Shown in pieces: positions 1-64,000 of a DNA stretch of 64,000 nt; the first letter of the stretch is position 1; every line of letters begins with the position of its first letter. Under the pieces are notes generated by a model that saw nothing but the letters and a program-made list of their open reading frames with translations, searched no databases and had not been told where the DNA came from. The position numbers and the translations under genes were made by a program. The stretch lies in assembly GCA_963677485.1 (NCBI GenBank), contig OY781964.1:4864001-4928000 (forward strand), read 5' to 3'. This stretch comes from Armatimonadota bacterium. Its GTDB lineage: Bacteria > Armatimonadota > HRBIN16.

Positions 1-1851
1 TAACTCCAGTTTGATATCAACATCGGCATGTTTCAGGTCTTTACTGACCGTGCTGCTATTCCATACGTTCTGTATGCCTACATCACCATGTCCGACCAGC
101 GTGACCGATCGGAATATTCCGCCGGTACAGCCTTCCTCGTTGTAGGGCATGCAGATATCATCCTGGCTGTTACCCTTGATGATGGTCTTCTGGGGTGAGT
201 ATCCAGGATCTACCGGACTATCGACCCGAACCACAATCAGGTTCTTCTCTCCCTTGCGGATCGCCTCCGTGGCGTCCAGTTTGAAGCTGGAAAAGGCACC
301 GACATGTCTGCCCAGATACTCGCCGTTTACCCATACACGAGCATCGTAGTCCACACCGCCGAAGTTCAGTTCTAGAGTGCTTCCCGGGAACGAAGCAGGG
401 ACATCGAACTGCCGGCTGAACCACACCACTCCGTGGTAATCTACGCCATGCACATACCATTGCGATGGTACCGGCATCGTCTTCCAACTCGATTCATCGA
501 AGCCAGGCCTAAAATAGGCGTGCCGGATGCCCAGATTTCCGGGATCGGTGGTGTATTTCCAATCACCATCCAGCGACAGCAGCTTGCTTTTATCCTGCAT
601 CTGGGCGACCAAAGATGGTTTGGCCTTCGGTGTATTCTTTGGATACGACGAGGTAACCTTGCCCTTGTAGACCAGGGCATTCATGCGCGGTCCGGATTGC
701 CTGATCGTCAGTCCTGCGAGAACCAGTGAGGCGGTCGGATTGGTACACCGGAACGTGAGGGAATCAATCGGGGTATCTAGCCGCTTGGGTGTGTAGCTGA
801 ACATCATCAACTGCCGACGGGGATGAACCTCAAGCATTTCGTCCAAATGGTAGTATTTTGAGCCTTCAGGGTCGGTATTGAGTGCCTCAGCATCCCTGAA
901 GCCAAACGCGAATTCGACTTCTGGCACGAAGTGGCCGTACCGACTACTCGCGATGTTTATCCCCGCGACTAATGGAACGACCTCTTCAAGGCCGTCGGTG
1001 TATCGCAGTACATACTCACCCACCGCTGTTTCGACCTCGGGTGTGGTATCGAAACCCTCGCCGACATGACCCAGGAAGATTATCTCTTGAGCTGGTGTTC
1101 CTTTGAGCGGGATCGACACCTCTGAGGGAAACGACAGACCAGACAGCCCTTCTCCCGTAGCCTGGAGTTCGTAGATCACTGGGCCGTTCTGACCTTCCAT
1201 GGTGGTGGTCACATCAATGTAGATACCTTTGGCCTTAATATCGCCAACGGGGAACTCGAACCACCCTCCCATCCGCTTTTCGTCTTTGACCGCTGCGATC
1301 TCTTTTTGGGTTCCGTCGGGCAGTATCAGTCCGACCGAATAGTCCTTCGGGGCGTGCCGTGGTGTGGCCCAGCCCAGAAAGCGAATTCCATTCACCCTGC
1401 AGATACCCTTGAAGTTGATCCACAGCTTGCCGTTCGGCCGGTTCTCACCTGAAAACCAGTAAGTCCCATCATCTCCATCATTGGCGTTGGCAATGGCACC
1501 ATTGCCAGGCTGCTGGTGATCAGCTCCTGCCACGGCGCCTGCCCATGCCGAGGAAATCGACGTGGCGACTTTGGACTTCCACTGGGCCCCTGCCACCCGG
1601 ATATTGCCAGTATCCTGGGGATACCAGAATGGCACACCATGTCTCTTCCATATATCCATACTGAACCCGGCATAGGCAAAGTAGCCGATCTCATACAGAT
1701 TATACGTGTTGTCGTTCTTGCTGGACTTTATGTCTACACACCGGAATTCACCGATTTTCCGCAATCCGTTTGCATCCATATCTGCACCACAGCATGTGGT
1801 CATCATCATCACGGCCAACGCTGTGATGCCCAGAACCCAACCCTTATTCAT
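1..1851 (-). CDS. Secreted glycoside hydrolase family 2-like protein with N-terminal discoidin/F5-8C-like domain; runs off the left edge (partial)
   Basis: Not in the ORF track. Hand translation from ATG 1851 stays open to base 1: signal peptide MNKGWVLGITALAV..., discoidin-like ANANDGDDGTYW, and GH2 sugar-binding-domain motifs LSLDGDWKY, MPVPSQW, YHGVVWFSRQF, LNFGGVDYDARVWVNG, GRHVGAF, GGIFRSV. Confidence 0.8.
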   Translation of the reverse strand, partial: MNKGWVLGITALAVMMMTTCCGADMDANGLRKIGEFRCVDIKSSKNDNTYNLYEIGYFAYAGFSMDIWKRHGVPFWYPQDTGNIRVAGAQWKSKVATSISSAWAGAVAGADHQQPGNGAIANANDGDDGTYWFSGENRPNGKLWINFKGICRVNGIRFLGWATPRHAPKDYSVGLILPDGTQKEIAAVKDEKRMGGWFEFPVGDIKAKGIYIDVTTTMEGQNGPVIYELQATGEGLSGLSFPSEVSIPLKGTPAQEIIFLGHVGEGFDTTPEVETAVGEYVLRYTDGLEEVVPLVAGINIASSRYGHFVPEVEFAFGFRDAEALNTDPEGSKYYHLDEMLEVHPRRQLMMFSYTPKRLDTPIDSLTFRCTNPTASLVLAGLTIRQSGPRMNALVYKGKVTSSYPKNTPKAKPSLVAQMQDKSKLLSLDGDWKYTTDPGNLGIRHAYFRPGFDESSWKTMPVPSQWYVHGVDYHGVVWFSRQFDVPASFPGSTLELNFGGVDYDARVWVNGEYLGRHVGAFSSFKLDATEAIRKGEKNLIVVRVDSPVDPGYSPQKTIIKGNSQDDICMPYNEEGCTGGIFRSVTLVGHGDVGIQNVWNSSTVSKDLKHADVDIKLEL

Positions 1852-1982
1852 GCTGTTCCCTTTCCGAATCGTATGGTGGTTTTGTGATCAGGCTGAGGAA
1901 GGAGAATGCTGCGTCCCCCCTTAAGCATAGTGCTTGAGGTTATTCTACATCATAAGATATGCAACAAGATACCCATCCGTGT

Positions 1983-3248
1983 CTAGCGTGTCACATCCCA
2001 GCCGGCTCGGTACACCTTGTCACCATAAACTGAGCGGATATCCGTCCACGTCAACATCCCACCACGATGCATCGCGACCGAATCTTCGGTGTCAGGGATG
2101 GTGAGGTTGCCATACTCATCCGTCATGAAATAATGCTGAGCATACACACCACTGCCACTGCTAAGTCCCAGATACTTGTCACTTAGGCCGCATCCGTTAA
2201 GGTAACGGTCGAAGTATTTGATACTCGATAGGCCACCCTTGCCCGTCAGACTCATATTCTGCGAGTATTGTATCATCAGATCACCGTGCAGCGTGTCTTC
2301 GCCATTATTCCGGTAACCGTTGTAAAGTGCCACCCACCGGTCTATCCCATATGCTTTGGCCACCCTGATCAGTGTGCCGGTCTGCTTGATGGCCTCAGAG
2401 ACCTTCACCGGAACGGACCACGCCTTCTCACGAGTGAAGTCACTGCTGGTGCTCAGATAGAGATAAGTCAATCCATGTGTATCGACGTCCGTGTAGAAAT
2501 AATGATACTTGCCGTTGTAGTAGCAGATGGAGCCGATGAGACCTTGTGTGTCTGGCTTCTTCGCTGCTCTCACACTGCGGATCAAGTTGCCATTGACGTC
2601 ACCTACGGGCCGAGGCCTTCGCCACTCGTCCGGCACATCTAAACCGAACGGCTTCCAGCATGGGGTACCCTTGATCGTTGTCCTCAGCTCCCAGTTGATC
2701 ATGTCCAGTGATCTGGCCATACATAGATAGTGGCGGTAGTCTGCATCATCGGTGTCACGGTCGCGATTGTCATCCGTCACTGCCATAAAGAACACGTAGA
2801 AGTATTTATCGCCTTTGGGTCCTTTGACCAACATCGGGTTACCCGTGCCCGACCAGGCGTCCAGGCCATGCCCATCCGCACTATACAAGATGGACTCTTT
2901 GTCTGTGGGGTGACCATACAGCCTGAAGCCGATATTACCGGGCATGGTATAGTTGAACGGACCAGAGTAAGTTCCCGACTTTATCGAATCGCCAGGGCAG
3001 CGCAACCCAACTGGTTTGTTGGGTTCGCTGTGGAACATCGTGAAGTAGTTTTGATGTCCTGACCGCATGATCTGCACATTGTACGCCGCCTCGTTTTCCG
3101 GTGTGTTGTAGTAGACACCTTCATCAGCGGCGTCGTGCGACACAGTCAATCCGTTGGTCGTGTAGCTTCGCAAGTCAGCAGCTGAGCTGGGTACGCAGAT
3201 GACGAATGCTAAAGCTACAATCACGAAGGAAGTAATGCAGGCATACAT
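1983..3248 (-). CDS. Secreted hypothetical protein, possibly a five-bladed beta-propeller glycosidase-like fold
   Basis: Signal peptide after a GGAG RBS (MYACITSF...SSAAD); beta-rich, aromatic segments (YFYVFFM, ARSLDMINWE, YYNGKYHYFY) typical of GH43/GH32-type propellers; carbohydrate-gene neighbourhood. Confidence 0.5.
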   Translation of the reverse strand: MYACITSFVIVALAFVICVPSSAADLRSYTTNGLTVSHDAADEGVYYNTPENEAAYNVQIMRSGHQNYFTMFHSEPNKPVGLRCPGDSIKSGTYSGPFNYTMPGNIGFRLYGHPTDKESILYSADGHGLDAWSGTGNPMLVKGPKGDKYFYVFFMAVTDDNRDRDTDDADYRHYLCMARSLDMINWELRTTIKGTPCWKPFGLDVPDEWRRPRPVGDVNGNLIRSVRAAKKPDTQGLIGSICYYNGKYHYFYTDVDTHGLTYLYLSTSSDFTREKAWSVPVKVSEAIKQTGTLIRVAKAYGIDRWVALYNGYRNNGEDTLHGDLMIQYSQNMSLTGKGGLSSIKYFDRYLNGCGLSDKYLGLSSGSGVYAQHYFMTDEYGNLTIPDTEDSVAMHRGGMLTWTDIRSVYGDKVYRAGWDVTR

Positions 3249-3337
3249 GATGATGTGACTCCTGGTGATGGAATACTTGTATATGATGGGAGTGAGCTCC
3301 ATCCTCGAACGAATGGAGCCCCATCAGTCTGCCATAT

Positions 3338-5233
3338 CTAGTGCAGGCGCGGATCCGTCGCGAGATTCTTTGCGAAACCCTCATACGACTCGATACAGAA
3401 CCACCAGTAGTCTGTGCCGAAAGGCGGCATGTCGATCTCCGCCTTCAGCACATCATAGTGGGTTTCCGTAAAGAACGCGGCAAACTCTTTGCGGTAAGCG
3501 TCACTTTTCGCTTTGTCGCCTGTCACAGTAACTGTGTACGCCTTTTTGAGTAAGATGCAGTAGAGACCATGGACTTTCACCACTTCAAGCCGATGTTTTA
3601 CAGGCTCAGACAACGCTGAAGCATTGATGGAGCCCAAAGACGCCACCAGCTTTTCTATCTGAGCCACGTTCTTAGCGCAATCCAGTGGAGTCAGCTCATG
3701 CATCAACTCAGTCATGCGTCGCATATAATCACCGATCTGCCTGCCGATGTCGCCGAAGTATGCGGAGTAGAAGCGGTCTTCCAGCTTCCTTAGGTTCAAC
3801 CTGGTATCCGACCAGACCTTCAACCAGGACCACAACATCAGCGGAGTCGGCACACACAGGTTGAAGTAAAGCACCCAGTCGCCTACGCCTGTGATGCCGC
3901 GCTTCAGGTAATACCGGCTGTCTTTCTGCATCACATCCACCGGCCAAAGGAAGGCATGTGTTCGCGGACCCATACCCGGCATTTCACACAGGTTATAGTA
4001 ATCCATGATCATGGTTCTGCCGCGAAAACCGACAGATTTGAGATAACCCAGCCAGTTATCCATCATGCCGATGATCTTGCGGTTACACTCTGGCTCACCG
4101 TCAAGCGGGATGTAGAGGTCACGGTCATATCCTATACAGAGGTTCATCAGCATGTTCCGGCCGTTTGAGGGCAGCTCCACCTTCCAGGTCGGTGGTGTGC
4201 GTAGAGAGTGGTAGGCGATGAACTCGAACACCGTGCCAGGTGCTTCCTCCTCGACTATCTTCGCAGCCTTGCTGACGAGCATGATATACCAGTTGGAGTT
4301 CGGCTCTTTGACACATTCCGGGCAGCCGCAATAGTGCGGGTCGGGGATATCCTCTGGCCAGAAGGTGATGATGTCCCAGGCTCCCCTCTTCTTGCGTACA
4401 AACTCGCGCCAGTTGTTCATGAATATCTCAACTGCTTTGGGGTTCGAGAAGCAGGCCGTGCGGTTGTTTACAGTGCGCTTGCCGCCCACTACGGGGAAAT
4501 ATTCGGGATGGGTATCAAACAGCTTAGGATCGAGGATGAAGGACGACCAGTTATGCAGCGGGCCCCTGATCAGCAGACCTCGTTTGCGGATTTCCGCAGC
4601 ATATGGCGGTAACACCGGTTCACCAGCGCCGAGGTCTGCGAAGCCTGTGATGAGGTTGATGCGGTTCTTGGCCAGAAAATCTATAGTGACAGGCTCATCC
4701 GGCTTCATATAGTAGTCACGGATGTCCATATCTGAACCGTATTTGGTGTTCATCGCCGCTGAGAGCGTGATGCGCCTAACCGGTGGGATGCACTCATGCG
4801 ATTCGCCCGGACCATAGAACTCGATCTTGGCATATTGCTGAAGGAAATCATAGACACAATACAGCGCAGAACGGTCGTTCTCGCCTACCAGATACACCGT
4901 GCCGTTTTGAGACAACGCCCCCGCTCGGTCGAAGCACCTGGCCTTGAATGACACTCTTACTTGGGAGGAGTTCGCGTTCGTAATATAGAAGGCGCCTGCT
5001 TCCGGCTGCCCTTCCTTGACGATAAGTTCCGAACCGGTGGCTTTCGCCAGATACCGGCTCAACTCCGAGGCCGCGAATTTGATGATGGCAGAGGATGCAG
5101 GCGGGTAGATCACCGCATTGAGCGGGGTACCAGCCAGAGTGATGCTTTTGGCTGACGTTTGATTATCCCTTGCCGAGGCCGAACGGAGCATGACCAATGT
5201 CATCAAGATACAAAACAGAAATGATACAAGCAT
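3338..5233 (-). CDS. DUF4838-family secreted protein with an alpha-glucuronidase N-terminal-like domain
   Basis: FAASELSRYLAKATG, YLVGENDRSALYCVYDFL, LFDTHPEYFPVVGGKR, CFSNP, CGCPEC, FIAYH...PP; start placed at ATG 5233 behind GGAGG. Confidence 0.75.
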   Translation of the reverse strand: MLVSFLFCILMTLVMLRSASARDNQTSAKSITLAGTPLNAVIYPPASSAIIKFAASELSRYLAKATGSELIVKEGQPEAGAFYITNANSSQVRVSFKARCFDRAGALSQNGTVYLVGENDRSALYCVYDFLQQYAKIEFYGPGESHECIPPVRRITLSAAMNTKYGSDMDIRDYYMKPDEPVTIDFLAKNRINLITGFADLGAGEPVLPPYAAEIRKRGLLIRGPLHNWSSFILDPKLFDTHPEYFPVVGGKRTVNNRTACFSNPKAVEIFMNNWREFVRKKRGAWDIITFWPEDIPDPHYCGCPECVKEPNSNWYIMLVSKAAKIVEEEAPGTVFEFIAYHSLRTPPTWKVELPSNGRNMLMNLCIGYDRDLYIPLDGEPECNRKIIGMMDNWLGYLKSVGFRGRTMIMDYYNLCEMPGMGPRTHAFLWPVDVMQKDSRYYLKRGITGVGDWVLYFNLCVPTPLMLWSWLKVWSDTRLNLRKLEDRFYSAYFGDIGRQIGDYMRRMTELMHELTPLDCAKNVAQIEKLVASLGSINASALSEPVKHRLEVVKVHGLYCILLKKAYTVTVTGDKAKSDAYRKEFAAFFTETHYDVLKAEIDMPPFGTDYWWFCIESYEGFAKNLATDPRLH

Positions 5234-5400
5234 GAGTTGCCCTCCAGGAGCGTTTCGCATTATACGCCATTGCTGTCGCAGCACTAGAGTAGGCATCGGA
5301 CGGCGTCGGCTATTGTCATTATAACGGGGGAACAAGGTAGATATGACACGGTGAGTGCGGAGAATGACAGATATTGTGTTACAGCACCTTGGAATAGGGG

Positions 5401-5640
5401 AACTAATCAGCCATATGCGACGGGTTCCATCAACCTGCTAAAGCAGGCCTCGTCACCCGTCACTAATCAGTTGGCTGTCCGCTGAAGCGGACGCATCGCG
5501 GACGACCACTGCGTCCTCTTTCGGGCTGCGAATAATCAGCCACGCGGTGACTATACCCATACCAACGAGCCTGCGAAATGAGTGTGCTACCTATCGAGAC
5601 GCGACATGTTCGGCTATCTGTCAGACCGCTCCTGACAGCA
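5401..5640. repeat. Cluster of short palindromic REP-like hairpins
   Basis: CCTGCTAAAGCAGG (5434-5447) nested in a GACGGGT...ACCCGTC stem, GTCCGCTGAAGCGGAC (5477-5492), CTGTCAG-n7-CTGACAG (5618-5638), and three TAATCAG copies. Confidence 0.45.
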
Positions 5641-5689
5641 CCATCTGTGATTGTGTAGCAGCAAATGCGGTGTCACTATCGGTGATAGC

Positions 5690-6328
5690 TTAGTCCCATG
5701 TCCCTGACGTAATACGCTGCGCAAGGGTGTCAAAAATACGAGCGCAGTGTGGTGCCCGTGCTTTGACTTTTAGTGGGTCGATTGTCATCAAGATAGCTGG
5801 CAGATGGTTATACTTATGGTAACGGCCCTTCTTCGTGTCTTTTGTCGCTGCATCCAAATTGCTGATCTGTGTCTTCTTTGGGATATCTTCTACATTCGAT
5901 GTGACACTCAACGTCTTAACATGAAACCCATCGCCGTAATACTCACTCAAGCTCACAGGGTCAGCGAAGAGCCATGCTTCGATGGCTTGGCACATTAACT
6001 GACACTGATCGTCATTCACACCGGATGGCCGATCCCAGTTGTCATCAGGACGGCCCTTAAGATGCTGCCAGCACAACCCATAACTTCGCACGGGGTCTTC
6101 TGAATCCACTAGCAGTACATGGTAGACATCATCGCTATGTGCAATTGCATGGCAGAACTTGGTATACGATTGCCCGCGGCTGCCGTGCAAGATAAACCTG
6201 ACCCCAAGGTGTTTGCTCTTCCCCAACTGGTAGAGTTCGTTAAAGAAAAGATGGAACGCGCGGCGCATCTCCACATCTTGAGACTTATTACGTCCACCTT
6301 CGATATGGAAATGCAAATCTGTTACCAC
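5690..6328 (-). CDS. DUF4276-family (TOPRIM-like) protein
   Basis: N-terminal HIEGG, central LLVDSE and QLMCQAIEAWLFAD, GRYHK; overlaps the stop of the upstream ATPase. Confidence 0.75.
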   Translation of the reverse strand: MVTDLHFHIEGGRNKSQDVEMRRAFHLFFNELYQLGKSKHLGVRFILHGSRGQSYTKFCHAIAHSDDVYHVLLVDSEDPVRSYGLCWQHLKGRPDDNWDRPSGVNDDQCQLMCQAIEAWLFADPVSLSEYYGDGFHVKTLSVTSNVEDIPKKTQISNLDAATKDTKKGRYHKYNHLPAILMTIDPLKVKARAPHCARIFDTLAQRITSGTWD

Positions 6329-7548
6329 CTCGTCCCACCGAATCCTCCCTTGAGCCAGATGTCACCTAAAGATACATCATCATCCCAATCTGCAACATCA
6401 GCATCGGTGAGCCGTCGCACGGTCGTGCCAGAATCGGACCAGTCACACACCAGTATGGCTTCAGGTATCTCTTTCAGCTTGGAGACTAATAAGTCAGAAT
6501 GCGTGGTCACTATTAACTGGGTTCGTTCTGATGCCTCTATCAGCATCTCGGCTATGACAGGAATAATATCGGGATGCATCCCAAGTTCCGGCTCCTCAAT
6601 ACAGATCACTGCAGGGGGTGCCGGATCATAGAGCATCGCTAGAAGGGCGAGAAACCTCAACGTTCCATCTGACAGTCTGGAAGCAGGTATGACGATGTCG
6701 CCAGTTTCTCTTATGGCAAGCTGGACTTGATTCGCGTAGATATCGAACACGATGTCTTCGGTTCTATCGTAAAAGCTCTTCAAGCGGTTCAGAATTTTAC
6801 TTCGGACCTCTCCGCGCATAAGGAAGTTATTCAACACTAGGGCGAGATTGCTGGCATCATCAAGCAAGTGCGACTTCGGGTCGTCTGTTTTGGATGGTGT
6901 GCGGATGGGCGATGAAGGCCCTGTGTCCCACAGTCGATAAATCGCAATACTGCCGAGTTGTTTCGCAAGGTAGTGGATTTCCGGGTAGAATGCCGGGTCA
7001 TTCTTTTGGGACAGAATCGACTGGTCAAGTGAGATCTCTTCACGTTTTAGTTTGAGCTCTCGCCTAGAAGGTATGCCTGATTCTTGATGCGCAGGTGATA
7101 CTCCGTTATCACTAACGACATTCAGGATGGGGTGACCATCATTATATCGGTAGAAGAAATCTATGTCTCCATCACTAGAAGACTCATTTTGCAGCGATTC
7201 ATTCAACAACTGGGTTCTACCGGCGACCTCAGACAGCTCGACGTGATAGACCAAGCCCTTACCGTTGCCTGATTGGGCCAACACCGCATCTATTGCCAGA
7301 CTGGTGTCTATCGTGGTCTTACCTGGCTCTTTCCATATCCAATCCGCAATGCCAGTGCTTCTGAACGGCGTCGTTAAATCCTTAGCCGCAGCCCGCAACA
7401 CACCGATGGCTTCAATCAGATTGGATTTCCCTGCAGCATTAGGTCCTATCAGTACATTGAGAGGCCGCAGTTCGATGGCATTGGCACCATGACCATACGA
7501 TAGGAAATCATGCAGTGTGATTTGTTTGATGAATGGTTGGATGTTCAC
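6322..7548 (-). CDS. AAA_21/AbiEii-like ABC-type ATPase
   Basis: Walker A GPNAAGKS, signature LSDGT, Walker B/D-loop ICIEEPELGMHP, H-loop TTHS. Confidence 0.85.
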   Translation of the reverse strand: MNIQPFIKQITLHDFLSYGHGANAIELRPLNVLIGPNAAGKSNLIEAIGVLRAAAKDLTTPFRSTGIADWIWKEPGKTTIDTSLAIDAVLAQSGNGKGLVYHVELSEVAGRTQLLNESLQNESSSDGDIDFFYRYNDGHPILNVVSDNGVSPAHQESGIPSRRELKLKREEISLDQSILSQKNDPAFYPEIHYLAKQLGSIAIYRLWDTGPSSPIRTPSKTDDPKSHLLDDASNLALVLNNFLMRGEVRSKILNRLKSFYDRTEDIVFDIYANQVQLAIRETGDIVIPASRLSDGTLRFLALLAMLYDPAPPAVICIEEPELGMHPDIIPVIAEMLIEASERTQLIVTTHSDLLVSKLKEIPEAILVCDWSDSGTTVRRLTDADVADWDDDVSLGDIWLKGGFGGTRW

Positions 7549-7611
7549 AGTGTACCTCTAGATGGCTGCCTACGGGCTGCTCATTTCTACTGTACTTTAT
7601 ATTCGTCATTT

Positions 7612-9281
7612 CCGCATTAGTATCTTACCAACCATATTTTGAACACGGTGTATAGAATATTCTGATATTACGCACCACACAAAGCGTTAGGCACAACGAT
7701 CTGGCGAATAGCAAGTGCTGCCATGATGATACGCTTGCCAAGTGCAGTGAGGTAGTATTTGTAGCGTTTACCGCATTTTTTAACGAGCCGGAATACTCGG
7801 CATCGCTTGATGAAGTATGATATCTGAGAGCTGGACATCTGCGGTAAGGCTTTTTGAAGCATACGGTTTGTGATCCCGCTGATGCATCCCTCTCCGCGAG
7901 CAAGTGCAATGAGACATTCCAAATCCTTCTTGAGGAAAAGGTTGAATCCTCGATACGAGCGATGATCACGGGTGGTCGAGGTCGCGATTTTGATGATCTG
8001 ATGTTCACCATCGCTGTTGTCATCAAGGGCGGAAAGAAAGTCAAGATATCTGTTGTTTGCAGATAATAACAGTTCCCTCAATGGAGGAAGGCTGTAGATG
8101 GTCTTTTGCATAGGGGCGTATTTAATCTCAGTCGTCCCATCATGATGTTCTACCTCACGGTAGTGTTTAAATTCAGAGACGTCATTCACAGTCGTCTCGA
8201 TACGCAAGATTATCCCTTGCTTGTCATACATTTTGATAGAAGCCCATCCCATGTAGTGTTTGATGCGCGTGCCTTGTATGCGGCGATCGAACTTGTAGTC
8301 AGTGCCGATCTCAGCGAGTGTTCGCCCATCAAGTTTCTTACCAAGAAACATCGCGATAGACTCTGGCGTTACCGTATGTATCGCTGTTTTGACTAGATTA
8401 TCGTAGATGGCTTTGAGGTCTTCGGCGCGTTTGAACACGATGTCTGTAGCATATTCCACCTGCATTAGCGACCAATGATATGAATTGTCAGCAAGCCGTA
8501 TCACGGGGCAATACATTCTGGCAAATGCATCCAGCGCATGGTGCAGCTTATCAGCAGGAAAAGCGTCTGCCAGCCTCTGAGCACAGCTAAAGTCGTCGAT
8601 TTTTACAAAGGCGTTGTCCAGTGGAGTGAAAACTACTCCCTCGGATTGAAGGCAATGCGCGAGATAATTGTGTCCATTACAATAGAATTGCAGACGGAAG
8701 GGCACCCAGGTCGGAACTCGTAGATAGCACAGTCCAAACTCTGCATCGATGAAATAGAAGTAGTAATGAAGACACTTGGTCTCCTTGATATTCAGCCGGG
8801 TTTTGTGGGTAATCTTGTCGTGCCACGGGGTGTATGCAGGACATTTTTCCAACACTGAGAATATGTGGACGAGACCGGGGTGACACCCTCGACTACTAAT
8901 GATCTCTTTGATGCGGTCTTCTTTTCGAAATGAAGAGGCACGGCGTATATACTCAATTTCAATGCTGTTGGTAACGGCAAGGCGTTCCGCATTGGCTTTG
9001 ATCTCATCTCGTAGAGGTTCGGCAAATTCCTTAGGAAAGTCAAATAGCCTGATGTTGCGTTGATGAAGATAGATGCCCATTCCGTCGCTATGACACCAGC
9101 CTGGGATTGTACCGGTGATAACTATGCGGTCGAAGCATGAATATACCCCAGCTATCTGCTTTGCATAGCGTTCTTGAAGTGATGTCATTCTGGGCAACCT
9201 CACGAAAGGGTGTTTGAATGTATATTACGTGGCGAATGCAATCATTCCTTTTTTGGTTGCGGCTAAGCCGCCTTAGGTATC
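7612..9281 (-). mobile_element. Putative unclassified insertion element carrying one 511-aa gene
   Basis: AT-richer than the ABC operon to its right; bounded by near-identical direct motifs CCGCATTAGTATC (7612-7624) and CCGCCTTAGGTATC (9268-9281); perfect subterminal hairpin GCGGCTAAGCCGC (9259-9271). Confidence 0.55.
7668..9203 (-). CDS. Putative transposase of an unclassified family (C-terminal winged HTH; family often labelled MarR regulator or hypothetical)
   Basis: Motifs FDRIVITG, HYYFYFID.EFGLCYLRV.TW.PF, NGH, DNAF, EYATDIVF, RIKH, SIKMYDK..ILRIETTVND; C-terminal wHTH ending YKYYLTALG. Confidence 0.6.
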   Translation of the reverse strand: MRLPRMTSLQERYAKQIAGVYSCFDRIVITGTIPGWCHSDGMGIYLHQRNIRLFDFPKEFAEPLRDEIKANAERLAVTNSIEIEYIRRASSFRKEDRIKEIISSRGCHPGLVHIFSVLEKCPAYTPWHDKITHKTRLNIKETKCLHYYFYFIDAEFGLCYLRVPTWVPFRLQFYCNGHNYLAHCLQSEGVVFTPLDNAFVKIDDFSCAQRLADAFPADKLHHALDAFARMYCPVIRLADNSYHWSLMQVEYATDIVFKRAEDLKAIYDNLVKTAIHTVTPESIAMFLGKKLDGRTLAEIGTDYKFDRRIQGTRIKHYMGWASIKMYDKQGIILRIETTVNDVSEFKHYREVEHHDGTTEIKYAPMQKTIYSLPPLRELLLSANNRYLDFLSALDDNSDGEHQIIKIATSTTRDHRSYRGFNLFLKKDLECLIALARGEGCISGITNRMLQKALPQMSSSQISYFIKRCRVFRLVKKCGKRYKYYLTALGKRIIMAALAIRQIVVPNALCGA

Positions 9282-9337
9282 ATACGGACAAGGACACCAA
9301 TTCATCAGGTATTATCTACCGACTATAAAACCAACCA

Positions 9338-9368
9338 GCCGGCAGGCACCATTGCAGCACCTGCCGGT
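9338..9368 (-). terminator. Probable intrinsic terminator of the sugar ABC operon
   Basis: Stem CCGGCAGG/CCTGCCGG just past the ATPase stop, followed on the minus strand by TGGTTGGTTTTAT. Confidence 0.5.
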
Positions 9369-9385
9369 TAAGGAACCGCCCCGCC

Positions 9386-10165
9386 CTAGTTGGCGACGAT
9401 GATCTTGGTGAGCTCCTCGATGCTGGTTTCGTCGCGGCGCATCTCGCCGATGTTCCGGCCATGGCTGAGAATGACGAACCGATCGCAGGTCTGGTAGCCG
9501 TGGTACATGTTGTGGGTGACCAGCACGCTGGATATCCCCTCAGTCTTCAACTGCAGGATGTATTCCAGCGTCTTCTCGGTCTCTCGCACAGACAGCGCGC
9601 TGGTGGGCTCATCCAGCAGCAGTATCTTGTTCTTGAAGTGCACGGCCCGGGCCAACGCAACCGCCTGCTTTTGACCGCCTGAAAGGCCCTTCACGATCTG
9701 ACTGGGGGAGGTGATACCGGAGATGCCGACCGTGTGCTCCAGAACCTGCATCGCCTTCTCCCTCATGCTCTTGATCTTCATGAATCCCAGAAATCCCGTC
9801 TCCTCGCGACCCAGGAATATGTTGCGCATGATGTCCATCTGGTCGACCAGTGCGATGTCTTGGTAGATGGTCTCGATGCCAATCTGGTAGGAGTCCCGGC
9901 GTGAGCGGATCCGCACCTCTTTACCCTCGTGCAGGAACTTGCCCTCGGTGGGCTCCACCACGCCGGAGAGTATCTTGATGAGCGTGGACTTCCCTGCACC
10001 ATTGTCTCCAAGCAACCCGACCACTTCGCCTTCAGCGATGTGGAAGTCGATATTCTCCAGCGCCGTAACCGCACCGTAACGCTTGGTTAACCCCTTCAGC
10101 TCCACAAGCGGGGTCTTGCTGCCCTTGGCATCCTGCGCTTGAGATGCGCCTTGCTTATTTTCCAT
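9386..10165 (-). CDS. Monosaccharide ABC transporter ATP-binding protein (single domain, CUT2)
   Basis: GDNGAGKST, LSGGQKQ, LLLDEPT; start taken as MENKQ at 10165. Confidence 0.92.
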   Translation of the reverse strand: MENKQGASQAQDAKGSKTPLVELKGLTKRYGAVTALENIDFHIAEGEVVGLLGDNGAGKSTLIKILSGVVEPTEGKFLHEGKEVRIRSRRDSYQIGIETIYQDIALVDQMDIMRNIFLGREETGFLGFMKIKSMREKAMQVLEHTVGISGITSPSQIVKGLSGGQKQAVALARAVHFKNKILLLDEPTSALSVRETEKTLEYILQLKTEGISSVLVTHNMYHGYQTCDRFVILSHGRNIGEMRRDETSIEELTKIIVAN

Positions 10166-10169
10166 CTCG

Positions 10170-11144
10170 CTAACCCCTATCCTTCTTGGAGGACCTGTTA
10201 AAAATGACCGCGACAATGATGAGGATGCCCATGAACAGGTCCAGATAGGTTCCTGGAGCCCGCAGGAGCAGTAGCACATCCTGGATGGTGTAGAGAAGCG
10301 CGGCTCCCAAGAATATCCCCAGGATGCTGCCCTCCCCGCCCAGCAGGCTGACGCCGCCAATGACACACGCTGCGATGGCTTGCAGTTCCAGTCCCTTGCC
10401 TTGGTCTGGAGAGACGGAATAGACACGCGCGGTGCTGATCACACCTGCGAAGGCGGCCAGCAGACCCACGATGACAAAGCAGATCATCTTCACGGCATCT
10501 GGATACACGCCGATCGCTTTAGCGGATTCTTTGTTGCCGCCCACACCGAAGATGTGGTTGCCGATCTTGTGACGTTCGAGCAGCAGATAACCCAGCACGG
10601 CAATCAAAATCGCCCAGAGCATTTGGGCCTGCATGGGTCCCATTGAGCCCGCGAAAATCGCCTCAAACGACCCGCCAGGGTTCATAGAGGCCGACTCGTT
10701 GCCCGAGAGTATCTGCAGCATCCCCCGCCAAAACATCATCGCTCCGAGCGTCGCGATGAAGGACGGAATCTTTGTTTTGAGCGTAATCACACCGTTAATG
10801 AAGCCGATGAACGCACCCACCGCCAGCGCGATCAACATCGCCGGCCACACCGATAGCCCACAGGCGTAGGCGAATGCCATGATATAGGCCGTAAATGCGA
10901 AGTTGCTGCCCACAGACAAATCAAACTCGCCTGCGATCATCAGTATCCCCACGCCCACCGAAAGGATTGCCAGCGGGGGGATACTCTTAAGCTGAGTCTG
11001 GATATTGGTCAAGCTGGTGTATGCAAACCGGTCGCCGAAGATCAGCGAGGCGATGATGCACACAGCCTGAACCACCAGAAACACGATCAGGATGTTACCG
11101 GTCTTGCCAGTAAACAGCCGGTGCAAGGCAGACTTCATATTCAC
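10170..11144 (-). CDS. Monosaccharide ABC transporter permease (RbsC-like)
   Basis: Polytopic; GEFDLSVGS, IPSFIATLG, ELQAIAACVIGGVSLLGG. Confidence 0.93.
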   Translation of the reverse strand: MNMKSALHRLFTGKTGNILIVFLVVQAVCIIASLIFGDRFAYTSLTNIQTQLKSIPPLAILSVGVGILMIAGEFDLSVGSNFAFTAYIMAFAYACGLSVWPAMLIALAVGAFIGFINGVITLKTKIPSFIATLGAMMFWRGMLQILSGNESASMNPGGSFEAIFAGSMGPMQAQMLWAILIAVLGYLLLERHKIGNHIFGVGGNKESAKAIGVYPDAVKMICFVIVGLLAAFAGVISTARVYSVSPDQGKGLELQAIAACVIGGVSLLGGEGSILGIFLGAALLYTIQDVLLLLRAPGTYLDLFMGILIIVAVIFNRSSKKDRG

Positions 11145-11149
11145 TGCGC

Positions 11150-12160
11150 CTATCGCACGCTGTCCGCGAGTTCCATCACCCGCTGCACGTTACTCTTGTC
11201 GACCATCGCGCCACCGGTGTTAATGTCGCATGGCAGGAGCCCGTATTTACGGCAGTAATAGAGCTGAGTGACCGTAAGATAGCCCTGGTAAAAAGGCTGC
11301 TGGTCAACGGTAGCGATGGACTTGCCGTCTTTGATGTTCTGGGCGATACGACGGGTGATGTCAAATCCCGCATTCGGGATATTTAACCCGACATCTTTGA
11401 TAGCCTGAGGGGCCATCTCCATCGGCATTCCGCCCATCGCCATGACCGCTGCGGTTTCTTTACGCCCCAGAAGATACTGTGTCAGCTTGGTCAGCGTGTC
11501 TTCAAGCGAAATCCCGCCGGTGTTGAGCACTTCGGACTTCACGCCAACCTCATCGAGTGCCTTCTTTACGCCGTTATAGCGCTGCTTGGCGTAGATGGCT
11601 TCGGGATGCTCCACAGGGCACACCACCATGTCGCCGGCTTTCAGCTTGCCATCGGTGATCAGCCGCTTAGTGATAAGGTAGCCTGCGGTGGTCATGTCCT
11701 GGCCGATGTAAGCGTAGCGCGCGTTGCCGGCCTTCCCCTTGGAGTCGTCGATGTTAAACGCGATCACCGGAATGCCAGCATCGATCGCCTTCTTTACCGA
11801 CTGATCATATGCATCATCGAGATTAATGACCACACCCAAGCCGTCCACTTTGTTAGAGACAGCAGTCTCAATGATGTCATTCTCGCGAGCGGAGTCATTG
11901 TTGGCGAACTGAATATCTACGCTGCTGCCAAGCTGTGCCGCTGCCTCATTAGCGCCGGCCACCACTTTGGTAAAGAATGGGTTTCCGGCTGTGCCGAAGA
12001 TCACCATCGTGAACTTGTAGCCAGAGGCTTTGGACGCGCTCGGTGCTCCAGTTTGGGTGCCTGTTCCGATCCCACCAGCTCTTTCGCGGGCGTGTCGGTC
12101 ACACCCGCTGGCACAACAGGTGGCGATGATCAATGCAGCAACTAACAGTCGGTTCTTCAT
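11150..12160 (-). CDS. Sugar ABC transporter substrate-binding lipoprotein (RbsB-like)
   Basis: Lipobox-like ASGC; NPFF, AIDAGIPVI, YIGQD, GFD, TVDQQPFYQGY. Confidence 0.9.
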   Translation of the reverse strand: MKNRLLVAALIIATCCASGCDRHARERAGGIGTGTQTGAPSASKASGYKFTMVIFGTAGNPFFTKVVAGANEAAAQLGSSVDIQFANNDSARENDIIETAVSNKVDGLGVVINLDDAYDQSVKKAIDAGIPVIAFNIDDSKGKAGNARYAYIGQDMTTAGYLITKRLITDGKLKAGDMVVCPVEHPEAIYAKQRYNGVKKALDEVGVKSEVLNTGGISLEDTLTKLTQYLLGRKETAAVMAMGGMPMEMAPQAIKDVGLNIPNAGFDITRRIAQNIKDGKSIATVDQQPFYQGYLTVTQLYYCRKYGLLPCDINTGGAMVDKSNVQRVMELADSVR

Positions 12161-12177
12161 TTTGATGCGTCTCCCAA

Positions 12178-13413
12178 TCACTTTCCGTATTTGTCGATGA
12201 GCTGGTTCAGTCGGGTGCGATAGTACAGGAAGTCTTCCCACTTCACATCTGGCGGGATAAAGTGGTCGCCGAAGGGCACATATCCGCCCGTCTTCAGCAC
12301 CTTCTCCACTGGCTCCAGGATCGTATCGATGGCCTGCTTACCCTTGGCGATTTCAGATTTCGGAATTCCGCCGAAAATCTGAAGCTCAGGGTATTGTTCA
12401 CGAACCTTCACGATGTCCATCCCGCAATGAGCTTCAAAGGGATACATACCGGTCACGCCAGCTTCAATATAGAGCGGGATCAAAGAGTTGCAGTCCCCGT
12501 CCGTGTCCAGCAGTATGATCTTCACACCGCGGCCCTTGAGGAATTCGGTAATGCGCTTGTAATACGGCAGCATGAACTCGCGCACCATTTTCGGTGAGAC
12601 CATGGGGCCTTTCCCAAAAGAGATATCTTCCCAGAAGTGGATGTGGTCTACGTCTACTTCAGCTAATACCTCTTCGAACACGGCCAGCCAAAGCTCGGTG
12701 AATGTGCTTTGGATGTCGTGAATCAGCTCGGGATCATCAAAATAGGTGTTGAAGAGTTTCTCGTAGCCCATCACGTGGCTGGGAGTACCGAACAGTCCAA
12801 ATGGGTAGCCACCTAAGGCCAGTGGATAGTCGCGGTTGTTATATTGCTTCACCAGATCCGCCCAGTTCGCAGGGAACCGGTCTTTGAGATTCCTCAGGTT
12901 CAATCGTTCGGATTTAATCTTTTCCCACGAATCTCGATCGTAAATCGGCCAATCCATGCCGGCAGGGATGGTGGCCTGCTGCTTAAGGAACTTACGAGTC
13001 ACTCCATCGATATCTGTGTAAGTGAGGGAGCTCTCATCCTCTGCGTCGACCCGGGGCTCGAACATGGGACAGAACAACAGATTAACATCCACCATCTGCT
13101 GGGTCTGATCCATTTTAAAGTAATCGCGCACATCGGTATCCAGCGGAAAGCCCTGCGTGGGCCAGTAAAGCCCCCCACCCATCACGCCGATGCCGTTTGG
13201 CAGCACGGTCTTGCTCTGGCAAGTCCAAGCTGGAATATACAGTGATGAGGTGGGTGTTGAGACTGTCTGCGGAAGAGCAGGATAGTTATGACACGGGAGG
13301 CCAGCCTCGTAGAAGTTTTTGATTGTTTCGCCCCAATAACCAAACTCCCACTTCACCGTGCGGACGCCAGTGTTAAAACTCATGACCTCTATGAAACGTT
13401 CCCTAGTATTCAT
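12178..13413 (-). CDS. Uroporphyrinogen decarboxylase / MtaA-CmuA-like TIM-barrel protein
   Basis: MNTRERF start, FWEDISFGKGPMVSP, LLDTDGD, FGGIPK, GGYVPFGDHFIPPDV. Confidence 0.8.
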   Translation of the reverse strand: MNTRERFIEVMSFNTGVRTVKWEFGYWGETIKNFYEAGLPCHNYPALPQTVSTPTSSLYIPAWTCQSKTVLPNGIGVMGGGLYWPTQGFPLDTDVRDYFKMDQTQQMVDVNLLFCPMFEPRVDAEDESSLTYTDIDGVTRKFLKQQATIPAGMDWPIYDRDSWEKIKSERLNLRNLKDRFPANWADLVKQYNNRDYPLALGGYPFGLFGTPSHVMGYEKLFNTYFDDPELIHDIQSTFTELWLAVFEEVLAEVDVDHIHFWEDISFGKGPMVSPKMVREFMLPYYKRITEFLKGRGVKIILLDTDGDCNSLIPLYIEAGVTGMYPFEAHCGMDIVKVREQYPELQIFGGIPKSEIAKGKQAIDTILEPVEKVLKTGGYVPFGDHFIPPDVKWEDFLYYRTRLNQLIDKYGK

Positions 13414-13494
13414 TTCAGAGTCTCCGTAACTGCATAGATGCTCAATGTTACCCCAACTCCCCGCGATTGTCAAGCAGTCGTTTTCGCACAACTC

Positions 13495-15573
13495 TCATGG
13501 ATGAGCCACGATAGAGGCATCTGATCCCTTGCCGAGCTTAAGCGTCAATCGGCCTGGCAGTTTGAAGTTAACTTTCAGTATCTGTGTGGCCGGGTTGTAT
13601 TCCGCTTCACCGCCCTCGCAGCTCTCGAAGCTATCTGTGAACGCCACCAGCTCCGCATCACCTTTTAGCGATGGGTGGAAAGTAAGATCGAAACTTCGGT
13701 CGGAATAGAACACAGGAGCGGGAGCCATGTTTTTTGCGCTCTTGATCAAGTCGAGTGTGAACAGATGACGTCGAGACTTGATGTCCCTACCGCAGTAAAG
13801 AAGGTTGGCTTTATATTCATCATCGGCGTTGCACCATCTTTGAATCCCGCAGCGATCCGCCACGGCACGTAGCTCCGGCATCATTGTATCTACAAACCGT
13901 ACCCCCTTCGAATCTTTGATCTCTGTATCCGCAGGTGTCAGGTATAGGATGACACGGCCTTTGCCCATTGTCTCTTCAATCTTGTCAACCGCACCGCGCT
14001 TCGCTGCTTCGAGTTTAGCTACAGGAACCATGCCAGCAAAACCCGGTGTAGGCGTGAGGGACCGATCTGCCTCGACCGTATATGCCAGACAGCCTTCGCC
14101 AAAGCCCAGTAACGTACCACCAGCTTTGACCCATAGTTGTATGGCCTTAACCGCCTTGCGGGAGGTGACTGTCACAGAGGAGTTCGCAATGACCAGCAGC
14201 TTCCGGCCTTTCAGACCGCCGTCCTCCACCATAGCGTCGTCCACCACATCGGGTGATCCCAGCGCGCGGCCCCAGGACGGGTAGCCGCTTTCGGTGGTCC
14301 AGAGCGTGTTCGTGGTGTCATACAGATTAACCGAATCGCCGTTAGCATGATTCGGCCGGTACCAGGAGGTCATATAGGAATGGAACATCGCCACATCGCT
14401 CTTGCGGCCTTTGGTCTGGTAGCGCAAAACCAGGGGTGCCAGATTCGTCCAGGTCTGAGAGAACCAGTGCTTCTCGTCGAACAACTCGCCAAGGTGGGCC
14501 AAATGAATGTAGTCGGCACCGGTTGCAAACGCATTCAACACGTCGACATACTGGTGAAACAGGGTCAGGAACGGCGGGCCGATATGCTCCTGCATACGCT
14601 TGACATCATATTGCATACAGGCAGATTGGGCGTAACGCATCGCGAACAGGGTTTCACCATCGGTTCCGTTGAAGAACGCAGGCTTAACTTTACCCAGCAT
14701 CCGTATCACCGGCCCGTAGTTGCCCAATGCCTGCCCCTGGTTGAAGCCGACGCCTGGTCCACCGATCATCGCACCGATCGGCTTGTCTGTCTCCGCTCGG
14801 ACGGTCTCCAGACTGCGTCGTGTGACCTCGTCAAGCCACCAGTTATACCAATGTATGAAATCCGACCATTCCTGGCGCCCATCTATTCCACTCGTCCCGG
14901 CTACAGGTCCTTCCTGTGGCATGATCTCATCCCATGAAATAACAGGCCTGCCCCACGCTTTGGAGAGCGCGGCCAAGTCATCGTGATAGGTGCGTGCCAG
15001 CCAATGCCGGTAGTTGACCTTGGCAGCACGTCCAAAGACGGCATACCCCCCAGCCGTAGACGCAGGGTAATGGACCTCGCCATACATGCTGATGGGTGAC
15101 GAAACCAGAACGGACGTGATCCATGGACTGTTGACGACCGGCCGGACTTTCTTCCGAAGATACTCCGCGAAGCGGTCAGGTACGGTCTCATGGAACACGG
15201 CACTCTCAATGCCCTCGCCGGTTCGGTTGCCTTTGGAGTCCTGGTCCATGTCTTCGGCAGTTAATCCTAGACCGGCTATCAGTTCGGCACCCGATGGCCG
15301 GTTGGGGCAGAGCACCGTCACCATACCCGCTCTAAACAGGTTCTCGCCGACCACCGGATCCAGGTCGTATGACGATGTGAAACCCACGCCGAGTTTGAGC
15401 AGTTTCGCGAGCTGCTCCTGGTCTTTGCCTGGCCATATCCAGTTGCCGAGTCTGGGCATCTCCGGTGTCTTTGGTTTGGGTGTTGCCGCATACGCCATTC
15501 CTGACGATGCAAGCAGAATGCAGATTGCCATGATGATAATGACTGCGTGCAAAGACCGATCCCCCAAGCTCAT
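13495..15573 (-). CDS. Secreted GH42/beta-galactosidase-like hydrolase
   Basis: Signal peptide behind AGGAG; GH42-like YRHWLARTYHDDLAALSKAWG...SWDEI.P and WSDF; trimerization-domain-like LLVIANS...WVKAGGTLL. Confidence 0.6.
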   Translation of the reverse strand: MSLGDRSLHAVIIIMAICILLASSGMAYAATPKPKTPEMPRLGNWIWPGKDQEQLAKLLKLGVGFTSSYDLDPVVGENLFRAGMVTVLCPNRPSGAELIAGLGLTAEDMDQDSKGNRTGEGIESAVFHETVPDRFAEYLRKKVRPVVNSPWITSVLVSSPISMYGEVHYPASTAGGYAVFGRAAKVNYRHWLARTYHDDLAALSKAWGRPVISWDEIMPQEGPVAGTSGIDGRQEWSDFIHWYNWWLDEVTRRSLETVRAETDKPIGAMIGGPGVGFNQGQALGNYGPVIRMLGKVKPAFFNGTDGETLFAMRYAQSACMQYDVKRMQEHIGPPFLTLFHQYVDVLNAFATGADYIHLAHLGELFDEKHWFSQTWTNLAPLVLRYQTKGRKSDVAMFHSYMTSWYRPNHANGDSVNLYDTTNTLWTTESGYPSWGRALGSPDVVDDAMVEDGGLKGRKLLVIANSSVTVTSRKAVKAIQLWVKAGGTLLGFGEGCLAYTVEADRSLTPTPGFAGMVPVAKLEAAKRGAVDKIEETMGKGRVILYLTPADTEIKDSKGVRFVDTMMPELRAVADRCGIQRWCNADDEYKANLLYCGRDIKSRRHLFTLDLIKSAKNMAPAPVFYSDRSFDLTFHPSLKGDAELVAFTDSFESCEGGEAEYNPATQILKVNFKLPGRLTLKLGKGSDASIVAHP

Positions 15574-15689
15574 TGTGGTGTCTCCTGAAGTGTGCTGATG
15601 ATCAATGCTACAAAAACCCATGACGTTTGTCAACGCACATTGGTACAAAAGCACGATATGCAGTGTGACTACTCCATATAAGAATGCTG

Positions 15690-15707
15690 CTATTAACTTG
15701 TTAACAA
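15690..15707. promoter_or_regulatory. Possible Rex-type operator upstream of the sugar operon
   Basis: CTATTAA-CTTG-TTAACAA, two mismatches from the palindrome TTGTTAA-N4-TTAACAA. Confidence 0.35.
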
Positions 15708-16121
15708 TACGAACGGGGATGTCGTCCCTACGGACAAGCTTACGTTCGGTCATATACCCTTCGCGCCTTCGCGTCTTCGCGTGACAATGAATCATTTGTG
15801 TCGATGCGTGGTTACCGGCCTTATACCCAATCCGGTCATGACTGTTCTGCGTCATCTGTGGATGAAAACCTCACCTCGCGTATTAATAGCCCCACTGAAA
15901 CCTCTCCATATACCCGTTATGTTAAAATGGAACTACTATGGCACGGATAAAACAAACCCCATCACAAGAAGACCGCAAGCGCACCCGCTACGGGTGGAAA
16001 CTTTTCGTCGTGATTCTGCTCTTCATCGGCATCTGGTGGGCTGCATGGGGCCAGTTCCAAGGCAAATCGGTGCCAGCCATACAATACCACTACACGGACC
16101 AGGAGCATACGAAGTAATAAT

Positions 16122-17192
16122 ATGAATGTCGGCATTATCGGGCTAGCGCAGTCTGGCAAAACTACCCTTTTCCAGGCTCTACTCAGGGGTGCACCATCGG
16201 GCAATATGCCGGGTGTTCCTGGAGCTATCCAAGGTGCCGTCATCGTTCCTGATCCCAGGTTTGATTTCATGGTGGATGTCTACCATCCCAAAAAGATATC
16301 GCCAGCATCCGTGCAGTTTGTAGACGGAGCCGCTCGCATCAGCACGGAAAGCCGAGGCAGCGGGTTTGGTTCCGACTTCTTCAGCGGCATCCGCCAGACC
16401 GATGCCCTTCTTCACGTCATTGATGCCTTTAGCGGCACCATCGATGCGGTAACAGCTGCCCGAAAAGTGGACGAAGAACTTCTTCTTGCTGACCTGACCT
16501 TGATTGAAACTCGCCTGGAACGGCTGGAAAAGTCACTCAAGATTCGAAAGAACAATCCGGTAGATCAGGCGGAATGCGATGCGCTCACCGCGTTCAAGCA
16601 GATTTTGGAGCAGGAGATACCGCTTCGCAACGCCGAGATCGACCCTGAACACGACAAGATCACTAAGGGCTTCACTTTCCTGACTCTCAAACCCATGATC
16701 GTAGTTGCCAATGTGGATGAAGAGCATGTCACCCAAAGCAACGAACAACTTGATGCACTCAAAGCTTACTGCACCGAACGAAACCAGGAGCTTCTATGCC
16801 TCTGTGCCTCCCTTGAGCACGACATTTCCGAGGTGGCCCCTGAGGAAGAGCAAGACTACCTCGCTGCAATGGGCTTGGTAGAACCAGCTCGTGCCTTGCT
16901 GATCCGCGCAGCGTATAAGGCATTAGGATATATGACCTTCTTCACCTGCGGCGAAAGCGAGGTCCACGCCTGGACCATCCGCCGAGACAGCACCGCGGTG
17001 GAGTGCGCCGGACGCATCCATAGCGACCTAGCCCGCGGGTTCATCAGGCTGGAGGTCGTCACCTTTGACAGGCTCAAGGAGCTTGGAAGCTGGGAGCTCG
17101 CGAAATCTGCCAGTGCCATACGTCTTGAAGTGAAAGACTATGTCGTTCAGGATGGCGACGTCGTCTATGTGCGGTTCAAGGTCTCGAACTAG
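16122..17192 (+). CDS. ychF: YchF/OLA1-family P-loop NTPase (divergent copy)
   Basis: GIIGLAQSGKTT, VPDPR, ELLLADL, FLTLKP, TFFTCGESEVHAWTI, AGRIHSDLARGFIR, DYVVQDGDVV. Confidence 0.85.
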   Translation: MNVGIIGLAQSGKTTLFQALLRGAPSGNMPGVPGAIQGAVIVPDPRFDFMVDVYHPKKISPASVQFVDGAARISTESRGSGFGSDFFSGIRQTDALLHVIDAFSGTIDAVTAARKVDEELLLADLTLIETRLERLEKSLKIRKNNPVDQAECDALTAFKQILEQEIPLRNAEIDPEHDKITKGFTFLTLKPMIVVANVDEEHVTQSNEQLDALKAYCTERNQELLCLCASLEHDISEVAPEEEQDYLAAMGLVEPARALLIRAAYKALGYMTFFTCGESEVHAWTIRRDSTAVECAGRIHSDLARGFIRLEVVTFDRLKELGSWELAKSASAIRLEVKDYVVQDGDVVYVRFKVSN

Positions 17193-17210
17193 TTAACAAC
17201 TCTTGTAGTG

Positions 17211-17231
17211 AGCCCGCATTCGCTGCGGGCT
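17211..17231 (+). terminator. Hairpin/terminator after ychF
   Basis: AGCCCGCA-TTCGC-TGCGGGCT; weak U-tract. Confidence 0.45.
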
Positions 17232-17373
17232 TAACCCCCTTTGTAATAGTCGGCTTGAATTTATACCGGCCCTCATGTACCCTTAATTGATGCAGCTCTG
17301 TTTCTTTGAGACGGCAACCAGAAAACCCCTCACAGGCTGCCTGGCCAACACACAATGGAGGATATCAACCATA

Positions 17374-18576
17374 ATGCACTCTCGTAGAATAAATGGGACT
17401 CTCGCATTGCTATTCTTGGTTCAAGGAACCTTGTCGGCGGCCGATTGGCCTCAGTTTAGAGGGCCAAATGCAGACGGGATTTCTGTCGAAAAAGGCATCA
17501 ACAAAACATGGAACCAAAAACCGCCGGTGCAGTTATGGAAGACGGCTATGAGCGATGAAGGGTTTGCGGGCGTATCGGTTGTTAAAGGCGTCGCATATGT
17601 CATCGACCACGCACCTGGGCAGGATGTGGTAAGGGCAATCAATGTGACGACGGGCAAGGATGTCTGGTCCTACCCATATGCCGATACTCAAAAATCCAAC
17701 TTCGGGTATTCCAGAGCCACACCCACCGTCAACGCAAACCGTGTGTATGTACTGGGACGAATGGGCCTGCTGACATGTCTGGACATCAAAAACGGCAAGC
17801 CAATTTGGTCACGCAATATCATGACAGATTTCAACGGCAAGAAGCCAAACTGGAACTATGCCATGTCACCCGTGGTTGATGGGAATAAACTGATCGTTCT
17901 TCCTGGTGGACCAGGTTCTCTCGTGGCAGCACTAGACAAAACAACAGGTAAGACCATATGGCAAGGTGGCGGCACACGTGAGCCAGGTTATGCCACGCCC
18001 ATCATAGCGACCTTCAACGGTAAAAAGCAGTATTTAGTGTTCGCAGCTACTGAGATTGTCGGGGTTGATGCCAGCAATGGTGCAGAGCTATGGGCTCTCC
18101 CATGGGGAAAGCCTTCCGCACACATCCCTGACTTTGTGTTGATCGGTAACTCCTTCTATGTAACCAACAGCTATGGCGAAGGCTGCGCATTGGTAGATGT
18201 CACCGCATCTGGTGCTAAATATCGATGGACAAACAAAGAGATGCAATCGCATATGGCGACACCCATTCTTGTGGGCGGCCTACTGTATGGCACCACCGAT
18301 CCAGGTGACCTGATCTGCATTGACCCGCAGACCGGTGTCACAAAGTGGCGACAAAACGGCTTCGAAAAAGGGCCGCAGATGATGGTGGACGGCGTGCTGC
18401 TGGTATTCAACGGCCACAATGGTGACCTGGTGATGGTCGATCCCAAACCCGATGCCTACCACGAACTCGGTCGGTTCAAGCCACTCGGCGGGCAAAGCTG
18501 GACAATGCCAGTTGTGTCTGACGGTAAGCTGTTTGTACGAAACACCACCGCTCTGGCGTGTTTTAAGCTGAAGTAG
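17374..18576 (+). CDS. Secreted PQQ-like (BamB-like) beta-propeller protein 1
   Basis: Signal peptide, DWPQFRGP, repeated Trp-docking blades (TGKDVW, NGKPIW, TGKTIW, NGAELW, TGVTKW). Confidence 0.85.
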   Translation: MHSRRINGTLALLFLVQGTLSAADWPQFRGPNADGISVEKGINKTWNQKPPVQLWKTAMSDEGFAGVSVVKGVAYVIDHAPGQDVVRAINVTTGKDVWSYPYADTQKSNFGYSRATPTVNANRVYVLGRMGLLTCLDIKNGKPIWSRNIMTDFNGKKPNWNYAMSPVVDGNKLIVLPGGPGSLVAALDKTTGKTIWQGGGTREPGYATPIIATFNGKKQYLVFAATEIVGVDASNGAELWALPWGKPSAHIPDFVLIGNSFYVTNSYGEGCALVDVTASGAKYRWTNKEMQSHMATPILVGGLLYGTTDPGDLICIDPQTGVTKWRQNGFEKGPQMMVDGVLLVFNGHNGDLVMVDPKPDAYHELGRFKPLGGQSWTMPVVSDGKLFVRNTTALACFKLK

Positions 18577-18594
18577 TTCGACTTAAGCTACAGT

Positions 18595-18628
18595 CTGCCC
18601 TGATCGTCTGTTCATGAGATCAGGGCAG
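18595..18628. other. Perfect 11-bp intergenic stem-loop between the tandem propeller genes
   Basis: CTGCCCTGATC ... GATCAGGGCAG. Confidence 0.55.
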
Positions 18629-18659
18629 TGTGATTCTATTTCGAAAGGTGGATTAGCCA

Positions 18660-19862
18660 ATGCGTCTTATCAAATGGTTCGCGCTGATTCTGGCGATACT
18701 CATGCCTGTTGTCGTGCACGCGTCAGATTGGCCCCAGTTCCTTGGCCCTACCGGTAACAGCATATCAACAGAGAAAATCGCCAATAGGAACTGGAATAGA
18801 ACTCCACCTAAGAAGCTCTGGAGTGCAGCCATGAGCGATGATGGTTATGCAGGACCATCTGTGGTTGCAGGAAAAGTGTATATCGTCGACCATATCGGAT
18901 CGGACAATGTGGTACGGGCCATTAACCTTAAAACAGGCAAAGATGACTGGACATATCGATTCCCAGATGCCGAGAAAGCGAACTACGGCTACGTTCGAGC
19001 CACTCCGATAGTCAACACAAGGCGAGTCTACATTCTTGGCCGGTTTGGTGAGATCATCTGTTTGAATTCCGCCAATGGTAAGAAGATATGGGCACGCAAC
19101 TACGCTTCAGAATTCAAAGGTAAGAAACCCACATGGAACTACTCAATGTCGCCTCTCATCGATGGTAACAAAGTGATTCTGTGTGCTGGCGGCGACAACG
19201 CAGCTATGGTCGCACTTGACAAGATGACCGGCAAGGCAATATGGCAAGGTGGAGGCAGTGATCAGGCCAGTTACGCCACCCCTACCGCCGCAGTCATTGG
19301 GGGCGTCCGTCAATATGTCGTGTTCACTGCAGTGAGCATCATCGGAGTAGACGCCGCGAAAGGCAACCTGCTTTGGCGTGTTCCTTGGAAAACCAGTTAC
19401 GACATCAATGGCGCTGCCGCTCAGATAACGGGAAACCGCGTATTTCTCACGAGCGGGTACAACCATGGTAGTATCCTACTGGAAATCAACGGACACACCG
19501 CGAGAACCGTCTGGGAATCCAAAGACATGCAATCGCGGTTCAACTCACCAGTGTTGTTAAGTGGCCACGCTTACGGCATTGGCGAGCCCGGAGAGCTTTC
19601 CTGCATCAACCTTCAGACGGGTAAAGCGACATGGAAACGTGCTGGATTCGAATTCGGAGGGCTGATCGCAGTCGATGGTTTAATACTGGCCATGAACGGC
19701 GGAAGCGGTGAGCTGGTCATGGTGAAGGCATCACCAAACAGCTACCAGGAGCTCGGTAAGTTCACTCCTCTGGGCGGTCAGAGCTGGACGGCTCCGATAC
19801 TGACGAACGACAACCTCATCGTTCGGAACAAAACCACTCTGGCCTGCTTCTCACTGAAGTAG
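18660..19862 (+). CDS. Secreted PQQ-like beta-propeller protein 2 (tandem paralog of protein 1)
   Basis: DWPQFLGP; shared blocks AMSD.G.AG.SVV, NYxMSP, PLGGQSWT, VRN.T.LACF.LK. Confidence 0.85.
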   Translation: MRLIKWFALILAILMPVVVHASDWPQFLGPTGNSISTEKIANRNWNRTPPKKLWSAAMSDDGYAGPSVVAGKVYIVDHIGSDNVVRAINLKTGKDDWTYRFPDAEKANYGYVRATPIVNTRRVYILGRFGEIICLNSANGKKIWARNYASEFKGKKPTWNYSMSPLIDGNKVILCAGGDNAAMVALDKMTGKAIWQGGGSDQASYATPTAAVIGGVRQYVVFTAVSIIGVDAAKGNLLWRVPWKTSYDINGAAAQITGNRVFLTSGYNHGSILLEINGHTARTVWESKDMQSRFNSPVLLSGHAYGIGEPGELSCINLQTGKATWKRAGFEFGGLIAVDGLILAMNGGSGELVMVKASPNSYQELGKFTPLGGQSWTAPILTNDNLIVRNKTTLACFSLK

Positions 19863-21131
19863 CTCTGAGTAGGCTTGAATAGTCTCTGCCGCCATTTTGG
19901 CGGCAGAGAAGTGTTCCCTGATCCCGGCTGCGCCTGAACTACCCATGGCATCGGCACGCTCGGGATTTTCAATAAGCTGGCCGATCGCCGACGCCAGTGA
20001 ACTTACGTCGCCCTGATGATACATCACTCCGCCACCTGTCAGGCCCAACATCTCCGGGAATATCCCCGATTGGGGCACCACTACGGGCACACCCATAGAT
20101 ATAGCCTCCATCACGGCCATTCCGCGTGACTCTGATATTCGGGTGGGCACCGCAAACAGGCTGCACCCTTTGAGAAATTCCAATTTACCGGAAAGACTCA
20201 CCTCACCCAAATGCTGAAATCTTGACGACAAACCCTCTAAGGCCAAACGGCTGGTTAACGCCTTATAGAATTGATGGTCAAGAACCTTGCCTGCCACCCG
20301 CAAGGTGACATCACGGTGTTGTTCTTTCGCGAGCTTTATGAAAGCCTCAGCAAGGATATCCAGACCCTTTGCTCGGTTGATCACAGACAGATAACCGACC
20401 ACTACAGGGTTCTTCGGCCTTTCGATCGTGTTGCGATACGTGCTGGTGTTGATACCCGCATGTATCACCTTGATTTTGCTCCGGTCCACATTCAAGAACT
20501 CACTCATGCTGACGGCATAGTCTCCACCTGGGGCAATGAACAGGTCGATCGATTTCGCATTGGCTTGCATCAGCTCCCTGGCCTTCGACCGATATGGTTC
20601 GGGCATCATGTTCACAAACCCGTCTTCGCCCTGCAATGTGCAGACCACCGGCACCCCAAGCTGCTGTTTAATCTGCACGGCGATGCCTGACAGCATCGAG
20701 TTCGTGATGTTCACCACACCATGCTCTGGGTTCTGCTTCAAGTGATCGATCAACCTCGACAGCTCTTTCCTCTGCTGCCCGTTCTGACCCTCCAGCACAG
20801 ATAAGGTCATTGGTCCCAAATCCTCAGGGCGTGTCTTGATGGAGAATCTGGACGCCCACTTCAGCAGCCGCCGGTTGTCAAACAGACGGTCGAAAGCTCG
20901 CGGGGTGTTCCGAAAGATCGGGGAAAGCTGTTGAAGGAAGACATTGATTCCGCCGTAATAGATAGGAGCGGTGCCCAGCACTGATTCTTCATCGGAATGG
21001 AAAGGGGTGTAGAGCGTGGTCACGCTGACATCGTGCCCAAGTGAGGTCAGCTCGTGGATGAGCGCGACATCACGCGCGCATGCTCCACAATACATATCCC
21101 CTGCCCCCGCCACGATGTATGTGATGCGCAT
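19851..21131 (-). CDS. Glycosyltransferase family 4 with N-terminal YCGAC motif
   Basis: GT-B motifs KGLDILAEAF, ESRGMAVMEAISMGVPVV; N-terminus AGAGDMYCGACARD. Confidence 0.85.
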   Translation of the reverse strand: MRITYIVAGAGDMYCGACARDVALIHELTSLGHDVSVTTLYTPFHSDEESVLGTAPIYYGGINVFLQQLSPIFRNTPRAFDRLFDNRRLLKWASRFSIKTRPEDLGPMTLSVLEGQNGQQRKELSRLIDHLKQNPEHGVVNITNSMLSGIAVQIKQQLGVPVVCTLQGEDGFVNMMPEPYRSKARELMQANAKSIDLFIAPGGDYAVSMSEFLNVDRSKIKVIHAGINTSTYRNTIERPKNPVVVGYLSVINRAKGLDILAEAFIKLAKEQHRDVTLRVAGKVLDHQFYKALTSRLALEGLSSRFQHLGEVSLSGKLEFLKGCSLFAVPTRISESRGMAVMEAISMGVPVVVPQSGIFPEMLGLTGGGVMYHQGDVSSLASAIGQLIENPERADAMGSSGAAGIREHFSAAKMAAETIQAYSELLQ

Positions 21132-21153
21132 GGGTCACCTCGTCATGGTTAGA

Positions 21154-22080
21154 CTAGAATTCCGCAGACAGAGCATGCAGCCGCAAGAGTGAGAGCGACC
21201 CCAGACCGTAATAAGTGTACTCGATGTCGGCTTCGCCATCGCTAGCTGAAGCTCGGAATCCGCCATCCGATGTCAGCAGGCTGCTGATGAAGCGGGCTGT
21301 CTGCGGCAGGTCAAGACGCTCAAGGTCATCCAGACCAGACAAGCAGACCATGCCAGTAAATGTTGACAGTAGATCCGCTTCGTCGATCAAGGGTATAGCC
21401 CGCAACCCTCCGCCTGGTGACTGCATGTTGGCCAGAAATGCGGCGGTCTGTGCAGATTCATCTGCATTGATTGCCCCTAGCAGTGTCAGACAAGCGACAG
21501 CAGCAGCCGTGGCATTTGTCTGACTACATGGCTCACCAGCCGTCTCACAATAACCGCCATCAGACCGTCTGAGCCCATTGAGAGCCCGTATGATGCCGTC
21601 TTTATCGGGTATATCGACATCAAGTATTTCATAACACAGCATAGCGAGAAATGTGTGATAGGCACTGACAACCGTGTCATTCGGCCGGGAGTACCCACCC
21701 CCTGGGAGATGCTGTCCACTTAACACAAGCATGATCTGGTCCAGGTTCAGAGTATATTTCGCTTCATCGGATCCCATCATACGCCAAATATTCAGCACAC
21801 TGAAACACTCAAGGACATCGTTTGGCTGATGGTGCCCAGCGGCAACGAACGGCATGGCCTTAGTTGGTGGAACAGGGTGGTTGTGAACAAGGCGAAGTGT
21901 TCGTAACCCAAAGTCGGTGTAATAGAGGTCGGACCTTCCCTGTCGGCCACAGAACCCGCCATCTGGTGATTGACAAACAGAAACATACTGTGTGATGTGG
22001 TTTCTGAGGGCTTGGCCCAACGATCTGGCACCCGTTTTGAGGGCTCCATCCAGGGCGGCGAGGAACCCTATTGGCATCAC
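21154..22080 (-). CDS. Prenyltransferase/squalene oxidase repeat protein (single alpha/alpha barrel, GGTase beta-like)
   Basis: Repeats QSPDGGF, RRSDGGY, QSPGGGL, TSDGGF with DLYYT, DLLST, DIEYTYY helices. Confidence 0.8.
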   Translation of the reverse strand: MMPIGFLAALDGALKTGARSLGQALRNHITQYVSVCQSPDGGFCGRQGRSDLYYTDFGLRTLRLVHNHPVPPTKAMPFVAAGHHQPNDVLECFSVLNIWRMMGSDEAKYTLNLDQIMLVLSGQHLPGGGYSRPNDTVVSAYHTFLAMLCYEILDVDIPDKDGIIRALNGLRRSDGGYCETAGEPCSQTNATAAAVACLTLLGAINADESAQTAAFLANMQSPGGGLRAIPLIDEADLLSTFTGMVCLSGLDDLERLDLPQTARFISSLLTSDGGFRASASDGEADIEYTYYGLGSLSLLRLHALSAEF

Positions 22081-23786
22081 GAAATACGGCCTGGTAATAC
22101 CAGGCTGATAATAAACCGCATGAGTTCCTGCATCGGTAACGGATCAAAACTGGAAACCAGCTCTTCAGCTTTCGATCGCAGTTTTTGCACCAACCGTTGG
22201 GTTTTATCAAAGACCCCCAGCTCGGTGTAGAGGTTTCGAAGCCGCTCCACCTCCGCAACAGAATCGGAGGCCGCTTCCAGCAGATGCCTCTCCGATTCGG
22301 AACACGCTTGCAGGGCAAAGGCATGCAAGATCGTTGGCCTTTGAGCCAGCACATCTCCGCCTGCCAGCTTACGGTTGGCATTGTCCAGCTGCCAGTCTTC
22401 CAGGTCATTGAGCGCTTGATACCCCTCACCGAGGTAGGTGCAAAACAGCCGGAGCTTCTGATGGTCGATCTCAACCTTTGCGGCACGTAAACCGGCGTAT
22501 AGTGCTACCTCGAGCGCAGGGGCCGTCTTCAGCGAATAGATCGATAGCACATCCATCGGGCTTAGTATCTGCCCGCTCCGGCCTTTCCACATGAGCTCCG
22601 CACCCTGTCCACGGCACAAATCCAAATGGGCGCTGGAAAGACAGCGCAGGATGTCCGCCGTGCACTCTGCACCAAGAGCCGATGCCTCACCAGCCACCAG
22701 GTTGTAACCTAGACCGACCAGGTAGTCACCCACATTGATAGCCGGTGCCACGCCATGCTTTCGATGGATGGTCATCTGACCGTAGCGATAGATGTCATTG
22801 TCCTCGATGTCATCATGCACAAGTGAGGCCTTATGCATCGCCTCGATAGCCATCGCGAGCCGTCGGATTGACATGGGTATGAGCGTGTAGGGATCAATAT
22901 CTGCTTCCAGAGCGTGGCTCCCATGGATGGCGACCGCATACGAAGCCACCGTCAAAAACGGCCTCAGCCGTTTACCACCATGAGTGAACCAGTCCAGTGC
23001 GATCTTCTCGGTCGCATCACGAGGTTCTATTTCTGATCCATCGGGCAAGAACTGTGCAATACTAGACGGCAGCGCTTCTCTTAACCCCGCCATATCAAAA
23101 ATACCCATCGTCTCACGCAACAAATGCACATAGGTGCGCGGAGGCGACACCGTTTGCTTGGATGACATGCGGAGTATCGAGCGCAACTCGCCTAGTTCGG
23201 TGGTCGTGTTGACGCATCCATCTTGCAGCAGCGGGACGGCCATGTAGGGGATACCAATATCGGATATTCGTGAATACGACTTCTCCAGCGAATCCAGGCA
23301 GGCCACTCCAAGCAAGGCATCCGTGCCACCCTCGAGAACCTTCATGATGACCGCCGTGGTGCCCTCTGAGATGATGACCTCATAACCGAGCCGTTCGGCT
23401 TCTGACTTCAATCCGCCGATATCACACGCATCGCATTGCCTGCACATCAGATTGGAGGCGTCGAGTTCGGCCGTGCATTCCGCATGGTTGCTCATGCAGT
23501 GTGGCAGCAGCAGCAACCTGCGGTGGAATGGCACCGTCTCGAAATACCTGCGCCAATATATGTTGCTTATGGCCACCATCGTATATCCCAGGTAGACTTC
23601 AGACAGCGAAAGCTTTTTTAACAATGATGCAGCCATTGATTTTAGCTCTTCTTGAGACGGGTAACGATCAGTCACGAACTCCGCGGCCTGATCCTCAGCT
23701 AAGCTGCGAATCGAAGCCCTGACCGATTTATCCTGGGGTACCTGTTTGATATCACTGGTTAGGTGTTCACGCGCTGCTGACATCAT
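22077..23786 (-). CDS. Polyprenyl diphosphate synthase fused to a Cys-rich DUF116 domain
   Basis: GGKRLRP, FARM LVHDDIED..YRYG, GQ, KTA, second motif NDLED; N-terminal LLLPHC...C...CRQCDAC...GVAC. Confidence 0.85.
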   Translation of the reverse strand: MMSAAREHLTSDIKQVPQDKSVRASIRSLAEDQAAEFVTDRYPSQEELKSMAASLLKKLSLSEVYLGYTMVAISNIYWRRYFETVPFHRRLLLLPHCMSNHAECTAELDASNLMCRQCDACDIGGLKSEAERLGYEVIISEGTTAVIMKVLEGGTDALLGVACLDSLEKSYSRISDIGIPYMAVPLLQDGCVNTTTELGELRSILRMSSKQTVSPPRTYVHLLRETMGIFDMAGLREALPSSIAQFLPDGSEIEPRDATEKIALDWFTHGGKRLRPFLTVASYAVAIHGSHALEADIDPYTLIPMSIRRLAMAIEAMHKASLVHDDIEDNDIYRYGQMTIHRKHGVAPAINVGDYLVGLGYNLVAGEASALGAECTADILRCLSSAHLDLCRGQGAELMWKGRSGQILSPMDVLSIYSLKTAPALEVALYAGLRAAKVEIDHQKLRLFCTYLGEGYQALNDLEDWQLDNANRKLAGGDVLAQRPTILHAFALQACSESERHLLEAASDSVAEVERLRNLYTELGVFDKTQRLVQKLRSKAEELVSSFDPLPMQELMRFIISLVLPGRIS

Positions 23787-25536
23787 CACCAATCCTGCTA
23801 ATGGGGTTCTGGAGAGCACTAAGCGAGCCTAACGCTTCTACCGTCCAGATGACCGGATACAGACGTTCAGAATACCAGAGACTGGAAAAATACAACCCGA
23901 TAGGCGAAGCTTCGGTCCAACTGCCATCTTCAACCCGTGTGATCAGATGTTCGCCGCCAGATTTGATGACCTCACTCACACCGGGCCGTGAGGAAAACTG
24001 GCATAAAGCTGATAGCACAGTCGCCGTCTCCTCGACAGAAGAGCGTATGCCGGGAGCCCCACCCCATCCACCGTCAGAATTTTGGGCAGCCACCAAGTAT
24101 TTTACACCTTTACCCGACTCCATATGACTGGTATGCGACCCCGCATAGGCTAGAAGCGTCCTGGCGGTGCCATATACGGGGTTGTGACCGGTTTCAGTAG
24201 CTTGGTTACCAAACCACAATGGGATCCAGGAACCATCCTCGTTCTGCGTCCGATGCAGATACGCATATCCATTTGCAATGGCCGCCTTCAATGGCTGATC
24301 TGTTGAATGCTGCCCAAAAGCGTGAAGCGCACGCAGCGTATGTGATGTGATATCAGGCGAGCTCTTGTCGAATGGCAACTGCCCCCAGCCCCGACAGAAA
24401 GCCGGCCAGCCGCCGTCTGAGTTCTGCAGGCCGCGCAGCCAGCTCACTCCCTTGGCAGCCGCATCAGATTGGTTCAGCCCCAATAGGGCCAAAACCGCGC
24501 CTGATGTATCATCGGCATCAGGCACACCACCCGGATGATGCGTCCAAGGAAATCCCCCAGGACTTGCACCGGTGAAGGGGTGCTTTGCCTGTTGTTGCTG
24601 GTGGCCTATCCATTGGGCTGTATGCGAGACATCAAGCCGGCTCAAACTCTCCGCCCGGTCAAGAGCAGCCACAGCGCCTGTGGTCAGCCACACCGATAGG
24701 TCGGTATCGATCGGCCAACTGCCATCATCGCGTTGGGATGCACTGATGAACTCCAGGCATTTACTCACCGCGGGGTGCCGGGCACCACGAACTGAACCCA
24801 AACTCATCGCCACGAAGCCTGTCAACGGTGTCGCCTCTAGAAATCCGCCGTTCACGGGCTGGATTTTCGCTAGTATAGCTAGAGCGGCGGGCATCACCGC
24901 CTGACGGATATATCTGCTCATCGCCGACTTTGGTGGGTTTCGGTGAAACAAAGTGATACCGATGGCTATCAAGGCAGGTAAAGCGTAACTGACCACATGA
25001 AGCCGTAGAAATCGAAATAGGCTCTGAGGGAACACCGCCAACTCAAACGGCAGCGAAGGCACACTGCTCCATGGCACCATTCCCGCCAACGCGCAGTTCA
25101 TCAAGATTGGCACCGCAAAAGTGCGGTCCTCACCGTAGATATTTGTGACGGCTTTCACAATTTCATCCGGTGTGGACCCCGCGTGTGCTTCGATGTAGGT
25201 GTTCGCATTCGCAGATGCAGCAAGATGGTCTTGTTTGGATAGTTTGAGTGCGGCGATGACCAGCAATGTGGTCGAAAGATTGCTGGGGCTGGTTGAGGTG
25301 TCACCCCAGCCGCCATCGGAGTTTTGGGTCTGAGCGAGCCACTCCACACCCGTAGCTATACGGTTCGCGTGGGCTTCTAGCTCAGATACCGCCATCGCAC
25401 TGACCGCAATGGCCGTGGAGAGTGCCGAGGAGGAGAGCTCACCCTTCCAGTAGCCTTCAGGCTGCATCTCGTTTAGAAGATACTCTACGGCCTGGTGTGT
25501 GGCTTGGGCCAGCCTCTCGTGATTGATATCGCTCAA
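23767..25536 (-). CDS. Squalene-hopene-cyclase-like class II terpene cyclase
   Basis: Catalytic PDADDT; QW repeats QNSDGGW (x3), QRDDGSW, QNEDGSW; W.GEL N-terminus; VYGT; TTG start coupled to the upstream TGA. Confidence 0.85.
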   Translation of the reverse strand: MSDINHERLAQATHQAVEYLLNEMQPEGYWKGELSSSALSTAIAVSAMAVSELEAHANRIATGVEWLAQTQNSDGGWGDTSTSPSNLSTTLLVIAALKLSKQDHLAASANANTYIEAHAGSTPDEIVKAVTNIYGEDRTFAVPILMNCALAGMVPWSSVPSLPFELAVFPQSLFRFLRLHVVSYALPALIAIGITLFHRNPPKSAMSRYIRQAVMPAALAILAKIQPVNGGFLEATPLTGFVAMSLGSVRGARHPAVSKCLEFISASQRDDGSWPIDTDLSVWLTTGAVAALDRAESLSRLDVSHTAQWIGHQQQQAKHPFTGASPGGFPWTHHPGGVPDADDTSGAVLALLGLNQSDAAAKGVSWLRGLQNSDGGWPAFCRGWGQLPFDKSSPDITSHTLRALHAFGQHSTDQPLKAAIANGYAYLHRTQNEDGSWIPLWFGNQATETGHNPVYGTARTLLAYAGSHTSHMESGKGVKYLVAAQNSDGGWGGAPGIRSSVEETATVLSALCQFSSRPGVSEVIKSGGEHLITRVEDGSWTEASPIGLYFSSLWYSERLYPVIWTVEALGSLSALQNPISRIGDDVSSA

Positions 25537-27044
25537 CTTTTGGCCCGAAACCCATGCAGTGCGAAAAGTGTATTCCACTGCAGAACCTGTCCGCGGCCGA
25601 GAACCTGCAGCAGAGCTCTACGTCCTGCAGGAACACCCGCCGCCTTCTGGTTATCCCAATACATTTTGGGTATCCACCGGAAGTTCAGCTTGTAGGATTC
25701 TTTGACCAGTTGCCAGTGCAGCCGGCTCATATCCTTCACCTTTAAGCCATTGGTGCCGTCAATGGGAGCATACAGCACAGGGAACACAGTGATGCGCAGA
25801 TTCGACATGGATTGGACCCAATCTACAGTCTTCTGAACGTCCTTTGGGCTCTCCCCAGGCAGGCCCACCACAAGGCTGACCATCGGCATAAATCCGGCTT
25901 TGCACAGTCTGCGGAGCTGCTCTGCGGCGAACTCGCCCCAGTGTTCTGCCGGAGCACGCCCCATTTTCACAGAACCGCCATTCGCCTTGAGCAACTCGCC
26001 AGAGATCGTCTCAACCCCGACGTTCACCCAAGGATACTCACAGCCTGTGTCACCGACCAGCAGACCATGTATGGTGCTCAACTGTTCATCCGAAAACTGC
26101 GAGATGCTCAACACATTGGCATGATCGGTCTGTATCAGCCGCAGCCCTTCGATCTGCCGCAGTTTCTTCAGAAGAGAGATCACCGCGTCAGGGTTGGCCG
26201 TGGTGCCGGTGGATCCATACCGGAAAAAGTCCTCGCTGAGGATCGCGATGCTGCTCATGCCCGCTTTGATGTTGGTGAGCACATCCGCCACTACGGTGGC
26301 TTCGGGCAGATGGATCATCGGTACACGGGCGATCGTGCAAAACGCGCACCCCAATCCACAGCCACGGCTGATCTCCACCACGCCCATGGAACTCGCGCCG
26401 CGTATGCATGGAACCGCGTCCGCGGACACAGGTTCTCCAGATAGACTGGGGGCCGTCTCGCCACCATCGATGATGCGGTGGAACAGCTCCGCCACGTTGC
26501 CCTCTGCGTAACCGCTAATGACATGATCAATCCCCAGCTTCTGCATCTGGCGTGGATCAGCTGCTATTTGCCAAGCCCCTGGTCCGCCCATCACGAGCTT
26601 CGCTTTGGACTGGGATATCTTTAGAGTCTCTTTCACTCTGTTCATGAGGCGTTCGAACATCACCAGTGGGAATATCTGTCCACCTGCGATTTCTGTCATG
26701 GTGGAGCTGTTCATACCGTGTCCAGCCGGCTCACCAGAGCTCACCGCGATAATCGCAGTGTCGGCGCCTACGGCCTGATGCAGGTTGCGCTCATCGACGA
26801 CGATCACCTCATCGGAAGTAAACCCGCCTGCGAGCAATGCCGCCTCGATGCGGCGAAGTCCTAAGGGAGCTGTCAAGGCTCGGATGTCAGTACCCCGGTT
26901 CCAGGGCATCAGCAGGTCCGAGGTCACCCACGGCGGGATACTGGATGTCTGGCTGGCCGCCAGCATTCCATCAAACAACAGTTTATAGTTGGCCATCAGC
27001 GTACGATCGGCCGTGAGCACCACTTTGTAGCCTGTTTGTATCAC
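25533..27044 (-). CDS. B12-binding-like radical SAM protein resembling archaeal GDGT ring synthase (Grs/Gms) homologs
   Basis: CGLGCAFC cluster motif; VVLTADR, APLGLRRIEAAL, GGPGAWQ, VEISRGC, VGVETISG, GLPGE. Radical SAM call is firm; the subfamily is from recalled motifs. Confidence 0.75.
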   Translation of the reverse strand: MIQTGYKVVLTADRTLMANYKLLFDGMLAASQTSSIPPWVTSDLLMPWNRGTDIRALTAPLGLRRIEAALLAGGFTSDEVIVVDERNLHQAVGADTAIIAVSSGEPAGHGMNSSTMTEIAGGQIFPLVMFERLMNRVKETLKISQSKAKLVMGGPGAWQIAADPRQMQKLGIDHVISGYAEGNVAELFHRIIDGGETAPSLSGEPVSADAVPCIRGASSMGVVEISRGCGLGCAFCTIARVPMIHLPEATVVADVLTNIKAGMSSIAILSEDFFRYGSTGTTANPDAVISLLKKLRQIEGLRLIQTDHANVLSISQFSDEQLSTIHGLLVGDTGCEYPWVNVGVETISGELLKANGGSVKMGRAPAEHWGEFAAEQLRRLCKAGFMPMVSLVVGLPGESPKDVQKTVDWVQSMSNLRITVFPVLYAPIDGTNGLKVKDMSRLHWQLVKESYKLNFRWIPKMYWDNQKAAGVPAGRRALLQVLGRGQVLQWNTLFALHGFRAKS

Positions 27045-27048
27045 TAAT

Positions 27049-27915
27049 CTATAATCGCTTCTGGGCAAGCTTTTCGAGGTCATCCACCAGGCTATCCAGG
27101 TCATCAAGTGCACCTTGTGGCGGGAGAGGTACTGGCTTTTGAACAGATAACATCGGGCGTCCGCACTGCTTACATAGTTCCGCAGCCGGGTCAAACTTGG
27201 TCATGAGCATCAAGGTTGGTTTTTGCCCACACAAGCTACAAACCGCACCTCCAGTGCTGACTTGTGGCTTCCTGGGATTACTGCTCATAGTCACAAACAA
27301 TCCCGGCGCGCCTGCGATGGACTCATCTTTGCTGTACAGCGGAAAACTGATGGCACTGTTCGGGCAGACCCGGCTGCAAGCGGGACAACCCGGCTTACAG
27401 TTCTCTGGGTTGGTGGCAGTGACGCGGTGCTCAGCATCATACTCATACACATTGAAGATGCAGAACTGCAGGCAGTTTCCGCAGTTGGTGCATCGTGAGC
27501 CGTCCATCACCGGATACCACCTGTCGGTGACCTCCTCTGTGATTTCACTGAGCGATCCCACTGTAGCACCAAGCTCGTTGTGCGCATATAAAGCCCAGAC
27601 GGCTTCATAACACTCATCTTCAGACTGATACGCTGCCATGTTGAACACGTGCGATGCATCAATGCCGCATCCGTGTTTTTGAAGCAAGGCAGCGGCCGGC
27701 CGAGTGTGTATCCAGCTTAAAAATACGAACTCCGTCGAAACCACCGGTAATGAATCCCATACAGGTGAAGTTTCAGACAAGTGGTAACTATGGGGTATGA
27801 GCAGCACGTCGAAATGACCCGAAACCCTGCACTTTTCGGCAAGAGCGTCTTCGAACGAGTGGTGCATAAGATCACCAGTATTATCCCTGGAAATGACAAC
27901 GTGTATGCTATTCAT
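27049..27915 (-). CDS. 2x[4Fe-4S] ferredoxin-domain protein with extra N-terminal domain and C-terminal CxxC...CxxC
   Basis: CTNCGNCLQFC and CKPGCPACSRVCP; CSLC...CKQC; start MNSIH behind AGGA. Confidence 0.75.
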   Translation of the reverse strand: MNSIHVVISRDNTGDLMHHSFEDALAEKCRVSGHFDVLLIPHSYHLSETSPVWDSLPVVSTEFVFLSWIHTRPAAALLQKHGCGIDASHVFNMAAYQSEDECYEAVWALYAHNELGATVGSLSEITEEVTDRWYPVMDGSRCTNCGNCLQFCIFNVYEYDAEHRVTATNPENCKPGCPACSRVCPNSAISFPLYSKDESIAGAPGLFVTMSSNPRKPQVSTGGAVCSLCGQKPTLMLMTKFDPAAELCKQCGRPMLSVQKPVPLPPQGALDDLDSLVDDLEKLAQKRL

Positions 27916-27990
27916 GATCTCATCCTGCGGGCTTTCTTTGGTCATGTGTGTGAAGAAGCTCGTGTTGTTTGTTGGGATTTCCTGGTGTTC

Positions 27991-28019
27991 TTGACATGGG
28001 TATTCGTCCAGTCTATTAT
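27991..28019 (+). promoter_or_regulatory. Sigma70-type promoter for the right-arm operon
   Basis: TTGACA-N17-TATTAT, about 100 bp upstream of ATG 28118. Confidence 0.65.
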
Positions 28020-28117
28020 AACATCGGGGGAGCATTATTGTACAGAGTATCAACACACGCAGCTAGTAAACGTATTACCCTCATTTCCCTTCAACGCGAA
28101 AGGCATGATTCCCGCAA

Positions 28118-29593
28118 ATGAAAACGGCACCGCTAGTCAAGGCCCTCCCGGCTATCGCCGCTGCTTTGTGCATCTACATGCTGGCTTACTGGTATACAAG
28201 CAACCAGCATTCAGTTCATGTCGTCAAGCGTATACCTGGTCAAGATTTGCAAGCAGCACAACCAGGTTCCAATGGGGCTGAGCAGGCGGTTCAACCAAAT
28301 GGTAATGCTGCCAGTCCAACAGCATCTGAAGGGACGGCCAATCCGGCAAAAACGGCCCCCAGCCAAGCTGCCTCGTCAGTCGCCGCGAATACTGTGGTTC
28401 CGGTGCTACCCGGCGAATGGCCGCGCTTCAGAGGGGCCCAGGATGACAACATCAACTCGGAAAAAGTAGCCTTGGGCACCAAATGGTCTACTGGGGCCCC
28501 TCCCCTGCTCTGGAACCTCGATGTGGGCGAAGGTCATGCCGCGGCAGCCATCAAGAACAGCCGTGTCTACATTTTGGACTACGACCGTACGGCTCAAGCG
28601 GATGTGCTGAAGTGCCTTGCCCTTTCCGACGGTAAAGAGCTGTGGAAATACTCCTATCCAGTGGCGCTTAAGCGAAACCACGGTATGTCCCGCACCATTC
28701 CTGCAGTGACAGATAAGTATGTGGTGACCATTGGGCCGAAGTGCAATGTGGTGTGCGCCGATCCGATGACCGGGCACGTGTTCTGGACACTGGACCTGGT
28801 GAAGGAATACAAAACGGAGGTTCCTCCATGGTATGCAGGCCAATGCCCGCTCATAGATGGCGACCGTGCCATCATCGCCCCTGGCGGGAGTTCTTTGATG
28901 GTGGGTATTGACTGTGCCACCGGTAAAGTCGCCTGGAAAACTCCAAATCCCAGGGCATGGAGCATGACACACTCGTCTATCACGCCAATGGTGTTCAAAG
29001 GCCAAAAGATATATGTCTATTGCGGAAGCGGTGGAGTAGTCGGTGTCTCTGCGAAAGACGGCTCGATCCTCTGGCAAACCACAGACTGGACGGTCAAGAT
29101 CGCCAACGTGCCATCGCCTGTGGTGGTGGGTAATGACCGCCTGTTCCTCAGCGGTGGATACAACGCAGGCTGTGCCATGCTGCAGCTTCAGTCCACAGGA
29201 AACAAGATCACCACTCATATACTTTACAAACTGCCTCCCACGGTCTTTGGATCAGACCAGCAAACACCTATTCTTTACAACGGCTATATCTATGGGGTCA
29301 TCCCAGGCGGCCAGTTGGCCTGCCTAGACCTTGATGGCAAAATCAAATGGACAAGCGGTGCCGCCTATCGGTTTGGTATCGGGCCTTATCTCATCGCCGA
29401 TGGCAAGATACTGGCATTGGATGATCTCGGGCTGCTCACCATCGCGGAATCATCACCTAAAGCTTTTCGGCCGCTGGCACAGGCCCGGCTTCTCGGCGGA
29501 CACGATTGCTGGGGGCCCATGGCGCTCGCTGGCGGACGCTTGATCGCCCGCGACCTCACTAAGATGGTCTGCGTGGATATCGCGAAACACTGA
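28118..29593 (+). CDS. Membrane-anchored PQQ-like beta-propeller protein 3
   Basis: N-terminal TM helix, Ala/Pro linker, EWPRFRG, RNHGMSRTIP, Trp-docking blades. Confidence 0.82.
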   Translation: MKTAPLVKALPAIAAALCIYMLAYWYTSNQHSVHVVKRIPGQDLQAAQPGSNGAEQAVQPNGNAASPTASEGTANPAKTAPSQAASSVAANTVVPVLPGEWPRFRGAQDDNINSEKVALGTKWSTGAPPLLWNLDVGEGHAAAAIKNSRVYILDYDRTAQADVLKCLALSDGKELWKYSYPVALKRNHGMSRTIPAVTDKYVVTIGPKCNVVCADPMTGHVFWTLDLVKEYKTEVPPWYAGQCPLIDGDRAIIAPGGSSLMVGIDCATGKVAWKTPNPRAWSMTHSSITPMVFKGQKIYVYCGSGGVVGVSAKDGSILWQTTDWTVKIANVPSPVVVGNDRLFLSGGYNAGCAMLQLQSTGNKITTHILYKLPPTVFGSDQQTPILYNGYIYGVIPGGQLACLDLDGKIKWTSGAAYRFGIGPYLIADGKILALDDLGLLTIAESSPKAFRPLAQARLLGGHDCWGPMALAGGRLIARDLTKMVCVDIAKH

Positions 29594-29628
29594 GCTATCT
29601 GTCATCACCACCGAGGGAGAATATAGAC

Positions 29629-30657
29629 GTGAACGAGCCACTTTTTCCTAACGGACCGAAATGGAATGGATCGACTGTGCTGAAGTTGGCAATCGTCATA
29701 TACATCATCATTGTTGGCACCGTAGTTATATGGTTGACATATAACCATGCGTCCAAACGCAGTGCAACTTCACCCTCAGGGTCAGCGTATGATGACCAGA
29801 TACGATTGCTGGGAAAAACAAACCCTAGCCAGGTAGGCTACACCGAATTAAAACAAATCCCCACTGGCTTGGCAGAGCCTCGCAACATCGCGTTGGATAA
29901 CAAAGGCAATCTGTATGTAGCAGGCGACTATTCCATTAAGGTGTTTGCACCTCAAGGCAATCCGCTGCGCGATATAGCCACCTCTGGCCAGCCGTATTGC
30001 CTGAGTGTAGACCAGAATGGCGATATCTACGTTGGCATGAAGGCGCATGTCGAAGTGCTGTCGTCCAAAGGTGAGAACATATCGGTCTGGCCCTCTCCCT
30101 CACCAAAATCGCACTTTACGGCACTTGCCGTCACGGATAAGGACGTGTGGGTGGCTGATGCGGTAAACAAGCAGATACTCCGATACAATAAAAATGGGGC
30201 CGTCACGGCCATTTTCGCACGTAAAGAGCCTGAAAAGAAGATTGAGGGATTGCTTGTGCCCAGCCCGTATTTGGATATAGCACCAGCAGAACAAGGTGCG
30301 ATATGGGTGGCGAATCCAGGTAAACACGAACTGGAGCTATACTCAGCCGATGGCAGCCTGAAGAAGCACTGGGGTAAGTTTGCTTTTTCCACTGAAGGGT
30401 TTTGCGGATGCTGCAACCCCACAAACATCGCTGTCACACCAGATGGGCGTTTCGTCACGAGCGAAAAAGGGATACCCCGGGTCAAGATATATCACGCAGA
30501 CGGGTCATTCCAATGCGTGGTTGCAGGATCGGAGTCATTCAAGCCTGATACCGCAGGGCTGGATTTGGCTGTAGCTTCAGACGGACGGATATATGTGCTC
30601 GACCCAGCCAATAAAACTGTTAGGATTTTCATAGAAAAGAACAAGGCCAGTCAATGA
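29629..30657 (+). CDS. Membrane-anchored NHL-repeat beta-propeller with GFCGCCNP motif
   Basis: TM helix; EPRNIALD.KGNLYVA, VWVAD, DLAVASDGRIYVLD. Confidence 0.78.
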   Translation: MNEPLFPNGPKWNGSTVLKLAIVIYIIIVGTVVIWLTYNHASKRSATSPSGSAYDDQIRLLGKTNPSQVGYTELKQIPTGLAEPRNIALDNKGNLYVAGDYSIKVFAPQGNPLRDIATSGQPYCLSVDQNGDIYVGMKAHVEVLSSKGENISVWPSPSPKSHFTALAVTDKDVWVADAVNKQILRYNKNGAVTAIFARKEPEKKIEGLLVPSPYLDIAPAEQGAIWVANPGKHELELYSADGSLKKHWGKFAFSTEGFCGCCNPTNIAVTPDGRFVTSEKGIPRVKIYHADGSFQCVVAGSESFKPDTAGLDLAVASDGRIYVLDPANKTVRIFIEKNKASQ

Positions 30658-30875
30658 AACAAAGTCAGACCATTAGCCGAAGTGAGTTCCTGAAAGACAT
30701 AGGCAGGGTGATTGTGGTAGGGGCATTTACCGCTGGGGTCGCCGCGTTGGTGAACAGACCTTCGCGTCCGCACGATACGTGTGTTAGTAATGGCATTTGC
30801 AGCCGGTGCAGTGGATTGCATGCCTGCGCCTTACCACAAGCAATGTCAGCAAGGCAAGGTCTATCAAGTAAGTAG
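30654..30875 (+). CDS. Small Tat-like, single-TM protein with four Cys
   Basis: ATGA coupling to the NHL gene; SRSEFLK, hydrophobic helix, C-x5-C-x2-C-x5-C. Confidence 0.65.
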   Translation: MKQSQTISRSEFLKDIGRVIVVGAFTAGVAALVNRPSRPHDTCVSNGICSRCSGLHACALPQAMSARQGLSSK

Positions 30876-30890
30876 CTTGAGCATTTAGTA

Positions 30891-31442
30891 ATGAAAATCA
30901 ACCGACGTGATCTCATCAAAAACAGTGTCTGGTATACTGGCCTGCTTGGTATAGCCGGGGGTCTGGGAGTCGCCTCAGGTAAAAGTGAATCGGCGACCGT
31001 CTGGCAGATCGATCCCAACAAGTGCATCAGTTGCGACAAGTGTTCTACCGCCTGCGTGCTCACTCCTTCCGCGGCCAAGTGCGTCCATGCCTACTCAATG
31101 TGTGGCTACTGTAAACTCTGCACAGGCTTCTTTGAACCAGACCCTAATGCGTTGAATACCGGAGCCGAAAACCAGCTTTGTCCTACTGGAGCCATCAAAC
31201 GCAGCTTCATCGAAGACCCATATTATGAATACGTCATCGATGAATCGCTGTGTATCGGATGTGCGATCTGCGTGAAAGGCTGCAACGCCTTTGGGAATGG
31301 GTCGCTGTTCATGCAGGTTCGCCATAACCGTTGCGTGAACTGTAACGAATGCGCCATTGCCAAGGTTTGTCCTGCCGATGCATTTTCCCGTGTCCCAATA
31401 GATCAGCCCTATTTACTCAAGACTAAAGAACAACAGAAATAA
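30891..31442 (+). CDS. Tat-exported multi-[4Fe-4S] ferredoxin (NapG/MauM-like role)
   Basis: NRRDLIK twin-arginine signal; CISCDKCSTAC, CGYCKLC...CP, CIGCAICVKGC, CVNCNEC...CP. Confidence 0.8.
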   Translation: MKINRRDLIKNSVWYTGLLGIAGGLGVASGKSESATVWQIDPNKCISCDKCSTACVLTPSAAKCVHAYSMCGYCKLCTGFFEPDPNALNTGAENQLCPTGAIKRSFIEDPYYEYVIDESLCIGCAICVKGCNAFGNGSLFMQVRHNRCVNCNECAIAKVCPADAFSRVPIDQPYLLKTKEQQK

Positions 31443-32740
31443 TGCGAAAATTCTGGCTCTGGATCGGCGCACTACTTAGCTGCACCATCACTACCTACGC
31501 TATTGAACGGTTCCCGCCGCCCGATTTTACTTCGGGATACAAAATTCATGTACCCACTACGCCTCCGGCCAGAGCTGATATCTATGGGTTCATCGACATC
31601 GCTGTGTTGGTTCTCGCACTGATGCTGGCGTCCTACTTCGTGATTTGGCGACGTTCACGCCGTGGTGTGGTGCTGCTGTCGGTGTTTTCGCTGATCTACT
31701 TTGGTTTCTACCGGCATGGCTGCATCTGTCCGATTGGCTCGATACAGAATGTGGCGTTGTCGCTAGGTGACGCCGGATATAAGTTACCGTTGCTTGCGGC
31801 GGTTTTTTTCTTTACTCCCCTTCTCTTTGCCTTTTTCGTGGGCCGGGTTTTCTGCGCAGCTGTCTGCCCTCTGGGGGCCATTCAAGATCTCTTTCTCAGA
31901 AAGCCGGTGAAGGTTCCTGAGTGGCTGGCCCAGCCGTTGTCGCTCCTCCCTTGGATATACCTGGGCGCCGCGGTTTTATTCGCCGCCACGAACACCGCAT
32001 TCGTCATCTGCGAATATGACCCGTTTGTCGCCTTCTTCCGGCTAAGCGGAAGCCTGACGATGCTGATCTACGGCGGTCTGGTGCTGCTGCTGGCGGTGTA
32101 TATCGGCCGCCCATATTGCCGATTCCTCTGCCCGTATGGCGCGCTGCTCCGACTGGTTTCGCCTCTGGCAAAATGGCGCGTGACCATCACGCCCGACAAG
32201 TGCATCCAGTGCCGCCTTTGCGAAAAAGCCTGCCCGTTTGGTGAGATTAGGATGCCGACCCAGGATATGCCCACCAAACGCCAGGAAGGCAAACGGCAGT
32301 TGACGCTCTGGCTGGCTATGCTGCCGGTGATCGTCACAGCGGGAGTGTTGTTAGGCTACCTTGGCAGTGCGCAGATGTCTCACACTAACCGCAATGTGCA
32401 ACTAGCAGAACGGCTGTGGAAAGAAGAACACAAATCGGTAGAAGGCACCACGGACCAAACCACCGCTTTCAATAAACTAGGATCACCTAACGCCGTGTCC
32501 TATCAAAAAGCATTGGCTGTCCAACAGCAGTTCAAGAGCTTCGGCATGTGGTTTGGAGGCTGGCTAGGACTGGTCATCAGCCTGAAAATGATCATGCTGT
32601 CTATCCGTCGACGGCGGACTGATTATGAGGCCGACTCGGCAGGCTGCATCGGATGCGCCCGCTGTTATGTGACCTGCCCTGTGGAACGAGCCCGTCATGG
32701 TGATCTGGATGCCATCAAGCTGCTTGAGGAGAAATCATGA
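31442..32740 (+). CDS. Polytopic 4Fe-4S membrane protein (NapH/MauN/YccM-like)
   Basis: GCICP, GRVFCAAVCPLG, RPYCRFLCPYG, CIQCRLCEKACP, CIGCARCYVTCP; many TM helices. Confidence 0.85.
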   Translation: MRKFWLWIGALLSCTITTYAIERFPPPDFTSGYKIHVPTTPPARADIYGFIDIAVLVLALMLASYFVIWRRSRRGVVLLSVFSLIYFGFYRHGCICPIGSIQNVALSLGDAGYKLPLLAAVFFFTPLLFAFFVGRVFCAAVCPLGAIQDLFLRKPVKVPEWLAQPLSLLPWIYLGAAVLFAATNTAFVICEYDPFVAFFRLSGSLTMLIYGGLVLLLAVYIGRPYCRFLCPYGALLRLVSPLAKWRVTITPDKCIQCRLCEKACPFGEIRMPTQDMPTKRQEGKRQLTLWLAMLPVIVTAGVLLGYLGSAQMSHTNRNVQLAERLWKEEHKSVEGTTDQTTAFNKLGSPNAVSYQKALAVQQQFKSFGMWFGGWLGLVISLKMIMLSIRRRRTDYEADSAGCIGCARCYVTCPVERARHGDLDAIKLLEEKS

Positions 32741-34719
32741 CCAACAGCAGTAAAGCCACAAACCAGAATTTGAACCCCGCAGAGACGTACCAGTCGTTGA
32801 TGATCACCATAGCGATCATCGCTGTTTTTTGCCTGGTAGTCACCACACTGATGTTGTTCAATCATGACAAGATCAGTCGCACCGATCCAAGGTATGCGGC
32901 TTCGTTGATCAGCCTCAAACAGCAGCTGCATAAACAGCCAACCGATGAAGCGCTTAAAGCGAAGTTAAGGGACACCGATGCCGCACTCCGAAAAGAGTAT
33001 CTGCGGCGACTGGACTTCGCCAACACTGGCAGCTATCTGTTGTTTATCGGGATTGCTGGTCTGCTGGTCGCCATCCCCGCCGCCGCGCAATATAGGCGGA
33101 AGATCGCTTTGCCGGAGGCGCAGACTGACGTCAGCGAAGAACAACGACGAGCGGCCAGGTTGCCCAGAATTGGTATCGCCACTCTGGGTATCGTGATCGC
33201 GGGTGGTATGGTGACCTTCGCGTTCACCTCGAACGGTGACTTGACCGAAGGTTACAAGAAATCGGTCAGCGATTATCTCAAGAGTAAGCCTGCACAATCT
33301 GCGGACCACAGCCAACCGGCACCTGTGGCCAGTGCCGCGAACACACCCGCTGCTGCTGGCTCTATGCCTACAAGCTCCACACCTCCGGCTATGACAGGAC
33401 CGATACCTGCCCTGCCTCCGTTGCCAGGACAGGCCAATCCGACAGTCACCAGTCCTGATGCTGCCAAACAAGCACCGGCTGCACCTGTCAAACCGCCGCA
33501 ATTGGCTGTGGAAGCGGCATTTGACGCACAAGACTACGCCCCCACACTCGAGGAATACAACCAGAACTGGCCGGTGTTCCGCGGACCATCAGCCGGCACC
33601 GTCTCCGGCTCGTATCCGACTAGCTGGGATGCCTCATCGGGTAAGTTAATTCTTTGGAAAACACCGATACCCCTGCCAGGATGGAACTCCCCAGTCGTGT
33701 GGAAGGACCGTGTGTTCCTGGCCGGAGCTGACAAGCAGAAGCGAGAACTATACTGCTTTGCTGCTAATGATGGCAAGCTCTTGTGGAGCAAGACCATTGA
33801 TGTGCTCGTTGCTGGAAAGCCGCCTGAGGTATATGATGACACCGGCTATGCGGCCCCGACTCTGGCCGTCAACGGCATGCATGTTTTCGCCATCTTTCCA
33901 AACGGCGATGTGGTCTGTTACAGCCTGACTGGCGAGATGGTATGGCAGCGTAACCTGGGTGAGCTGGAGAGCATGTACGGATACGCCTCGTCGCTCAGCT
34001 TGTATAAAAGCTTGCTTATTATTCAGTATGATCAAGGCTCAGGCGATGACGGCAAGTCGGCATTGATGGCACTACAAAGCAGCACCGGGAAGATCGTTTG
34101 GCTGACACACCGCGACGTCGCGAACTCCTGGAGCAGCCCACTCGTGGTGAACACCAATGAAAGTGGCTTGATCATCACCAATGCCAACCCGTGGTCTATT
34201 GGCTATGATGCACTGACGGGCAAGGAGCTTTGGCGGGCCAAGCTGATGAGCGGTGATGTCGCTCCCTCTGCTGCGTATACCGATGGAATCGCCTATCTTT
34301 GTAACTCAGGCGCAGTGCTGGCCGCTGTCCGAACTGATGGAACTGGCGACGTCACCAAGTCTAAAGTGTTATGGCAATCAACTGATGGCCTACCCGATAT
34401 TACGAGCCCTGCCTCCAATGGCGAATACGTATTTACTGTCACCACCGAAGGCACCCTCACCTGCCATGACACGAAGCAGGGAAAAAAGCTCTGGGACCAC
34501 GCTTACGATGGGGTTTTCAAAGCATCACCCGTGATCATCGGACACAGTGTGTATCTTCTGGACGGTGAAGGCGTGATGCATATCGTCAGCCTGAAGCAGA
34601 GTTTCACTGAAGAATCCACGGCTTCAATTGGTGAGAAGGCCAACGCAACCCCAGCATTTTCCGCCGGCCGAATATATATCCGCGGACAGAACCACCTGTT
34701 CTGCATAGGTGCCAAGTAA
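32737..34719 (+). CDS. Multi-TM-anchored PQQ-like beta-propeller protein 4
   Basis: Three N-terminal TM helices, Pro/Ala linker, NWPVFRGP, GWNSPVVWKDRVFL, SWSSP. Confidence 0.82.
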   Translation: MTNSSKATNQNLNPAETYQSLMITIAIIAVFCLVVTTLMLFNHDKISRTDPRYAASLISLKQQLHKQPTDEALKAKLRDTDAALRKEYLRRLDFANTGSYLLFIGIAGLLVAIPAAAQYRRKIALPEAQTDVSEEQRRAARLPRIGIATLGIVIAGGMVTFAFTSNGDLTEGYKKSVSDYLKSKPAQSADHSQPAPVASAANTPAAAGSMPTSSTPPAMTGPIPALPPLPGQANPTVTSPDAAKQAPAAPVKPPQLAVEAAFDAQDYAPTLEEYNQNWPVFRGPSAGTVSGSYPTSWDASSGKLILWKTPIPLPGWNSPVVWKDRVFLAGADKQKRELYCFAANDGKLLWSKTIDVLVAGKPPEVYDDTGYAAPTLAVNGMHVFAIFPNGDVVCYSLTGEMVWQRNLGELESMYGYASSLSLYKSLLIIQYDQGSGDDGKSALMALQSSTGKIVWLTHRDVANSWSSPLVVNTNESGLIITNANPWSIGYDALTGKELWRAKLMSGDVAPSAAYTDGIAYLCNSGAVLAAVRTDGTGDVTKSKVLWQSTDGLPDITSPASNGEYVFTVTTEGTLTCHDTKQGKKLWDHAYDGVFKASPVIIGHSVYLLDGEGVMHIVSLKQSFTEESTASIGEKANATPAFSAGRIYIRGQNHLFCIGAK

Positions 34720-37094
34720 TGACCCTAGTCACCAGCGCGGTCAAGAACAATATCGACTTGTCTCGAACAGATGCCATCGTCGAGAAGTTCGGCACAAAAC
34801 AGAATGCGGTCATTCCAATATTGCAGGCCATACAGGAGGAATACAGGTATCTTCCTGAAGAGGCTTTACGGCGGGTTTGTGAGATCACCGATATCACCCC
34901 CGCCTCGATATCCGGAGTGGCCTCATTCTACTCGCAGTTCAGGCATAAACCTGTGGGACGGCACCTCATCAGCGTCTGCCATGGCACCGCCTGCCATGTG
35001 AAGGGTGCAGAGCTGGTGCATGACGCCATCCTGCGCGACCTCGGCATCTCTGGCGATGACGACACCGATAGGGATGGCGTCTTCACGGTCCAAAAAGTTT
35101 CGTGCCTTGGCTGCTGCACACTGGCTCCTGCTCTGCAGATCGACGGCATCACCTATGGACACCTCACACCGGACACGGTGCATAAATCACTGAAAGATTT
35201 TCTGCAGTTGGAGCAGCGCGGTGCGGTAGCTTCTCGGTTCACCATCCAGCACAAAGAACCCAAACTGTCCGCGGAGATAAGAATCGGCATGGGATCCTGC
35301 TGCATCGCTGGTGGAAGTTCCGATGTGCGGGACGCGCTCGAAACGGCCATCCACGACACCCACGCCGCAGTGGCGGTCAAGACTGTGGGCTGTGTGGGGA
35401 TGTGCCACCGCACACCGCTGGTGGAGGTGATCGCCCCCGATGGCGGTTCGACGATGTATGCCAAAGTGGATGCGAATGATGCGGCAGGGATTGTGAAACG
35501 CCACTTCAAGCCGCACGGTATCATCCGCCAGTTGAAAGCCGGGCTTTCGGGCATGATCGACAGCCTATTGACTGACGAATCATGGGAGCCTGTCACCCGG
35601 TATTCGATTGATGTGCGGGAGCCATCGGTTCACGCGTTTGCCCATCGCCAGTTGCATCTGGCCACTGAGACCTGCGGGCGTGTGGACCCATTGAACCTGG
35701 ACGAATATATCCAACACGAGGGCTTTACCGCTCTGCGGAAGTGCATCGATGAACACACTCCTCAGGAAGTGATCGAGGCCATCCGACAGTCCGGGCTGCG
35801 TGGACGCGGAGGCGCCGGTTTCCCCACAGGTGACAAGTGGAACATGGTGCGGAAGAGCGAGGGTGAACTGAAATACATCATCTGCAACGGTGATGAAGGC
35901 GATCCTGGTGCCTTTATGGACCGGATGATGCTGGAATCCTACCCCTATCGTGTACTCGAGGGTATGGCGATTGCCGCTTACGCCGTTGGAGCCAGTGAGG
36001 GATATCTGTATATCAGGGCGGAGTATCCCCTGGCGGTCAAACGAATCAAAGAAGCGATCGAGGTCTGTCAAAACAAGGGCCTGCTGGGCGAGCATGTCGC
36101 TGGCAGCAGCTTCTCTCTGAATCTTCATGTGATGGAAGGTGCAGGAGCCTTCGTCTGCGGTGAAGAGACGGCCCTGATGGCCTCAATCGAGGGGCGTCGG
36201 GGCAACCCAAGGCTTCGCCCACCCTATCCTGCCGAATCCGGCCTTTGGGGCAAACCCACCAGCATCAACAACGTGGAGACCTACGCATTGGTGCCCTGGA
36301 TCATGCGGAACGGGCATGAAGAGTTCGCTGCGTTGGGCACAGGAAAAAGCAAGGGCACCAAGGTGTTCGCACTCGCCGGCAAGATCGTGCGCGGTGGGTT
36401 GATTGAAGTTCCGATGGGTATCACCGTCAACGAGATCGTCAATGAGATCGGTGGGGGCGTGCCAAACGGTCGGAAATTCAAGGCTGTGCAGATTGGGGGG
36501 CCCTCAGGGGGCTGCATTCCAGCGCAGCTCGGTGACACACCTGTCGACTATGAAACACTGAAGTCAGTCGGTGCCATCATGGGCTCTGGCGGGTTGGTGG
36601 TGATCGACGACACCGACTGCATGGTGGACATCGCCCGGTATTTTATTGAGTTTACCCAACGCGAATCATGCGGGAAATGCACCTTCTGCCGCGTCGGCAC
36701 ACAACGGATGCTGGATATCCTCACCCGATTGTGTAGCGGCAAAGGCAAACACGGTGACATCGAGAAGCTCGAAGAGCTGGCGCATCAAGTGAAGCTGTCC
36801 AGCCTGTGCGGTCTGGGCCAGACGGCCCCTAACCCCGTTCTCTCGACGCTGAGGTACTTCCGCGATGAATACGAAGCCCACATTGCAGGACATTGCCCCG
36901 CAGGCAAATGCCGAGCCTTGATCCATTACACCATTAACGACCAATGCATCGGCTGTACTAAGTGCGCTCAGAAATGTCCCACTGATGCCATCTCCATACT
37001 TCCCTACCAAAAGCATGAGATCGACCAGCTCAAGTGCATCCGGTGTGACACCTGCCGGCATGTATGTCCTACAGACGCAGTGACGGTGAACTAA
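34719..37094 (+). CDS. Fused NuoE-NuoF (HydC-HydB/BfuC-BfuB-like) NAD(H) flavin/Fe-S module
   Basis: CHGTAC/CLGCC [2Fe-2S], second Trx-like domain, GLRGRGGAGF, GDEGDPGAFM, GEETAL, NNVET, GGPSGG, CGKCTFC, two C-terminal 4Fe-4S motifs. Confidence 0.9.
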   Translation: MTLVTSAVKNNIDLSRTDAIVEKFGTKQNAVIPILQAIQEEYRYLPEEALRRVCEITDITPASISGVASFYSQFRHKPVGRHLISVCHGTACHVKGAELVHDAILRDLGISGDDDTDRDGVFTVQKVSCLGCCTLAPALQIDGITYGHLTPDTVHKSLKDFLQLEQRGAVASRFTIQHKEPKLSAEIRIGMGSCCIAGGSSDVRDALETAIHDTHAAVAVKTVGCVGMCHRTPLVEVIAPDGGSTMYAKVDANDAAGIVKRHFKPHGIIRQLKAGLSGMIDSLLTDESWEPVTRYSIDVREPSVHAFAHRQLHLATETCGRVDPLNLDEYIQHEGFTALRKCIDEHTPQEVIEAIRQSGLRGRGGAGFPTGDKWNMVRKSEGELKYIICNGDEGDPGAFMDRMMLESYPYRVLEGMAIAAYAVGASEGYLYIRAEYPLAVKRIKEAIEVCQNKGLLGEHVAGSSFSLNLHVMEGAGAFVCGEETALMASIEGRRGNPRLRPPYPAESGLWGKPTSINNVETYALVPWIMRNGHEEFAALGTGKSKGTKVFALAGKIVRGGLIEVPMGITVNEIVNEIGGGVPNGRKFKAVQIGGPSGGCIPAQLGDTPVDYETLKSVGAIMGSGGLVVIDDTDCMVDIARYFIEFTQRESCGKCTFCRVGTQRMLDILTRLCSGKGKHGDIEKLEELAHQVKLSSLCGLGQTAPNPVLSTLRYFRDEYEAHIAGHCPAGKCRALIHYTINDQCIGCTKCAQKCPTDAISILPYQKHEIDQLKCIRCDTCRHVCPTDAVTVN

Positions 37095-37096
37095 CA

Positions 37097-38695
37097 ATGC
37101 CCGTATTATCTATCGACGGCCGTACGGTTCATGTTGCGCCGGGATCTACGATCCTCGACGCCGCGACCGCCGCTGGCATCAAGATTCCAACGATGTGCTT
37201 CCTGAAGGATCTTCCCGCCCAGACATCTTGTCTCGTCTGCGTGGTCAGAGTCAATGGCTCACCGCGGCTGGTGCCTTCCTGTGCCACCCTCGCAACGGAT
37301 GGCATGGTGGTGGACAGCAGCAGCGAGGATGTCGTCACAGCGCGCAGAACGGCCTTGGAGTTGCTGCTTGGCAACCACCTGGGCGACTGTGTCGGCCCGT
37401 GTCAAACAGCCTGCCCTGCCCATATGGATATACCCTCTATGATCGCCCAAATCGCTGCGGGCGACTACAGGCGGGCGATCATCACGATCAAGCAGCATAT
37501 TGCACTGCCTGCCGTTTTGGGCAGGATTTGCCCTGAGCTGTGCGAGCGGAGCTGTCACCGTGCGACACATGATTCGCCATTGTCGATCTGCCGGCTCAAG
37601 CGGTTTGCCGCGGATGTTGATCTGGCATCACCCCAGCCTTATCTACCGGATTGTGTTCCACCCTCTGGTAAACGGGTGGCGATCATCGGTGCCGGCCCGA
37701 CAGGGCTTGCTGCGGCTTATTATCTGCTGCAGATGGGACATCAATGCGTCATCTTCGATGAACACGAACAGCCTGGGGGGATGCTTCGGTACGGTGTCAC
37801 TCCAGACCGGTTGCCCCACAATATACTTGATGCCGAAATTGGGCTGATCCTTCAGCTTGGAGCCGAACTACATACCAACTACTGCTGCGATGATGCTCAG
37901 TGCCTGGATGAGCTCAGCTCTCAACACGATGCTGTTCTGCTGGCCTGCGGCAAGCTGGACGGAGAGAAAATGGCCCGTCTGGGACTGAAGGCCACCGCGA
38001 ACGGTATTCAGGTAGACCGACTGACGATGATGAGCTCAAAACCTGGGGTGTTTGCCGCGGGCTCGGTAGTCACGCCCTCGCAGTACGCGGTGCGAGCGGT
38101 GGCGAAAGGCCGATCTGCAGCTATTGCCATTGACCATTATCTGAACGGATATGCCTCGGATGCTGACCATGCGCCGTTCTCAGTTCATATGGGACACCTG
38201 CAGGAAAGCGAAATTGCCATCATGATGGAGGGTACCAGCGTATCCAGTCGCGTAGCTCCGCAGGGTGATGGTTTCACCGAGAACGAGGCCGTGACCGAGG
38301 CTAGTCGGTGTATGCGCTGCGAATGCGGAAAGCTGCATGGATGCAAGCTCCGCGACTACAGCATTGAACTGAAGGCCTCCCCCACGCGGTTCAAAGGCGC
38401 TCGCGAGCTGCTGCGCCGTTTTCAGAACCATCCCTTCGTTATTTACGAGTCTGGTAAATGCATCACGTGTGGATTGTGTATCGAGCTCTGCCAGAAATCC
38501 GCTGAGCCCATAGGATTGGCCTTCATGGGACGTGGTTTCGATGTCAAGCCTGGTATCCCATTCAATGAGCCATTCGCTCAAGCATTGGAAGCGGTCGCAG
38601 TTGAGTGTGTGAACGCCTGCCCCACCGGTGCGCTGGTGATGAAGAAGACAAAGAGCCAATCGGCCCCTGAGGAGATACAGCATGAGCCAATCTGA
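37097..38695 (+). CDS. [2Fe-2S]/GltD-like FAD/Fe-S oxidoreductase (StnC/NfnABC large-subunit-like) lacking the NADP(H) domain
   Basis: IPTMC...SCLVC...SC; PCQTACP, GRICP.LCE.SC; GAGPTG; GGMLRYG; GVFAAGS; RCMRCEC; CITCGLCIELC...CPTGAL. Confidence 0.8.
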   Translation: MPVLSIDGRTVHVAPGSTILDAATAAGIKIPTMCFLKDLPAQTSCLVCVVRVNGSPRLVPSCATLATDGMVVDSSSEDVVTARRTALELLLGNHLGDCVGPCQTACPAHMDIPSMIAQIAAGDYRRAIITIKQHIALPAVLGRICPELCERSCHRATHDSPLSICRLKRFAADVDLASPQPYLPDCVPPSGKRVAIIGAGPTGLAAAYYLLQMGHQCVIFDEHEQPGGMLRYGVTPDRLPHNILDAEIGLILQLGAELHTNYCCDDAQCLDELSSQHDAVLLACGKLDGEKMARLGLKATANGIQVDRLTMMSSKPGVFAAGSVVTPSQYAVRAVAKGRSAAIAIDHYLNGYASDADHAPFSVHMGHLQESEIAIMMEGTSVSSRVAPQGDGFTENEAVTEASRCMRCECGKLHGCKLRDYSIELKASPTRFKGARELLRRFQNHPFVIYESGKCITCGLCIELCQKSAEPIGLAFMGRGFDVKPGIPFNEPFAQALEAVAVECVNACPTGALVMKKTKSQSAPEEIQHEPI

Positions 38696-39395
38696 AGGAC
38701 GGCTGATACTGTCCAATATCACGAAGAACTACACGTCGGAGCAGGGCACTACGCCGATTTTGAAGGATATCTTCGTCAATGTAGAGCCTGGAGAGACTCT
38801 GGCTATCATAGGGCCTTCAGGCTCGGGCAAAAGCACGCTGTTGAACATCATTGGTTCCCTGGATAAGCCGACATCTGGAACTGTCATGATAGATACGACC
38901 GATGTCACAGCTCTGGAAGGCGATGCATTGGCGTCTTTTCGAGCCAAACAGGTTGGTTTTGTGTTCCAGGAGCACCATCTGCTGCCGCAATTGACCGCCG
39001 TTGAAAATGTGATGCTGCCCTCCATACCGGCTGGGTGTGATACCACGGCCTTGAAAGTCGCCCAGTCGCTACTGGAGCGGGTCGGTGTATCGCACCGGGC
39101 GGAGGCCTTCCCTGCCCAGATGTCAGGCGGCGAACGCCAGCGGACCGTGGTCGCACGCGCCTTGGTGAACGGAGCACGGCTGCTGCTCTGCGATGAACCG
39201 ACCGGCAGTCTGGACCGTGATTCCGGTGCGAACATCATCGCATTGCTGCTGGAATTGGCGGAGACACAAAGCGTGACGGTCATCATTGTCACGCATAACC
39301 TCGAACACGCACAGAGGTTCCACAGGTGTATGAAACTGGTGGACGGCCAACTGGTAGACTACGACCCGCACACGGGCCACGGAGCGGTTCTGTGA
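38682..39395 (+). CDS. ABC exporter ATP-binding protein (LolD/MacB-like)
   Basis: GPSGSGKST, GFVFQ.HHLLP, MSGGERQR, CDEPTGSLD, VTH. Confidence 0.92.
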   Translation: MSQSEGRLILSNITKNYTSEQGTTPILKDIFVNVEPGETLAIIGPSGSGKSTLLNIIGSLDKPTSGTVMIDTTDVTALEGDALASFRAKQVGFVFQEHHLLPQLTAVENVMLPSIPAGCDTTALKVAQSLLERVGVSHRAEAFPAQMSGGERQRTVVARALVNGARLLLCDEPTGSLDRDSGANIIALLLELAETQSVTVIIVTHNLEHAQRFHRCMKLVDGQLVDYDPHTGHGAVL

Positions 39396-42300
39396 CACTG
39401 CGACAGCTCATACTTCGCAGCCTTCGCTATTACCTGCGCACCAACGCGGTGGTTGTTTTCGGGCTGGCGATCACCTCTGCTGTGATCATCGGTTCGCTCA
39501 TGATCGGTGATTCCATCAAAGGTAGCCTGCTGAATACCGCCACATCGAGGCTGGGCAGCATCGACTATGCCCTCAGTTCCCAGAGGTTATTTCGTTCTGA
39601 TTTGTCTAAGGATTTGCCCCAAAGCTCCACACTTAAGGGTAGAGTTAAACACATCTCCTCCGCCCTCTTAATCAAGGCCACCGTCGAGAACACAGACACC
39701 GAGCTGGCCTTACCAAATGTCAGCGTCGTGGGCATCGATGAGTCATTCACCAAGCTCTTCCCCAACCAGGCAGTACCGACACCGACGGGCCGTCAAGCGG
39801 TCATCAACACGGCACTGGCTGATGAACTGGGGGTCAAGGCCGGTGATAGCATCATCCTCAACCTGGACAAGCAAAGTGCGATACCTTCAGGGACCCTCTT
39901 TTCGCACCAGTTGCCTGATGACACGCAGGCCACGCTACGGCTGGAGGTATCGGCTGTGGTCGGTGATCAGGGCTTTGGTGGGTTCCGGCTTGATAATTCC
40001 GTGGAGGTTCCCCGTAATATCTTCGTATCGGCGGACTGGCTAGCATCGGAGATCGGAAAGCAGGGCATGGCGAACACTCTACTGGTTCAACAAGAGACGT
40101 CCAGTGAAGATATTGTCTCGATATTGCAAACCTCACTCCGATCTGCTTGTAGTATCGAAGATCACGGCCTCAAGATGGCCAACAACAAGCTACAATCCAC
40201 TCTCTCCCTCCAAAGTGATTCTCTGGTCTTCAGCGATCGTCAACTTGAGGCTGCACAAGCGGCCATCACCCAATGCCGATTCAGAGGGAACCTAACCTCC
40301 ATCTACCTCGCGACAGAAATCCGAAACATCAGCCGAAATGGCGCCTCGATATCCTACGCTATCGTCTCAGGATTAAAACCGAGTGTTCCGTTCAGTTTTG
40401 CCTCAGGCGGATCGGCGGAGCCCGAATCAGCCGGCATTTGGTTGAACTCCTGGGCCGCCCAGGACCTTAAGACGCGCGTTGGCGACATACTTGAGCTCAG
40501 CTATCTCGTACCCATGAAAGACGGCAGTTATCACAGCTTCAAACTTCAACGGACTCTCACGGGCATTGTGAACATCACCGGCCCTGCCGCTGATAAAGGG
40601 CTTGTGCCCGACTTTGAAGGCATGACCAACACCAAGAGCATAGAAGACTGGAAAACACCTTTCCCCGTCGATCTTCGCAGCGTCACGGAACGCGACGACT
40701 TGTATTGGGCGAAATACAGCACCACGCCAAAGGCTTATGTGAATCTGTCCACCACGAAGCTCATGTGGTCAGCCGCATCCACTGACAACGGATGGATCAC
40801 TTCGATACGCATCCCTTATCGTGCAGGGACAGATCCGACTGTTGTGAAGGCCATGCTGGAGCGTGCGATTTTAGCCAATCTGCTTCCTGAAGAATCGGGA
40901 CTCGTGTTTCGTCCTGTCCGCCGACTTGCTGTGGAATCAGCTCAGGGTAACACCGACTTCGGCCAACTATTCCTGGTGATGAGCTCTTTTATCATCATAG
41001 CTGGCGCGAGTCTGGCAGCCACCCTGCTTAAGCTCTCCAGTGAGCGTAGAGCCGCCGAAATCGGCACCATGCTGGTGTGCGGCTTCAGACCAGCGACCAC
41101 CATGCAGGTGTTGCTGGGTGAAGGCTCAATACTGGCCTTGGCAGGAGCGTTGCTGGGTCTGCCGTTGGGCATCCTGTATGCCTGGGGCGTGGTCTCCGCA
41201 TTGAAACTATGGTGGACGACAGCCGTAGGCACTTCCTTCTTGTCGATCAGCATTAACCCGGTAAGCCTGTTGGTCGGCATCGTCTCAGCTTTAGGCGTAG
41301 GCCTATTGGCGGTCTGGTTGGCGGTTCGACGCCTCAGAGATATGCAAGTCCTACAGTTAATCTCTGGGTGGCAAAGCCTCGGTACCCATCAAAACCACAG
41401 CTCGCAGAGACGCAGCCTGATAGCTCTGGCGGTCTGCGTCATCTTAACTCTAGTGCTACTGGCGGTCTCCATGTCAGTAGCGGTGAAGTCAGCCGAAGCG
41501 CTGCTGTTTTGCACGGGTGCCGTGATGCTAATCGGGTCGATTGCCGGTGTGAATGTGGTTCTGATCCGGCTGATGCATCGGAGGTTCTCCATTCCCTCGA
41601 TAGGCAAACTGGCATTACGAAGCATGTCTGCCAATCGCGGCCGCAGTTTGTTGATAGTAGGGTTGATGGCTGCCGCGGCCTTTACGATCATCACTGTCGC
41701 TGCCAGCACACGCGACTTTTCCCGCATGGATTATGCGGATCGCAACTCCGGAACGGGTGGATTTGCACTCAAAGCGGTCGCGACACAGCCGATCGCATAT
41801 GACCTGAATAGCCCGAAGACGCGGGCCGATCTGGGGTTTACTCCAGAAGATGAACGCAGCTTGAAAGGGGTTCAGTTTGTCTCATTTCTGGCAAATCAAG
41901 GTGATGACATTAGCTGCTTGAATCCAGCCAAGGTGGCTCAGCCCAGAGTGCTGGGTGTGAGTCCACAGATGATCTCCCGTGGCGGATTTGGAGCTAAGGC
42001 AGATGGCGGAAACAGTCCCTGGCGATCGCTGAATTCCACGAATTTGGACTTCGAGTGGATCCCTGTGATCGGTGATGCCGATACGGTGATATGGAACATT
42101 CATTCCGGACTTGACCAAACCACGAGCCTGCAGGGCAGTGGCGGCGATACGCATAAAGCCCGGTTTACGGCCTTGCTGCCCAGAAGCATATTCGCCAGCG
42201 AACTGCTCATATCTGAGCACTGGTTCAGGAAACTATTTCCGGAGGTACACGATCCACGATATTTCCTGGTGGATGTGCCTTCCGCGAACGTGAAGGCAGT

Positions 42301-42772
42301 GACTGAGGTTCTACGCCGCAACCTGGGAAGGCTGGGGTTTGACATCAAAAGCACTCAACAAGTGCTGAACAGCTATATGGGTGTGCAAAACACCTACCTG
42401 TCGATGTTTCTGGCATTAGGCGGCCTCGGAATGGTGCTGGGCACTGTCGGCCTGGTGATCGTGTTGCTCAGGAGTGCTTTGGAACGCCAAAAGGAGTTCG
42501 CTTTGATGCTGACTCAGGGCTTCAAGCGGTCAGATATAGTGAGGTTGCTTCTGATCGAAAACATATGGCTGCTGCTGACAGGCTTGGTCATAGGCACTTT
42601 ATCGGCTCTGGTGTCGGTTATACCGGCACTGACCGGCATCGAATCGGTGGTCAACTGGCCGGCGATCGGTGTGATCTTTACCTGTATTCTGACCACCGGT
42701 GTGGTCTGCTGTGTTCTGGCAGCCAGACAGGCCGTCGGCGGAATTCTCATTGAAGTGCTTCACGGAGAGTAA
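39392..42772 (+). CDS. Large duplicated FtsX/MacB-type ABC permease
   Basis: GTG start overlapping the ATPase stop; two large extracytoplasmic domains; ERRAAEIG and ERQKEFAL FtsX motifs. Confidence 0.85.
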   Translation: MTLRQLILRSLRYYLRTNAVVVFGLAITSAVIIGSLMIGDSIKGSLLNTATSRLGSIDYALSSQRLFRSDLSKDLPQSSTLKGRVKHISSALLIKATVENTDTELALPNVSVVGIDESFTKLFPNQAVPTPTGRQAVINTALADELGVKAGDSIILNLDKQSAIPSGTLFSHQLPDDTQATLRLEVSAVVGDQGFGGFRLDNSVEVPRNIFVSADWLASEIGKQGMANTLLVQQETSSEDIVSILQTSLRSACSIEDHGLKMANNKLQSTLSLQSDSLVFSDRQLEAAQAAITQCRFRGNLTSIYLATEIRNISRNGASISYAIVSGLKPSVPFSFASGGSAEPESAGIWLNSWAAQDLKTRVGDILELSYLVPMKDGSYHSFKLQRTLTGIVNITGPAADKGLVPDFEGMTNTKSIEDWKTPFPVDLRSVTERDDLYWAKYSTTPKAYVNLSTTKLMWSAASTDNGWITSIRIPYRAGTDPTVVKAMLERAILANLLPEESGLVFRPVRRLAVESAQGNTDFGQLFLVMSSFIIIAGASLAATLLKLSSERRAAEIGTMLVCGFRPATTMQVLLGEGSILALAGALLGLPLGILYAWGVVSALKLWWTTAVGTSFLSISINPVSLLVGIVSALGVGLLAVWLAVRRLRDMQVLQLISGWQSLGTHQNHSSQRRSLIALAVCVILTLVLLAVSMSVAVKSAEALLFCTGAVMLIGSIAGVNVVLIRLMHRRFSIPSIGKLALRSMSANRGRSLLIVGLMAAAAFTIITVAASTRDFSRMDYADRNSGTGGFALKAVATQPIAYDLNSPKTRADLGFTPEDERSLKGVQFVSFLANQGDDISCLNPAKVAQPRVLGVSPQMISRGGFGAKADGGNSPWRSLNSTNLDFEWIPVIGDADTVIWNIHSGLDQTTSLQGSGGDTHKARFTALLPRSIFASELLISEHWFRKLFPEVHDPRYFLVDVPSANVKAVTEVLRRNLGRLGFDIKSTQQVLNSYMGVQNTYLSMFLALGGLGMVLGTVGLVIVLLRSALERQKEFALMLTQGFKRSDIVRLLLIENIWLLLTGLVIGTLSALVSVIPALTGIESVVNWPAIGVIFTCILTTGVVCCVLAARQAVGGILIEVLHGE

Positions 42773-42774
42773 TT

Positions 42775-43881
42775 ATGAAAAATAAGACGATGTATGCTTT
42801 GGTCGCGGCCCTGTTCGCTTTGACAATCCCCGTGCTGGCACAGACATCCGATGACTGGGCGAGTTTCCGCGGCGGTGCAGCGATGACAGGCGTCGCGAAA
42901 TCATCTTTGCCCGCGAAGCCCCGGCGGCTTTGGACATATGAGGCGAAGGCCATCGTGGAATCAACGGCCGCCATCGTGGGTAACTCCACGTATGTAGGCA
43001 CACTGAAGGGAAAACTTCTGGCCATCAATATGACCACCGGCAAATTGCAGTGGAAGTTTACAGCGAAGGATTCCATCAGTGCCTCACCCTGTGTGGCAGG
43101 CAACTATGTGTATTTTGGGGATAAGAACGGCATCTTCTACGCTGTCAATCGATCCAGTGGAAAGATGGCCTGGAAGTATACCACCAAAGATAAGATCATC
43201 TCCTCCGCCATAGTTTCGAATGGGATGGTGCTGTTTGGATCGTATGACTACTACCTGTACTGCTTGAATGCGAAAACGGGAAAGCTGATTTGGAAATTTA
43301 AAGCAGGAGCACAGGTCCACTGCTCGCCATGTGTCGCTGATGGGTTGGTGATGATCGCCGGTTGCGATGGCGATATCCGAAGCATCGACATCAACACCGG
43401 CAAGGAAAAGTCCAAGGCGCATGTCGACACCAACTTCTCCGCTGCCACCGCTTTTCAGTCTGGCGTGGTATACACCGGCGCGATCATCGGTGAGTATTTG
43501 GCGGTGCGAGTCAGCGACGGCAAGATACTTTGGAGTCATAAAGAAAAAACTGGAGACGGTATCTACGCGAGTGCGGCAGTGTCTGCAGATGGAGTGGTCT
43601 TCGCCTCGCGCAGCAAACGCATCTTCCGAGTGGATCCGGCCACCGGAAAGACCATCTGGACATTCAACAGCCGGAGCGGAGTCGATTCCTCACCGGTGAT
43701 CGCAGGCAATACCGTCTATATCGGCTCAGATGGTGGTGAGTTAGTTGGGTTAAGTCTGGCCAGCGGCCAGAAAACATGGGGTTTCAAAGCTGGGGCTGAG
43801 ATTGTAGCCTCTCCGGCCATCTCGCGTGGGAAGATGGTGATTGGCACCGGCGATGGTGCCATCTACTGCTTTGGGAAGTAG
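42775..43881 (+). CDS. Secreted PQQ-like/BamB-like beta-propeller protein 5
   Basis: Signal peptide, DWASFRGG, regular blades (TGKLQWKF, SGKMAWKY, TGKLIWKF, TGKTIWTF). Confidence 0.85.
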   Translation: MKNKTMYALVAALFALTIPVLAQTSDDWASFRGGAAMTGVAKSSLPAKPRRLWTYEAKAIVESTAAIVGNSTYVGTLKGKLLAINMTTGKLQWKFTAKDSISASPCVAGNYVYFGDKNGIFYAVNRSSGKMAWKYTTKDKIISSAIVSNGMVLFGSYDYYLYCLNAKTGKLIWKFKAGAQVHCSPCVADGLVMIAGCDGDIRSIDINTGKEKSKAHVDTNFSAATAFQSGVVYTGAIIGEYLAVRVSDGKILWSHKEKTGDGIYASAAVSADGVVFASRSKRIFRVDPATGKTIWTFNSRSGVDSSPVIAGNTVYIGSDGGELVGLSLASGQKTWGFKAGAEIVASPAISRGKMVIGTGDGAIYCFGK

Positions 43882-43899
43882 CCCTTCATTGGTGCCGGT

Positions 43900-45063
43900 C
43901 TAGATATCCTCTACAATCACAAGTTTCCCGGCTTCCTGAAGTTTTCTGGCAAGCAGGGGCACGATGGCCTGCCTGGTCAGTATCCCCTTCTGGCGGAAGC
44001 TGATGTCGCGCGTGGCCGGGTTGATCGCCCCACCCATCATGATACGCACCCTGTCGGCGTTTTTTAACAACTCGTGCAGTTCGGTCACCGCACTGTCATC
44101 CTCCAGGGCACCCGGTTCTTCATCCAGCACATTGTAAATCTGGTTCAATGTAATGGCTCCTTCGGACACGAGATCAATGCCATCAATGTAGCACCTGGGA
44201 GGCGATAGCAAGCTTTTTGGCTTCTCCTCCATCTCGATAGGCACACCAAGGTTCTCCGCGGTGATCTGGGCAGTGATTCCGCCGCATACCACTTTGGTAC
44301 CCTGCAGCATCATGAACCTGTTCACCACTTCCATATCCTTCTCGGGGTCAGTCGGAGGCCCGGTGAAGATATTGACGGTGTTGCCAGGCCGGCATCCCGC
44401 CAGCAGTATGCTGCAGTCATCCCCCAGACTTGTGCCCCAGAGCTTCACTGTACGCGACATGACGTGTTCAGGAAGATCATGGAAAGCCACACCACTGCTC
44501 ATCTGGTCGCTAGAGAACTGGCTGACCCCCTCCACGCCCCACCCCATCACCATCCCCGGCTGACCGCTGTCAAGGCCGGCCATGGTGACGCCATCCGACA
44601 TCACCATGATGCCCTCTCCCTTGGTCAGATGGCAGGTCGCCTCACCGATGAGCGAATGACCCACACTGAACGTGCGCTGCTGCAGCACCTGGGCATAGCG
44701 TCGGGCGAGGAAAATCGGTGCGGGCATCTCGTATGAGAGCACGGTAGAGACGCCATCGTTCAAGATACGAACCACCGTAAACACCGCGTAAGGTAGTTCA
44801 GAGGTCTTCGCCTGCTCCATCGTATGGACTAAACTCGAAAAAGCCTGCCGTAGCGACGTGCCCTGGCGGATCAGTTCCATCAACCGCGCGGCGCACATTT
44901 CTGCTGCGATGTTTGCTTTGATGCCATGCCCCATGCCGTCGCTGATCACCAAATTGGTGGACGATTCAGTTCGTTCCCACATGATGACATCGCCGCACAC
45001 ATCACCTTCGTGCTTGGAGAGCTGCAGGGTGTCTATTTCGACGTGTAGGTATCCCTTAGCCAT
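43900..45063 (-). CDS. SpoIIE/PP2C-family phosphatase (HfsC-like)
   Basis: VCGD, SDGMGHG, MSDGV, GDDCS; C-terminal KVVCGG domain; directly after the sensory hydrogenase. Confidence 0.85.
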   Translation of the reverse strand: MAKGYLHVEIDTLQLSKHEGDVCGDVIMWERTESSTNLVISDGMGHGIKANIAAEMCAARLMELIRQGTSLRQAFSSLVHTMEQAKTSELPYAVFTVVRILNDGVSTVLSYEMPAPIFLARRYAQVLQQRTFSVGHSLIGEATCHLTKGEGIMVMSDGVTMAGLDSGQPGMVMGWGVEGVSQFSSDQMSSGVAFHDLPEHVMSRTVKLWGTSLGDDCSILLAGCRPGNTVNIFTGPPTDPEKDMEVVNRFMMLQGTKVVCGGITAQITAENLGVPIEMEEKPKSLLSPPRCYIDGIDLVSEGAITLNQIYNVLDEEPGALEDDSAVTELHELLKNADRVRIMMGGAINPATRDISFRQKGILTRQAIVPLLARKLQEAGKLVIVEDI

Positions 45064-46802
45064 TCGTTTACATCCCTGCCTTCACCCGGCTCATCGCCGG
45101 CCATTTGCATTAGCTTGCTCAACAGTGCTTCGCTCTGCCCTGTGCTCTGGCCCAGGAATTTCGCGATGGTCTGCGCCATCAGTATCTGGTGCTGCAGAAG
45201 CTCCTTGGTCTGAGTGATCGTCTGCTCTCGTAGTTTGTCCAGCTTCTCTTTGTTTGCCCGGTTATGAGTAATGTCCACAAAGATGCCCACAAACTGCTGC
45301 TCTTCCGGTAAAGCATACAGAATTTCATGACAGACCAGGTTATATTTTTCATGGTTGACCACCGAGGTCACCATATCCGTTTTACCTGTGGCCAGTTGCT
45401 CAAACGGATCGGGATCCATCAGGTAGGAGATATTATGCCCTATCACCGCCTCGGAACACATGAAGAACTTACGGAACGTGGGATTCATATGGATCATCTT
45501 CAGATGCTTGTCGAGGATGAGTATCCCGTTAGGGCTGGTCTCGATGATGCGGTCCGTGCGCTGTTCCGCCAGCCGTTTCATATAGGGGATGCACATCTCA
45601 AGCTCTGCCATGCCGCGAATCACGGCGATCGCCTTGTCGCGGCAGGAGGCGTATCCACACGCTCCGCAGTTCAACTGGTTCTCCGGTGATGTCTTCCCCT
45701 GCTTCTCCATCACCTCCCGAATCTGCTCTTCAGTGACGTCGCGCTGAGATATCTGCCGGTTCGTAAACTCAGTATGAACATAACCATAATCCGCCTCCGG
45801 GTCAGCAACAGCACCTGGGTGGCTATTGGCGTAGTCGATCACATCACGACGGCGCCGGTAGAGGCTGTCATCAGCATGCATCGCAGGGCCGTTGATGCAT
45901 CCCTGCGCACAGAACAGCGGCTCCACCACCTGCGGCGGGGAATCAGGGCCGCAGTTCGAGAGTGCTTCCTTCACCTCTTCATATCCGGATGCACTGACCA
46001 TATCCGCAGCGAGCAAATCAGTATTCAAACTGGCAGTGCGGATACTGCCCCCCACCAGCGGGAAGAAGCGGCTATCCCCTTCAGGCTGTTCACTGAACTG
46101 GCTTTCTTCACACATTGCCAGGTGGATGTTCTCGCGCTCCAGCCACTCCATCAGCTCCGGAAAGGTCAGCGCGCAGTCCACCCAGGGCTGGTTCTCTGGC
46201 CGGTCGGCCTCCGCCTTCTTGGCCACACACGGCCCAAAGAACACCACGCGGCTGTCTGTCCCCAGCTTCGCCTTAATGTTTTTAGCATGGGCGACCATCG
46301 GCGAAGTAAGGGGCAGCATCAGATCGATCTTCTCACGGTCATAGATTTCGATATAACTCACCACTGCGGGGCATGCGGTGCAGATATGCGAGCGTTCCGG
46401 GTCGGCATTACAGATTCGTGCCGTCTCACGCGCGGTGAAATACGCCCCAATCGCAGTCTCTCCGACGTAATTAAACCCAAGTTTCCGCAGTGCGCTGGGC
46501 AGTCGTTTCCGCTCCGATTCCGAAAAGAGGGCCACGAAGGAGGGTGCAATGCTGGCTGCGACCGTATCACCTGCGGCTATGAAGCCCACAGCGCGCTCTA
46601 CATCGTTTCGGTACTGCTTGGCGCCCTGTGGGCACTCGCGGATACAGGTACCGCACGAAATACAGCGTTCAGGAACCACATAGGCCTGACCGCCCTCCAT
46701 GCGTATCGCCTTAACCGGGCATACGCGCAAACAGCGGTAACAGTCACGGCAGTGCGCCTTGTTAGTGTAGACGACCTGTGTCGATTTCGAGTCGTTGCTC
46801 AT
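45033..46802 (-). CDS. hydS: Putative sensory [FeFe]-hydrogenase with PAS domain (group C, HydS/HfsB-like)
   Basis: 2x[4Fe-4S]; H-cluster variants TACP, GPCVAKK.E, E..FC..GCING; CGACGY..C FeS domain; C-terminal PAS (SPNGILILD). Confidence 0.85.
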   Translation of the reverse strand: MSNDSKSTQVVYTNKAHCRDCYRCLRVCPVKAIRMEGGQAYVVPERCISCGTCIRECPQGAKQYRNDVERAVGFIAAGDTVAASIAPSFVALFSESERKRLPSALRKLGFNYVGETAIGAYFTARETARICNADPERSHICTACPAVVSYIEIYDREKIDLMLPLTSPMVAHAKNIKAKLGTDSRVVFFGPCVAKKAEADRPENQPWVDCALTFPELMEWLERENIHLAMCEESQFSEQPEGDSRFFPLVGGSIRTASLNTDLLAADMVSASGYEEVKEALSNCGPDSPPQVVEPLFCAQGCINGPAMHADDSLYRRRRDVIDYANSHPGAVADPEADYGYVHTEFTNRQISQRDVTEEQIREVMEKQGKTSPENQLNCGACGYASCRDKAIAVIRGMAELEMCIPYMKRLAEQRTDRIIETSPNGILILDKHLKMIHMNPTFRKFFMCSEAVIGHNISYLMDPDPFEQLATGKTDMVTSVVNHEKYNLVCHEILYALPEEQQFVGIFVDITHNRANKEKLDKLREQTITQTKELLQHQILMAQTIAKFLGQSTGQSEALLSKLMQMAGDEPGEGRDVNEWLRDTYTSK

Positions 46803-46864
46803 TGCAGTATTCCTCATCTGGAAATCACCGACTAGCACCGTGTTGGCCGATCCGGTGGTAATAC

Positions 46865-46905
46865 CATGGGTCTGATGTCCCTAGTTTTAGAGTATCTGAC
46901 CCATG
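46865..46905. other. Intergenic stem-loop between hydA and hydS
   Basis: CATGGGTCTGAT ... ATCTGACCCATG, 12-bp stem with one mismatch. Confidence 0.5.
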
Positions 46906-46945
46906 ATATATGTGCCACACGGCTGGCGGATTCCTGAAGGTTAGC

Positions 46946-48955
46946 CTACACCTTCTGCTTGGATAGCTCCTCAATTAGCGCCTGCTCAGCCATTTCCAGG
47001 CTGCAGTGGTGGATCACCTGATCACCCACGCGGATGGTCGGCCCCTTATCGCAGGCTTCGAAGCAGAAGGTGGCCTTGACGTCCACACTGTCCTGCAGGC
47101 CCCGCTCCTTCAGCGTGTTGAATAGCTCATGCAGCAGTGTCTGGCTGCCGCGAACCAGGCAACTGGTGCCCACGCATACGCTGACTGGCAGCTTTTGTTT
47201 GGCCGGTCCTTGTGACAGCTTCAGGTCGGAGTCTAGAATGCGCTTGCGACTGTGATAGCTGGTGTGCAGCAGATGATGGGCTTTAGTTCCGCCCACATCG
47301 CCCAGGCAAGTTTCATAGCACTCCGCCACCATGTGGTTGTCCTGCGCTTTGTGGAACTCCAGCATCTTGTCACTGTCATACAGGCCTCGTGTGCGCTGCC
47401 GTTTGACCTCAGGATCGTAGGTGCAGGGCTGCCCAGCTCCGGCGATACATCCACCCACACAGGTCATCACCTCGATGAGGTCGTAGTCCACTGTACCGGC
47501 AAGCACCCCCTCAGCGACCTTACGGGCATTGGCCAGACCATGCACGATGGCCAGCTTGAGGGTGGTGCCCTCCAGGTTGATGGTGGCCTCACGGATCCCG
47601 GCCTCACCACGCACCGCTTTGAAGTCCACGCTGCCCAGCTTGGTGTTGGTCAGCTTCTCGGCGGCGTATCGCAGCACTGCTTCCGTGACTCCACCTGTCG
47701 CGCCAAATATCACACCGGCACCCGTCTTGAAGCCGAAGGGCATATCAAGGCTTTCGGGTTCCAGCTTGTTGAAACGCAACCCAGCTTGTTCGATCATCCG
47801 AGCCAGCTCCTGGGTAGTGATCACGATATCCACATCGGCGATGCCCTTATGAGTGAACTCGTCGCGCTTCGCCTCAAACTTCTTGGCGGTGCAAGGCATG
47901 ATAGAGACCACCACCAGGTTTTCGCGGGCGACACCCAGCTTTTCGGGCAGGATCTCCTTCGCCAGCGAGCCGAACATCTGCTGCGGTGAGCGGCAGGAGG
48001 AGAGGTTGGGCAACAGACCAGGGTAATACTGCTCCGCGAACTTCACCCAGCTTGGGCAGCAGCTCGTGAACTGCGGCAGCTTCTCTCCTTTGGTCTTGCG
48101 TCCGATGAACTCGGTGGCTTCCTCTATGACCGTCAGGTCCGCCGCAAAGGAGGTGTCGTAGACCTGATCGAATCGCATCGACTTCAGTGCCGACACGATC
48201 TGCCCTGTGGTGATGCTGCCCGCTTCAAGCCCAAAGCACTCCCCGAGGGCCACACGCACGGCCGGAGCGATCTGCGCCACGACCATCTTCTCAGGGTTGT
48301 CGAGGGCTTTCCACACCTCGTCCACTTCCGATTTAGGTGTGATCGCACCCGTCGGACAGACGCTGGCGCAAAGGCCGCAGTAGACGCACTCCACCTGGTT
48401 CAAGTCCTTACCGAAGGCCGGTTTGACCGCCGTGTTGGCCCCTCGACCCACAAAGTCGATCGCCCCAATGCCCTGAACCTCGCGGCAGGCTCGCACGCAG
48501 TCACCGCACAGCACGCACTTGTTCGGGTCGCGTACCAGAGATGGCGAGCTGCTGTCGACCGGCTCCGGTTTGTGTGTCATTTTATAACGCACTTTGGTGA
48601 TACCCATCCGGCGGGCCAGGTTCTGCAGGTCGCAAGCAGCGCTCTTCGGACAGGTGGGGCAGCTCTGGTCATGGTTGGCCAGAAGCAGCTCTACCGCGAT
48701 CTTGCGGATTTCACGGATCTCCTCGGTGTTGGTTTTGATCACCATCCCCTGCTCCGGTGCCGTGGAACAGGAAGTGACGATGCCCTTGCCTGCGATGTCC
48801 ACTAAGCAAAGACGGCACGCACCATACACGCTAAGGTCAGACCGGTAACAGAAGGTCGGGATGTCTATGCCGGCCTTGCGAGCCACTTCCAGCACGTTGC
48901 GCTCGTTGTCGAGCAGTATCTCCCGGCCATCGATATTTATGTATCCTGGATTCAT
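46946..48955 (-). CDS. hydA: [FeFe]-hydrogenase catalytic subunit, group A3, with C-terminal [2Fe-2S] domain
   Basis: TSCCPSW, MPCTAKKFE, EVMTCVGGCIAGAGQP; N-terminal [2Fe-2S], His-ligated and 2x[4Fe-4S] motifs; C-terminal CVGTSC...FCFEAC. Confidence 0.95.
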   Translation of the reverse strand: MNPGYINIDGREILLDNERNVLEVARKAGIDIPTFCYRSDLSVYGACRLCLVDIAGKGIVTSCSTAPEQGMVIKTNTEEIREIRKIAVELLLANHDQSCPTCPKSAACDLQNLARRMGITKVRYKMTHKPEPVDSSSPSLVRDPNKCVLCGDCVRACREVQGIGAIDFVGRGANTAVKPAFGKDLNQVECVYCGLCASVCPTGAITPKSEVDEVWKALDNPEKMVVAQIAPAVRVALGECFGLEAGSITTGQIVSALKSMRFDQVYDTSFAADLTVIEEATEFIGRKTKGEKLPQFTSCCPSWVKFAEQYYPGLLPNLSSCRSPQQMFGSLAKEILPEKLGVARENLVVVSIMPCTAKKFEAKRDEFTHKGIADVDIVITTQELARMIEQAGLRFNKLEPESLDMPFGFKTGAGVIFGATGGVTEAVLRYAAEKLTNTKLGSVDFKAVRGEAGIREATINLEGTTLKLAIVHGLANARKVAEGVLAGTVDYDLIEVMTCVGGCIAGAGQPCTYDPEVKRQRTRGLYDSDKMLEFHKAQDNHMVAECYETCLGDVGGTKAHHLLHTSYHSRKRILDSDLKLSQGPAKQKLPVSVCVGTSCLVRGSQTLLHELFNTLKERGLQDSVDVKATFCFEACDKGPTIRVGDQVIHHCSLEMAEQALIEELSKQKV

Positions 48956-48987
48956 ACCATTTCTCCTGTAATTTGCGTGTAGATGGT

Positions 48988-50886
48988 CTATACCACAGCG
49001 CCGAACTTGCATACTTCTTTGCAGACACCGCACTTAATGCAGATGTCTTCATTGATGGTATGCGGCTTCTTGACTTCACCTGTGATGGCTCCGACAGGGC
49101 ACCTCTTCGCACAGATGGTGCAGCCTCTACACTTTTCAGCGTCGATGCTGGGCGGGCAGAGTGCCTTGCATTCACCAGCCGGACAGCGCTTTTGGTAGAC
49201 GTGAGCATCATACTCCGCGCGGAAGTAGCGCAGCGTGGACAGAATGGGGTTTGGAGCCGTCTTGCCCAAACCGCACAGCGATCCTTTAGCCACAGCCTTG
49301 GCGGTGCGCTCCAAAAGCTCCAGAGTCTCCGCGGTGCCGTTGCCATCCATGATGTCGTCCAGAAGTGCCAGCATTTGCTTGGTGCCTTCACGGCAGAGCA
49401 CACACTTGCCACAGGATTCGTTCTGAGTGAACTGCATAAAGAAGCGCGCGATGCGCACCATACAGGTGGACTTGTTCATGACCACCAGCCCGCCAGATCC
49501 AACCATGGCCCCTACACTGCGCAGGGAGTCGAAATCCATCTGCAGCTCCAGGTGCTCCTCAGTCAGGCATCCACCGGAAGGACCACCGATCTGAACCGCT
49601 TTGAAACCCTCACTGGTGAGTTTTCCCTGGTCGTCGGTCACGCCTCCGCCGATGTTGTTCACGATCTCGTTCAGAGTGGTGCCGAAGGGAACCTCAATCA
49701 AGCCAGTGTTCTGAACATGCCCGGTTAAGGCGAAGGTCTTGGTTCCAGGTGACTTCTCAGTGCCCAGTCGGCGATACGCCGCAGCACCCATGGTGAGGAT
49801 CAATGGGATGGAAGCCAGCGTCTCCACATTGTTTATCAGTGTGGGCTTGCCCCATAATCCACTTTGCGCCGGGAACGGCGGTTTCGGGTTGGGCATACCG
49901 CGCTTACCTTCAATGGAGGCCATGAGGGCGGTCTCTTCACCGCACACAAACGCACCAGCTCCCTCCATGACTTGCACATGGAAACTGTAGTTGGTACCGA
50001 AGATGTTATCACCCAAGATGCCGGCCTTTTCGGCGTCCTCCACAGCTTTGCGGATGCGAGCCACCGCCAGTGGATACTCCAGGCGCACATAAACATATCC
50101 CTCGTCAGCCCCGATCGCTCTTGCCGCGATCATCATGCCCTCGATCACAGAGTGTGGATTACCCTCCATCACGCTACGGTCCATGAATGCTCCGGGGTCG
50201 CCCTCATCACCGTTGCAGATCACATACTTCTTGGGGCCAGGCTGCACACGGGTGATATCCCACTTCTTACCCGTGGGGAACCCGCCGCCGCCTCGTCCGC
50301 GCAGGCCTGATTGCATGATCTCCTCGCACACCATCTGGTCTGTCATGTCGATAAATGCCTGCCGAGCCGACCAGTATCCGCCATTATGGATGTATTCTTT
50401 GATATCTTCAGGGTCGATGACTCCGCAGGCTTTCAACACCGTGCGCGACTGGCGCACATAGAACGGGATATCGTCTGTGCCGTGGCAGTGTTTGCCCGAG
50501 AGAGCGTCCTTGTAGAGCAGGCGGTCGACCATCTTGTTTTCGAGCAGGGTTTGCTGCACGATCTCGGCCACATCCGCTGGTTTCACTTTGGTGTATAGAA
50601 TGCCTTCGGGCAATACTGTCACCAAAGGGCCCATCTGGCAGAATCCCTGGCAACCGCTTTTGGAAAGATGGACATCACCGCTCTGCGTCTCTTCTTTTAG
50701 CTCCACGGCGACTTCCAGCCCGGCTTCGCCGATCAGCCTGGCGAACTCGGCGTGTACCTTCAACGCTCCATTGGCCACGCAGCCGGTACCTGCACAGATG
50801 ATCACACGCCTTGAAAAGATACTGGAGGCACGTTCATACTCGTCTGTGATGGCCCTGAGGTCGATTTGCATTATAGTGTTGTTCAA
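48988..50886 (-). CDS. hydB: Bifurcating hydrogenase diaphorase subunit (NuoF-like)
   Basis: GLRGRGGGGF, GDPGAFM, GGPSGG, CGKCVLC, two C-terminal 4Fe-4S motifs. Confidence 0.95.
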   Translation of the reverse strand: MNNTIMQIDLRAITDEYERASSIFSRRVIICAGTGCVANGALKVHAEFARLIGEAGLEVAVELKEETQSGDVHLSKSGCQGFCQMGPLVTVLPEGILYTKVKPADVAEIVQQTLLENKMVDRLLYKDALSGKHCHGTDDIPFYVRQSRTVLKACGVIDPEDIKEYIHNGGYWSARQAFIDMTDQMVCEEIMQSGLRGRGGGGFPTGKKWDITRVQPGPKKYVICNGDEGDPGAFMDRSVMEGNPHSVIEGMMIAARAIGADEGYVYVRLEYPLAVARIRKAVEDAEKAGILGDNIFGTNYSFHVQVMEGAGAFVCGEETALMASIEGKRGMPNPKPPFPAQSGLWGKPTLINNVETLASIPLILTMGAAAYRRLGTEKSPGTKTFALTGHVQNTGLIEVPFGTTLNEIVNNIGGGVTDDQGKLTSEGFKAVQIGGPSGGCLTEEHLELQMDFDSLRSVGAMVGSGGLVVMNKSTCMVRIARFFMQFTQNESCGKCVLCREGTKQMLALLDDIMDGNGTAETLELLERTAKAVAKGSLCGLGKTAPNPILSTLRYFRAEYDAHVYQKRCPAGECKALCPPSIDAEKCRGCTICAKRCPVGAITGEVKKPHTINEDICIKCGVCKEVCKFGAVV

Positions 50887-51389
50887 CTGGCATCCTCCTT
50901 CGCAGCGATCTCATCAACGAGTGATACCGCTTGTTTCGGGGACACTTGACCGTATACCTCGTCATTGATGACCATCACAGGAGCCAGTCCACAAGCTCCC
51001 AGACAGGAGACTGTCTCGACGGTAAACAGCATATCTGGTGTGGTCTTGTCTACGTCCGACAGCTTTAGCTTATCTTGCAAAGCCCGTAGGATGGGCAGTG
51101 ATTTCTTGACGTGGCAAGCGGTGCCGTCACACAACCGAATGACGTATTTGCCTTTAGGCTCCAATGCGAAGTGTGCGTAGAAGGTGGCCACGCCATACAC
51201 CTGTGCCGGCGGGATTTCCAGCACGGTGGCTACGTAGGTGAGTACCTCTTCGGGTAGATAGCGGTACTCCTCCTGGACAAGCTGCAGGATGGGTATCAGT
51301 TTGGCCGGATTGCGGTCAAACCTGTCAAGTATCTCACAGACTTTTTCGAACTGTCTGAGGTTGGTATGCGTTGTCTCGAGTGTTTGCAT
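50883..51389 (-). CDS. hydC: Bifurcating hydrogenase [2Fe-2S] subunit (NuoE-like)
   Basis: CDGTACH, CLGACGLAP; start behind AGGAG. Confidence 0.93.
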   Translation of the reverse strand: MQTLETTHTNLRQFEKVCEILDRFDRNPAKLIPILQLVQEEYRYLPEEVLTYVATVLEIPPAQVYGVATFYAHFALEPKGKYVIRLCDGTACHVKKSLPILRALQDKLKLSDVDKTTPDMLFTVETVSCLGACGLAPVMVINDEVYGQVSPKQAVSLVDEIAAKEDAS

Positions 51390-51446
51390 TCTAGACTCCT
51401 GAGAGCTGTTTGTGATAGCCGATGATGACATCGGGCTTTATGTTTC

Positions 51447-52091
51447 TTACCATTTACGCGTTCGTGATGAGCGCACGGACAGAACCGCCAGACCGGATGA
51501 AAGGTCCTCGTTTTGAACTACGACACCTTCGGGCACCTCTAGTGTCACGGGAGAGAAGTTCCATATGGCACTGATTCCTGATGATATCAGCTTGTCTGCT
51601 ACAGACTGCGCGAATTCTGCAGGCACGGTCAAGACGCCCATGATGATATCCAACTGCTGGACGGTTTCGGGCATGTCGTCCATGGGCAGCACTTTTTGGT
51701 CATGCACGATGCTGCCCACCACTTTCGGGCTGGCATCAAACGCGGCCACAATCTGCAGCCCGTATTTCATGAAGCCGGGGTAGCCCAGCAGAGCACTTCC
51801 AAGGTGACCAACCCCTACCAACACAGCCTGTTTGTTGCTGTCCCAGCCGAGGTACCTTTCGATGGCGTCAATCAAGTCGGTGACCAGATACCCCACTTTG
51901 GTGCGTCCCTCACAGCCTGTCACGGCGATGTCCTTGCGCACCTGTATGGGCTCCAGCTTTAGCTTGTCAGCGATGTAACTGCTGGACACCGTCTCTTTAT
52001 CGGCAGTGTCAATCTGCCGCAAAACAGTGAGATAAGCGGGCAGCCGTCGGATTGTCGGTAGGCTTGCAACCTTCTGCTTGTCGTAGTCCAT
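51447..52091 (-). CDS. rex: Redox-sensing transcriptional repressor Rex
   Basis: TIRRLPAY, VSS, QVRKD, VGY, GVGHLGSAL, IWNFSP. Confidence 0.95.
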   Translation of the reverse strand: MDYDKQKVASLPTIRRLPAYLTVLRQIDTADKETVSSSYIADKLKLEPIQVRKDIAVTGCEGRTKVGYLVTDLIDAIERYLGWDSNKQAVLVGVGHLGSALLGYPGFMKYGLQIVAAFDASPKVVGSIVHDQKVLPMDDMPETVQQLDIIMGVLTVPAEFAQSVADKLISSGISAIWNFSPVTLEVPEGVVVQNEDLSSGLAVLSVRSSRTRKW

Positions 52092-52130
52092 CGTGCTCCT
52101 TTAGCGTTGTAGATTTGCTGTATAATTATA

Positions 52131-52178
52131 TTGATAATTATTTATCTAATTATCCATTATAATATAGTTGGTTGTCAA
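52131..52178 (-). promoter_or_regulatory. Rex-like operator plus leftward sigma70-type promoter of rex-hydCBA
   Basis: TTGATAA-TTAT-TTATCTA (52131-52148), a near-perfect 7-4-7 palindrome; minus-strand TTGACA (52178-52173)-N18-GATAAT (52154-52149). Confidence 0.6.
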
Positions 52179-52232
52179 ATCAACAGCACTTCGCAATATC
52201 GGGAGAAACTCGAGAGGCACGGTCAGGAGACT

Positions 52233-53291
52233 ATGGATAAACAACAGATACTGAACTGGCTGAAAGAAACTGACGAACGAAGACTTCAGGAGCTTTGGTC
52301 GTGGGCTGATGAGGTTCGCCGTCAACACGTGGGAGATGCGATCTACCTGCGAGGTTTGATTGAGTTCTCCAACCACTGTGCCCGGCTGTGCGGATATTGC
52401 GGTCTGCGGGCAGACAACCAGCATGTCACCCGATACAGAATGAGTGCGGATGAAATACTACAGTGTTCCCACCATGCGCAGGAGCTGGGCTACGGAACTG
52501 TGGTGCTTCAATCGGGTGAGGACTACGGCATGAAGGCCGATTGGTTGGCCGATGTGGTGCGGCGTATTAAAGCCGAAACAAGGCTAGCTATTACTCTGAG
52601 TGTCGGTGAGCGCAGCGAGCAGGAGCTGCAACTGTGGCGAGAAGCGGGTGCTGACCGCTATCTACTGCGTTTTGAGACCTCGAACCCCCTGCTGTTCGAC
52701 CGCATCCACCCCTCGCTGCCAGGAAAACTCTCCGATCGGATCGCGCTGCTCAAGCTGATTCGGTCGCTCGGGTATGAAGTCGGAAGCGGCGTGATGGTGG
52801 GCATCCCCGAGCAGAGTTTCGATGACCTGGCCCAGGATATTCTGACATTTAACGAACTTGACCTGGACATGATAGGCATCGGACCATACTTGCCCCATCC
52901 CGAAACACCCATTGGGCAACATCCCGGGCAGTATTCACTTGATGCTGCCAATCAGGTTCCAGCTGATGTTCTGATGACATGCAAGGCGATCGCACTGACG
53001 CGCATCATGCGCCCAAAATGCAACATCCCCAGCACCACCGCTCTAGCCACTTTGGATAAGGCCCGCGGGCGTGAGCTGGGTTTGATGCGGGGGGCGAATA
53101 TCATGATGCCTAATGTCACCCTTTCCGAGTTCCGAGAAAACTACCAGATTTACCCCGATAAGGCCTGCCTTCACGAAACCGCTGGCCACTGTGCAGGCTG
53201 TATGACGAACCGCATCGCTGCGATCGGCCGAAGCATCGGCACCGGACGAGGTGATTCGCCCAACTACAAGAAAGCAGATGATATCACATGA
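52233..53291 (+). CDS. hydE: [FeFe]-hydrogenase maturase, radical SAM
   Basis: LRGLIEFSNHCARLCGYC, VLQSGED, RYLLRFET, TTAL.T, GANI.MPN, YQIYPDK. Confidence 0.95.
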   Translation: MDKQQILNWLKETDERRLQELWSWADEVRRQHVGDAIYLRGLIEFSNHCARLCGYCGLRADNQHVTRYRMSADEILQCSHHAQELGYGTVVLQSGEDYGMKADWLADVVRRIKAETRLAITLSVGERSEQELQLWREAGADRYLLRFETSNPLLFDRIHPSLPGKLSDRIALLKLIRSLGYEVGSGVMVGIPEQSFDDLAQDILTFNELDLDMIGIGPYLPHPETPIGQHPGQYSLDAANQVPADVLMTCKAIALTRIMRPKCNIPSTTALATLDKARGRELGLMRGANIMMPNVTLSEFRENYQIYPDKACLHETAGHCAGCMTNRIAAIGRSIGTGRGDSPNYKKADDIT

Positions 53292-54700
53292 TAGACCAAA
53301 ACATATACGATACGGACTTCATCGATGATCAACTCATCGAAGGCCTTCTCGCCCAACCATCCGAACCCGCTCAGGTTCGAGACGTGATTGCGAAGAGCAT
53401 GGCCAAACAGCCGTTGAGCATAGCCGAAACCGCCATTCTGGTCAACGCCACCCAACCGGAATTGATCGAAGAGATATTGGACGCCGCCCGAACCCTCAAG
53501 CGGGAGGTATACGGCAACCGCATCGTGCTGTTCGCACCGCTCTATATCGGCAACCTCTGCATCAACGACTGCGCATATTGCGGCTTCCGCCGATCCAACA
53601 AAGAGGCCATCCGAAGAACGCTTAGCATGGACGAGATACGTGATCAAGTCAAGGCTCTGGAGCAGACCGGCCACAAACGGCTGATCCTGGTTTACGGCGA
53701 ACACGCACGCTACGATGCGAAATTCATAGCAGAGACTGTGCGTGTGACCTATGACACCAAAATCCCCAAAGGTGAGATCCGACGGGTGAACATCAATGCC
53801 GCTCCGCTCAGCGTGGAAGACTACAAGATCGTGAAGCAGGCCGGCATCGGCACTTACCAGGTGTTCCAGGAAACTTACCACAAGCCGACCTACCAGACCG
53901 TGCATCCCGCGGGAACACGCAAGGCAGACTACCTCTGGCGGCTTCATGCGCTGGGACGCGCCATGGAGGCCGGCATCGACGATGTAGGCCTTGGCGGACT
54001 GTTTGGCCTATACGACTGGCGGTTTGAGCTGCTGAGCCTGGTCACACATGCGCTGCACCTACAGGCGGTGTATGGTGTGGGACCGCACACCATCAGTTTC
54101 CCGCGGTTGAAACCGGCCAGCGGGGTGAATCTGGACGAGCAGTGGCTGACCAGCGATGCCGAGTTCAAGCGTCTGGTGGCCATTCTGCGCCTGGCCGTGC
54201 CCTACACCGGGCTAATCATGACTTGTCGAGAATCGGCGGAGATGCGAAAAGAACTGATGGAGTTCGGCGTCTCGCAGATCGATGCGGGCACCAGGCTTGA
54301 GCTTGGCGGCTACACCGAGCAGCAGGATATCGACAGCCAGGAGAAGCACAAAGAGCAGTTCATGCTGGGTGATATGCGTCCCCTTGACGAAGTCGTGCAA
54401 CAGCTCCTGCGCGATGGACACATCCCCAGCTTCTGCACCGCCTGTTACCGCAAAGGTCGCACAGGCGAGGTGTTCATGGAGTATGCTATTCCTGGGTTCA
54501 TCGAAAAGATGTGTACCCCCAATGCGCTGAGCACGCTTCAGGAGTATCTGTGTGACTTCGCCAGCCCTGAGACGCGCCGCGTCGGTGAGCAGATCATCGA
54601 GCAGCAGCTCGCGCTGATGAGTAACGAGTCGGTGAAGCAGACACTGCAGGGTTACCTACAGCGGATCCGCAGCAGCGACGACCGCGACCTGGCGTTCTAG
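53288..54700 (+). CDS. hydG: [FeFe]-hydrogenase maturase, radical SAM
   Basis: FAPLY..NLCINDCAYC, FQETY, GPHTIS.PR, PSFCTACYR...CTPNAL. Confidence 0.96.
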   Translation: MIDQNIYDTDFIDDQLIEGLLAQPSEPAQVRDVIAKSMAKQPLSIAETAILVNATQPELIEEILDAARTLKREVYGNRIVLFAPLYIGNLCINDCAYCGFRRSNKEAIRRTLSMDEIRDQVKALEQTGHKRLILVYGEHARYDAKFIAETVRVTYDTKIPKGEIRRVNINAAPLSVEDYKIVKQAGIGTYQVFQETYHKPTYQTVHPAGTRKADYLWRLHALGRAMEAGIDDVGLGGLFGLYDWRFELLSLVTHALHLQAVYGVGPHTISFPRLKPASGVNLDEQWLTSDAEFKRLVAILRLAVPYTGLIMTCRESAEMRKELMEFGVSQIDAGTRLELGGYTEQQDIDSQEKHKEQFMLGDMRPLDEVVQQLLRDGHIPSFCTACYRKGRTGEVFMEYAIPGFIEKMCTPNALSTLQEYLCDFASPETRRVGEQIIEQQLALMSNESVKQTLQGYLQRIRSSDDRDLAF

Positions 54701-54764
54701 GAAGCGATCAGGGGCTGGATTGAGTTGCGTGCCATGGAAGCACCTTAGGTGAGGAGGACGGTTT

Positions 54765-56183
54765 ATGGATGCTGTGCGTATAGAGAATGATGGTCTGGGT
54801 GAGATGCCCTTACCTGCAGAGGCCCTGTATGGTATCCATACCCTCCGAGCGGTTCGGAACTTTCCGCTGAGCGGCCAGAAGGTCCATCCTGCTCTTGTCA
54901 CCGCCTATGGTGCAGTAAAGCTTGCTTGTATACGGGCGGCCCACGCCGTAACACCCTGGCCAACCGACGTGTTCGACGCCATGGAGACAGCGTGTCAGGA
55001 GATGCGCAACGGGTTGCTGACACAGCACATTCTGGTCGACGCCCTGCAAGGTGGAGCCGGAACCTCAACCAATATGAACGTGAATGAGGTGCTGGCGAAT
55101 CGTGCTTTGCAACTGTTGGGTCACCAACTTGGCAGCTATCTCGCAGTGCATCCGATAGAGGATATCAACCGCTACCAGTCCACAAACGACACCTACCCCA
55201 CCGCACTGCGCGTGGCGGCTATCGGCCTGATCCGTCAACTAGAAGCCGATGTGGTGGTGCTTCAGGAGGCGTTCCAGGCCAAAGAGCATGAATTCGCTGA
55301 TGTGGTGAAGGTGGCTCGCACACAGCTGCAGGATGCCGTGCTGACGACCCTCGGCAGAGAGATGGGCTGTTACGCCGAGGCGTTCGCCCGTGACCGCTGG
55401 CGTATCTACAAGTGCGAGGAGCGGCTGCGGGTAGTGAACCTTGGCGGAACCGCCATTGGAACCGGCATCGGTGCGCCACGGCAATACATTTTTCAAGCCA
55501 CAGAACGTCTGCGCGAAATTACCGGATTTGGGTTGGCGCGGGCTGAAAACATGCTGGCTGCGACGATGAGCACCGATCTGCTGATAGAGGTCAGTGGTAT
55601 GTTGAAAGCTCTGGCTTCCAACCTGCTGAAGACCGCCAATGACCTGAGGTTGTTGGCATCTGGCCCTGAGGCTGGACTGGCTGAGATCATGCTGCCCGCC
55701 CGTCAAGCGGGATCATCGATCATGCCTGGTAAGGTCAACCCGGTCATACCAGAAGCGGTAGCGCAGGCGGCTATCACCGTGATGGGCTACGACCAGATGC
55801 TAACCCAGGCCTGTTCGGCTGGCAACCTGGAGCTCAACCAGTTCATGCCGCTCATCGCCCACTGCCTTCTGAACAGCATCGAGCTGTTATCGAATGCCTG
55901 CCGTATCTTCGCCGAGAACTGCGTGGTGGTCATTCAAGCCAACAGAGAGCGGTGTGCAGCGACTGTAGAGAGCAGCACCGCGCTAGTGACCGCTCTGGCT
56001 GAAGAGATCGGATATGAGCGAGCCGCCGACATCGCACTGCAGGCTGTCAACACAAGGCGTTCCATTCGCGAGATCGTCACGAGCAGCGGCTTGATGAACG
56101 CTGAGCAGTTTGAACAGATGATCAGTCCTGCGAGGGTCACCCGGTTGGGATATCCGCAACGAAAGAGAGAGATACATGAATAG
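54765..56183 (+). CDS. aspA: Aspartate ammonia-lyase
   Basis: QGGAGTSTNMNVNEV, QSTNDTYPT, GSSIMPGKVNP. Confidence 0.9.
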   Translation: MDAVRIENDGLGEMPLPAEALYGIHTLRAVRNFPLSGQKVHPALVTAYGAVKLACIRAAHAVTPWPTDVFDAMETACQEMRNGLLTQHILVDALQGGAGTSTNMNVNEVLANRALQLLGHQLGSYLAVHPIEDINRYQSTNDTYPTALRVAAIGLIRQLEADVVVLQEAFQAKEHEFADVVKVARTQLQDAVLTTLGREMGCYAEAFARDRWRIYKCEERLRVVNLGGTAIGTGIGAPRQYIFQATERLREITGFGLARAENMLAATMSTDLLIEVSGMLKALASNLLKTANDLRLLASGPEAGLAEIMLPARQAGSSIMPGKVNPVIPEAVAQAAITVMGYDQMLTQACSAGNLELNQFMPLIAHCLLNSIELLSNACRIFAENCVVVIQANRERCAATVESSTALVTALAEEIGYERAADIALQAVNTRRSIREIVTSSGLMNAEQFEQMISPARVTRLGYPQRKREIHE

Positions 56184-57402
56184 CACCCCAAAAGCTAACC
56201 GGCTGCATATCGGCATATTCGGACGACGCAACGCCGGTAAGTCCTCACTATTGAACGCGCTGACAAGGCAGAAGGTTTCCATCGTCTCAGATATCGCCGG
56301 CACGACTACTGATCCAGTGGAGAAACCGATGGAGCTGCAGCCGCTGGGGCCGGTGCTGTTTATCGACACCGCGGGCATTGATGACGAGGGTGCGTTAGGG
56401 GAATTACGGGCAGAGAAGAGCCGGCGTGTGCTGGACCGCGCCGATGTGGCGTTGATTGTGGTGGCCGATGGTGTGTGGGGCAGTTTCGAACAAACGCTGG
56501 CTGACGAACTGCTCAAGCGGGCTGTTCCGCAGATCGCGGTGTTTAACAAGTCGGATATCACCACGGTCTCACCCGATGTCCAACAGATGGTCACCGCGCA
56601 GTTCATCCCTGTGGTCAGCGTATCGTCTTTGACCGGTGAGGGTCTGGCTGCTCTTCGCAGCTCACTAATCAACGTCGTGCCCGAAGGCTTTCTCGATACT
56701 CCGACCATCGCCGGTGACCTGGTTTCCCCTGGGCGGGCAGTCGTGCTGGTGACGCCCATTGATAAAGAGGCCCCGAAAGGTCGGCTTATACTGCCCCAAG
56801 TTCAGACCATACGCGACCTTCTGGACAACGACAACTGGTGTGTTGTGGTGAAAGAACGTGAGCTGCGCACCGCACTCGGTCAGTTACGCGAACCACCGGC
56901 ACTGGTGATTACCGATTCGCAGGCTTTTCTAAAAGTCGCCGCCGATACGCCGCCCGATGTGCCCATGACCTCCTTCTCCATTCTGTTCGCACGTCTGAAG
57001 GGCGATCTCACGCAGCTTGTGGCGGGTGCTGCCGCGATTGACCGTTTGAAGGCAGGTGACAAGGTTCTGATCGCCGAAGCTTGCAGCCACCACCCCATTG
57101 CTGACGACATAGGGAGGGTGAAGATACCCCGCTGGCTGCAGCAGTATGTGGGCGGCGAGCTGCAGTTTGTGCATTACCAGGGGCATGACTTCCCCGAAGA
57201 GCTGAGTGACTACACTTTGGTGATCCACTGCGGGGGTTGTATGCACAACCGCCGGTCGATGCTCACACGCATCATGCGCTGCCAGCAGGCGGGTGTCCCG
57301 ATGACTAACTACGGCTTGGCGATTGCCTATTGCCTGGGGATATTCGAGCGGGCACTGCAGCCCTTCCCCGCCGCGCTGGAGGCCTTCCATGCGGTGCGAT
57401 AA
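56176..57402 (+). CDS. hydF: [FeFe]-hydrogenase maturation GTPase
   Basis: GRRNAGKSS, GTTTDPV, DTAG, NKSD, EACSHH...HCGGCM. Confidence 0.96.
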   Translation: MNSTPKANRLHIGIFGRRNAGKSSLLNALTRQKVSIVSDIAGTTTDPVEKPMELQPLGPVLFIDTAGIDDEGALGELRAEKSRRVLDRADVALIVVADGVWGSFEQTLADELLKRAVPQIAVFNKSDITTVSPDVQQMVTAQFIPVVSVSSLTGEGLAALRSSLINVVPEGFLDTPTIAGDLVSPGRAVVLVTPIDKEAPKGRLILPQVQTIRDLLDNDNWCVVVKERELRTALGQLREPPALVITDSQAFLKVAADTPPDVPMTSFSILFARLKGDLTQLVAGAAAIDRLKAGDKVLIAEACSHHPIADDIGRVKIPRWLQQYVGGELQFVHYQGHDFPEELSDYTLVIHCGGCMHNRRSMLTRIMRCQQAGVPMTNYGLAIAYCLGIFERALQPFPAALEAFHAVR

Positions 57403-57535
57403 GGGTGAACTCTAAGTGGAAATGGAGAACCCTGTCTCTTGTGGTGATCGGTTAGGCCAGCTTCTGTCGTTTCGTGACTACTCCACATTAGGCTTCTTTC
57501 TATGTCAAAATGGGCTCATTGGAAACAGCTCAACG

Positions 57536-57883
57536 GGCCTGTTTGGACTTTTCTCTATTCGTCCATAGGAAACAGAGAATAACGTGCACAAAAGAGACAA
57601 AATAGCTGAAAACGAGCCACACATGCCAAATGGCTAGTCCAAAATTATAGAGGCCATAAATGGGCCGATAATGGGGCTTGTGAGCTCGTTTTTAGTGCGT
57701 AAATGAGGAAAAGCCAAGATCATACATTATCTAGGCTTTTCTCGAAGAAAGTAACGGTTATTAGTTGTTGGTGGAGGAGAAAGGACGGTAACAAATAATC
57801 AGAGAGAGCATTTCTGGGGTGTTTTGGCTCTGTTGATGTCTATCTGAATTGCCAGGCGATGGGTAAGATACGTCCAAACTACC
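57536..57883. mobile_element. Possible MITE/IS remnant at the edge of the AT-rich polysaccharide locus
   Basis: Non-coding; short imperfect inverted ends GGCCTGTTTGGAC / GTCCAAACTACC and two internal stem-loops. Confidence 0.3.
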
Positions 57884-57906
57884 TTGAGAACAGTATACAA
57901 GGCCCC

Positions 57907-58863
57907 TTATTTGTCTTTGTGTAGACACTTATCAATAACTACATTAACCATCTGAGACACTTTGTGCAAAGTTAAAGCTCCAAAAAGTATCGCTGAGGTG
58001 GTCACAATGAAATTCAAGGGAAATACAGACAACTTGGATAGCAGTGGAATGATGGGTATTTGAACTAGGTATATTTCGAGTGTTATTGCGGCTACACCCG
58101 ATATTAACTTCATCGAAGCGCTAGATATACTACTGATCTTGGTTTCGAGGCTTGAAGCACACTTAAATACCGCATACAACAGACCTAATAACACAATCTG
58201 GTTAAATAACTGATACTGAGCTATGCTGTGGATTTTGACAAAACACGTTTTTGAAATTCCATATGCTAATACTAATAAGACGAGAGCAATCCAGTCGATG
58301 CGTGTCCTATGGTTTATATAACGCGAATGATTGATTCTGAATAGTATACCAATCAACATAGACTGAAAATACAGAAATCGTATCATTGGCTCCCTGACTG
58401 TATCAATGTGATAATAGCTATAGTCGTATGCAAATAGATACCATAGAAGTTGAATTATTAACATTACAATCATAAGTGTACTGATACGCTTTTTCAGATA
58501 ATCAACCTTGAGGACTACATACAATGGTATATATAGAAGCATAATAGATGGTACAAAATGGTAGTTTGTGGGATGAATAAAATACCAAAATAAGTTTTGT
58601 TTGTCGAGTGTATATAGACCTGTTAATACATACACTAATGTGATAATCCATACTACTGGATATACTCTTAGGAACCGCCGCAAATACCATTCGTAGAAAC
58701 CGACTTTGGGGTTAGCTAAACAAAATCCTGATACAGCAAAAAACAGAACATCACCTAATAAACCACCATTAGCAATGATGTCACTTGGGTAAATGCCTAT
58801 ATAGTGTGAGTTAGTAATTAATATCGCGGCAATTGCTCGCAGTAAAGTGACATAGTTAACCAT
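57907..58863 (-). CDS. Membrane acyltransferase (Acyl_transf_3/OafA-like)
   Basis: LRAIAAILITNSH, LFFAVSGF, RRFLRVYP, EIYLVQ; polytopic. Confidence 0.8.
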   Translation of the reverse strand: MVNYVTLLRAIAAILITNSHYIGIYPSDIIANGGLLGDVLFFAVSGFCLANPKVGFYEWYLRRFLRVYPVVWIITLVYVLTGLYTLDKQNLFWYFIHPTNYHFVPSIMLLYIPLYVVLKVDYLKKRISTLMIVMLIIQLLWYLFAYDYSYYHIDTVREPMIRFLYFQSMLIGILFRINHSRYINHRTRIDWIALVLLVLAYGISKTCFVKIHSIAQYQLFNQIVLLGLLYAVFKCASSLETKISSISSASMKLISGVAAITLEIYLVQIPIIPLLSKLSVFPLNFIVTTSAILFGALTLHKVSQMVNVVIDKCLHKDK

Positions 58864-58900
58864 TATGCTATTCCTGCCATAATCAGTTTCACGATGAAAT

Positions 58901-59995
58901 CTACTCTCCCAATCCTAGATATTTGATCATATCCTGATTCACCTTGTCGACATCAAATTTCGAGCGACAATACACCGAACTATTCCCGCCCATTATAGAA
59001 ATACGATCCGGATTATCAATAAACCACTGCATTTTATGGGCTAACGCAGCTGCGTCTCGGACAGGTACTATAAATCCATTATATCCATCCTTCACAGTTT
59101 CCCTACACCCAGGTGCGTCAGTCGTAATGATAGGCCTTCCCATTGCCATAGCCTCTAGCACCGTTCTAGGTGTTCCTTCGCTATATGATGGTAAGACAAA
59201 TACAGAACACTGAGCATAATATGATCGAACATCATCTGTTTCGCTATAATATTCGACAGTACCATCATCAACATACTTTCGTAGTATCGATATAGGTAAT
59301 GAATCCTGAATACCTTCGGTGGCACCCAATAGCATAAATCGAGTATCAGAATTATGCGACTTCACCATTCTTGCTGCCTCTAAATACTCATACACCCCCT
59401 TGCTATACATTATTCGCGACAACATGAAAAACGCAACTTGGTCTGGAAGTGCTGATGGGACAAAAACACCTGTGTTTACTCCTGATCCGTTGACTACTCT
59501 AGCCTTATCATGATTCACGAGCCCGTTCTTGATAAACATCAACATATCATCTGGATTTTGAAATATTACAGTATCCGCACATAATAATCCTATATGATAT
59601 AGTAATTTGGCAATAGTCCCTGTTGCGGATTTTGATGAAAAGACGTAACCTGCACCTGTTACCATAGAAATAATACTTTTCACTCTAAATAAACGTGCGG
59701 CGATGGCACCGTAGATCACTGGTTTTATGGTGTAACCTAATGTAATATGCGGTTTTGTCCTTCTGATAACTTTGCATAAACCTGACAAATACCTTATATC
59801 ACCTAGTATGCTTGTTCCGTTTTTATCTGCCGGTACACATACAAATTCGACCCCGAGCTTGTTGATTTCGTCGATATGATCATGGTTAGGGCCAGTTACA
59901 ACAACATCGTGACCCTTTGACAGTAATGCCCGTATCAGGTCGCCCCTGAAATTAAACACCGTTCTATTTTTCGGCGATATCAGTAATAGTTTCAT
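58901..59995 (-). CDS. Glycosyltransferase family 4 (PglA/Cap1E-like)
   Basis: YTIKPVIYG, FQNPDD, GSGV, KGVYEY, PSYSEGTPRTVLEAMAMGRPIITTDAPGCRE. Confidence 0.9.
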   Translation of the reverse strand: MKLLLISPKNRTVFNFRGDLIRALLSKGHDVVVTGPNHDHIDEINKLGVEFVCVPADKNGTSILGDIRYLSGLCKVIRRTKPHITLGYTIKPVIYGAIAARLFRVKSIISMVTGAGYVFSSKSATGTIAKLLYHIGLLCADTVIFQNPDDMLMFIKNGLVNHDKARVVNGSGVNTGVFVPSALPDQVAFFMLSRIMYSKGVYEYLEAARMVKSHNSDTRFMLLGATEGIQDSLPISILRKYVDDGTVEYYSETDDVRSYYAQCSVFVLPSYSEGTPRTVLEAMAMGRPIITTDAPGCRETVKDGYNGFIVPVRDAAALAHKMQWFIDNPDRISIMGGNSSVYCRSKFDVDKVNQDMIKYLGLGE

Positions 59996-59999
59996 GTCA

Positions 60000-60941
60000 T
60001 TAACTTTGAGACGCTACATAGTTTTGTAAGTTTGTATACACTAAATCAAAAAGACGCTCGCTATTACTATTAGATACAAATGAATTATGCGGAGTAATCA
60101 ATACATTATTGATGTTCCACAGAGGACTGTTTTCCACTAATGGCTCTTCACTAAACACATCAAGTGCTACACCCATGAAACGACCCTCATGAAGATGCTT
60201 AACCAAGTCAGATTCATTAATGATGGCACCGCGAGATATATTTACAATCACAGAATTCTTTTTCATTAGTGACATTAAATAGTAGTCAACTAACCCTCTT
60301 GTCTCAGTTGTTAATGGGAGTGATATTACTATAATATCTGCTACGGTAATGGCTCTAGGCAATTCTGACAATGGATAACATGCCGTAATGTAATCATCTT
60401 CTATCACTCGCACGTCGACTGCATTGACTTCACAATCAAATGCTACAAGGCGTTTCGCGATGTGTTGACCAACACTACCATACCCTATGATCAACACTGT
60501 CTTATACGACAATTCGCAAATATCACGTTTCTTAACCCATTTATTATCACATTGGTTTTGCATGAAAAATCTAGATTTTTTATATATCTCTAGAATTTTC
60601 AGTATAGCCCATTCGGCCATAGGAACTGAATATACACCTCTGGCATTAGTGATCGCAATTCCTCGCGATTTTATATCATCCATCGGAACACGGTCATAAC
60701 CAACGCTAGTCAGCTGGATGAATTTCAGGTTAGTAAATAGCTCAATCGGATTCTTGACAAACAGATTATTACAAACTACAACCTGTACATCCGATAAATC
60801 AATGCTTGCTGATTTCATCTCATCTTGAATATAGAGGGTGGTAAATCCTAATGCTTCAATCAGATTCAACTGGTATCTATTAATATTAAAAGCACCTGTA
60901 TATAGTAGTCTTGGCTTGTGTAACCTGCATACTTCAAACAT
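60000..60941 (-). CDS. D-isomer-specific 2-hydroxyacid dehydrogenase
   Basis: GYGSVG, LPLTTET, NISRG, ALDVFSEEPL, TPH. Confidence 0.9.
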   Translation of the reverse strand: MFEVCRLHKPRLLYTGAFNINRYQLNLIEALGFTTLYIQDEMKSASIDLSDVQVVVCNNLFVKNPIELFTNLKFIQLTSVGYDRVPMDDIKSRGIAITNARGVYSVPMAEWAILKILEIYKKSRFFMQNQCDNKWVKKRDICELSYKTVLIIGYGSVGQHIAKRLVAFDCEVNAVDVRVIEDDYITACYPLSELPRAITVADIIVISLPLTTETRGLVDYYLMSLMKKNSVIVNISRGAIINESDLVKHLHEGRFMGVALDVFSEEPLVENSPLWNINNVLITPHNSFVSNSNSERLFDLVYTNLQNYVASQS

Positions 60942-60989
60942 AATATCCCTTTACCTTAATAGTAGCTGATACCTTTGCGCGAGCAAAAA

Positions 60990-61823
60990 CTATTCATTCC
61001 TGTTGTATCTAGTTCTCACTATCTCATCCACTTTCTGACACAAGCGTATATGCAGATTCTGAATATCATCATTCGATGATTGCACTAACTTGTTTTCATA
61101 TTCCCGAATTTGCCCCACACCCTCTCGGAAATACTCGCTTACTTCATCGACATCGTTCACGCGTGTTGTATCACAAAAGCTCCTTGACAAAATCACCATT
61201 GTTGATCCTAACCGATAGTGTTCGGCTAATATGTATTCAGCCGGAACATCACCATATCCAATCCTAGCAATACCCCCGAAGCCGAATTTAACTCCTGCCA
61301 TTCCCATTTTATTACATAACATTTCCACCGTTCCATTCGTTAATAGTTCAAACATAAACTTCATGCCGTAACCCAAATGTAAATCATTCAATCCAATATG
61401 GATTTCGTCAATACCATCAATATCAAGAATGTCATCAATACTATCTACAGCTTCTGGAGTTTCAAGAAGCAAGCACGTTTTGGCATCTCCACTCACGATA
61501 TCTATAAACGAAACAACCTCATGTACTGACTTAAAATATGGCAGCATCACGATATCGGCACCATATTCAATAACCAGTTGAATCTGGCCTGACGAATTAT
61601 GATGAATAGGGTCAACCCTGACAATCAACTGTGAGTTCCCCAACAACGGCTTTATTTTGGCGATTGAACAAATATCATGACGAGAAATGACCGTATCCAA
61701 ATGCCCTTGTCGCTCATTCTTACCGAGTGTTTCTAAATCTATAAATATCCGGTCCACACCACACCCGACCGCGATTTCTGCAACGTCAGGACTATCGGTA
61801 ATATACATTAATGTTAATGCCAC
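60990..61823 (-). CDS. HpcH/HpaI aldolase / citrate-lyase-like protein
   Basis: GVDRIFIDLE, VMLPYF, LLLET, IHIGLNDL. Confidence 0.78.
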   Translation of the reverse strand: MALTLMYITDSPDVAEIAVGCGVDRIFIDLETLGKNERQGHLDTVISRHDICSIAKIKPLLGNSQLIVRVDPIHHNSSGQIQLVIEYGADIVMLPYFKSVHEVVSFIDIVSGDAKTCLLLETPEAVDSIDDILDIDGIDEIHIGLNDLHLGYGMKFMFELLTNGTVEMLCNKMGMAGVKFGFGGIARIGYGDVPAEYILAEHYRLGSTMVILSRSFCDTTRVNDVDEVSEYFREGVGQIREYENKLVQSSNDDIQNLHIRLCQKVDEIVRTRYNRNE

Positions 61824-61825
61824 GA

Positions 61826-62467
61826 TTAAGGTAACTTCTCATCATTATTTGGTAATATCGTTGTGGTTTTATCCGAATTCACGTTATCCTTCATGAGCAC
61901 GACATTGACTACGGTTTTCAAGAGTATCTTACAGTCAAGCCAAAACGACATATGTTCTACATACCACACATTCATTTCAATACGTTTGTTCCATTCTACA
62001 TCCTTTCGGCCATTGATCTGCGCCCACCCGGTCAACCCAGGCCGAACCATGAACATCTTTTTTTGTGCATCGGTGTAATGGTCATACTGCCACGGGTGAT
62101 ATGTTAGCGGTGGTCTTGGTCCAATAAAGCTCATGTCACCAAGCATGATATTCACGAGTTGTGGCAACTCGTCTATGCTGGTAGCTCTTATGATTTTCCC
62201 GACTTTGGTAACCCGTGCATCACTTTTACCAGAATACACTCCCTGTTTTTCCGCGTCTACAACCATAGAGCGATATTTATACATGTTAAACACTTTTCCG
62301 TTTCGACCAAGTCTCTTTTGTATATATAACACAAACCCCTTACTATCAATTATGATCAATAACGCTAATAATAACAGAACTGGGAATAATATAACTAATA
62401 ACAATATGGATAATGTGATATCATTTATTCTTTTGTAATCGATGTATTTCACAGCATTACCTCTCAT
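61826..62467 (-). CDS. Priming sugar (phosphoglycosyl) transferase, Bac_transf family
   Basis: KR..DI, KYRSM, D.RVT.VG, SIDELPQL.N...GDMSFIGPRP, PGLTGWAQ. Confidence 0.93.
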   Translation of the reverse strand: MRGNAVKYIDYKRINDITLSILLLVILFPVLLLLALLIIIDSKGFVLYIQKRLGRNGKVFNMYKYRSMVVDAEKQGVYSGKSDARVTKVGKIIRATSIDELPQLVNIMLGDMSFIGPRPPLTYHPWQYDHYTDAQKKMFMVRPGLTGWAQINGRKDVEWNKRIEMNVWYVEHMSFWLDCKILLKTVVNVVLMKDNVNSDKTTTILPNNDEKLP

Positions 62468-62514
62468 TCAAGCAATATTCATGTTCAATTATTATTTTAC
62501 AATACAAATACCCC

Positions 62515-63927
62515 CTACCGGCCGCTCATGTGTTTAACTATCATCGCTTGTGTACGAATAATGGTCTCTCGCAAACCTAAATTCATGATTTTTCGTGCTT
62601 CATGTGGCCATTTCCACGCATTATACATTAGCTGGCTCGATAGATTTACTATAATGAAACCAAGCAAACCATACCCCAATTCGAATGAAACTACACTTAA
62701 TGAAAGACTAAATAAACTCGTCAGAACGTAAGATCGCACATATGGTTGTTCGTTTCCTACAGATATAAAACTTGTAGCGCGCTGATGGTTGATCACTACA
62801 AATTGAGACAACACAATTATTGTAAGATAGGCAGGTGATAATAAGGAAGTGTTTGATTTAATGAGCTTCAGCACTGCACTACCTTGATTGACCAAAATTA
62901 CAGATCCAAGTAAATAAACGATCCATATCCATGATGTAACGAATGAAAAGAGGTCCTTTAGCTTTTCCTCGGCATTTATCAAACGATACGAACTCATTTG
63001 GGGAAGGTAAATATTAAAGGGAATAGACGCCATATTTGTCAGGACACTAACGAGTTGCATAGACAATCCATACATACCAGTAAGATGTAATGGTAAATAC
63101 ACAGAACACAATAAAGTATTCCCTTGATTTTGAATATAATTAGCTACCAGTGTCCATCCTATTTTTTTTGAATTGAATAATATCGATCGATATACATGAA
63201 TGCTTTCTCGGTGCCGAAACCTATAGACGGCTTTATTGTATTGGGTTATATTCTCACGTATCATCTTATTTATATGCACCGCATATTGATAACGATACAT
63301 GATTGATGTGCACAAAGTAGCTATGCCCAGTCCTAGCAAACCATATCCGGCAGCTATCAACACAAACCTCAACAATAAATTACATAGTTGATTTGAAATA
63401 CTAATGTACTGCATTTCTTTGATTTTCCCTAGGCCTTTAAAAAAGCTGTTACAATAGTTAAAATACATATTACAGGTAACACCTAAAGAAAATATAACCC
63501 ATGCAAGCAACGTTACTGAAGGCTTAATTGTACCAACTGATAAATGATATATATAGAGAGAGAAAAGCAAAAGTATAACTAAGACTGATATTCCGATATA
63601 TCTGTACACTCTTCGGGCTGTTAGCAACACATCAAACAACAACACGTAGTTTGCATGGCCTTGGTCCGACACCTTAGCAGGCGTACCATGTTTAGGGATA
63701 TCTTCTGCCCCACAATAAGCAAATGTAACATATCGAGTTACGACATTTCCAAATCCCAGGTCGAATAACGATGCAAAAGCTCCAACTGCTAAAAACACGC
63801 TCCACATCCCGAATTCAGATGCAGATATCTTATGTAATATCAACGGTAGTATAACTAAATTCGAAGTCATAGTGATGATATATGCTGCATAACTGAGTGC
63901 AGCATCCTTACGGGTTATATTGATCAA
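62515..63927 (-). CDS. Wzx-like O-unit flippase
   Basis: About 12 hydrophobic segments; EFGMW, DLGF, GMYGLS, YNAWKWP; polysaccharide context. Confidence 0.78.
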   Translation of the reverse strand: MINITRKDAALSYAAYIITMTSNLVILPLILHKISASEFGMWSVFLAVGAFASLFDLGFGNVVTRYVTFAYCGAEDIPKHGTPAKVSDQGHANYVLLFDVLLTARRVYRYIGISVLVILLLFSLYIYHLSVGTIKPSVTLLAWVIFSLGVTCNMYFNYCNSFFKGLGKIKEMQYISISNQLCNLLLRFVLIAAGYGLLGLGIATLCTSIMYRYQYAVHINKMIRENITQYNKAVYRFRHRESIHVYRSILFNSKKIGWTLVANYIQNQGNTLLCSVYLPLHLTGMYGLSMQLVSVLTNMASIPFNIYLPQMSSYRLINAEEKLKDLFSFVTSWIWIVYLLGSVILVNQGSAVLKLIKSNTSLLSPAYLTIIVLSQFVVINHQRATSFISVGNEQPYVRSYVLTSLFSLSLSVVSFELGYGLLGFIIVNLSSQLMYNAWKWPHEARKIMNLGLRETIIRTQAMIVKHMSGR

Positions 63928-64000
63928 GCTGTTTCCTTAGCTAATGGGACATAGCATTGCTTGTACAGAGGTAATGATATAACCCACCAAAATATGAAAG

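Follow-up and report, generated by a model that had tools for sequence, protein, structure and literature searches.

A composite block in an Armatimonadota genome: a squalene-independent cyclase pathway, a redox arm with periplasmic propellers and a MacB/Lol-type exporter

Introduction

Within the window, a 64,000-nucleotide stretch of Armatimonadota bacterium DNA, two tightly packed operons point away from each other, one built around a class II terpenoid cyclase and the other encoding iron-sulfur proteins, a flavoprotein, propellers and an ABC exporter. The question raised by this locus is whether the two arms form one system and, if so, what connects them. A sequence-only reading had proposed an undescribed system in which the left arm makes a cyclised polyprenyl molecule that is exported and then either reductively matured or used as a non-quinone electron carrier or cofactor. 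Our analysis supports that interpretation in part, and on balance we lean towards the view that the block is a composite whose three modules are each conserved in their own right and work together.

Results

Overall organisation of the block

The block covers 26.5 kb and holds twenty genes, arranged as two divergent arms with two propeller genes converging on the GT4 end (Table 1). The ORF map agrees with the coordinates and domain calls made from the sequence alone, and Pfam and NCBIfam confirm each fold; within each arm, neighbouring genes overlap or sit at most 35 nt apart. Three modules, each conserved separately, make up the block. M1, the left arm, encodes a pathway that centres on an 'SHC-like' class II cyclase and is independent of squalene; in M2, the redox arm, NapH/NapG-like iron-sulfur proteins link an NAD(P)H flavoprotein head of the Stn/NfnABC type to periplasmic propellers anchored in the membrane; and M3 combines soluble propellers with an ABC exporter of the MacB/Lol type. 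As the entire block is syntenic in a same-genus genome (66-92% protein identity) and each arm is found again in many other genomes, the arrangement is not due to chance. Another genome of the genus lacks exactly the 17.2-43.9 kb block, with homology ending at two flanking genes, and no tRNA or terminal repeats marking the block as a mobile element were found. The right arm had been described as having no recognisable terminal catalytic subunit, and this holds: Pfam and NCBIfam return no molybdopterin, NiFe or cytochrome family among the block proteins, and none of the 20 proteins contains a CxxCH motif.

The reported divergent region of ~200 bp is likewise confirmed, given the likely ferredoxin start. 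It contains two promoter-like sites (0.9 expected), TTGACA-17-TATTAT on the + strand (27991-28019) and TGTACA-18-TATAAT on the - strand (28044-28015). A 34-nt core that includes both -10 boxes is unchanged in the same-genus genome, within an aligned stretch that is 79% identical as a whole; this conserved core is a predicted shared promoter core.

Table 1. Features of the block, with coordinates counted from the first letter of the window.
Feature	Coordinates	Strand	Module	Evidence
PQQa, secreted PQQ_2/BamB-like beta-propeller	17374..18576	+	M3	Pfam PQQ_2 1.1e-42
PQQb, secreted PQQ_2-like propeller, tandem paralogue of PQQa	18660..19862	+	M3	Pfam PQQ_2 8.6e-32
GT4 glycosyltransferase	19851..21131	-	M1	Pfam Glycos_transf_1 7e-25, Glyco_transf_4 1.1e-10
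PTfold, single alpha/alpha-toroid protein	21154..22080	-	M1	Pfam Prenyltrans 4.4e-23
DUF116 + trans-polyprenyl diphosphate synthase fusion	22077..23819	-	M1	Pfam DUF116 2e-32, polyprenyl_synt 9.5e-39
'SHC-like' class II terpenoid cyclase	23767..25578	-	M1	Pfam SQHop_cyclase_C 2.2e-37, SQHop_cyclase_N 1.1e-24
Class-B-like radical SAM enzyme	25533..27083 (ORF 25533-27194)	-	M1	Pfam Radical_SAM 9.5e-9
2x[4Fe-4S] ferredoxin (Fdx)	27049..27915 (ORF 27049-28056, likely start 27915)	-	M1	Pfam Fer4_10 and related families
Divergent control region	27916..28117	.		Overlapping back-to-back promoter-like sites
PQQc, membrane-anchored periplasmic PQQ_2-like propeller	28118..29593	+	M2	PQQ_2 4.1e-24
NHL six-blade propeller, N-terminal anchor	29629..30657	+	M2	NHL 8.5e-15
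Cys4 mini-protein, 73 aa	30654..30875	+	M2	ORF; Tat-like leader, C-x5-C-x2-C-x5-C...LPQA
Tat-exported NapG-like polyferredoxin, 17 Cys	30891..31442	+	M2	RRDLIK leader; Pfam Fer4 families
NapH-like membrane polyferredoxin	31442..32740	+	M2	Fer4_5 4e-14
PQQd, propeller on long N-terminal membrane/linker region	32737..34719	+	M2	PQQ_2 1.6e-22
NuoE-NuoF fusion, Bfu-type NAD(H) flavoprotein	34719..37094	+	M2	2Fe-2S_thioredx 6.8e-53, Complex1_51K 1e-45, NADH_4Fe-4S 8.6e-35
Truncated StnC/NfnA-like subunit	37064..38695	+	M2	Pfam Fer2_4, Fer4_20, Pyr_redox_2
LolD/MacB-type ABC ATPase	38682..39395	+	M3	ABC_tran 7.6e-35
1148-aa permease, two FtsX domains, large extracytoplasmic regions	39326..42772	+	M3	FtsX 1.8e-20, two stretches
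PQQe, secreted eight-blade BamB/ACSF4-like propeller	42775..43881	+	M3	Beta-prop_ACSF4 4.7e-66, above its cut-off

The left arm lies in a genome with no squalene synthase match

The cyclase is the only SHC-family gene of the genome. Its DADDT sequence aligns to DVDDT of 1gsz, leaving the DxDD motif intact, and VPDaDDT is conserved over 76 homologues; against the NCBIfam hopene-cyclase equivalog it scores 123.7 bits (cut-off 431.1). From 273 relatives found, 80 were kept; relatives occur in Planctomycetota, Verrucomicrobiota, Kiritimatiellota, Bacteroidota and Acidobacteriota, with a Gemmata MAG among them. Clustering of the neighbours shows the DUF116 synthase adjoining the cyclase in 65 loci and PTfold clustering with it in 35. 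The synthase carries the motif HKASL(V/I)HDDI(E/Q)D (FARM) in 64 of 65 homologues and a second motif, (N/D)DLxD. Small residues at positions -4/-5 of the first Asp-rich motif go with long prenyl products, which is the rule behind our reading of chain length. The DUF116 part has seven invariant Cys, and its AF2 model (pLDDT 88) shows a generic Rossmann/flavodoxin-like fold with no specific match in the PDB. By sequence, PTfold is nearest to protein farnesyltransferase beta (PDB, 2.5e-11); no Cys or His is conserved across its 35 homologues, so there is no evident FTase-type zinc site.

The radical SAM enzyme combines an N-terminal Rossmann-type domain with a CX3CX2C core and matches the TIGR04013 B12-binding/rSAM family at 9.9e-26, under the cut-off. 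The best Foldseek match of its AF2 model (pLDDT 89) is MgmA (5e-16), followed by TsrM, AprD4, MiaB/RimO, CysS, OxsB and TokK. In its neighbour Fdx, the N-terminal domain is poorly conserved and the tail is rich in Cys, and an eight-Cys core is conserved in 44 cyclase-adjoining loci. GT4 reaches no NCBIfam family at its cut-off and recurs beside cyclase or exporter genes in seven loci.

The host genome, which is 97% complete in one contig, has no match to the squalene/phytoene synthase family (SQS_PSY, PF00494), and ordinary hopanoids are therefore unlikely. With the intact DxDD and a dedicated synthase bearing the invariant FARM, the left arm looks, as had been suggested, like a route to a cyclised non-hopanoid polyprenyl product. 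Hopanoid biosynthesis combines SHC with the class B radical SAM methylases HpnP/HpnR and the exporter HpnN, and in the accounts consulted it resembles the block in joining a class II cyclase to tailoring by radical SAM enzymes, a glycosyl step and an outer-membrane export route of its own. The block differs in having a head-to-tail prenyl synthase in place of squalene synthase and a MacB/Lol-type rather than an RND exporter, and we know of no electron-export chain in hopanoid clusters.

The 'SHC-like' clade itself, and its non-squalene genomic context, are already in print, with the clade listed as of unknown function (Santana-Molina et al. 2020, PMC7306690; Mol Biol Evol 2025, PMC12414744). 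The left arm is an uncharacterised pathway, and the earlier label 'undescribed' does not fit it. At 603 aa, our cyclase lies inside the 550-700 aa range of the 2025 paper, and it shares with the published clade, as far as described in the sections consulted, the catalytic DxDD, the phylum range of relatives and a context pointing to a non-squalene precursor. Those sections give no product and do not mention radical SAM/ferredoxin partners, a DUF116 fusion, an exporter or a redox arm, some of which may be drawn in supplementary figure S10 of the 2020 paper, where its context analysis is presented.

The redox arm pairs a bifurcase-like head with iron-sulfur proteins and propellers

M2 keeps the same gene order in 17 of 17 loci found with the NapH-like query, all from MAGs labelled Planctomycetota, Verrucomicrobiota, Armatimonadota or Bacteroidia; PQQc is the first gene of this order in 14 of the 17, and PQQd follows NapH in 15. 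The N-terminus of PQQc is a hydrophobic anchor followed by a low-complexity linker. The NHL protein, whose Atlas neighbours are all unnamed NHL proteins, carries a GCCNP vicinal cysteine pair kept in at least 90% of 16 homologues. The Cys4 mini-protein has no Pfam match, and its leader reads SRSEFLK here and carries a genuine RR elsewhere; seven other loci encode orthologues that share the Cys motif and have an SRRxFL leader.

The Tat ferredoxin is 47-70% identical over the right-arm loci. The NapH-like protein keeps the CX3CP and CxxCxxCxxxCP motifs, adds two C-terminal helices and a further 4Fe-4S motif, and scores 51.3 bits against NapH/MauN TIGR02163 (cut-off 213). With NapGH and the related NosGH/MauMN, the pair shares a ~16-Cys Tat ferredoxin adjoining a Fer4_5/CX3CP membrane protein. 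However, the block has no NapA/NosZ-type partner; the donor of NapGH is quinol, whereas in the block a cytoplasmic NAD(P)H flavoprotein appears to take this role, and the acceptors of the block are PQQ-like and NHL propellers.

The flavoprotein head most closely resembles the StnABC/NfnABC transhydrogenases of the Bfu family (PDB 8oh5, 9bov and 9n5u). Residues 186-790 of the NuoEF fusion, which ends in two Fer4 domains (Pfam), match the StnB/NfnB/HydB chains 9bov_B, 8oh5_B and 9n5u_B (E 1e-224 to 1e-213; ~1e-220 over 600 residues for the NuoF-like subunit). The StnC-like protein contains 2Fe-2S, 4Fe-4S, GltD-type NAD(P)H/FAD and C-terminal Fe-S domains, and only residues 15-324, roughly the first 300 of this third subunit, match 9bov_A, 8oh5_C and 9n5u_A (E 1e-105 to 1e-101). 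In contrast to those enzymes, NuoE and NuoF are fused in the block, and the 543-residue StnC-like protein lacks the large C-terminal formate-dehydrogenase-like part of the 963-1178-residue PDB chains. StnABC/NfnABC is furthermore a soluble enzyme, while the head of the block is encoded with membrane and periplasmic Fe-S proteins. Set against characterised complexes, then, the right arm maps in its head to Stn/NfnABC bifurcating transhydrogenases, and its membrane and periplasmic parts map to none.

The exporter and its soluble propellers

M3 shares with the LolCDE/MacB type VII ABC exporters a LolD-like ATPase (229.5 bits against the LolD equivalog, cut-off 307.75) and FtsX permease domains. 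It differs in its single two-FtsX permease, which falls under every equivalog cut-off (far under for ADOP, MacB and LolCE in NCBIfam), and in having BamB-like propellers alongside rather than LolA/LolB or MacA. PQQe scores 177 bits against the BamB equivalog (cut-off 285) and has a signal peptide without a lipobox cysteine. The PQQa ORF opens at 17287, with the likely signal-peptide start at 17374, and all its BamB and PQQ-dehydrogenase NCBIfam scores are far under cut-off; a 76-nt direct repeat (72% identity, spacing 1283) links it to PQQb. PQQa homologues also converge on the left-arm end in three other loci. Homologues of the permease follow PTfold-LolD in three Planctomycetaceae loci, and PTfold-LolD(-FtsX) adjoins cyclase clusters in 7 of 80 loci, four of them in genomes without a NapH-like match. 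The presence of such a MacB/Lol-type exporter beside cyclase clusters even without the redox arm fits the proposal that it may move the product.

Co-occurrence of the arms

Among 301 Armatimonadota genomes, 33 have both the cyclase and the NapH-like gene, 8 only the cyclase, 23 only the NapH-like gene and 237 neither (odds ratio 42, uncorrected for kinship between genomes that are not independent of each other); as most surveyed genomes are MAGs, some of these absences are false. The arms lie divergent on one contig, less than 10 kb apart, in 17 of the 33 double carriers, and in each of three families with few carriers (1/17, 1/5 and 1/15) the one genome that has either gene has both. In three Kiritimatiellota loci and a Bacteroidota-labelled isolate, M1 and M2 adjoin in a co-directional array, so the neighbourhood has been kept through rearrangement. 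The expectation that the arms co-occur is therefore borne out, across phyla and with adjacency.

The association is strongest for one part of M1. A B12-like rSAM occurs in 34 of the 301 genomes, all 34 of which have the cyclase and 32 the NapH-like gene, and a 33rd has PQQc-NHL-TatFdx at a contig end. Across phyla, the NapH-like gene is in the genome for 12 of 13 loci with a class-B-like rSAM versus 17 of 67 without one, and in two genomes rSAM-Fdx still lies divergent next to M2 with the cyclase on a different contig. Conversely, the NapH-like arm lacks a cyclase in 23 of 56 Armatimonadota carriers and 5 of 16 from other phyla, and no NapH-like gene is seen in 51 of 80 cyclase genomes. Neither module strictly requires the other, and the link is asymmetric: left arms with a class-B-like rSAM are almost always accompanied by M2, and M2 is often alone. 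A need of the right arm for the terpenoid is thus not borne out, and the asymmetry argues against the terpenoid as an obligatory cofactor or electron carrier of M2.

Discussion

If the three modules work together, M1 would build a polycyclic isoprenoid lipid, starting not from squalene but from a regular polyprenyl diphosphate of medium or long chain length that its own synthase supplies. The radical SAM enzyme, reduced by its dedicated ferredoxin, would tailor this lipid, most likely by C-methylation or methylthiolation, and GT4 would probably attach a sugar. By analogy with LolCDE/MacB, the ATPase, the permease and PQQe, PQQa and PQQb may draw the lipid out of the inner membrane, in the direction of the periplasm or the outer membrane. 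M2 would act as a quinone-independent electron-export chain, with NuoEF and the truncated StnC oxidising NAD(P)H; in the direction of flow that we infer, electrons would pass from this head to the NapH-like polyferredoxin, on to the Tat-exported NapG-like ferredoxin and the Cys4 mini-protein, and finally to the inner-membrane-anchored propellers, among which NHL, with its invariant vicinal Cys-Cys, is the best reactive-site candidate. In genomes without M1, M2 would have its own job.

An alternative that we consider unlikely, but take seriously, is that the modules are functionally independent, M1 making a membrane-stiffening lipid and M2 with M3 serving unrelated periplasmic redox and export, so that they are neighbours through joint inheritance, transfer or a single regulator. 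Each module does occur alone in many genomes, and within the genus the block is present or absent as a whole, which makes hitch-hiking possible. Yet adjacency is kept in at least three phyla and in two arrangements, one rSAM type tracks M2 near-perfectly in Armatimonadota and Planctomycetota even when not adjacent, and the block carries none of the mobile-element marks sought. The adjacency could reflect joint regulation under a single stress instead of a common chemistry.

Distinctly improbable, in our estimate, is a scheme in which M2 is the power supply of the M1 radical SAM enzyme and makes no use of the lipid. Here the head would bifurcate electrons from NAD(P)H, one branch running downhill via NapH/NapG to a periplasmic acceptor and the other bringing the left-arm ferredoxin to the very low potential that the radical SAM cluster requires (as would cob(I)alamin in a B12-using enzyme). 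The closeness of the head to bifurcating StnABC/NfnABC favours this scheme, NfnABC being described as coupling NADPH oxidation to the reduction of ferredoxin and NAD, and so does the fact that the tightest cross-arm link is that of rSAM and Fdx with M2 (33/34 and 12/13), kept when the cyclase is elsewhere; additionally, a RACo-like corrinoid activator adjoins the right arm in one locus. However, a housekeeping ferredoxin or flavodoxin normally serves radical SAM enzymes, left arms with a SPASM-type rSAM mostly lack M2, and six extracytoplasmic propellers and an exporter kept with the system are left unexplained.

We regard as very doubtful the proposal that, once exported, the cyclic polyprenoid serves the propellers as a required lipophilic electron carrier or cofactor other than a quinone. 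M1 and M2 are linked, and in M2 neither a quinone-reactive nor a terminal catalytic subunit can be recognised, but the cyclase-free M2 carriers speak against it. The idea is weakened further by the host genome, which encodes two MqnA/D-family (futalosine menaquinone) genes, one next to a UbiA prenyltransferase, and cytochrome bd, which leads one to expect a quinone pool; in addition, no obvious redox-active group would be present in a saturated or cyclised polyprenoid. Finally, that the left arm yields ordinary hopanoids has a negligible chance of being right, as the SHC-family matches and kept DxDD are outweighed by the missing squalene/phytoene synthase, the low equivalog score, the dedicated head-to-tail synthase and the placement of the clade outside SHC in the literature (PMC7306690, PMC12414744).

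Under the composite of cooperating modules that we favour, M1 would depend on M2 where it carries a class-B-like radical SAM enzyme, and the exported or tailored lipid may then be among the substrates or working partners of the propeller assembly in the periplasm. A putative cyclic-isoprenoid pathway and a putative NAD(P)H-to-propeller electron chain, both of them unstudied, travel together with a lipid-type exporter in several bacterial phyla.

Organisation of the block and its host genome

The gene-by-gene description of both arms that had been drawn from the sequence alone was borne out by our ORF map and by Pfam and NCBIfam scans. Within each arm neighbouring genes overlap or lie at most 35 nt apart, and two more secreted propellers, which are tandem paralogues, converge on the GT4 end of the left arm. 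None of the 20 block proteins carries a CxxCH motif, and none matches a molybdopterin, NiFe or cytochrome family in Pfam or NCBIfam. Below, M1 is the left arm, M2 the redox part of the right arm from its first propeller to the StnC-like gene, and M3 the LolD-like ATPase, the FtsX permease and the three secreted propellers.

Features of the block and of its neighbouring regions (positions in the window)
Feature	Position	Strand	Description
HEC-01A/HEC-01B-like pair	5690-7548	-	AAA_21 ATPase and DUF4276 protein matching the PADLOC candidate defence pair HEC-01A/HEC-01B (471 and 205 bits)
Left arm, from the gap outward		-	ferredoxin, radical SAM, SHC-family cyclase, DUF116::polyprenyl synthase, toroid 'prenyltransferase', GT4
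Ferredoxin, first left-arm gene		-	2x[4Fe-4S] core
Rex-box-like palindrome	25143-25160		in cyclase ORF; one mismatch to the consensus
Right arm, first half		+	anchored PQQ_2-type propeller, anchored NHL propeller, mini-protein, Tat ferredoxin, NapH-like polyferredoxin
Right arm, second half		+	anchored propeller, NuoE-NuoF fusion, GltD/StnC-like, LolD-like ATPase, FtsX permease, secreted propeller
Cys4 mini-protein		+	73 aa, four cysteines
Tat ferredoxin		+	RRDLIK leader, 17 Cys
Permease		+	1148 aa, two FtsX domains
Last right-arm propeller		+	secreted, eight-blade
Complete [FeFe]-hydrogenase island	43900-57402		SpoIIE phosphatase, HydS-like sensory hydrogenase, HydA with NuoF-/NuoE-like partners, Rex, HydE, HydG, aspartase-family lyase, HydF
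Polysaccharide-type genes	57907-64000		acyltransferase_3, GT4, 2-hydroxyacid dehydrogenase, HpcH aldolase, Bac_transf sugar transferase

The ~200-bp divergent gap contains two promoter-like sites on opposite strands with overlapping -10 boxes. A 34-nt core holding both -10 boxes is identical in a same-genus genome, and the aligned stretch of the gap is 79% identical. No Rex operator lies in the gap; the sole close match is the one inside the cyclase ORF, and Rex-like matches at up to 3 mismatches are within chance, since as many or more turn up in 13 of 100 shuffled sequences. Eight sequencing runs from four studies cover positions 24000-32000 wholly or in part, five of them with at least half of its words, and none of the eight is recorded as RNA.

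The host genome is closed, a single contig of 5.22 Mb that is 97% complete. Adjoining the block is a complete set of [FeFe]-hydrogenase genes that includes Rex and the maturases, and the host is therefore an anaerobic fermenter. The genome also encodes cytochrome bd and two MqnA/D-family genes, one of them directly beside a UbiA prenyltransferase, and MenB was not found in it, which leads us to expect a menaquinone pool supplied by the futalosine pathway. In another Armatimonadota genome the same HydS-like and SpoIIE pair is convergent on the cyclase gene (L101:4766-7963). The polysaccharide-type genes at the end of the window have a GC content of 0.37-0.38, against ~0.54 before them, and are probably a horizontally acquired surface-glycan cluster.

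Co-occurrence of the arms

The sequence-only reading had treated the two arms as one system, and they do co-occur across genomes. Among 301 Armatimonadota genomes drawn evenly from the phylum, where absence means not found with the given query at the given threshold, the cyclase is present in 41 (E <= 1e-60) and the NapH-like gene in 56 (E <= 1e-40); 33 genomes have both, 8 the cyclase only, 23 the NapH-like gene only and 237 neither. With kinship ignored, the association has an odds ratio of 42 and a Fisher p of ~1e-21; this p overstates the case, since related genomes do not count as independent. In 17 of the 33 double carriers the two genes share a contig, in opposite orientations and less than 10 kb from each other; in the other 16 they are on different contigs of fragmented MAGs. 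Three families carry the genes only rarely (1/17, 1/5 and 1/15), and in each of them it is the same genome that has both.

M1 and M2 are linked asymmetrically, by way of the radical SAM protein. The class-B-like radical SAM gene occurs in 34 of the 301 genomes, of which all 34 have the cyclase and 32 the NapH-like gene. Of the two exceptions, one has the first propeller, NHL and Tat ferredoxin genes of the right arm running into a contig end (L104), and in the other the contig starts with the ferredoxin gene (L103). Seven Armatimonadota genomes have the cyclase but not this radical SAM gene, and the NapH-like gene occurs in only one of them. The same holds across phyla: among the best 80 of 273 cyclase relatives, 12 of the 13 loci that include the class-B-like radical SAM lie in genomes with the NapH-like gene (8/8 in Planctomycetota), against 17 of the 67 loci that do not include it, and the single exception is a MAG already among the two Armatimonadota exceptions. 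Two genomes of one genus (L100-L102) have the radical SAM and ferredoxin genes divergent beside the right arm, with the cyclase on another contig. In the reverse direction, the right arm stands without the cyclase in 23 of its 56 Armatimonadota carriers, and no substitute partner recurs among the 15 neighbouring ORFs of right-arm-only loci (Pfam).

Within the genus, the block is present in full in one genome (L081), and the cyclase and the NapH-like gene were not found in another. Homology between this second genome and the window ends exactly at the 3' ends of the flanking YchF and SpoIIE phosphatase genes; the 26.5-kb block thus comes and goes as a single unit. Its ends show no mobile-element signs (tRNA, terminal direct or inverted repeats). 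In the closed same-genus genome G001 (L081, L098), YchF, which abuts the block in the window, is ~135 kb from it, and the right flank (the HydS-like gene) is the same in both, so that the left block boundary is a rearrangement point.

The right-arm genes directly follow the cyclase, co-directionally, in three Kiritimatiellota loci (L053, L065, L078) and in a Bacteroidota-labelled isolate (L076), and they also lie beside it in L001 and L031. Outside Armatimonadota, the cyclase is found elsewhere in 11 of the 16 genomes with a right arm. In the best 80 of 273, the NapH-like gene is found in 29 of the 80 cyclase genomes (18/50 and 11/30). Most comparison genomes are MAGs; among cultured carriers, Pontiella sulfatireligans F21 has M1 and M2 in one array (L053), and for Thalassoglobus neptunius KOR42, one of the Planctomycetaceae, the stretch examined (L007) shows M1 alone. 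Neighbours were called from six-frame ORFs by BLASTP best hits (E <= 1e-8, coverage > 0.3), in which paralogous propellers can be mislabelled.

The cyclase and its cassette

The cyclase scores 123.7 bits against the squalene-hopene cyclase equivalog TIGR01507, below its cut-off of 431.1. Its DADDT aligns with DVDDT of the A. acidocaldarius SHC (1gsz), keeping the catalytic DxDD, a motif conserved in 76 homologues. It is the sole SHC-family gene of the host, and a search for squalene supply (HpnCD or Sqs, PF00494 squalene/phytoene synthase) gave no match in the one-contig, 97%-complete genome; the same search matched 8 of 14 reference genomes as a control. Ordinary hopanoid synthesis from squalene by the left arm is very unlikely, given the sub-cut-off equivalog score, the single SHC-family gene and the lack of PF00494. 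Two studies assign cyclases of this kind to a clade from PVC, FCB, Spirochaetota and Acidobacteriota, labelled 'SHC-like' or 'unknown function', and highlight it as the chief branch of triterpenoid cyclases still without an explanation (PMC7306690, PMC12414744). Length, the taxa of its relatives, catalytic residues and non-squalene context suggest that our cyclase belongs to this clade. Our literature search found no later work on the clade and, for DUF116 with a cyclase, one unrelated preprint; the accessible part of a review of lipid radical SAM enzymes contains no such cluster.

The survey found 273 cyclase relatives, of which the best 80 loci were kept and clustered. In these best 80, a cassette recurs: ferredoxin and radical SAM, then the DUF116 synthase, toroid protein and cyclase. 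Its radical SAM is either the class-B-like type or a SPASM/AhbD-like type of ~413 aa, and in some phyla the cassette follows genes for IscS, a GcvH-like protein and a CobW-like GTPase. Such genes stand before SPASM/AhbD-type cassettes in L020, L035, L038, L046, L057, L070, L075 and L107, which are Acidobacteriota-type and some other loci. Planctomycetaceae loci recurrently contain a HemN-like radical SAM and a geranylgeranyl-reductase-like flavoprotein.

The prenyl synthase half of the fusion matches PF00348 (133.5 bits) and no NCBIfam equivalog at its cut-off. Its first Asp-rich motif is HKASL(V/I)HDDI(E/Q)D in 64 of 65 homologues, and its second, (N/D)DLxD, begins with N in 38 and D in 27. 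Ala-Ser at -5/-4 of the first motif presumably goes with medium or long products. The DUF116 half has seven invariant cysteines and is predicted (pLDDT 88) to form a generic Rossmann/flavodoxin-like domain; it has no PDB sequence match and no Foldseek match at E <= 1e-3, and the best VIA-align Z, 6.0, is to generic folds of that kind. The toroid protein is closest to FTase beta (2.5e-11). With no Cys or His conserved across 35 homologues it is ruled out as a zinc prenyltransferase, and Pfam identifies no protein prenyltransferase alpha-subunit gene in the cluster. It may instead bind or present lipid. A predicted complex of cyclase and toroid protein scored 0.00 in each of two runs, made with 26-row alignments and without controls.

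The radical SAM protein has a CX3CX2C motif invariant in 15 sequences, and its model (pLDDT 89) has an N-terminal Rossmann-type domain and a SAM core. The best structural matches are MgmA and TsrM, followed by MiaB/RimO, CysS, OxsB and TokK, enzymes that methylate or methylthiolate unactivated carbon. The enzyme may plausibly use cobalamin, although its model fits the non-B12 MiaB/RimO and AprD4 about as well as MgmA, TsrM, OxsB, TokK and CysS. The protein scores 90.5 bits against TIGR04013 (cut-off 251) and has no match to the Pfam B12-binding family. A gene for a RACo-type reductive activator of corrinoid proteins lies just upstream of a Verrucomicrobiota right-arm NHL gene (L091:5783-7504), and could be relevant if the linked radical SAM uses cobalamin.

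The redox arm and the exporter

The NapH-like query recovered 17 loci in MAGs titled Planctomycetota, Verrucomicrobiota, Armatimonadota and Bacteroidia. Gene order is alike in all 17: propeller, NHL, (mini-protein), Tat ferredoxin, NapH-like, propeller, NuoEF, StnC-like, often followed by LolD and FtsX. The NuoE-like, NuoF-like and GltD-like subunits of StnABC/NfnABC (Bfu), with Fe-S domains, are all present (Pfam). The NuoEF fusion matches PDB StnB/NfnB/HydB chains at E ~1e-220 (best 1e-224), and the StnC-like protein matches StnC/NfnA at E ~1e-100 (best 1e-105) over its residues 15-324 only. The third subunit of StnABC/NfnABC has 963-1178 aa including a C-terminal formate-dehydrogenase-like part, whereas ours has 543 aa and lacks that part, so that the head is a cut-down Bfu-type module. 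The M2 parts beyond this head are without a characterised counterpart. The NapH-like protein scores 51.3 bits against TIGR02163 (cut-off 213) and 48.4 against PRK09477 (cut-off 234), and Pfam detects no molybdopterin (NapA-type) partner for NapGH in the cluster. GCCNP is invariant in the NHL protein, with which an atlas search returned only unnamed NHL clusters. In other genomes the mini-protein has a true twin-arginine leader and a fixed C-x5-C-x2-C-x5-C...LPQA motif. A literature search for a comparable redox arm found nothing relevant.

The M3 proteins and the propellers likewise score below family cut-offs: the ATPase against the LolD equivalog (229.5 bits; 307.75), the permease against LolCE (32.4; 362), PQQe, the best of the propellers, against BamB (177; 285), and the propellers against PQQ alcohol dehydrogenase (at most 81; 480). 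The toroid protein and LolD(-FtsX) adjoin cyclase clusters in 7 of 80 loci (best 80 of 273; LolD identity 45-51%), and 4 of those 7 genomes have no NapH-like match. GT4 recurs beside either the cyclase or the exporter. M1, M2 and M3 thus pair in all combinations, the pattern expected of parts acting on one object. That the modules are instead independent and simply co-inherited seems to us unlikely.

Function of the block

We lean slightly towards an explanation in which M1 would turn a regular polyprenyl diphosphate into a polycyclic polyprenoid that is tailored and probably glycosylated, M3 would take this product out of the inner membrane, and M2 would be a quinone-independent electron-export chain with its own function, on which the radical-SAM type of M1 depends. 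One form of that dependence could be periplasmic propellers acting on the lipid. All chemical steps of this explanation we infer.

A more ambitious proposal, which we regard as doubtful, is a single envelope-spanning machine. An anaerobically made, methylated and glycosylated polycyclic polyprenoid would be pulled from the inner membrane by a MacB-type pump and handed to a periplasmic propeller scaffold; low-potential electrons from flavin-based NAD(P)H bifurcation would leave via the NapH/NapG-like wire and power a reduction of the lipid at the NHL vicinal-cysteine site. It would be a so far undescribed type of machine, the first lipid-maturation system to run in the periplasm on NAD(P)H, and would also give orphan polycyclic biomarkers of anoxic settings an origin. 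It is quite improbable that M2 powers the radical SAM of M1, with the Bfu-type head supplying low-potential electrons to the ferredoxin-radical SAM pair. The earlier suggestion that the lipid serves as electron carrier or cofactor of the right arm is disfavoured because M2 occurs without M1 and a quinone pathway is present.

Returning to the reading that we favour, the co-occurrence data predict that the radical-SAM-type pathway needs the redox arm and not the reverse. They also point to genes to delete together, and the block unites all three modules in one closed genome. The redox arm would be a widespread quinone-free route for NAD(P)H electrons across the inner membrane in cytochrome-poor anaerobes. 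SHC-like cyclases form a large clade in several phyla; their substrate would constrain the pre-oxygen evolution of polycyclic lipid synthesis and, once known, could assign orphan sedimentary biomarkers.

Follow-up and report, generated by a model that had tools for sequence, protein, structure and literature searches.

A Grs-type radical SAM enzyme encoded in a conserved bacterial 'SHC-like' terpenoid cassette

GrsA (Q4J8I0, Saci_1585) and GrsB (Q4JC22, Saci_0240) of Sulfolobus acidocaldarius (PMC13023045) are the closest described relatives of the radical SAM enzyme discussed here; they form five-membered rings in the membrane lipids of archaea. A 2026 review describes the Grs family as having an N-terminal Rossmann-like domain of the cobalamin type before the barrel and a helical C-terminal part, and as predicted to be free of auxiliary clusters; it aligns Gms with Tes and treats it as a SPASM-type enzyme, not as a B12-domain protein (PMC13459092), so that Gms has to be dropped from the B12-domain relatives of Grs, among which the first-pass annotation of this DNA had counted it. 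Gmm is described as a B12 enzyme of a lineage other than Grs (bioRxiv 10.1101/2025.10.20.683597). PMC11868695, PMC13023045 and PMC10087280 take bacterial homologues of GrsA and GrsB as pointers to organisms that make branched GDGTs with rings. On the terpenoid side, a clade of class II cyclases is referred to as 'SHC-like' or 'unknown function'; its function is given as unknown, with neither a substrate nor a product assigned, and gene context is taken to suggest a precursor other than squalene (PMC7306690; PMC12414744). In the literature that we searched, we found neither a Grs relationship for the radical SAM gene of the cassette described below, nor anything relevant that links such a cassette (DUF116-polyprenyl, SHC-like, terpene cyclase) with radical SAM.

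The window, by which we mean the whole stretch of 64,000 nucleotides of Armatimonadota DNA analysed here, holds such a cassette on its minus strand, with two genes diverging from it; the features are as follows, in the order of the cassette.

27049..27945, minus strand: ferredoxin-domain protein, ~298 aa from an internal ATG, the longest open reading frame reaching to 28056 (Pfam Fer4_10 and related families)
25533..27044, minus strand: Grs-type radical SAM enzyme (rSAM), 503 aa in 503 codons (translation, Pfam, AlphaFold2, Foldseek, GrsA/GrsB matches)
23767..25578, minus strand: SHC-like class II terpene cyclase, 603 aa (GTG 25578) or 589 aa (TTG 25536) (Pfam SQHop_cyclase_N and SQHop_cyclase_C)
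22077..23819, minus strand: DUF116 (Cys-rich) domain fused to a trans-polyprenyl diphosphate synthase, 580 aa (Pfam PF01976 and PF00348)
21154..22080, minus strand: single alpha/alpha-toroid prenyltransferase-fold protein, 308 aa (Pfam PF00432, 82.6 bits)
19851..21131, minus strand: GT4 glycosyltransferase, 426 aa, the last gene of the run (Pfam Glycos_transf_1 and Glyco_transf_4)
28118-29593, plus strand: PQQ_2/BamB-type beta-propeller protein, divergent from the cassette (Pfam)
29629-30657, plus strand: NHL-repeat protein, forming a divergent pair with the beta-propeller protein, the pair spanning 28118..30657 (Pfam)

The strand of the rSAM gene had been left unstated in the first-pass annotation; the reverse strand of 25533-27044 is open, while the plus strand is interrupted by stop codons. 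The longest rSAM reading frame (25533-27194, TTG start, 553 aa) runs into the upstream gene; the GTG start at 27044, 4 nt past the TAG of that gene, gives 503 aa, which is the length of most relatives among the 120 listed. At its other end, the TGA stop of rSAM (25535-25533) coincides in part with a TTG (25536-25534) that is in frame with the cyclase, which is the TTGA overlap originally reported. The candidate starts of the cyclase are this TTG and the GTG at 25578, and alignments to its relatives set in between residues 14 and 38 of the long form.

In the translation, all six motifs occur in the order that had been read from the DNA: VVLTADR, APLGLRRIEAAL, GGPGAWQ, VEISRGCGLGCAFC, VGVETIS and GLPGE. 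Three cysteines, C229, C233 and C236 (CX3CX2C), are invariant in 47/47 rows of a bacterial alignment, in which relatives are 53-92% identical to the window rSAM, and in 12/12 rows of a second alignment that includes GrsA and GrsB and has 27 invariant columns. Most residues of the remaining motifs are invariant as well, with a mean column identity of 62% in the 47-row alignment; this degree of conservation means that the motifs are not there by chance. The three cysteines of CX3CX2C are the only fully conserved ones in the 47 bacterial rows (C381 is found in 41/47, and others are rare), and we thus expect no auxiliary Fe-S cluster in rSAM, as in Grs. Among the relatives listed, the closest named ones come from Armatimonadota and Planctomycetes.

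Radical_SAM (PF04055, 36.1 bits against a cut-off of 29.5) is the sole family that Pfam finds on rSAM. In the AlphaFold2 model (mean pLDDT 93.8), strands and helices alternate at residues 8-202, the barrel comes next, and long helices follow at 441-500; the protein thus starts with a Rossmann-like domain of the cobalamin type, continues with the radical SAM core and ends in Trp-rich helices. This is the domain order of Grs, and the full-length Foldseek matches are cobalamin-dependent radical SAM enzymes. Enzymes of this kind, together with MiaB/RimO, make up the top Foldseek matches, the best being the methylases MgmA (9ccb, E 1.6e-15) and TsrM (6wte, 4e-14), with a TM of ~0.5; 9ccb is also the best PDB match by sequence (E 3.4e-4). 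Pfam did not detect a B12-binding domain (PF02310) in the window rSAM, and found three elsewhere in the genome; among the 120 listed relatives, the domain is precomputed on 4. The host genome, a single contig that is 97% complete, gave no CobS match, and any cobalamin would therefore need to be imported.

NCBIfam returned 14 families for rSAM at E<=0.01. No hopanoid family is among them, in line with the initial impression that the protein does not resemble HpnH, HpnJ, HpnP or HpnR, and no methylase family reaches its cut-off. Membership in TIGR04013 (the MJ_1487 family) was rejected at 90.5 bits against a cut-off of 251. The same sub-threshold fingerprint is seen for GrsA and GrsB, for which TIGR04013 is again best, at 69.5 and 97.9 bits. 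We also rejected membership among the SPASM proteins of the Tes/Gms type, as rSAM lacks, beyond CX3CX2C, the conserved cysteines for two C-terminal auxiliary clusters.

The affinity to the Sulfolobus enzymes is specific. By BLASTP, the window rSAM is 28% identical to GrsA over 417 residues (E 2e-48). When rSAM was searched in a genome (G254) that carries a 100% copy of S. acidocaldarius GrsA, the matches at E<=0.01 were GrsA (9.3e-46), GrsB (2.3e-35) and one weak 401-aa reading frame (2.5e-4); in the opposite direction, GrsA found the window rSAM as its sole match at E<=0.01 in the host genome (1.5e-41), and the two are thus reciprocal best matches at the level of genomes. Local BLAST searches placed Grs-type proteins between 1e-34 and 2e-76, against 8.6e-9 or worse for every other radical SAM paralog tested, and, at E<=1e-25, a match of nearly full length is present in 208 of the 251 Thermoproteota genomes sampled. 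The archaeal, Grs-like character claimed in the first-pass annotation hence stands as far as affinity is concerned; a place inside the GrsA/GrsB clade is not supported by the two best trees, in which the groups are separate. In the 83-row tree, a bacterial clade (26 rows, SH-aLRT 99) stands apart from an archaeal clade (51 rows, 99) holding both GrsA and GrsB, and the 40-row tree shows the same separation with supports of 100/99 and 93/98; a topology that unites the bacterial and GrsA clades was not rejected in the 40-row test (p-AU 0.179). The rows were chosen by hand. They comprise 12 bacterial relatives, about one in ten of the 120, and each of the 13 genome loci; archaea contribute their 30 best matches and 8 named proteins, and the outgroup consists of 7 (83-row) or 4 (40-row) paralogs. 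Both trees were built without sequences of Gmm, Ted, Saci_1785, HpnP and HpnR. We regard a position of the bacterial clade beside the archaeal one as the best estimate from these trees. Being outside the GrsA/GrsB clade in both, the bacterial enzymes may have diverged in function.

The setting in a terpene operon, already apparent from the window, is real and, in a comparison of 13 genome loci and 70 metagenome loci, conserved. The order is ferredoxin-domain protein, rSAM, SHC-like cyclase, DUF116-polyprenyl synthase, toroid protein and GT4, and it is kept as far as the toroid protein in both sets of loci. The ferredoxin-domain gene lies directly upstream of rSAM at 13/13 genome loci and at 53 of the 62 metagenome loci with sufficient upstream DNA; the cyclase lies directly downstream at 12/13 and 58/70, respectively, and the fused synthase was found downstream at 32/37 metagenome loci. 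Of the 13 genome loci, 10 have the toroid protein and 6 have GT4, with contig ends truncating some of the loci. The divergent neighbors are also retained beside the cassette (propeller 10/13, NHL protein 9/13 genome loci), and the pair recurs in part of the metagenome loci (L246, L258 and L267 among them). The order of rSAM, cyclase and polyprenyl synthase is kept down to 45-48% identity. Neither cyclase nor ferredoxin is near rSAM at 10/70 metagenome loci, most of which are repeats of contigs from a single lineage.

Across 151 genomes of the host phylum, rSAM occurs in 15 and the cyclase in 18, the cyclase being present in all 15 genomes with rSAM; the 3 of 18 cyclase-bearing genomes that are missing rSAM indicate that the cassette can do without it. 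In two of these three, the genes run synthase, toroid, cyclase, and ~2 kb away there is no more than a ~60-residue match to the 4Fe-4S motif; the third has the cyclase alone. These genomes fit a pairing of ferredoxin and rSAM, and are too few to be given weight. A complex prediction from rSAM and ferredoxin-protein alignments scored 0.01 against a mark of 0.32, which carries no weight either way.

The N-terminal domain of the ferredoxin-domain protein is conserved and of unknown family; it is followed by a dicluster domain for 2x[4Fe-4S], a CxxC...CxxC ribbon and, at the C-terminus, an acidic helix, with eight invariant cluster cysteines and four ribbon cysteines across 12 rows; its NCBIfam matches to HgcB-type ferredoxins are weak and sub-threshold. 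The DxDDT acid motif is intact in the window cyclase and present in 13/13 cassette cyclases, while all NCBIfam squalene-cyclase models stay under their cut-offs on the window cyclase. In the fused synthase, the first Asp-rich motif is DDIxD in 12/12, with Ala and Ser at -5 and -4, and the second is NDLxD in 10/12; seven cysteines are kept in the DUF116 part.

In the 97%-complete host genome we found no SQS_PSY match for a squalene synthase, no PcrB/GGGP synthase match, and no geranylgeranyl reductase above cut-off. Given the missing squalene synthase and GGGP synthase matches, the substrate of rSAM is probably the cassette's own polyprenyl-derived lipid and not a tetraether; being bacterial and without a GGGP synthase match, the host does not have the profile of the GDGT-producing hosts of the Grs family. 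Grs works on saturated chains. As the host lacks a reductase above cut-off, the substrate here is probably unsaturated or already cyclized, and the chemistry would then differ from that of Grs.

Based on this, we suggest that rSAM belongs to a bacterial branch which acts inside the 'SHC-like' terpenoid cassette and not on tetraethers, and that it closes a ring; on balance we believe this working model to be right, with considerable room for doubt. The DUF116-fused synthase would make a polyprenyl diphosphate, whose chain the small residues ahead of the first Asp-rich motif suggest to be longer than C20, and the DxDD cyclase would protonate and then cyclize this chain. The ferredoxin-domain protein encoded upstream may pass electrons to rSAM, which would split SAM at its single [4Fe-4S] cluster, take a hydrogen from an unactivated isoprenoid carbon and, most likely, close a carbon-carbon bond, thereby adding a ring. 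The Rossmann-like domain may hold a cobalamin to park the first radical, as proposed for Grs, and the GT4 enzyme would glycosylate the product of the cassette. Methylation and desaturation are the rivals of ring closure as the chemistry of rSAM; the first-pass annotation had named ring formation, cross-linking or methylation of a polyprenyl product as possibilities, with the ferredoxin as putative electron donor.

Most characterized enzymes with the architecture of rSAM are methylases, and the best structural matches, MgmA and TsrM, are of this kind, as is the best PDB match by sequence. A cobalamin-dependent radical SAM C-methyltransferase working on a cyclic terpenoid, comparable to HpnP/HpnR for hopanoids or Gmm/Saci_1785 for tetraethers, would be in keeping with this, and homologous archaeal lipid enzymes of the class are described as having diverged into methylase and desaturase (bioRxiv 10.1101/2025.10.20.683597). 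We nonetheless consider methylation unlikely: the affinity of rSAM to GrsA/GrsB is more than 25 orders of magnitude above that to any other radical SAM protein compared, methylase families stay below their NCBIfam cut-offs, and the genome with GrsA was matched at E<=0.01 only at GrsA, GrsB and the weak 401-aa frame. Less likely again, in our view, is a different outcome of hydrogen abstraction from the isoprenoid, be it anaerobic desaturation as by Ted, rearrangement, or an oxygen-free activation before the cyclase acts; the upstream position of the rSAM gene relative to the cyclase would suit such a reading, and Ted demonstrates that the class can desaturate inert lipid carbons, but Ted is reported to be related to Gmm and not to Grs (bioRxiv 10.1101/2025.10.20.683597), and the nearest characterized relatives of rSAM form rings.

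If rSAM were instead a ring synthase for membrane-spanning tetraethers (branched or isoprenoid GDGTs), its neighbors would be unrelated to it. Such a role has been proposed for bacterial GrsA/GrsB homologues with regard to branched GDGTs (PMC10087280, PMC11868695, PMC13023045), but it is hard to reconcile with a gene order that withstands divergence to 45-48% identity, with the cyclase in every rSAM genome of the phylum, and with a host without a GGGP synthase match, and we hold it to be very improbable. The identity to GrsA among 121 family members is 22.9-29.6% by BLASTP, and none reaches 30%, the threshold given in one such paper; the published bacterial hits may therefore be a different family. 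At these values (n=121), we did not equate the family with the published planctomycete 'GrsA homologues'. The automatic names, 'MtaB family' for an ESM Atlas cluster and 'YgiQ' at JGI, point to a methylthiotransferase of the MiaB/MtaB/RimO type or a YgiQ-type protein, and MiaB does appear among the structural matches; yet the NCBIfam match to TIGR00089 (53.5 bits) is far under its cut-off of 251, the N-terminal cysteines for a second cluster are not conserved in the 47 rows, Pfam finds no TRAM domain, and GrsA and GrsB show the same weak matches, which leaves this reading with hardly any credit.

Ring closure by rSAM, the chemistry we favor, is made concrete and testable by the link to Grs, as radical C-C ring closure on an isoprenoid would predict -2 Da products that resist hydrogenation. 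With this link, Grs-type enzymes are seen to span the archaeal-bacterial lipid divide. We go further only tentatively, with a proposal that we rate as possible but more doubtful than probable: Grs-type ring closure may not be limited to archaeal tetraethers, and a bacterial sister branch, recruited or retained, may ring a squalene-independent, polyprenyl-derived polycyclic glycolipid of the 'SHC-like' cassette. If true, bacteria would have a way of building a new class of membrane lipids, similar to sterols or hopanoids, that needs no oxygen, and orphan polycyclic polyprenoid biomarkers would gain a candidate source. For geochemistry, the gene context of the bacterial rSAM clade points to a terpenoid substrate instead of GDGTs, and, if the proposal holds, bacterial 'GrsA homologue' hits alone do not indicate ring-bearing tetraethers.

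Compared with known systems, the window cyclase resembles the 'SHC-like' clade in having both SHC domains and DxDD while staying under every squalene-cyclase cut-off, and the locus differs from hopanoid hpn clusters in its host without squalene synthase and in an rSAM without HpnH/J/P/R-type match. Class B methylases (MgmA, TsrM, TokK, CysS) share with rSAM a Rossmann-like domain followed by the radical SAM barrel, with Foldseek E values of 1.6e-15 to 1e-8 and TM ~0.5, but their sequence similarity to it is marginal (best PDB E 3.4e-4) and no family cut-off is reached; HpnP/HpnR and Gmm/Saci_1785, compared by description only, are alike in fold. Ted, the tetraether desaturase of Bathyarchaeota, is likewise a cobalamin-type radical SAM enzyme, one whose targets are inert carbons of isoprenoid lipids and which needs no oxygen, but by its description it is a relative of Gmm (31% identical), encoded beside a Grs gene and not itself a Grs (bioRxiv 10.1101/2025.10.20.683597). 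The likeness to GrsA and GrsB extends to a similar length, the same three-part architecture free of extra conserved cysteines, the N-terminal motifs VVLTxDR, APxGLRxxEAxL and GGPxxWQ as well as RGCxxxCxFC, GxETxS and GxPxE, and, presumably, an isoprenoid lipid as substrate. What sets the bacterial proteins apart from GrsA and GrsB is an identity of only 23-30%, a separate clade in the best trees, Trp-rich C-terminal helices that are specific to bacteria and, for the window rSAM, a place among a class II cyclase, a polyprenyl synthase and a dedicated ferredoxin-domain gene upstream.

The forward strand of 25533-27044 is riddled with stops, and the radical SAM gene is encoded on the minus strand. 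Its longest open reading frame, from a TTG at 27194, extends back into the gene upstream; a GTG at 27044, 4 nt past the TAG of that gene, gives a protein of 503 residues, as long as most of its relatives. All six motifs that the first-pass annotation had listed, among them VVLTADR, GGPGAWQ, VGVET.S (VGVETIS here) and GLPGE, are found in the translation in the order stated there, and the TTGA overlap reported with them is borne out: the TGA stop of the radical SAM gene shares bases with a TTG that is in frame with the following cyclase, for which a GTG at 25578 is an alternative start. The gene and its motifs are thereby confirmed as observed. It stands second in a run of six genes on the same strand:

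Genes of the cassette, in order of transcription
27049-27945, minus: ferredoxin-domain protein, from the ATG favoured by its relatives
25533-27044, minus: radical SAM gene, second of the run
third gene, minus: cyclase in which both domains of squalene-hopene cyclases are found, its scores falling short of all curated squalene-cyclase cut-offs
22077-23819, minus: DUF116::polyprenyl synthase fusion, fourth gene
fifth gene, minus: single alpha/alpha-toroid protein of the prenyltransferase fold
sixth gene, minus: GT4 glycosyltransferase

The ferredoxin-domain protein (27049-28056, minus, in a longer form) has a conserved N-terminal domain of ~140 residues that belongs to no Pfam family; a CxxC...CxxC ribbon is also present, as is an acidic helix at the C-terminus. 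In NCBIfam it weakly matches ferredoxins of the HgcB type, which work with a corrinoid protein. In the fused synthase, the DUF116 part has seven conserved cysteines, and the second Asp-rich motif reads NDLxD, not DDxxD, in 10 of 12 cassette copies (the window and loci L025-L037).

Family databases place the radical SAM protein only broadly. Pfam assigns Radical_SAM alone (36.1 bits), and 14 NCBIfam families match at E<=0.01, all of them below their cut-offs; TIGR04013 leads with 90.5 bits against a cut-off of 251, ahead of MiaB/RimO. No hopanoid family is among these 14, in line with the earlier view that this does not look like a hopanoid enzyme. We saw no curated Grs model in NCBIfam, since GrsA and GrsB themselves match only TIGR04013, below its cut-off. 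The closest solved structure by sequence is the MCR glutamine methylase 9ccb (E 3.4e-4). Among 8000 candidates scored, 825 are relatives at E<=0.001; the top 120 show 53-93% identity at a length of ~500 residues, and those that are named come from Armatimonadota, Planctomycetes or Thermoguttaceae. Representatives of 50%-identity clusters match the protein in 134 cases at E<=1e-30, 305 at E<=1e-10 and 763 at E<=1e-3.

The comparison with archaea is more specific. Thermoproteota genomes were reached via a primer scan, and GrsA and GrsB of Sulfolobus acidocaldarius via named relatives (Q4J8I0 and Q4JC22, respectively, as identified in a passage of PMC13023045). In the Thermoproteota sample, 208 of 251 genomes reach E<=1e-25 (5.5e-73 at best), at 27-37% identity across almost the whole protein; a Nitrosopumilus and a Nitrososphaera genome each have one frame of ~526 residues that matches residues 4-458 (E 4e-51). 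Against GrsA itself, BLASTP gives 28% identity over 417 residues (E 2e-48). Searching a genome that holds GrsA as a 100% copy, at E<=0.01, returns three matches, namely GrsA (9.3e-46), GrsB (2.3e-35) and a weak one (2.5e-4), while GrsA searched against the window's own genome returns the radical SAM gene as its single match (E 1.5e-41). In local BLAST, Grs-type proteins score from 1e-34 to 2e-76, and every other radical SAM paralog compared, whether from the window's genome or an archaeal one, scores 8.6e-9 or worse. With GrsA and GrsB among its rows, a 12-row alignment has 27 invariant columns, and the motifs common to these two and the window's protein are exactly those of the first-pass annotation, whose proposed likeness to the Sulfolobus GDGT-ring synthases is upheld by these searches and by the trees below.

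In an 83-row tree (IQ-TREE quick search, LG+C20, SH-aLRT), the 26 bacterial rows form one clade and the 51 archaeal rows, with GrsA, GrsB and the two thaumarchaeal paralogs among them, another, each with a support of 99; the outgroup joins with weak support (68). A 40-row tree from a careful search under LG+G4 agrees (ingroup 100/100, bacterial clade 100/99, archaeal clade 93/98), so that the bacterial clade stands beside the archaeal Grs clade in both trees, the rows of which were hand-chosen and excluded Gmm, Ted, Saci_1785, HpnP and HpnR. A topology in which the bacterial and the GrsA clades group together is not rejected by an AU test (delta lnL 13.1, p-AU 0.179); a position as sister to all archaeal Grs proteins is therefore the best estimate rather than a settled one. 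Affinity to Grs is supported by these sequence comparisons, with the window's protein in what appears to be a bacterial sister or near-sister clade. The weak third match in the GrsA-bearing genome (L206, G254:C1:1829439-1832885) is a shorter frame of ~400 residues that grouped with GrsB on a long branch in the 83-row tree.

The gene order around the radical SAM gene is largely conserved. In the host phylum the gene occurs in 15 of 151 genomes and the cyclase in 18, including all 15, counts that we give without a statistic as kin genomes are not independent. A ferredoxin-domain gene adjoins the radical SAM gene in 13/13 fetched loci of the phylum, and the cyclase does so in 12, the thirteenth genome having it on another contig; the fused synthase is found in 11 of these loci, the toroid protein in 10 and the GT4 gene in 6. 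Three genomes have the cyclase without the radical SAM gene (G021, G026 and G048; loci L287, L288 and L289); two of these loci run synthase, toroid protein, cyclase. Of 553 candidate stretches from metagenomes, 436 code for a relative. Among the best 80 of these 436, 70 loci have at least 600 nt downstream, and there the next gene is the cyclase in 58, the fused synthase in 2 and neither in 10; a ferredoxin-domain gene lies upstream in 53/62, and the synthase downstream in 32/37. The 10 loci that have neither come mostly from repeated contigs of a single lineage, with other Fe-S proteins encoded at their flanks. A radical SAM lineage ~55% identical to the window's is found with neither cyclase nor ferredoxin-domain gene (L232, L219, L221, L222, L225, L235-L237, L243, L249, L268); the flanks of the L232 lineage encode a CbiA/MinD-Fer4 protein, a Nitro_FeMo-Co-Fer4 protein and a sigma-54 activator.

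Divergent from the cassette, 28118-30657 (plus) encodes a PQQ_2/BamB-type beta-propeller and an NHL-repeat protein, which are kept beside it in 10/13 and 9/13 genome loci, respectively. Four paralogous PQQ_2-type propeller genes surround the cassette (17287-18576, 18660-19862, 28118-29593 and 32737-34719, plus), and several related loci have an extra propeller gene between cyclase and synthase. At 13495-15855 (minus) lies a frame of 786 residues to which Pfam assigns nothing at E<=1e-4. On the downstream side of the divergent pair, 30891-37094 (plus) encodes several Fe-S proteins in a row, two with Fer4 domains and a 791-residue NuoE/NuoF-type fusion; they are possible redox partners, if they are related to the cassette at all.

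As for the substrate, the host genome is a single contig, 97% complete, in which we found no match for a squalene/phytoene synthase or a GGGP synthase, and in which no geranylgeranyl reductase scores above cut-off. DxDDT is intact in 13/13 copies of the cyclase, and the synthase retains DDIxD, preceded by small residues at -5 and -4. Small residues there give products longer than C20 under the chain-length rules for prenyl synthases, which suggests such a product for the fused synthase. Taken together, these observations make the cassette's own polyprenyl-derived lipid the likeliest substrate. A lipid-tailoring role within the cassette is, in our view, probable; ring closure on its isoprenoid is a tentative proposal, the likeliest of the chemistries considered, to which we give somewhat less than an even chance. 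The functional reading as a whole is plausible, and we infer every chemical step in it. Lipid biochemists and organic geochemists alike should find the enzyme of genuine interest.

In passages of PMC7306690 and PMC12414744, the cyclase clade figures as 'SHC-like' or of 'unknown function', with a context that hints at a non-squalene precursor. Bacterial homologues of GrsA and GrsB are reported, and proposed as branched-GDGT ring synthases, in parts of PMC10087280, PMC11868695 and PMC13023045. The window's family may be distinct from these: 0 of 121 members reach the 30% identity to GrsA that one paper requires. Our literature search, with supplementary files outside it, found no paper that ties a Grs-type gene to an SHC-like cassette.

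The AlphaFold2 model of the protein (pLDDT 93.8, pTM 0.92) has a Rossmann-like N-terminal domain, a radical SAM barrel and long C-terminal helices; its Foldseek matches are the cobalamin-dependent radical SAM enzymes MgmA, TsrM, CysS, OxsB and TokK, plus MiaB/RimO, at TM ~0.5. The Pfam B12-binding model does not match it, though it matches three other proteins of the genome, and CobS has no match in the host genome. That Gms has a B12 domain, as the first-pass annotation had stated, is contradicted by section 2.3 of a review (PMC13459092). The only cysteines conserved in 47/47 rows are those of CX3CX2C; the protein thus has no auxiliary-cluster site, and section 2.4 of the same review predicts likewise for Grs.
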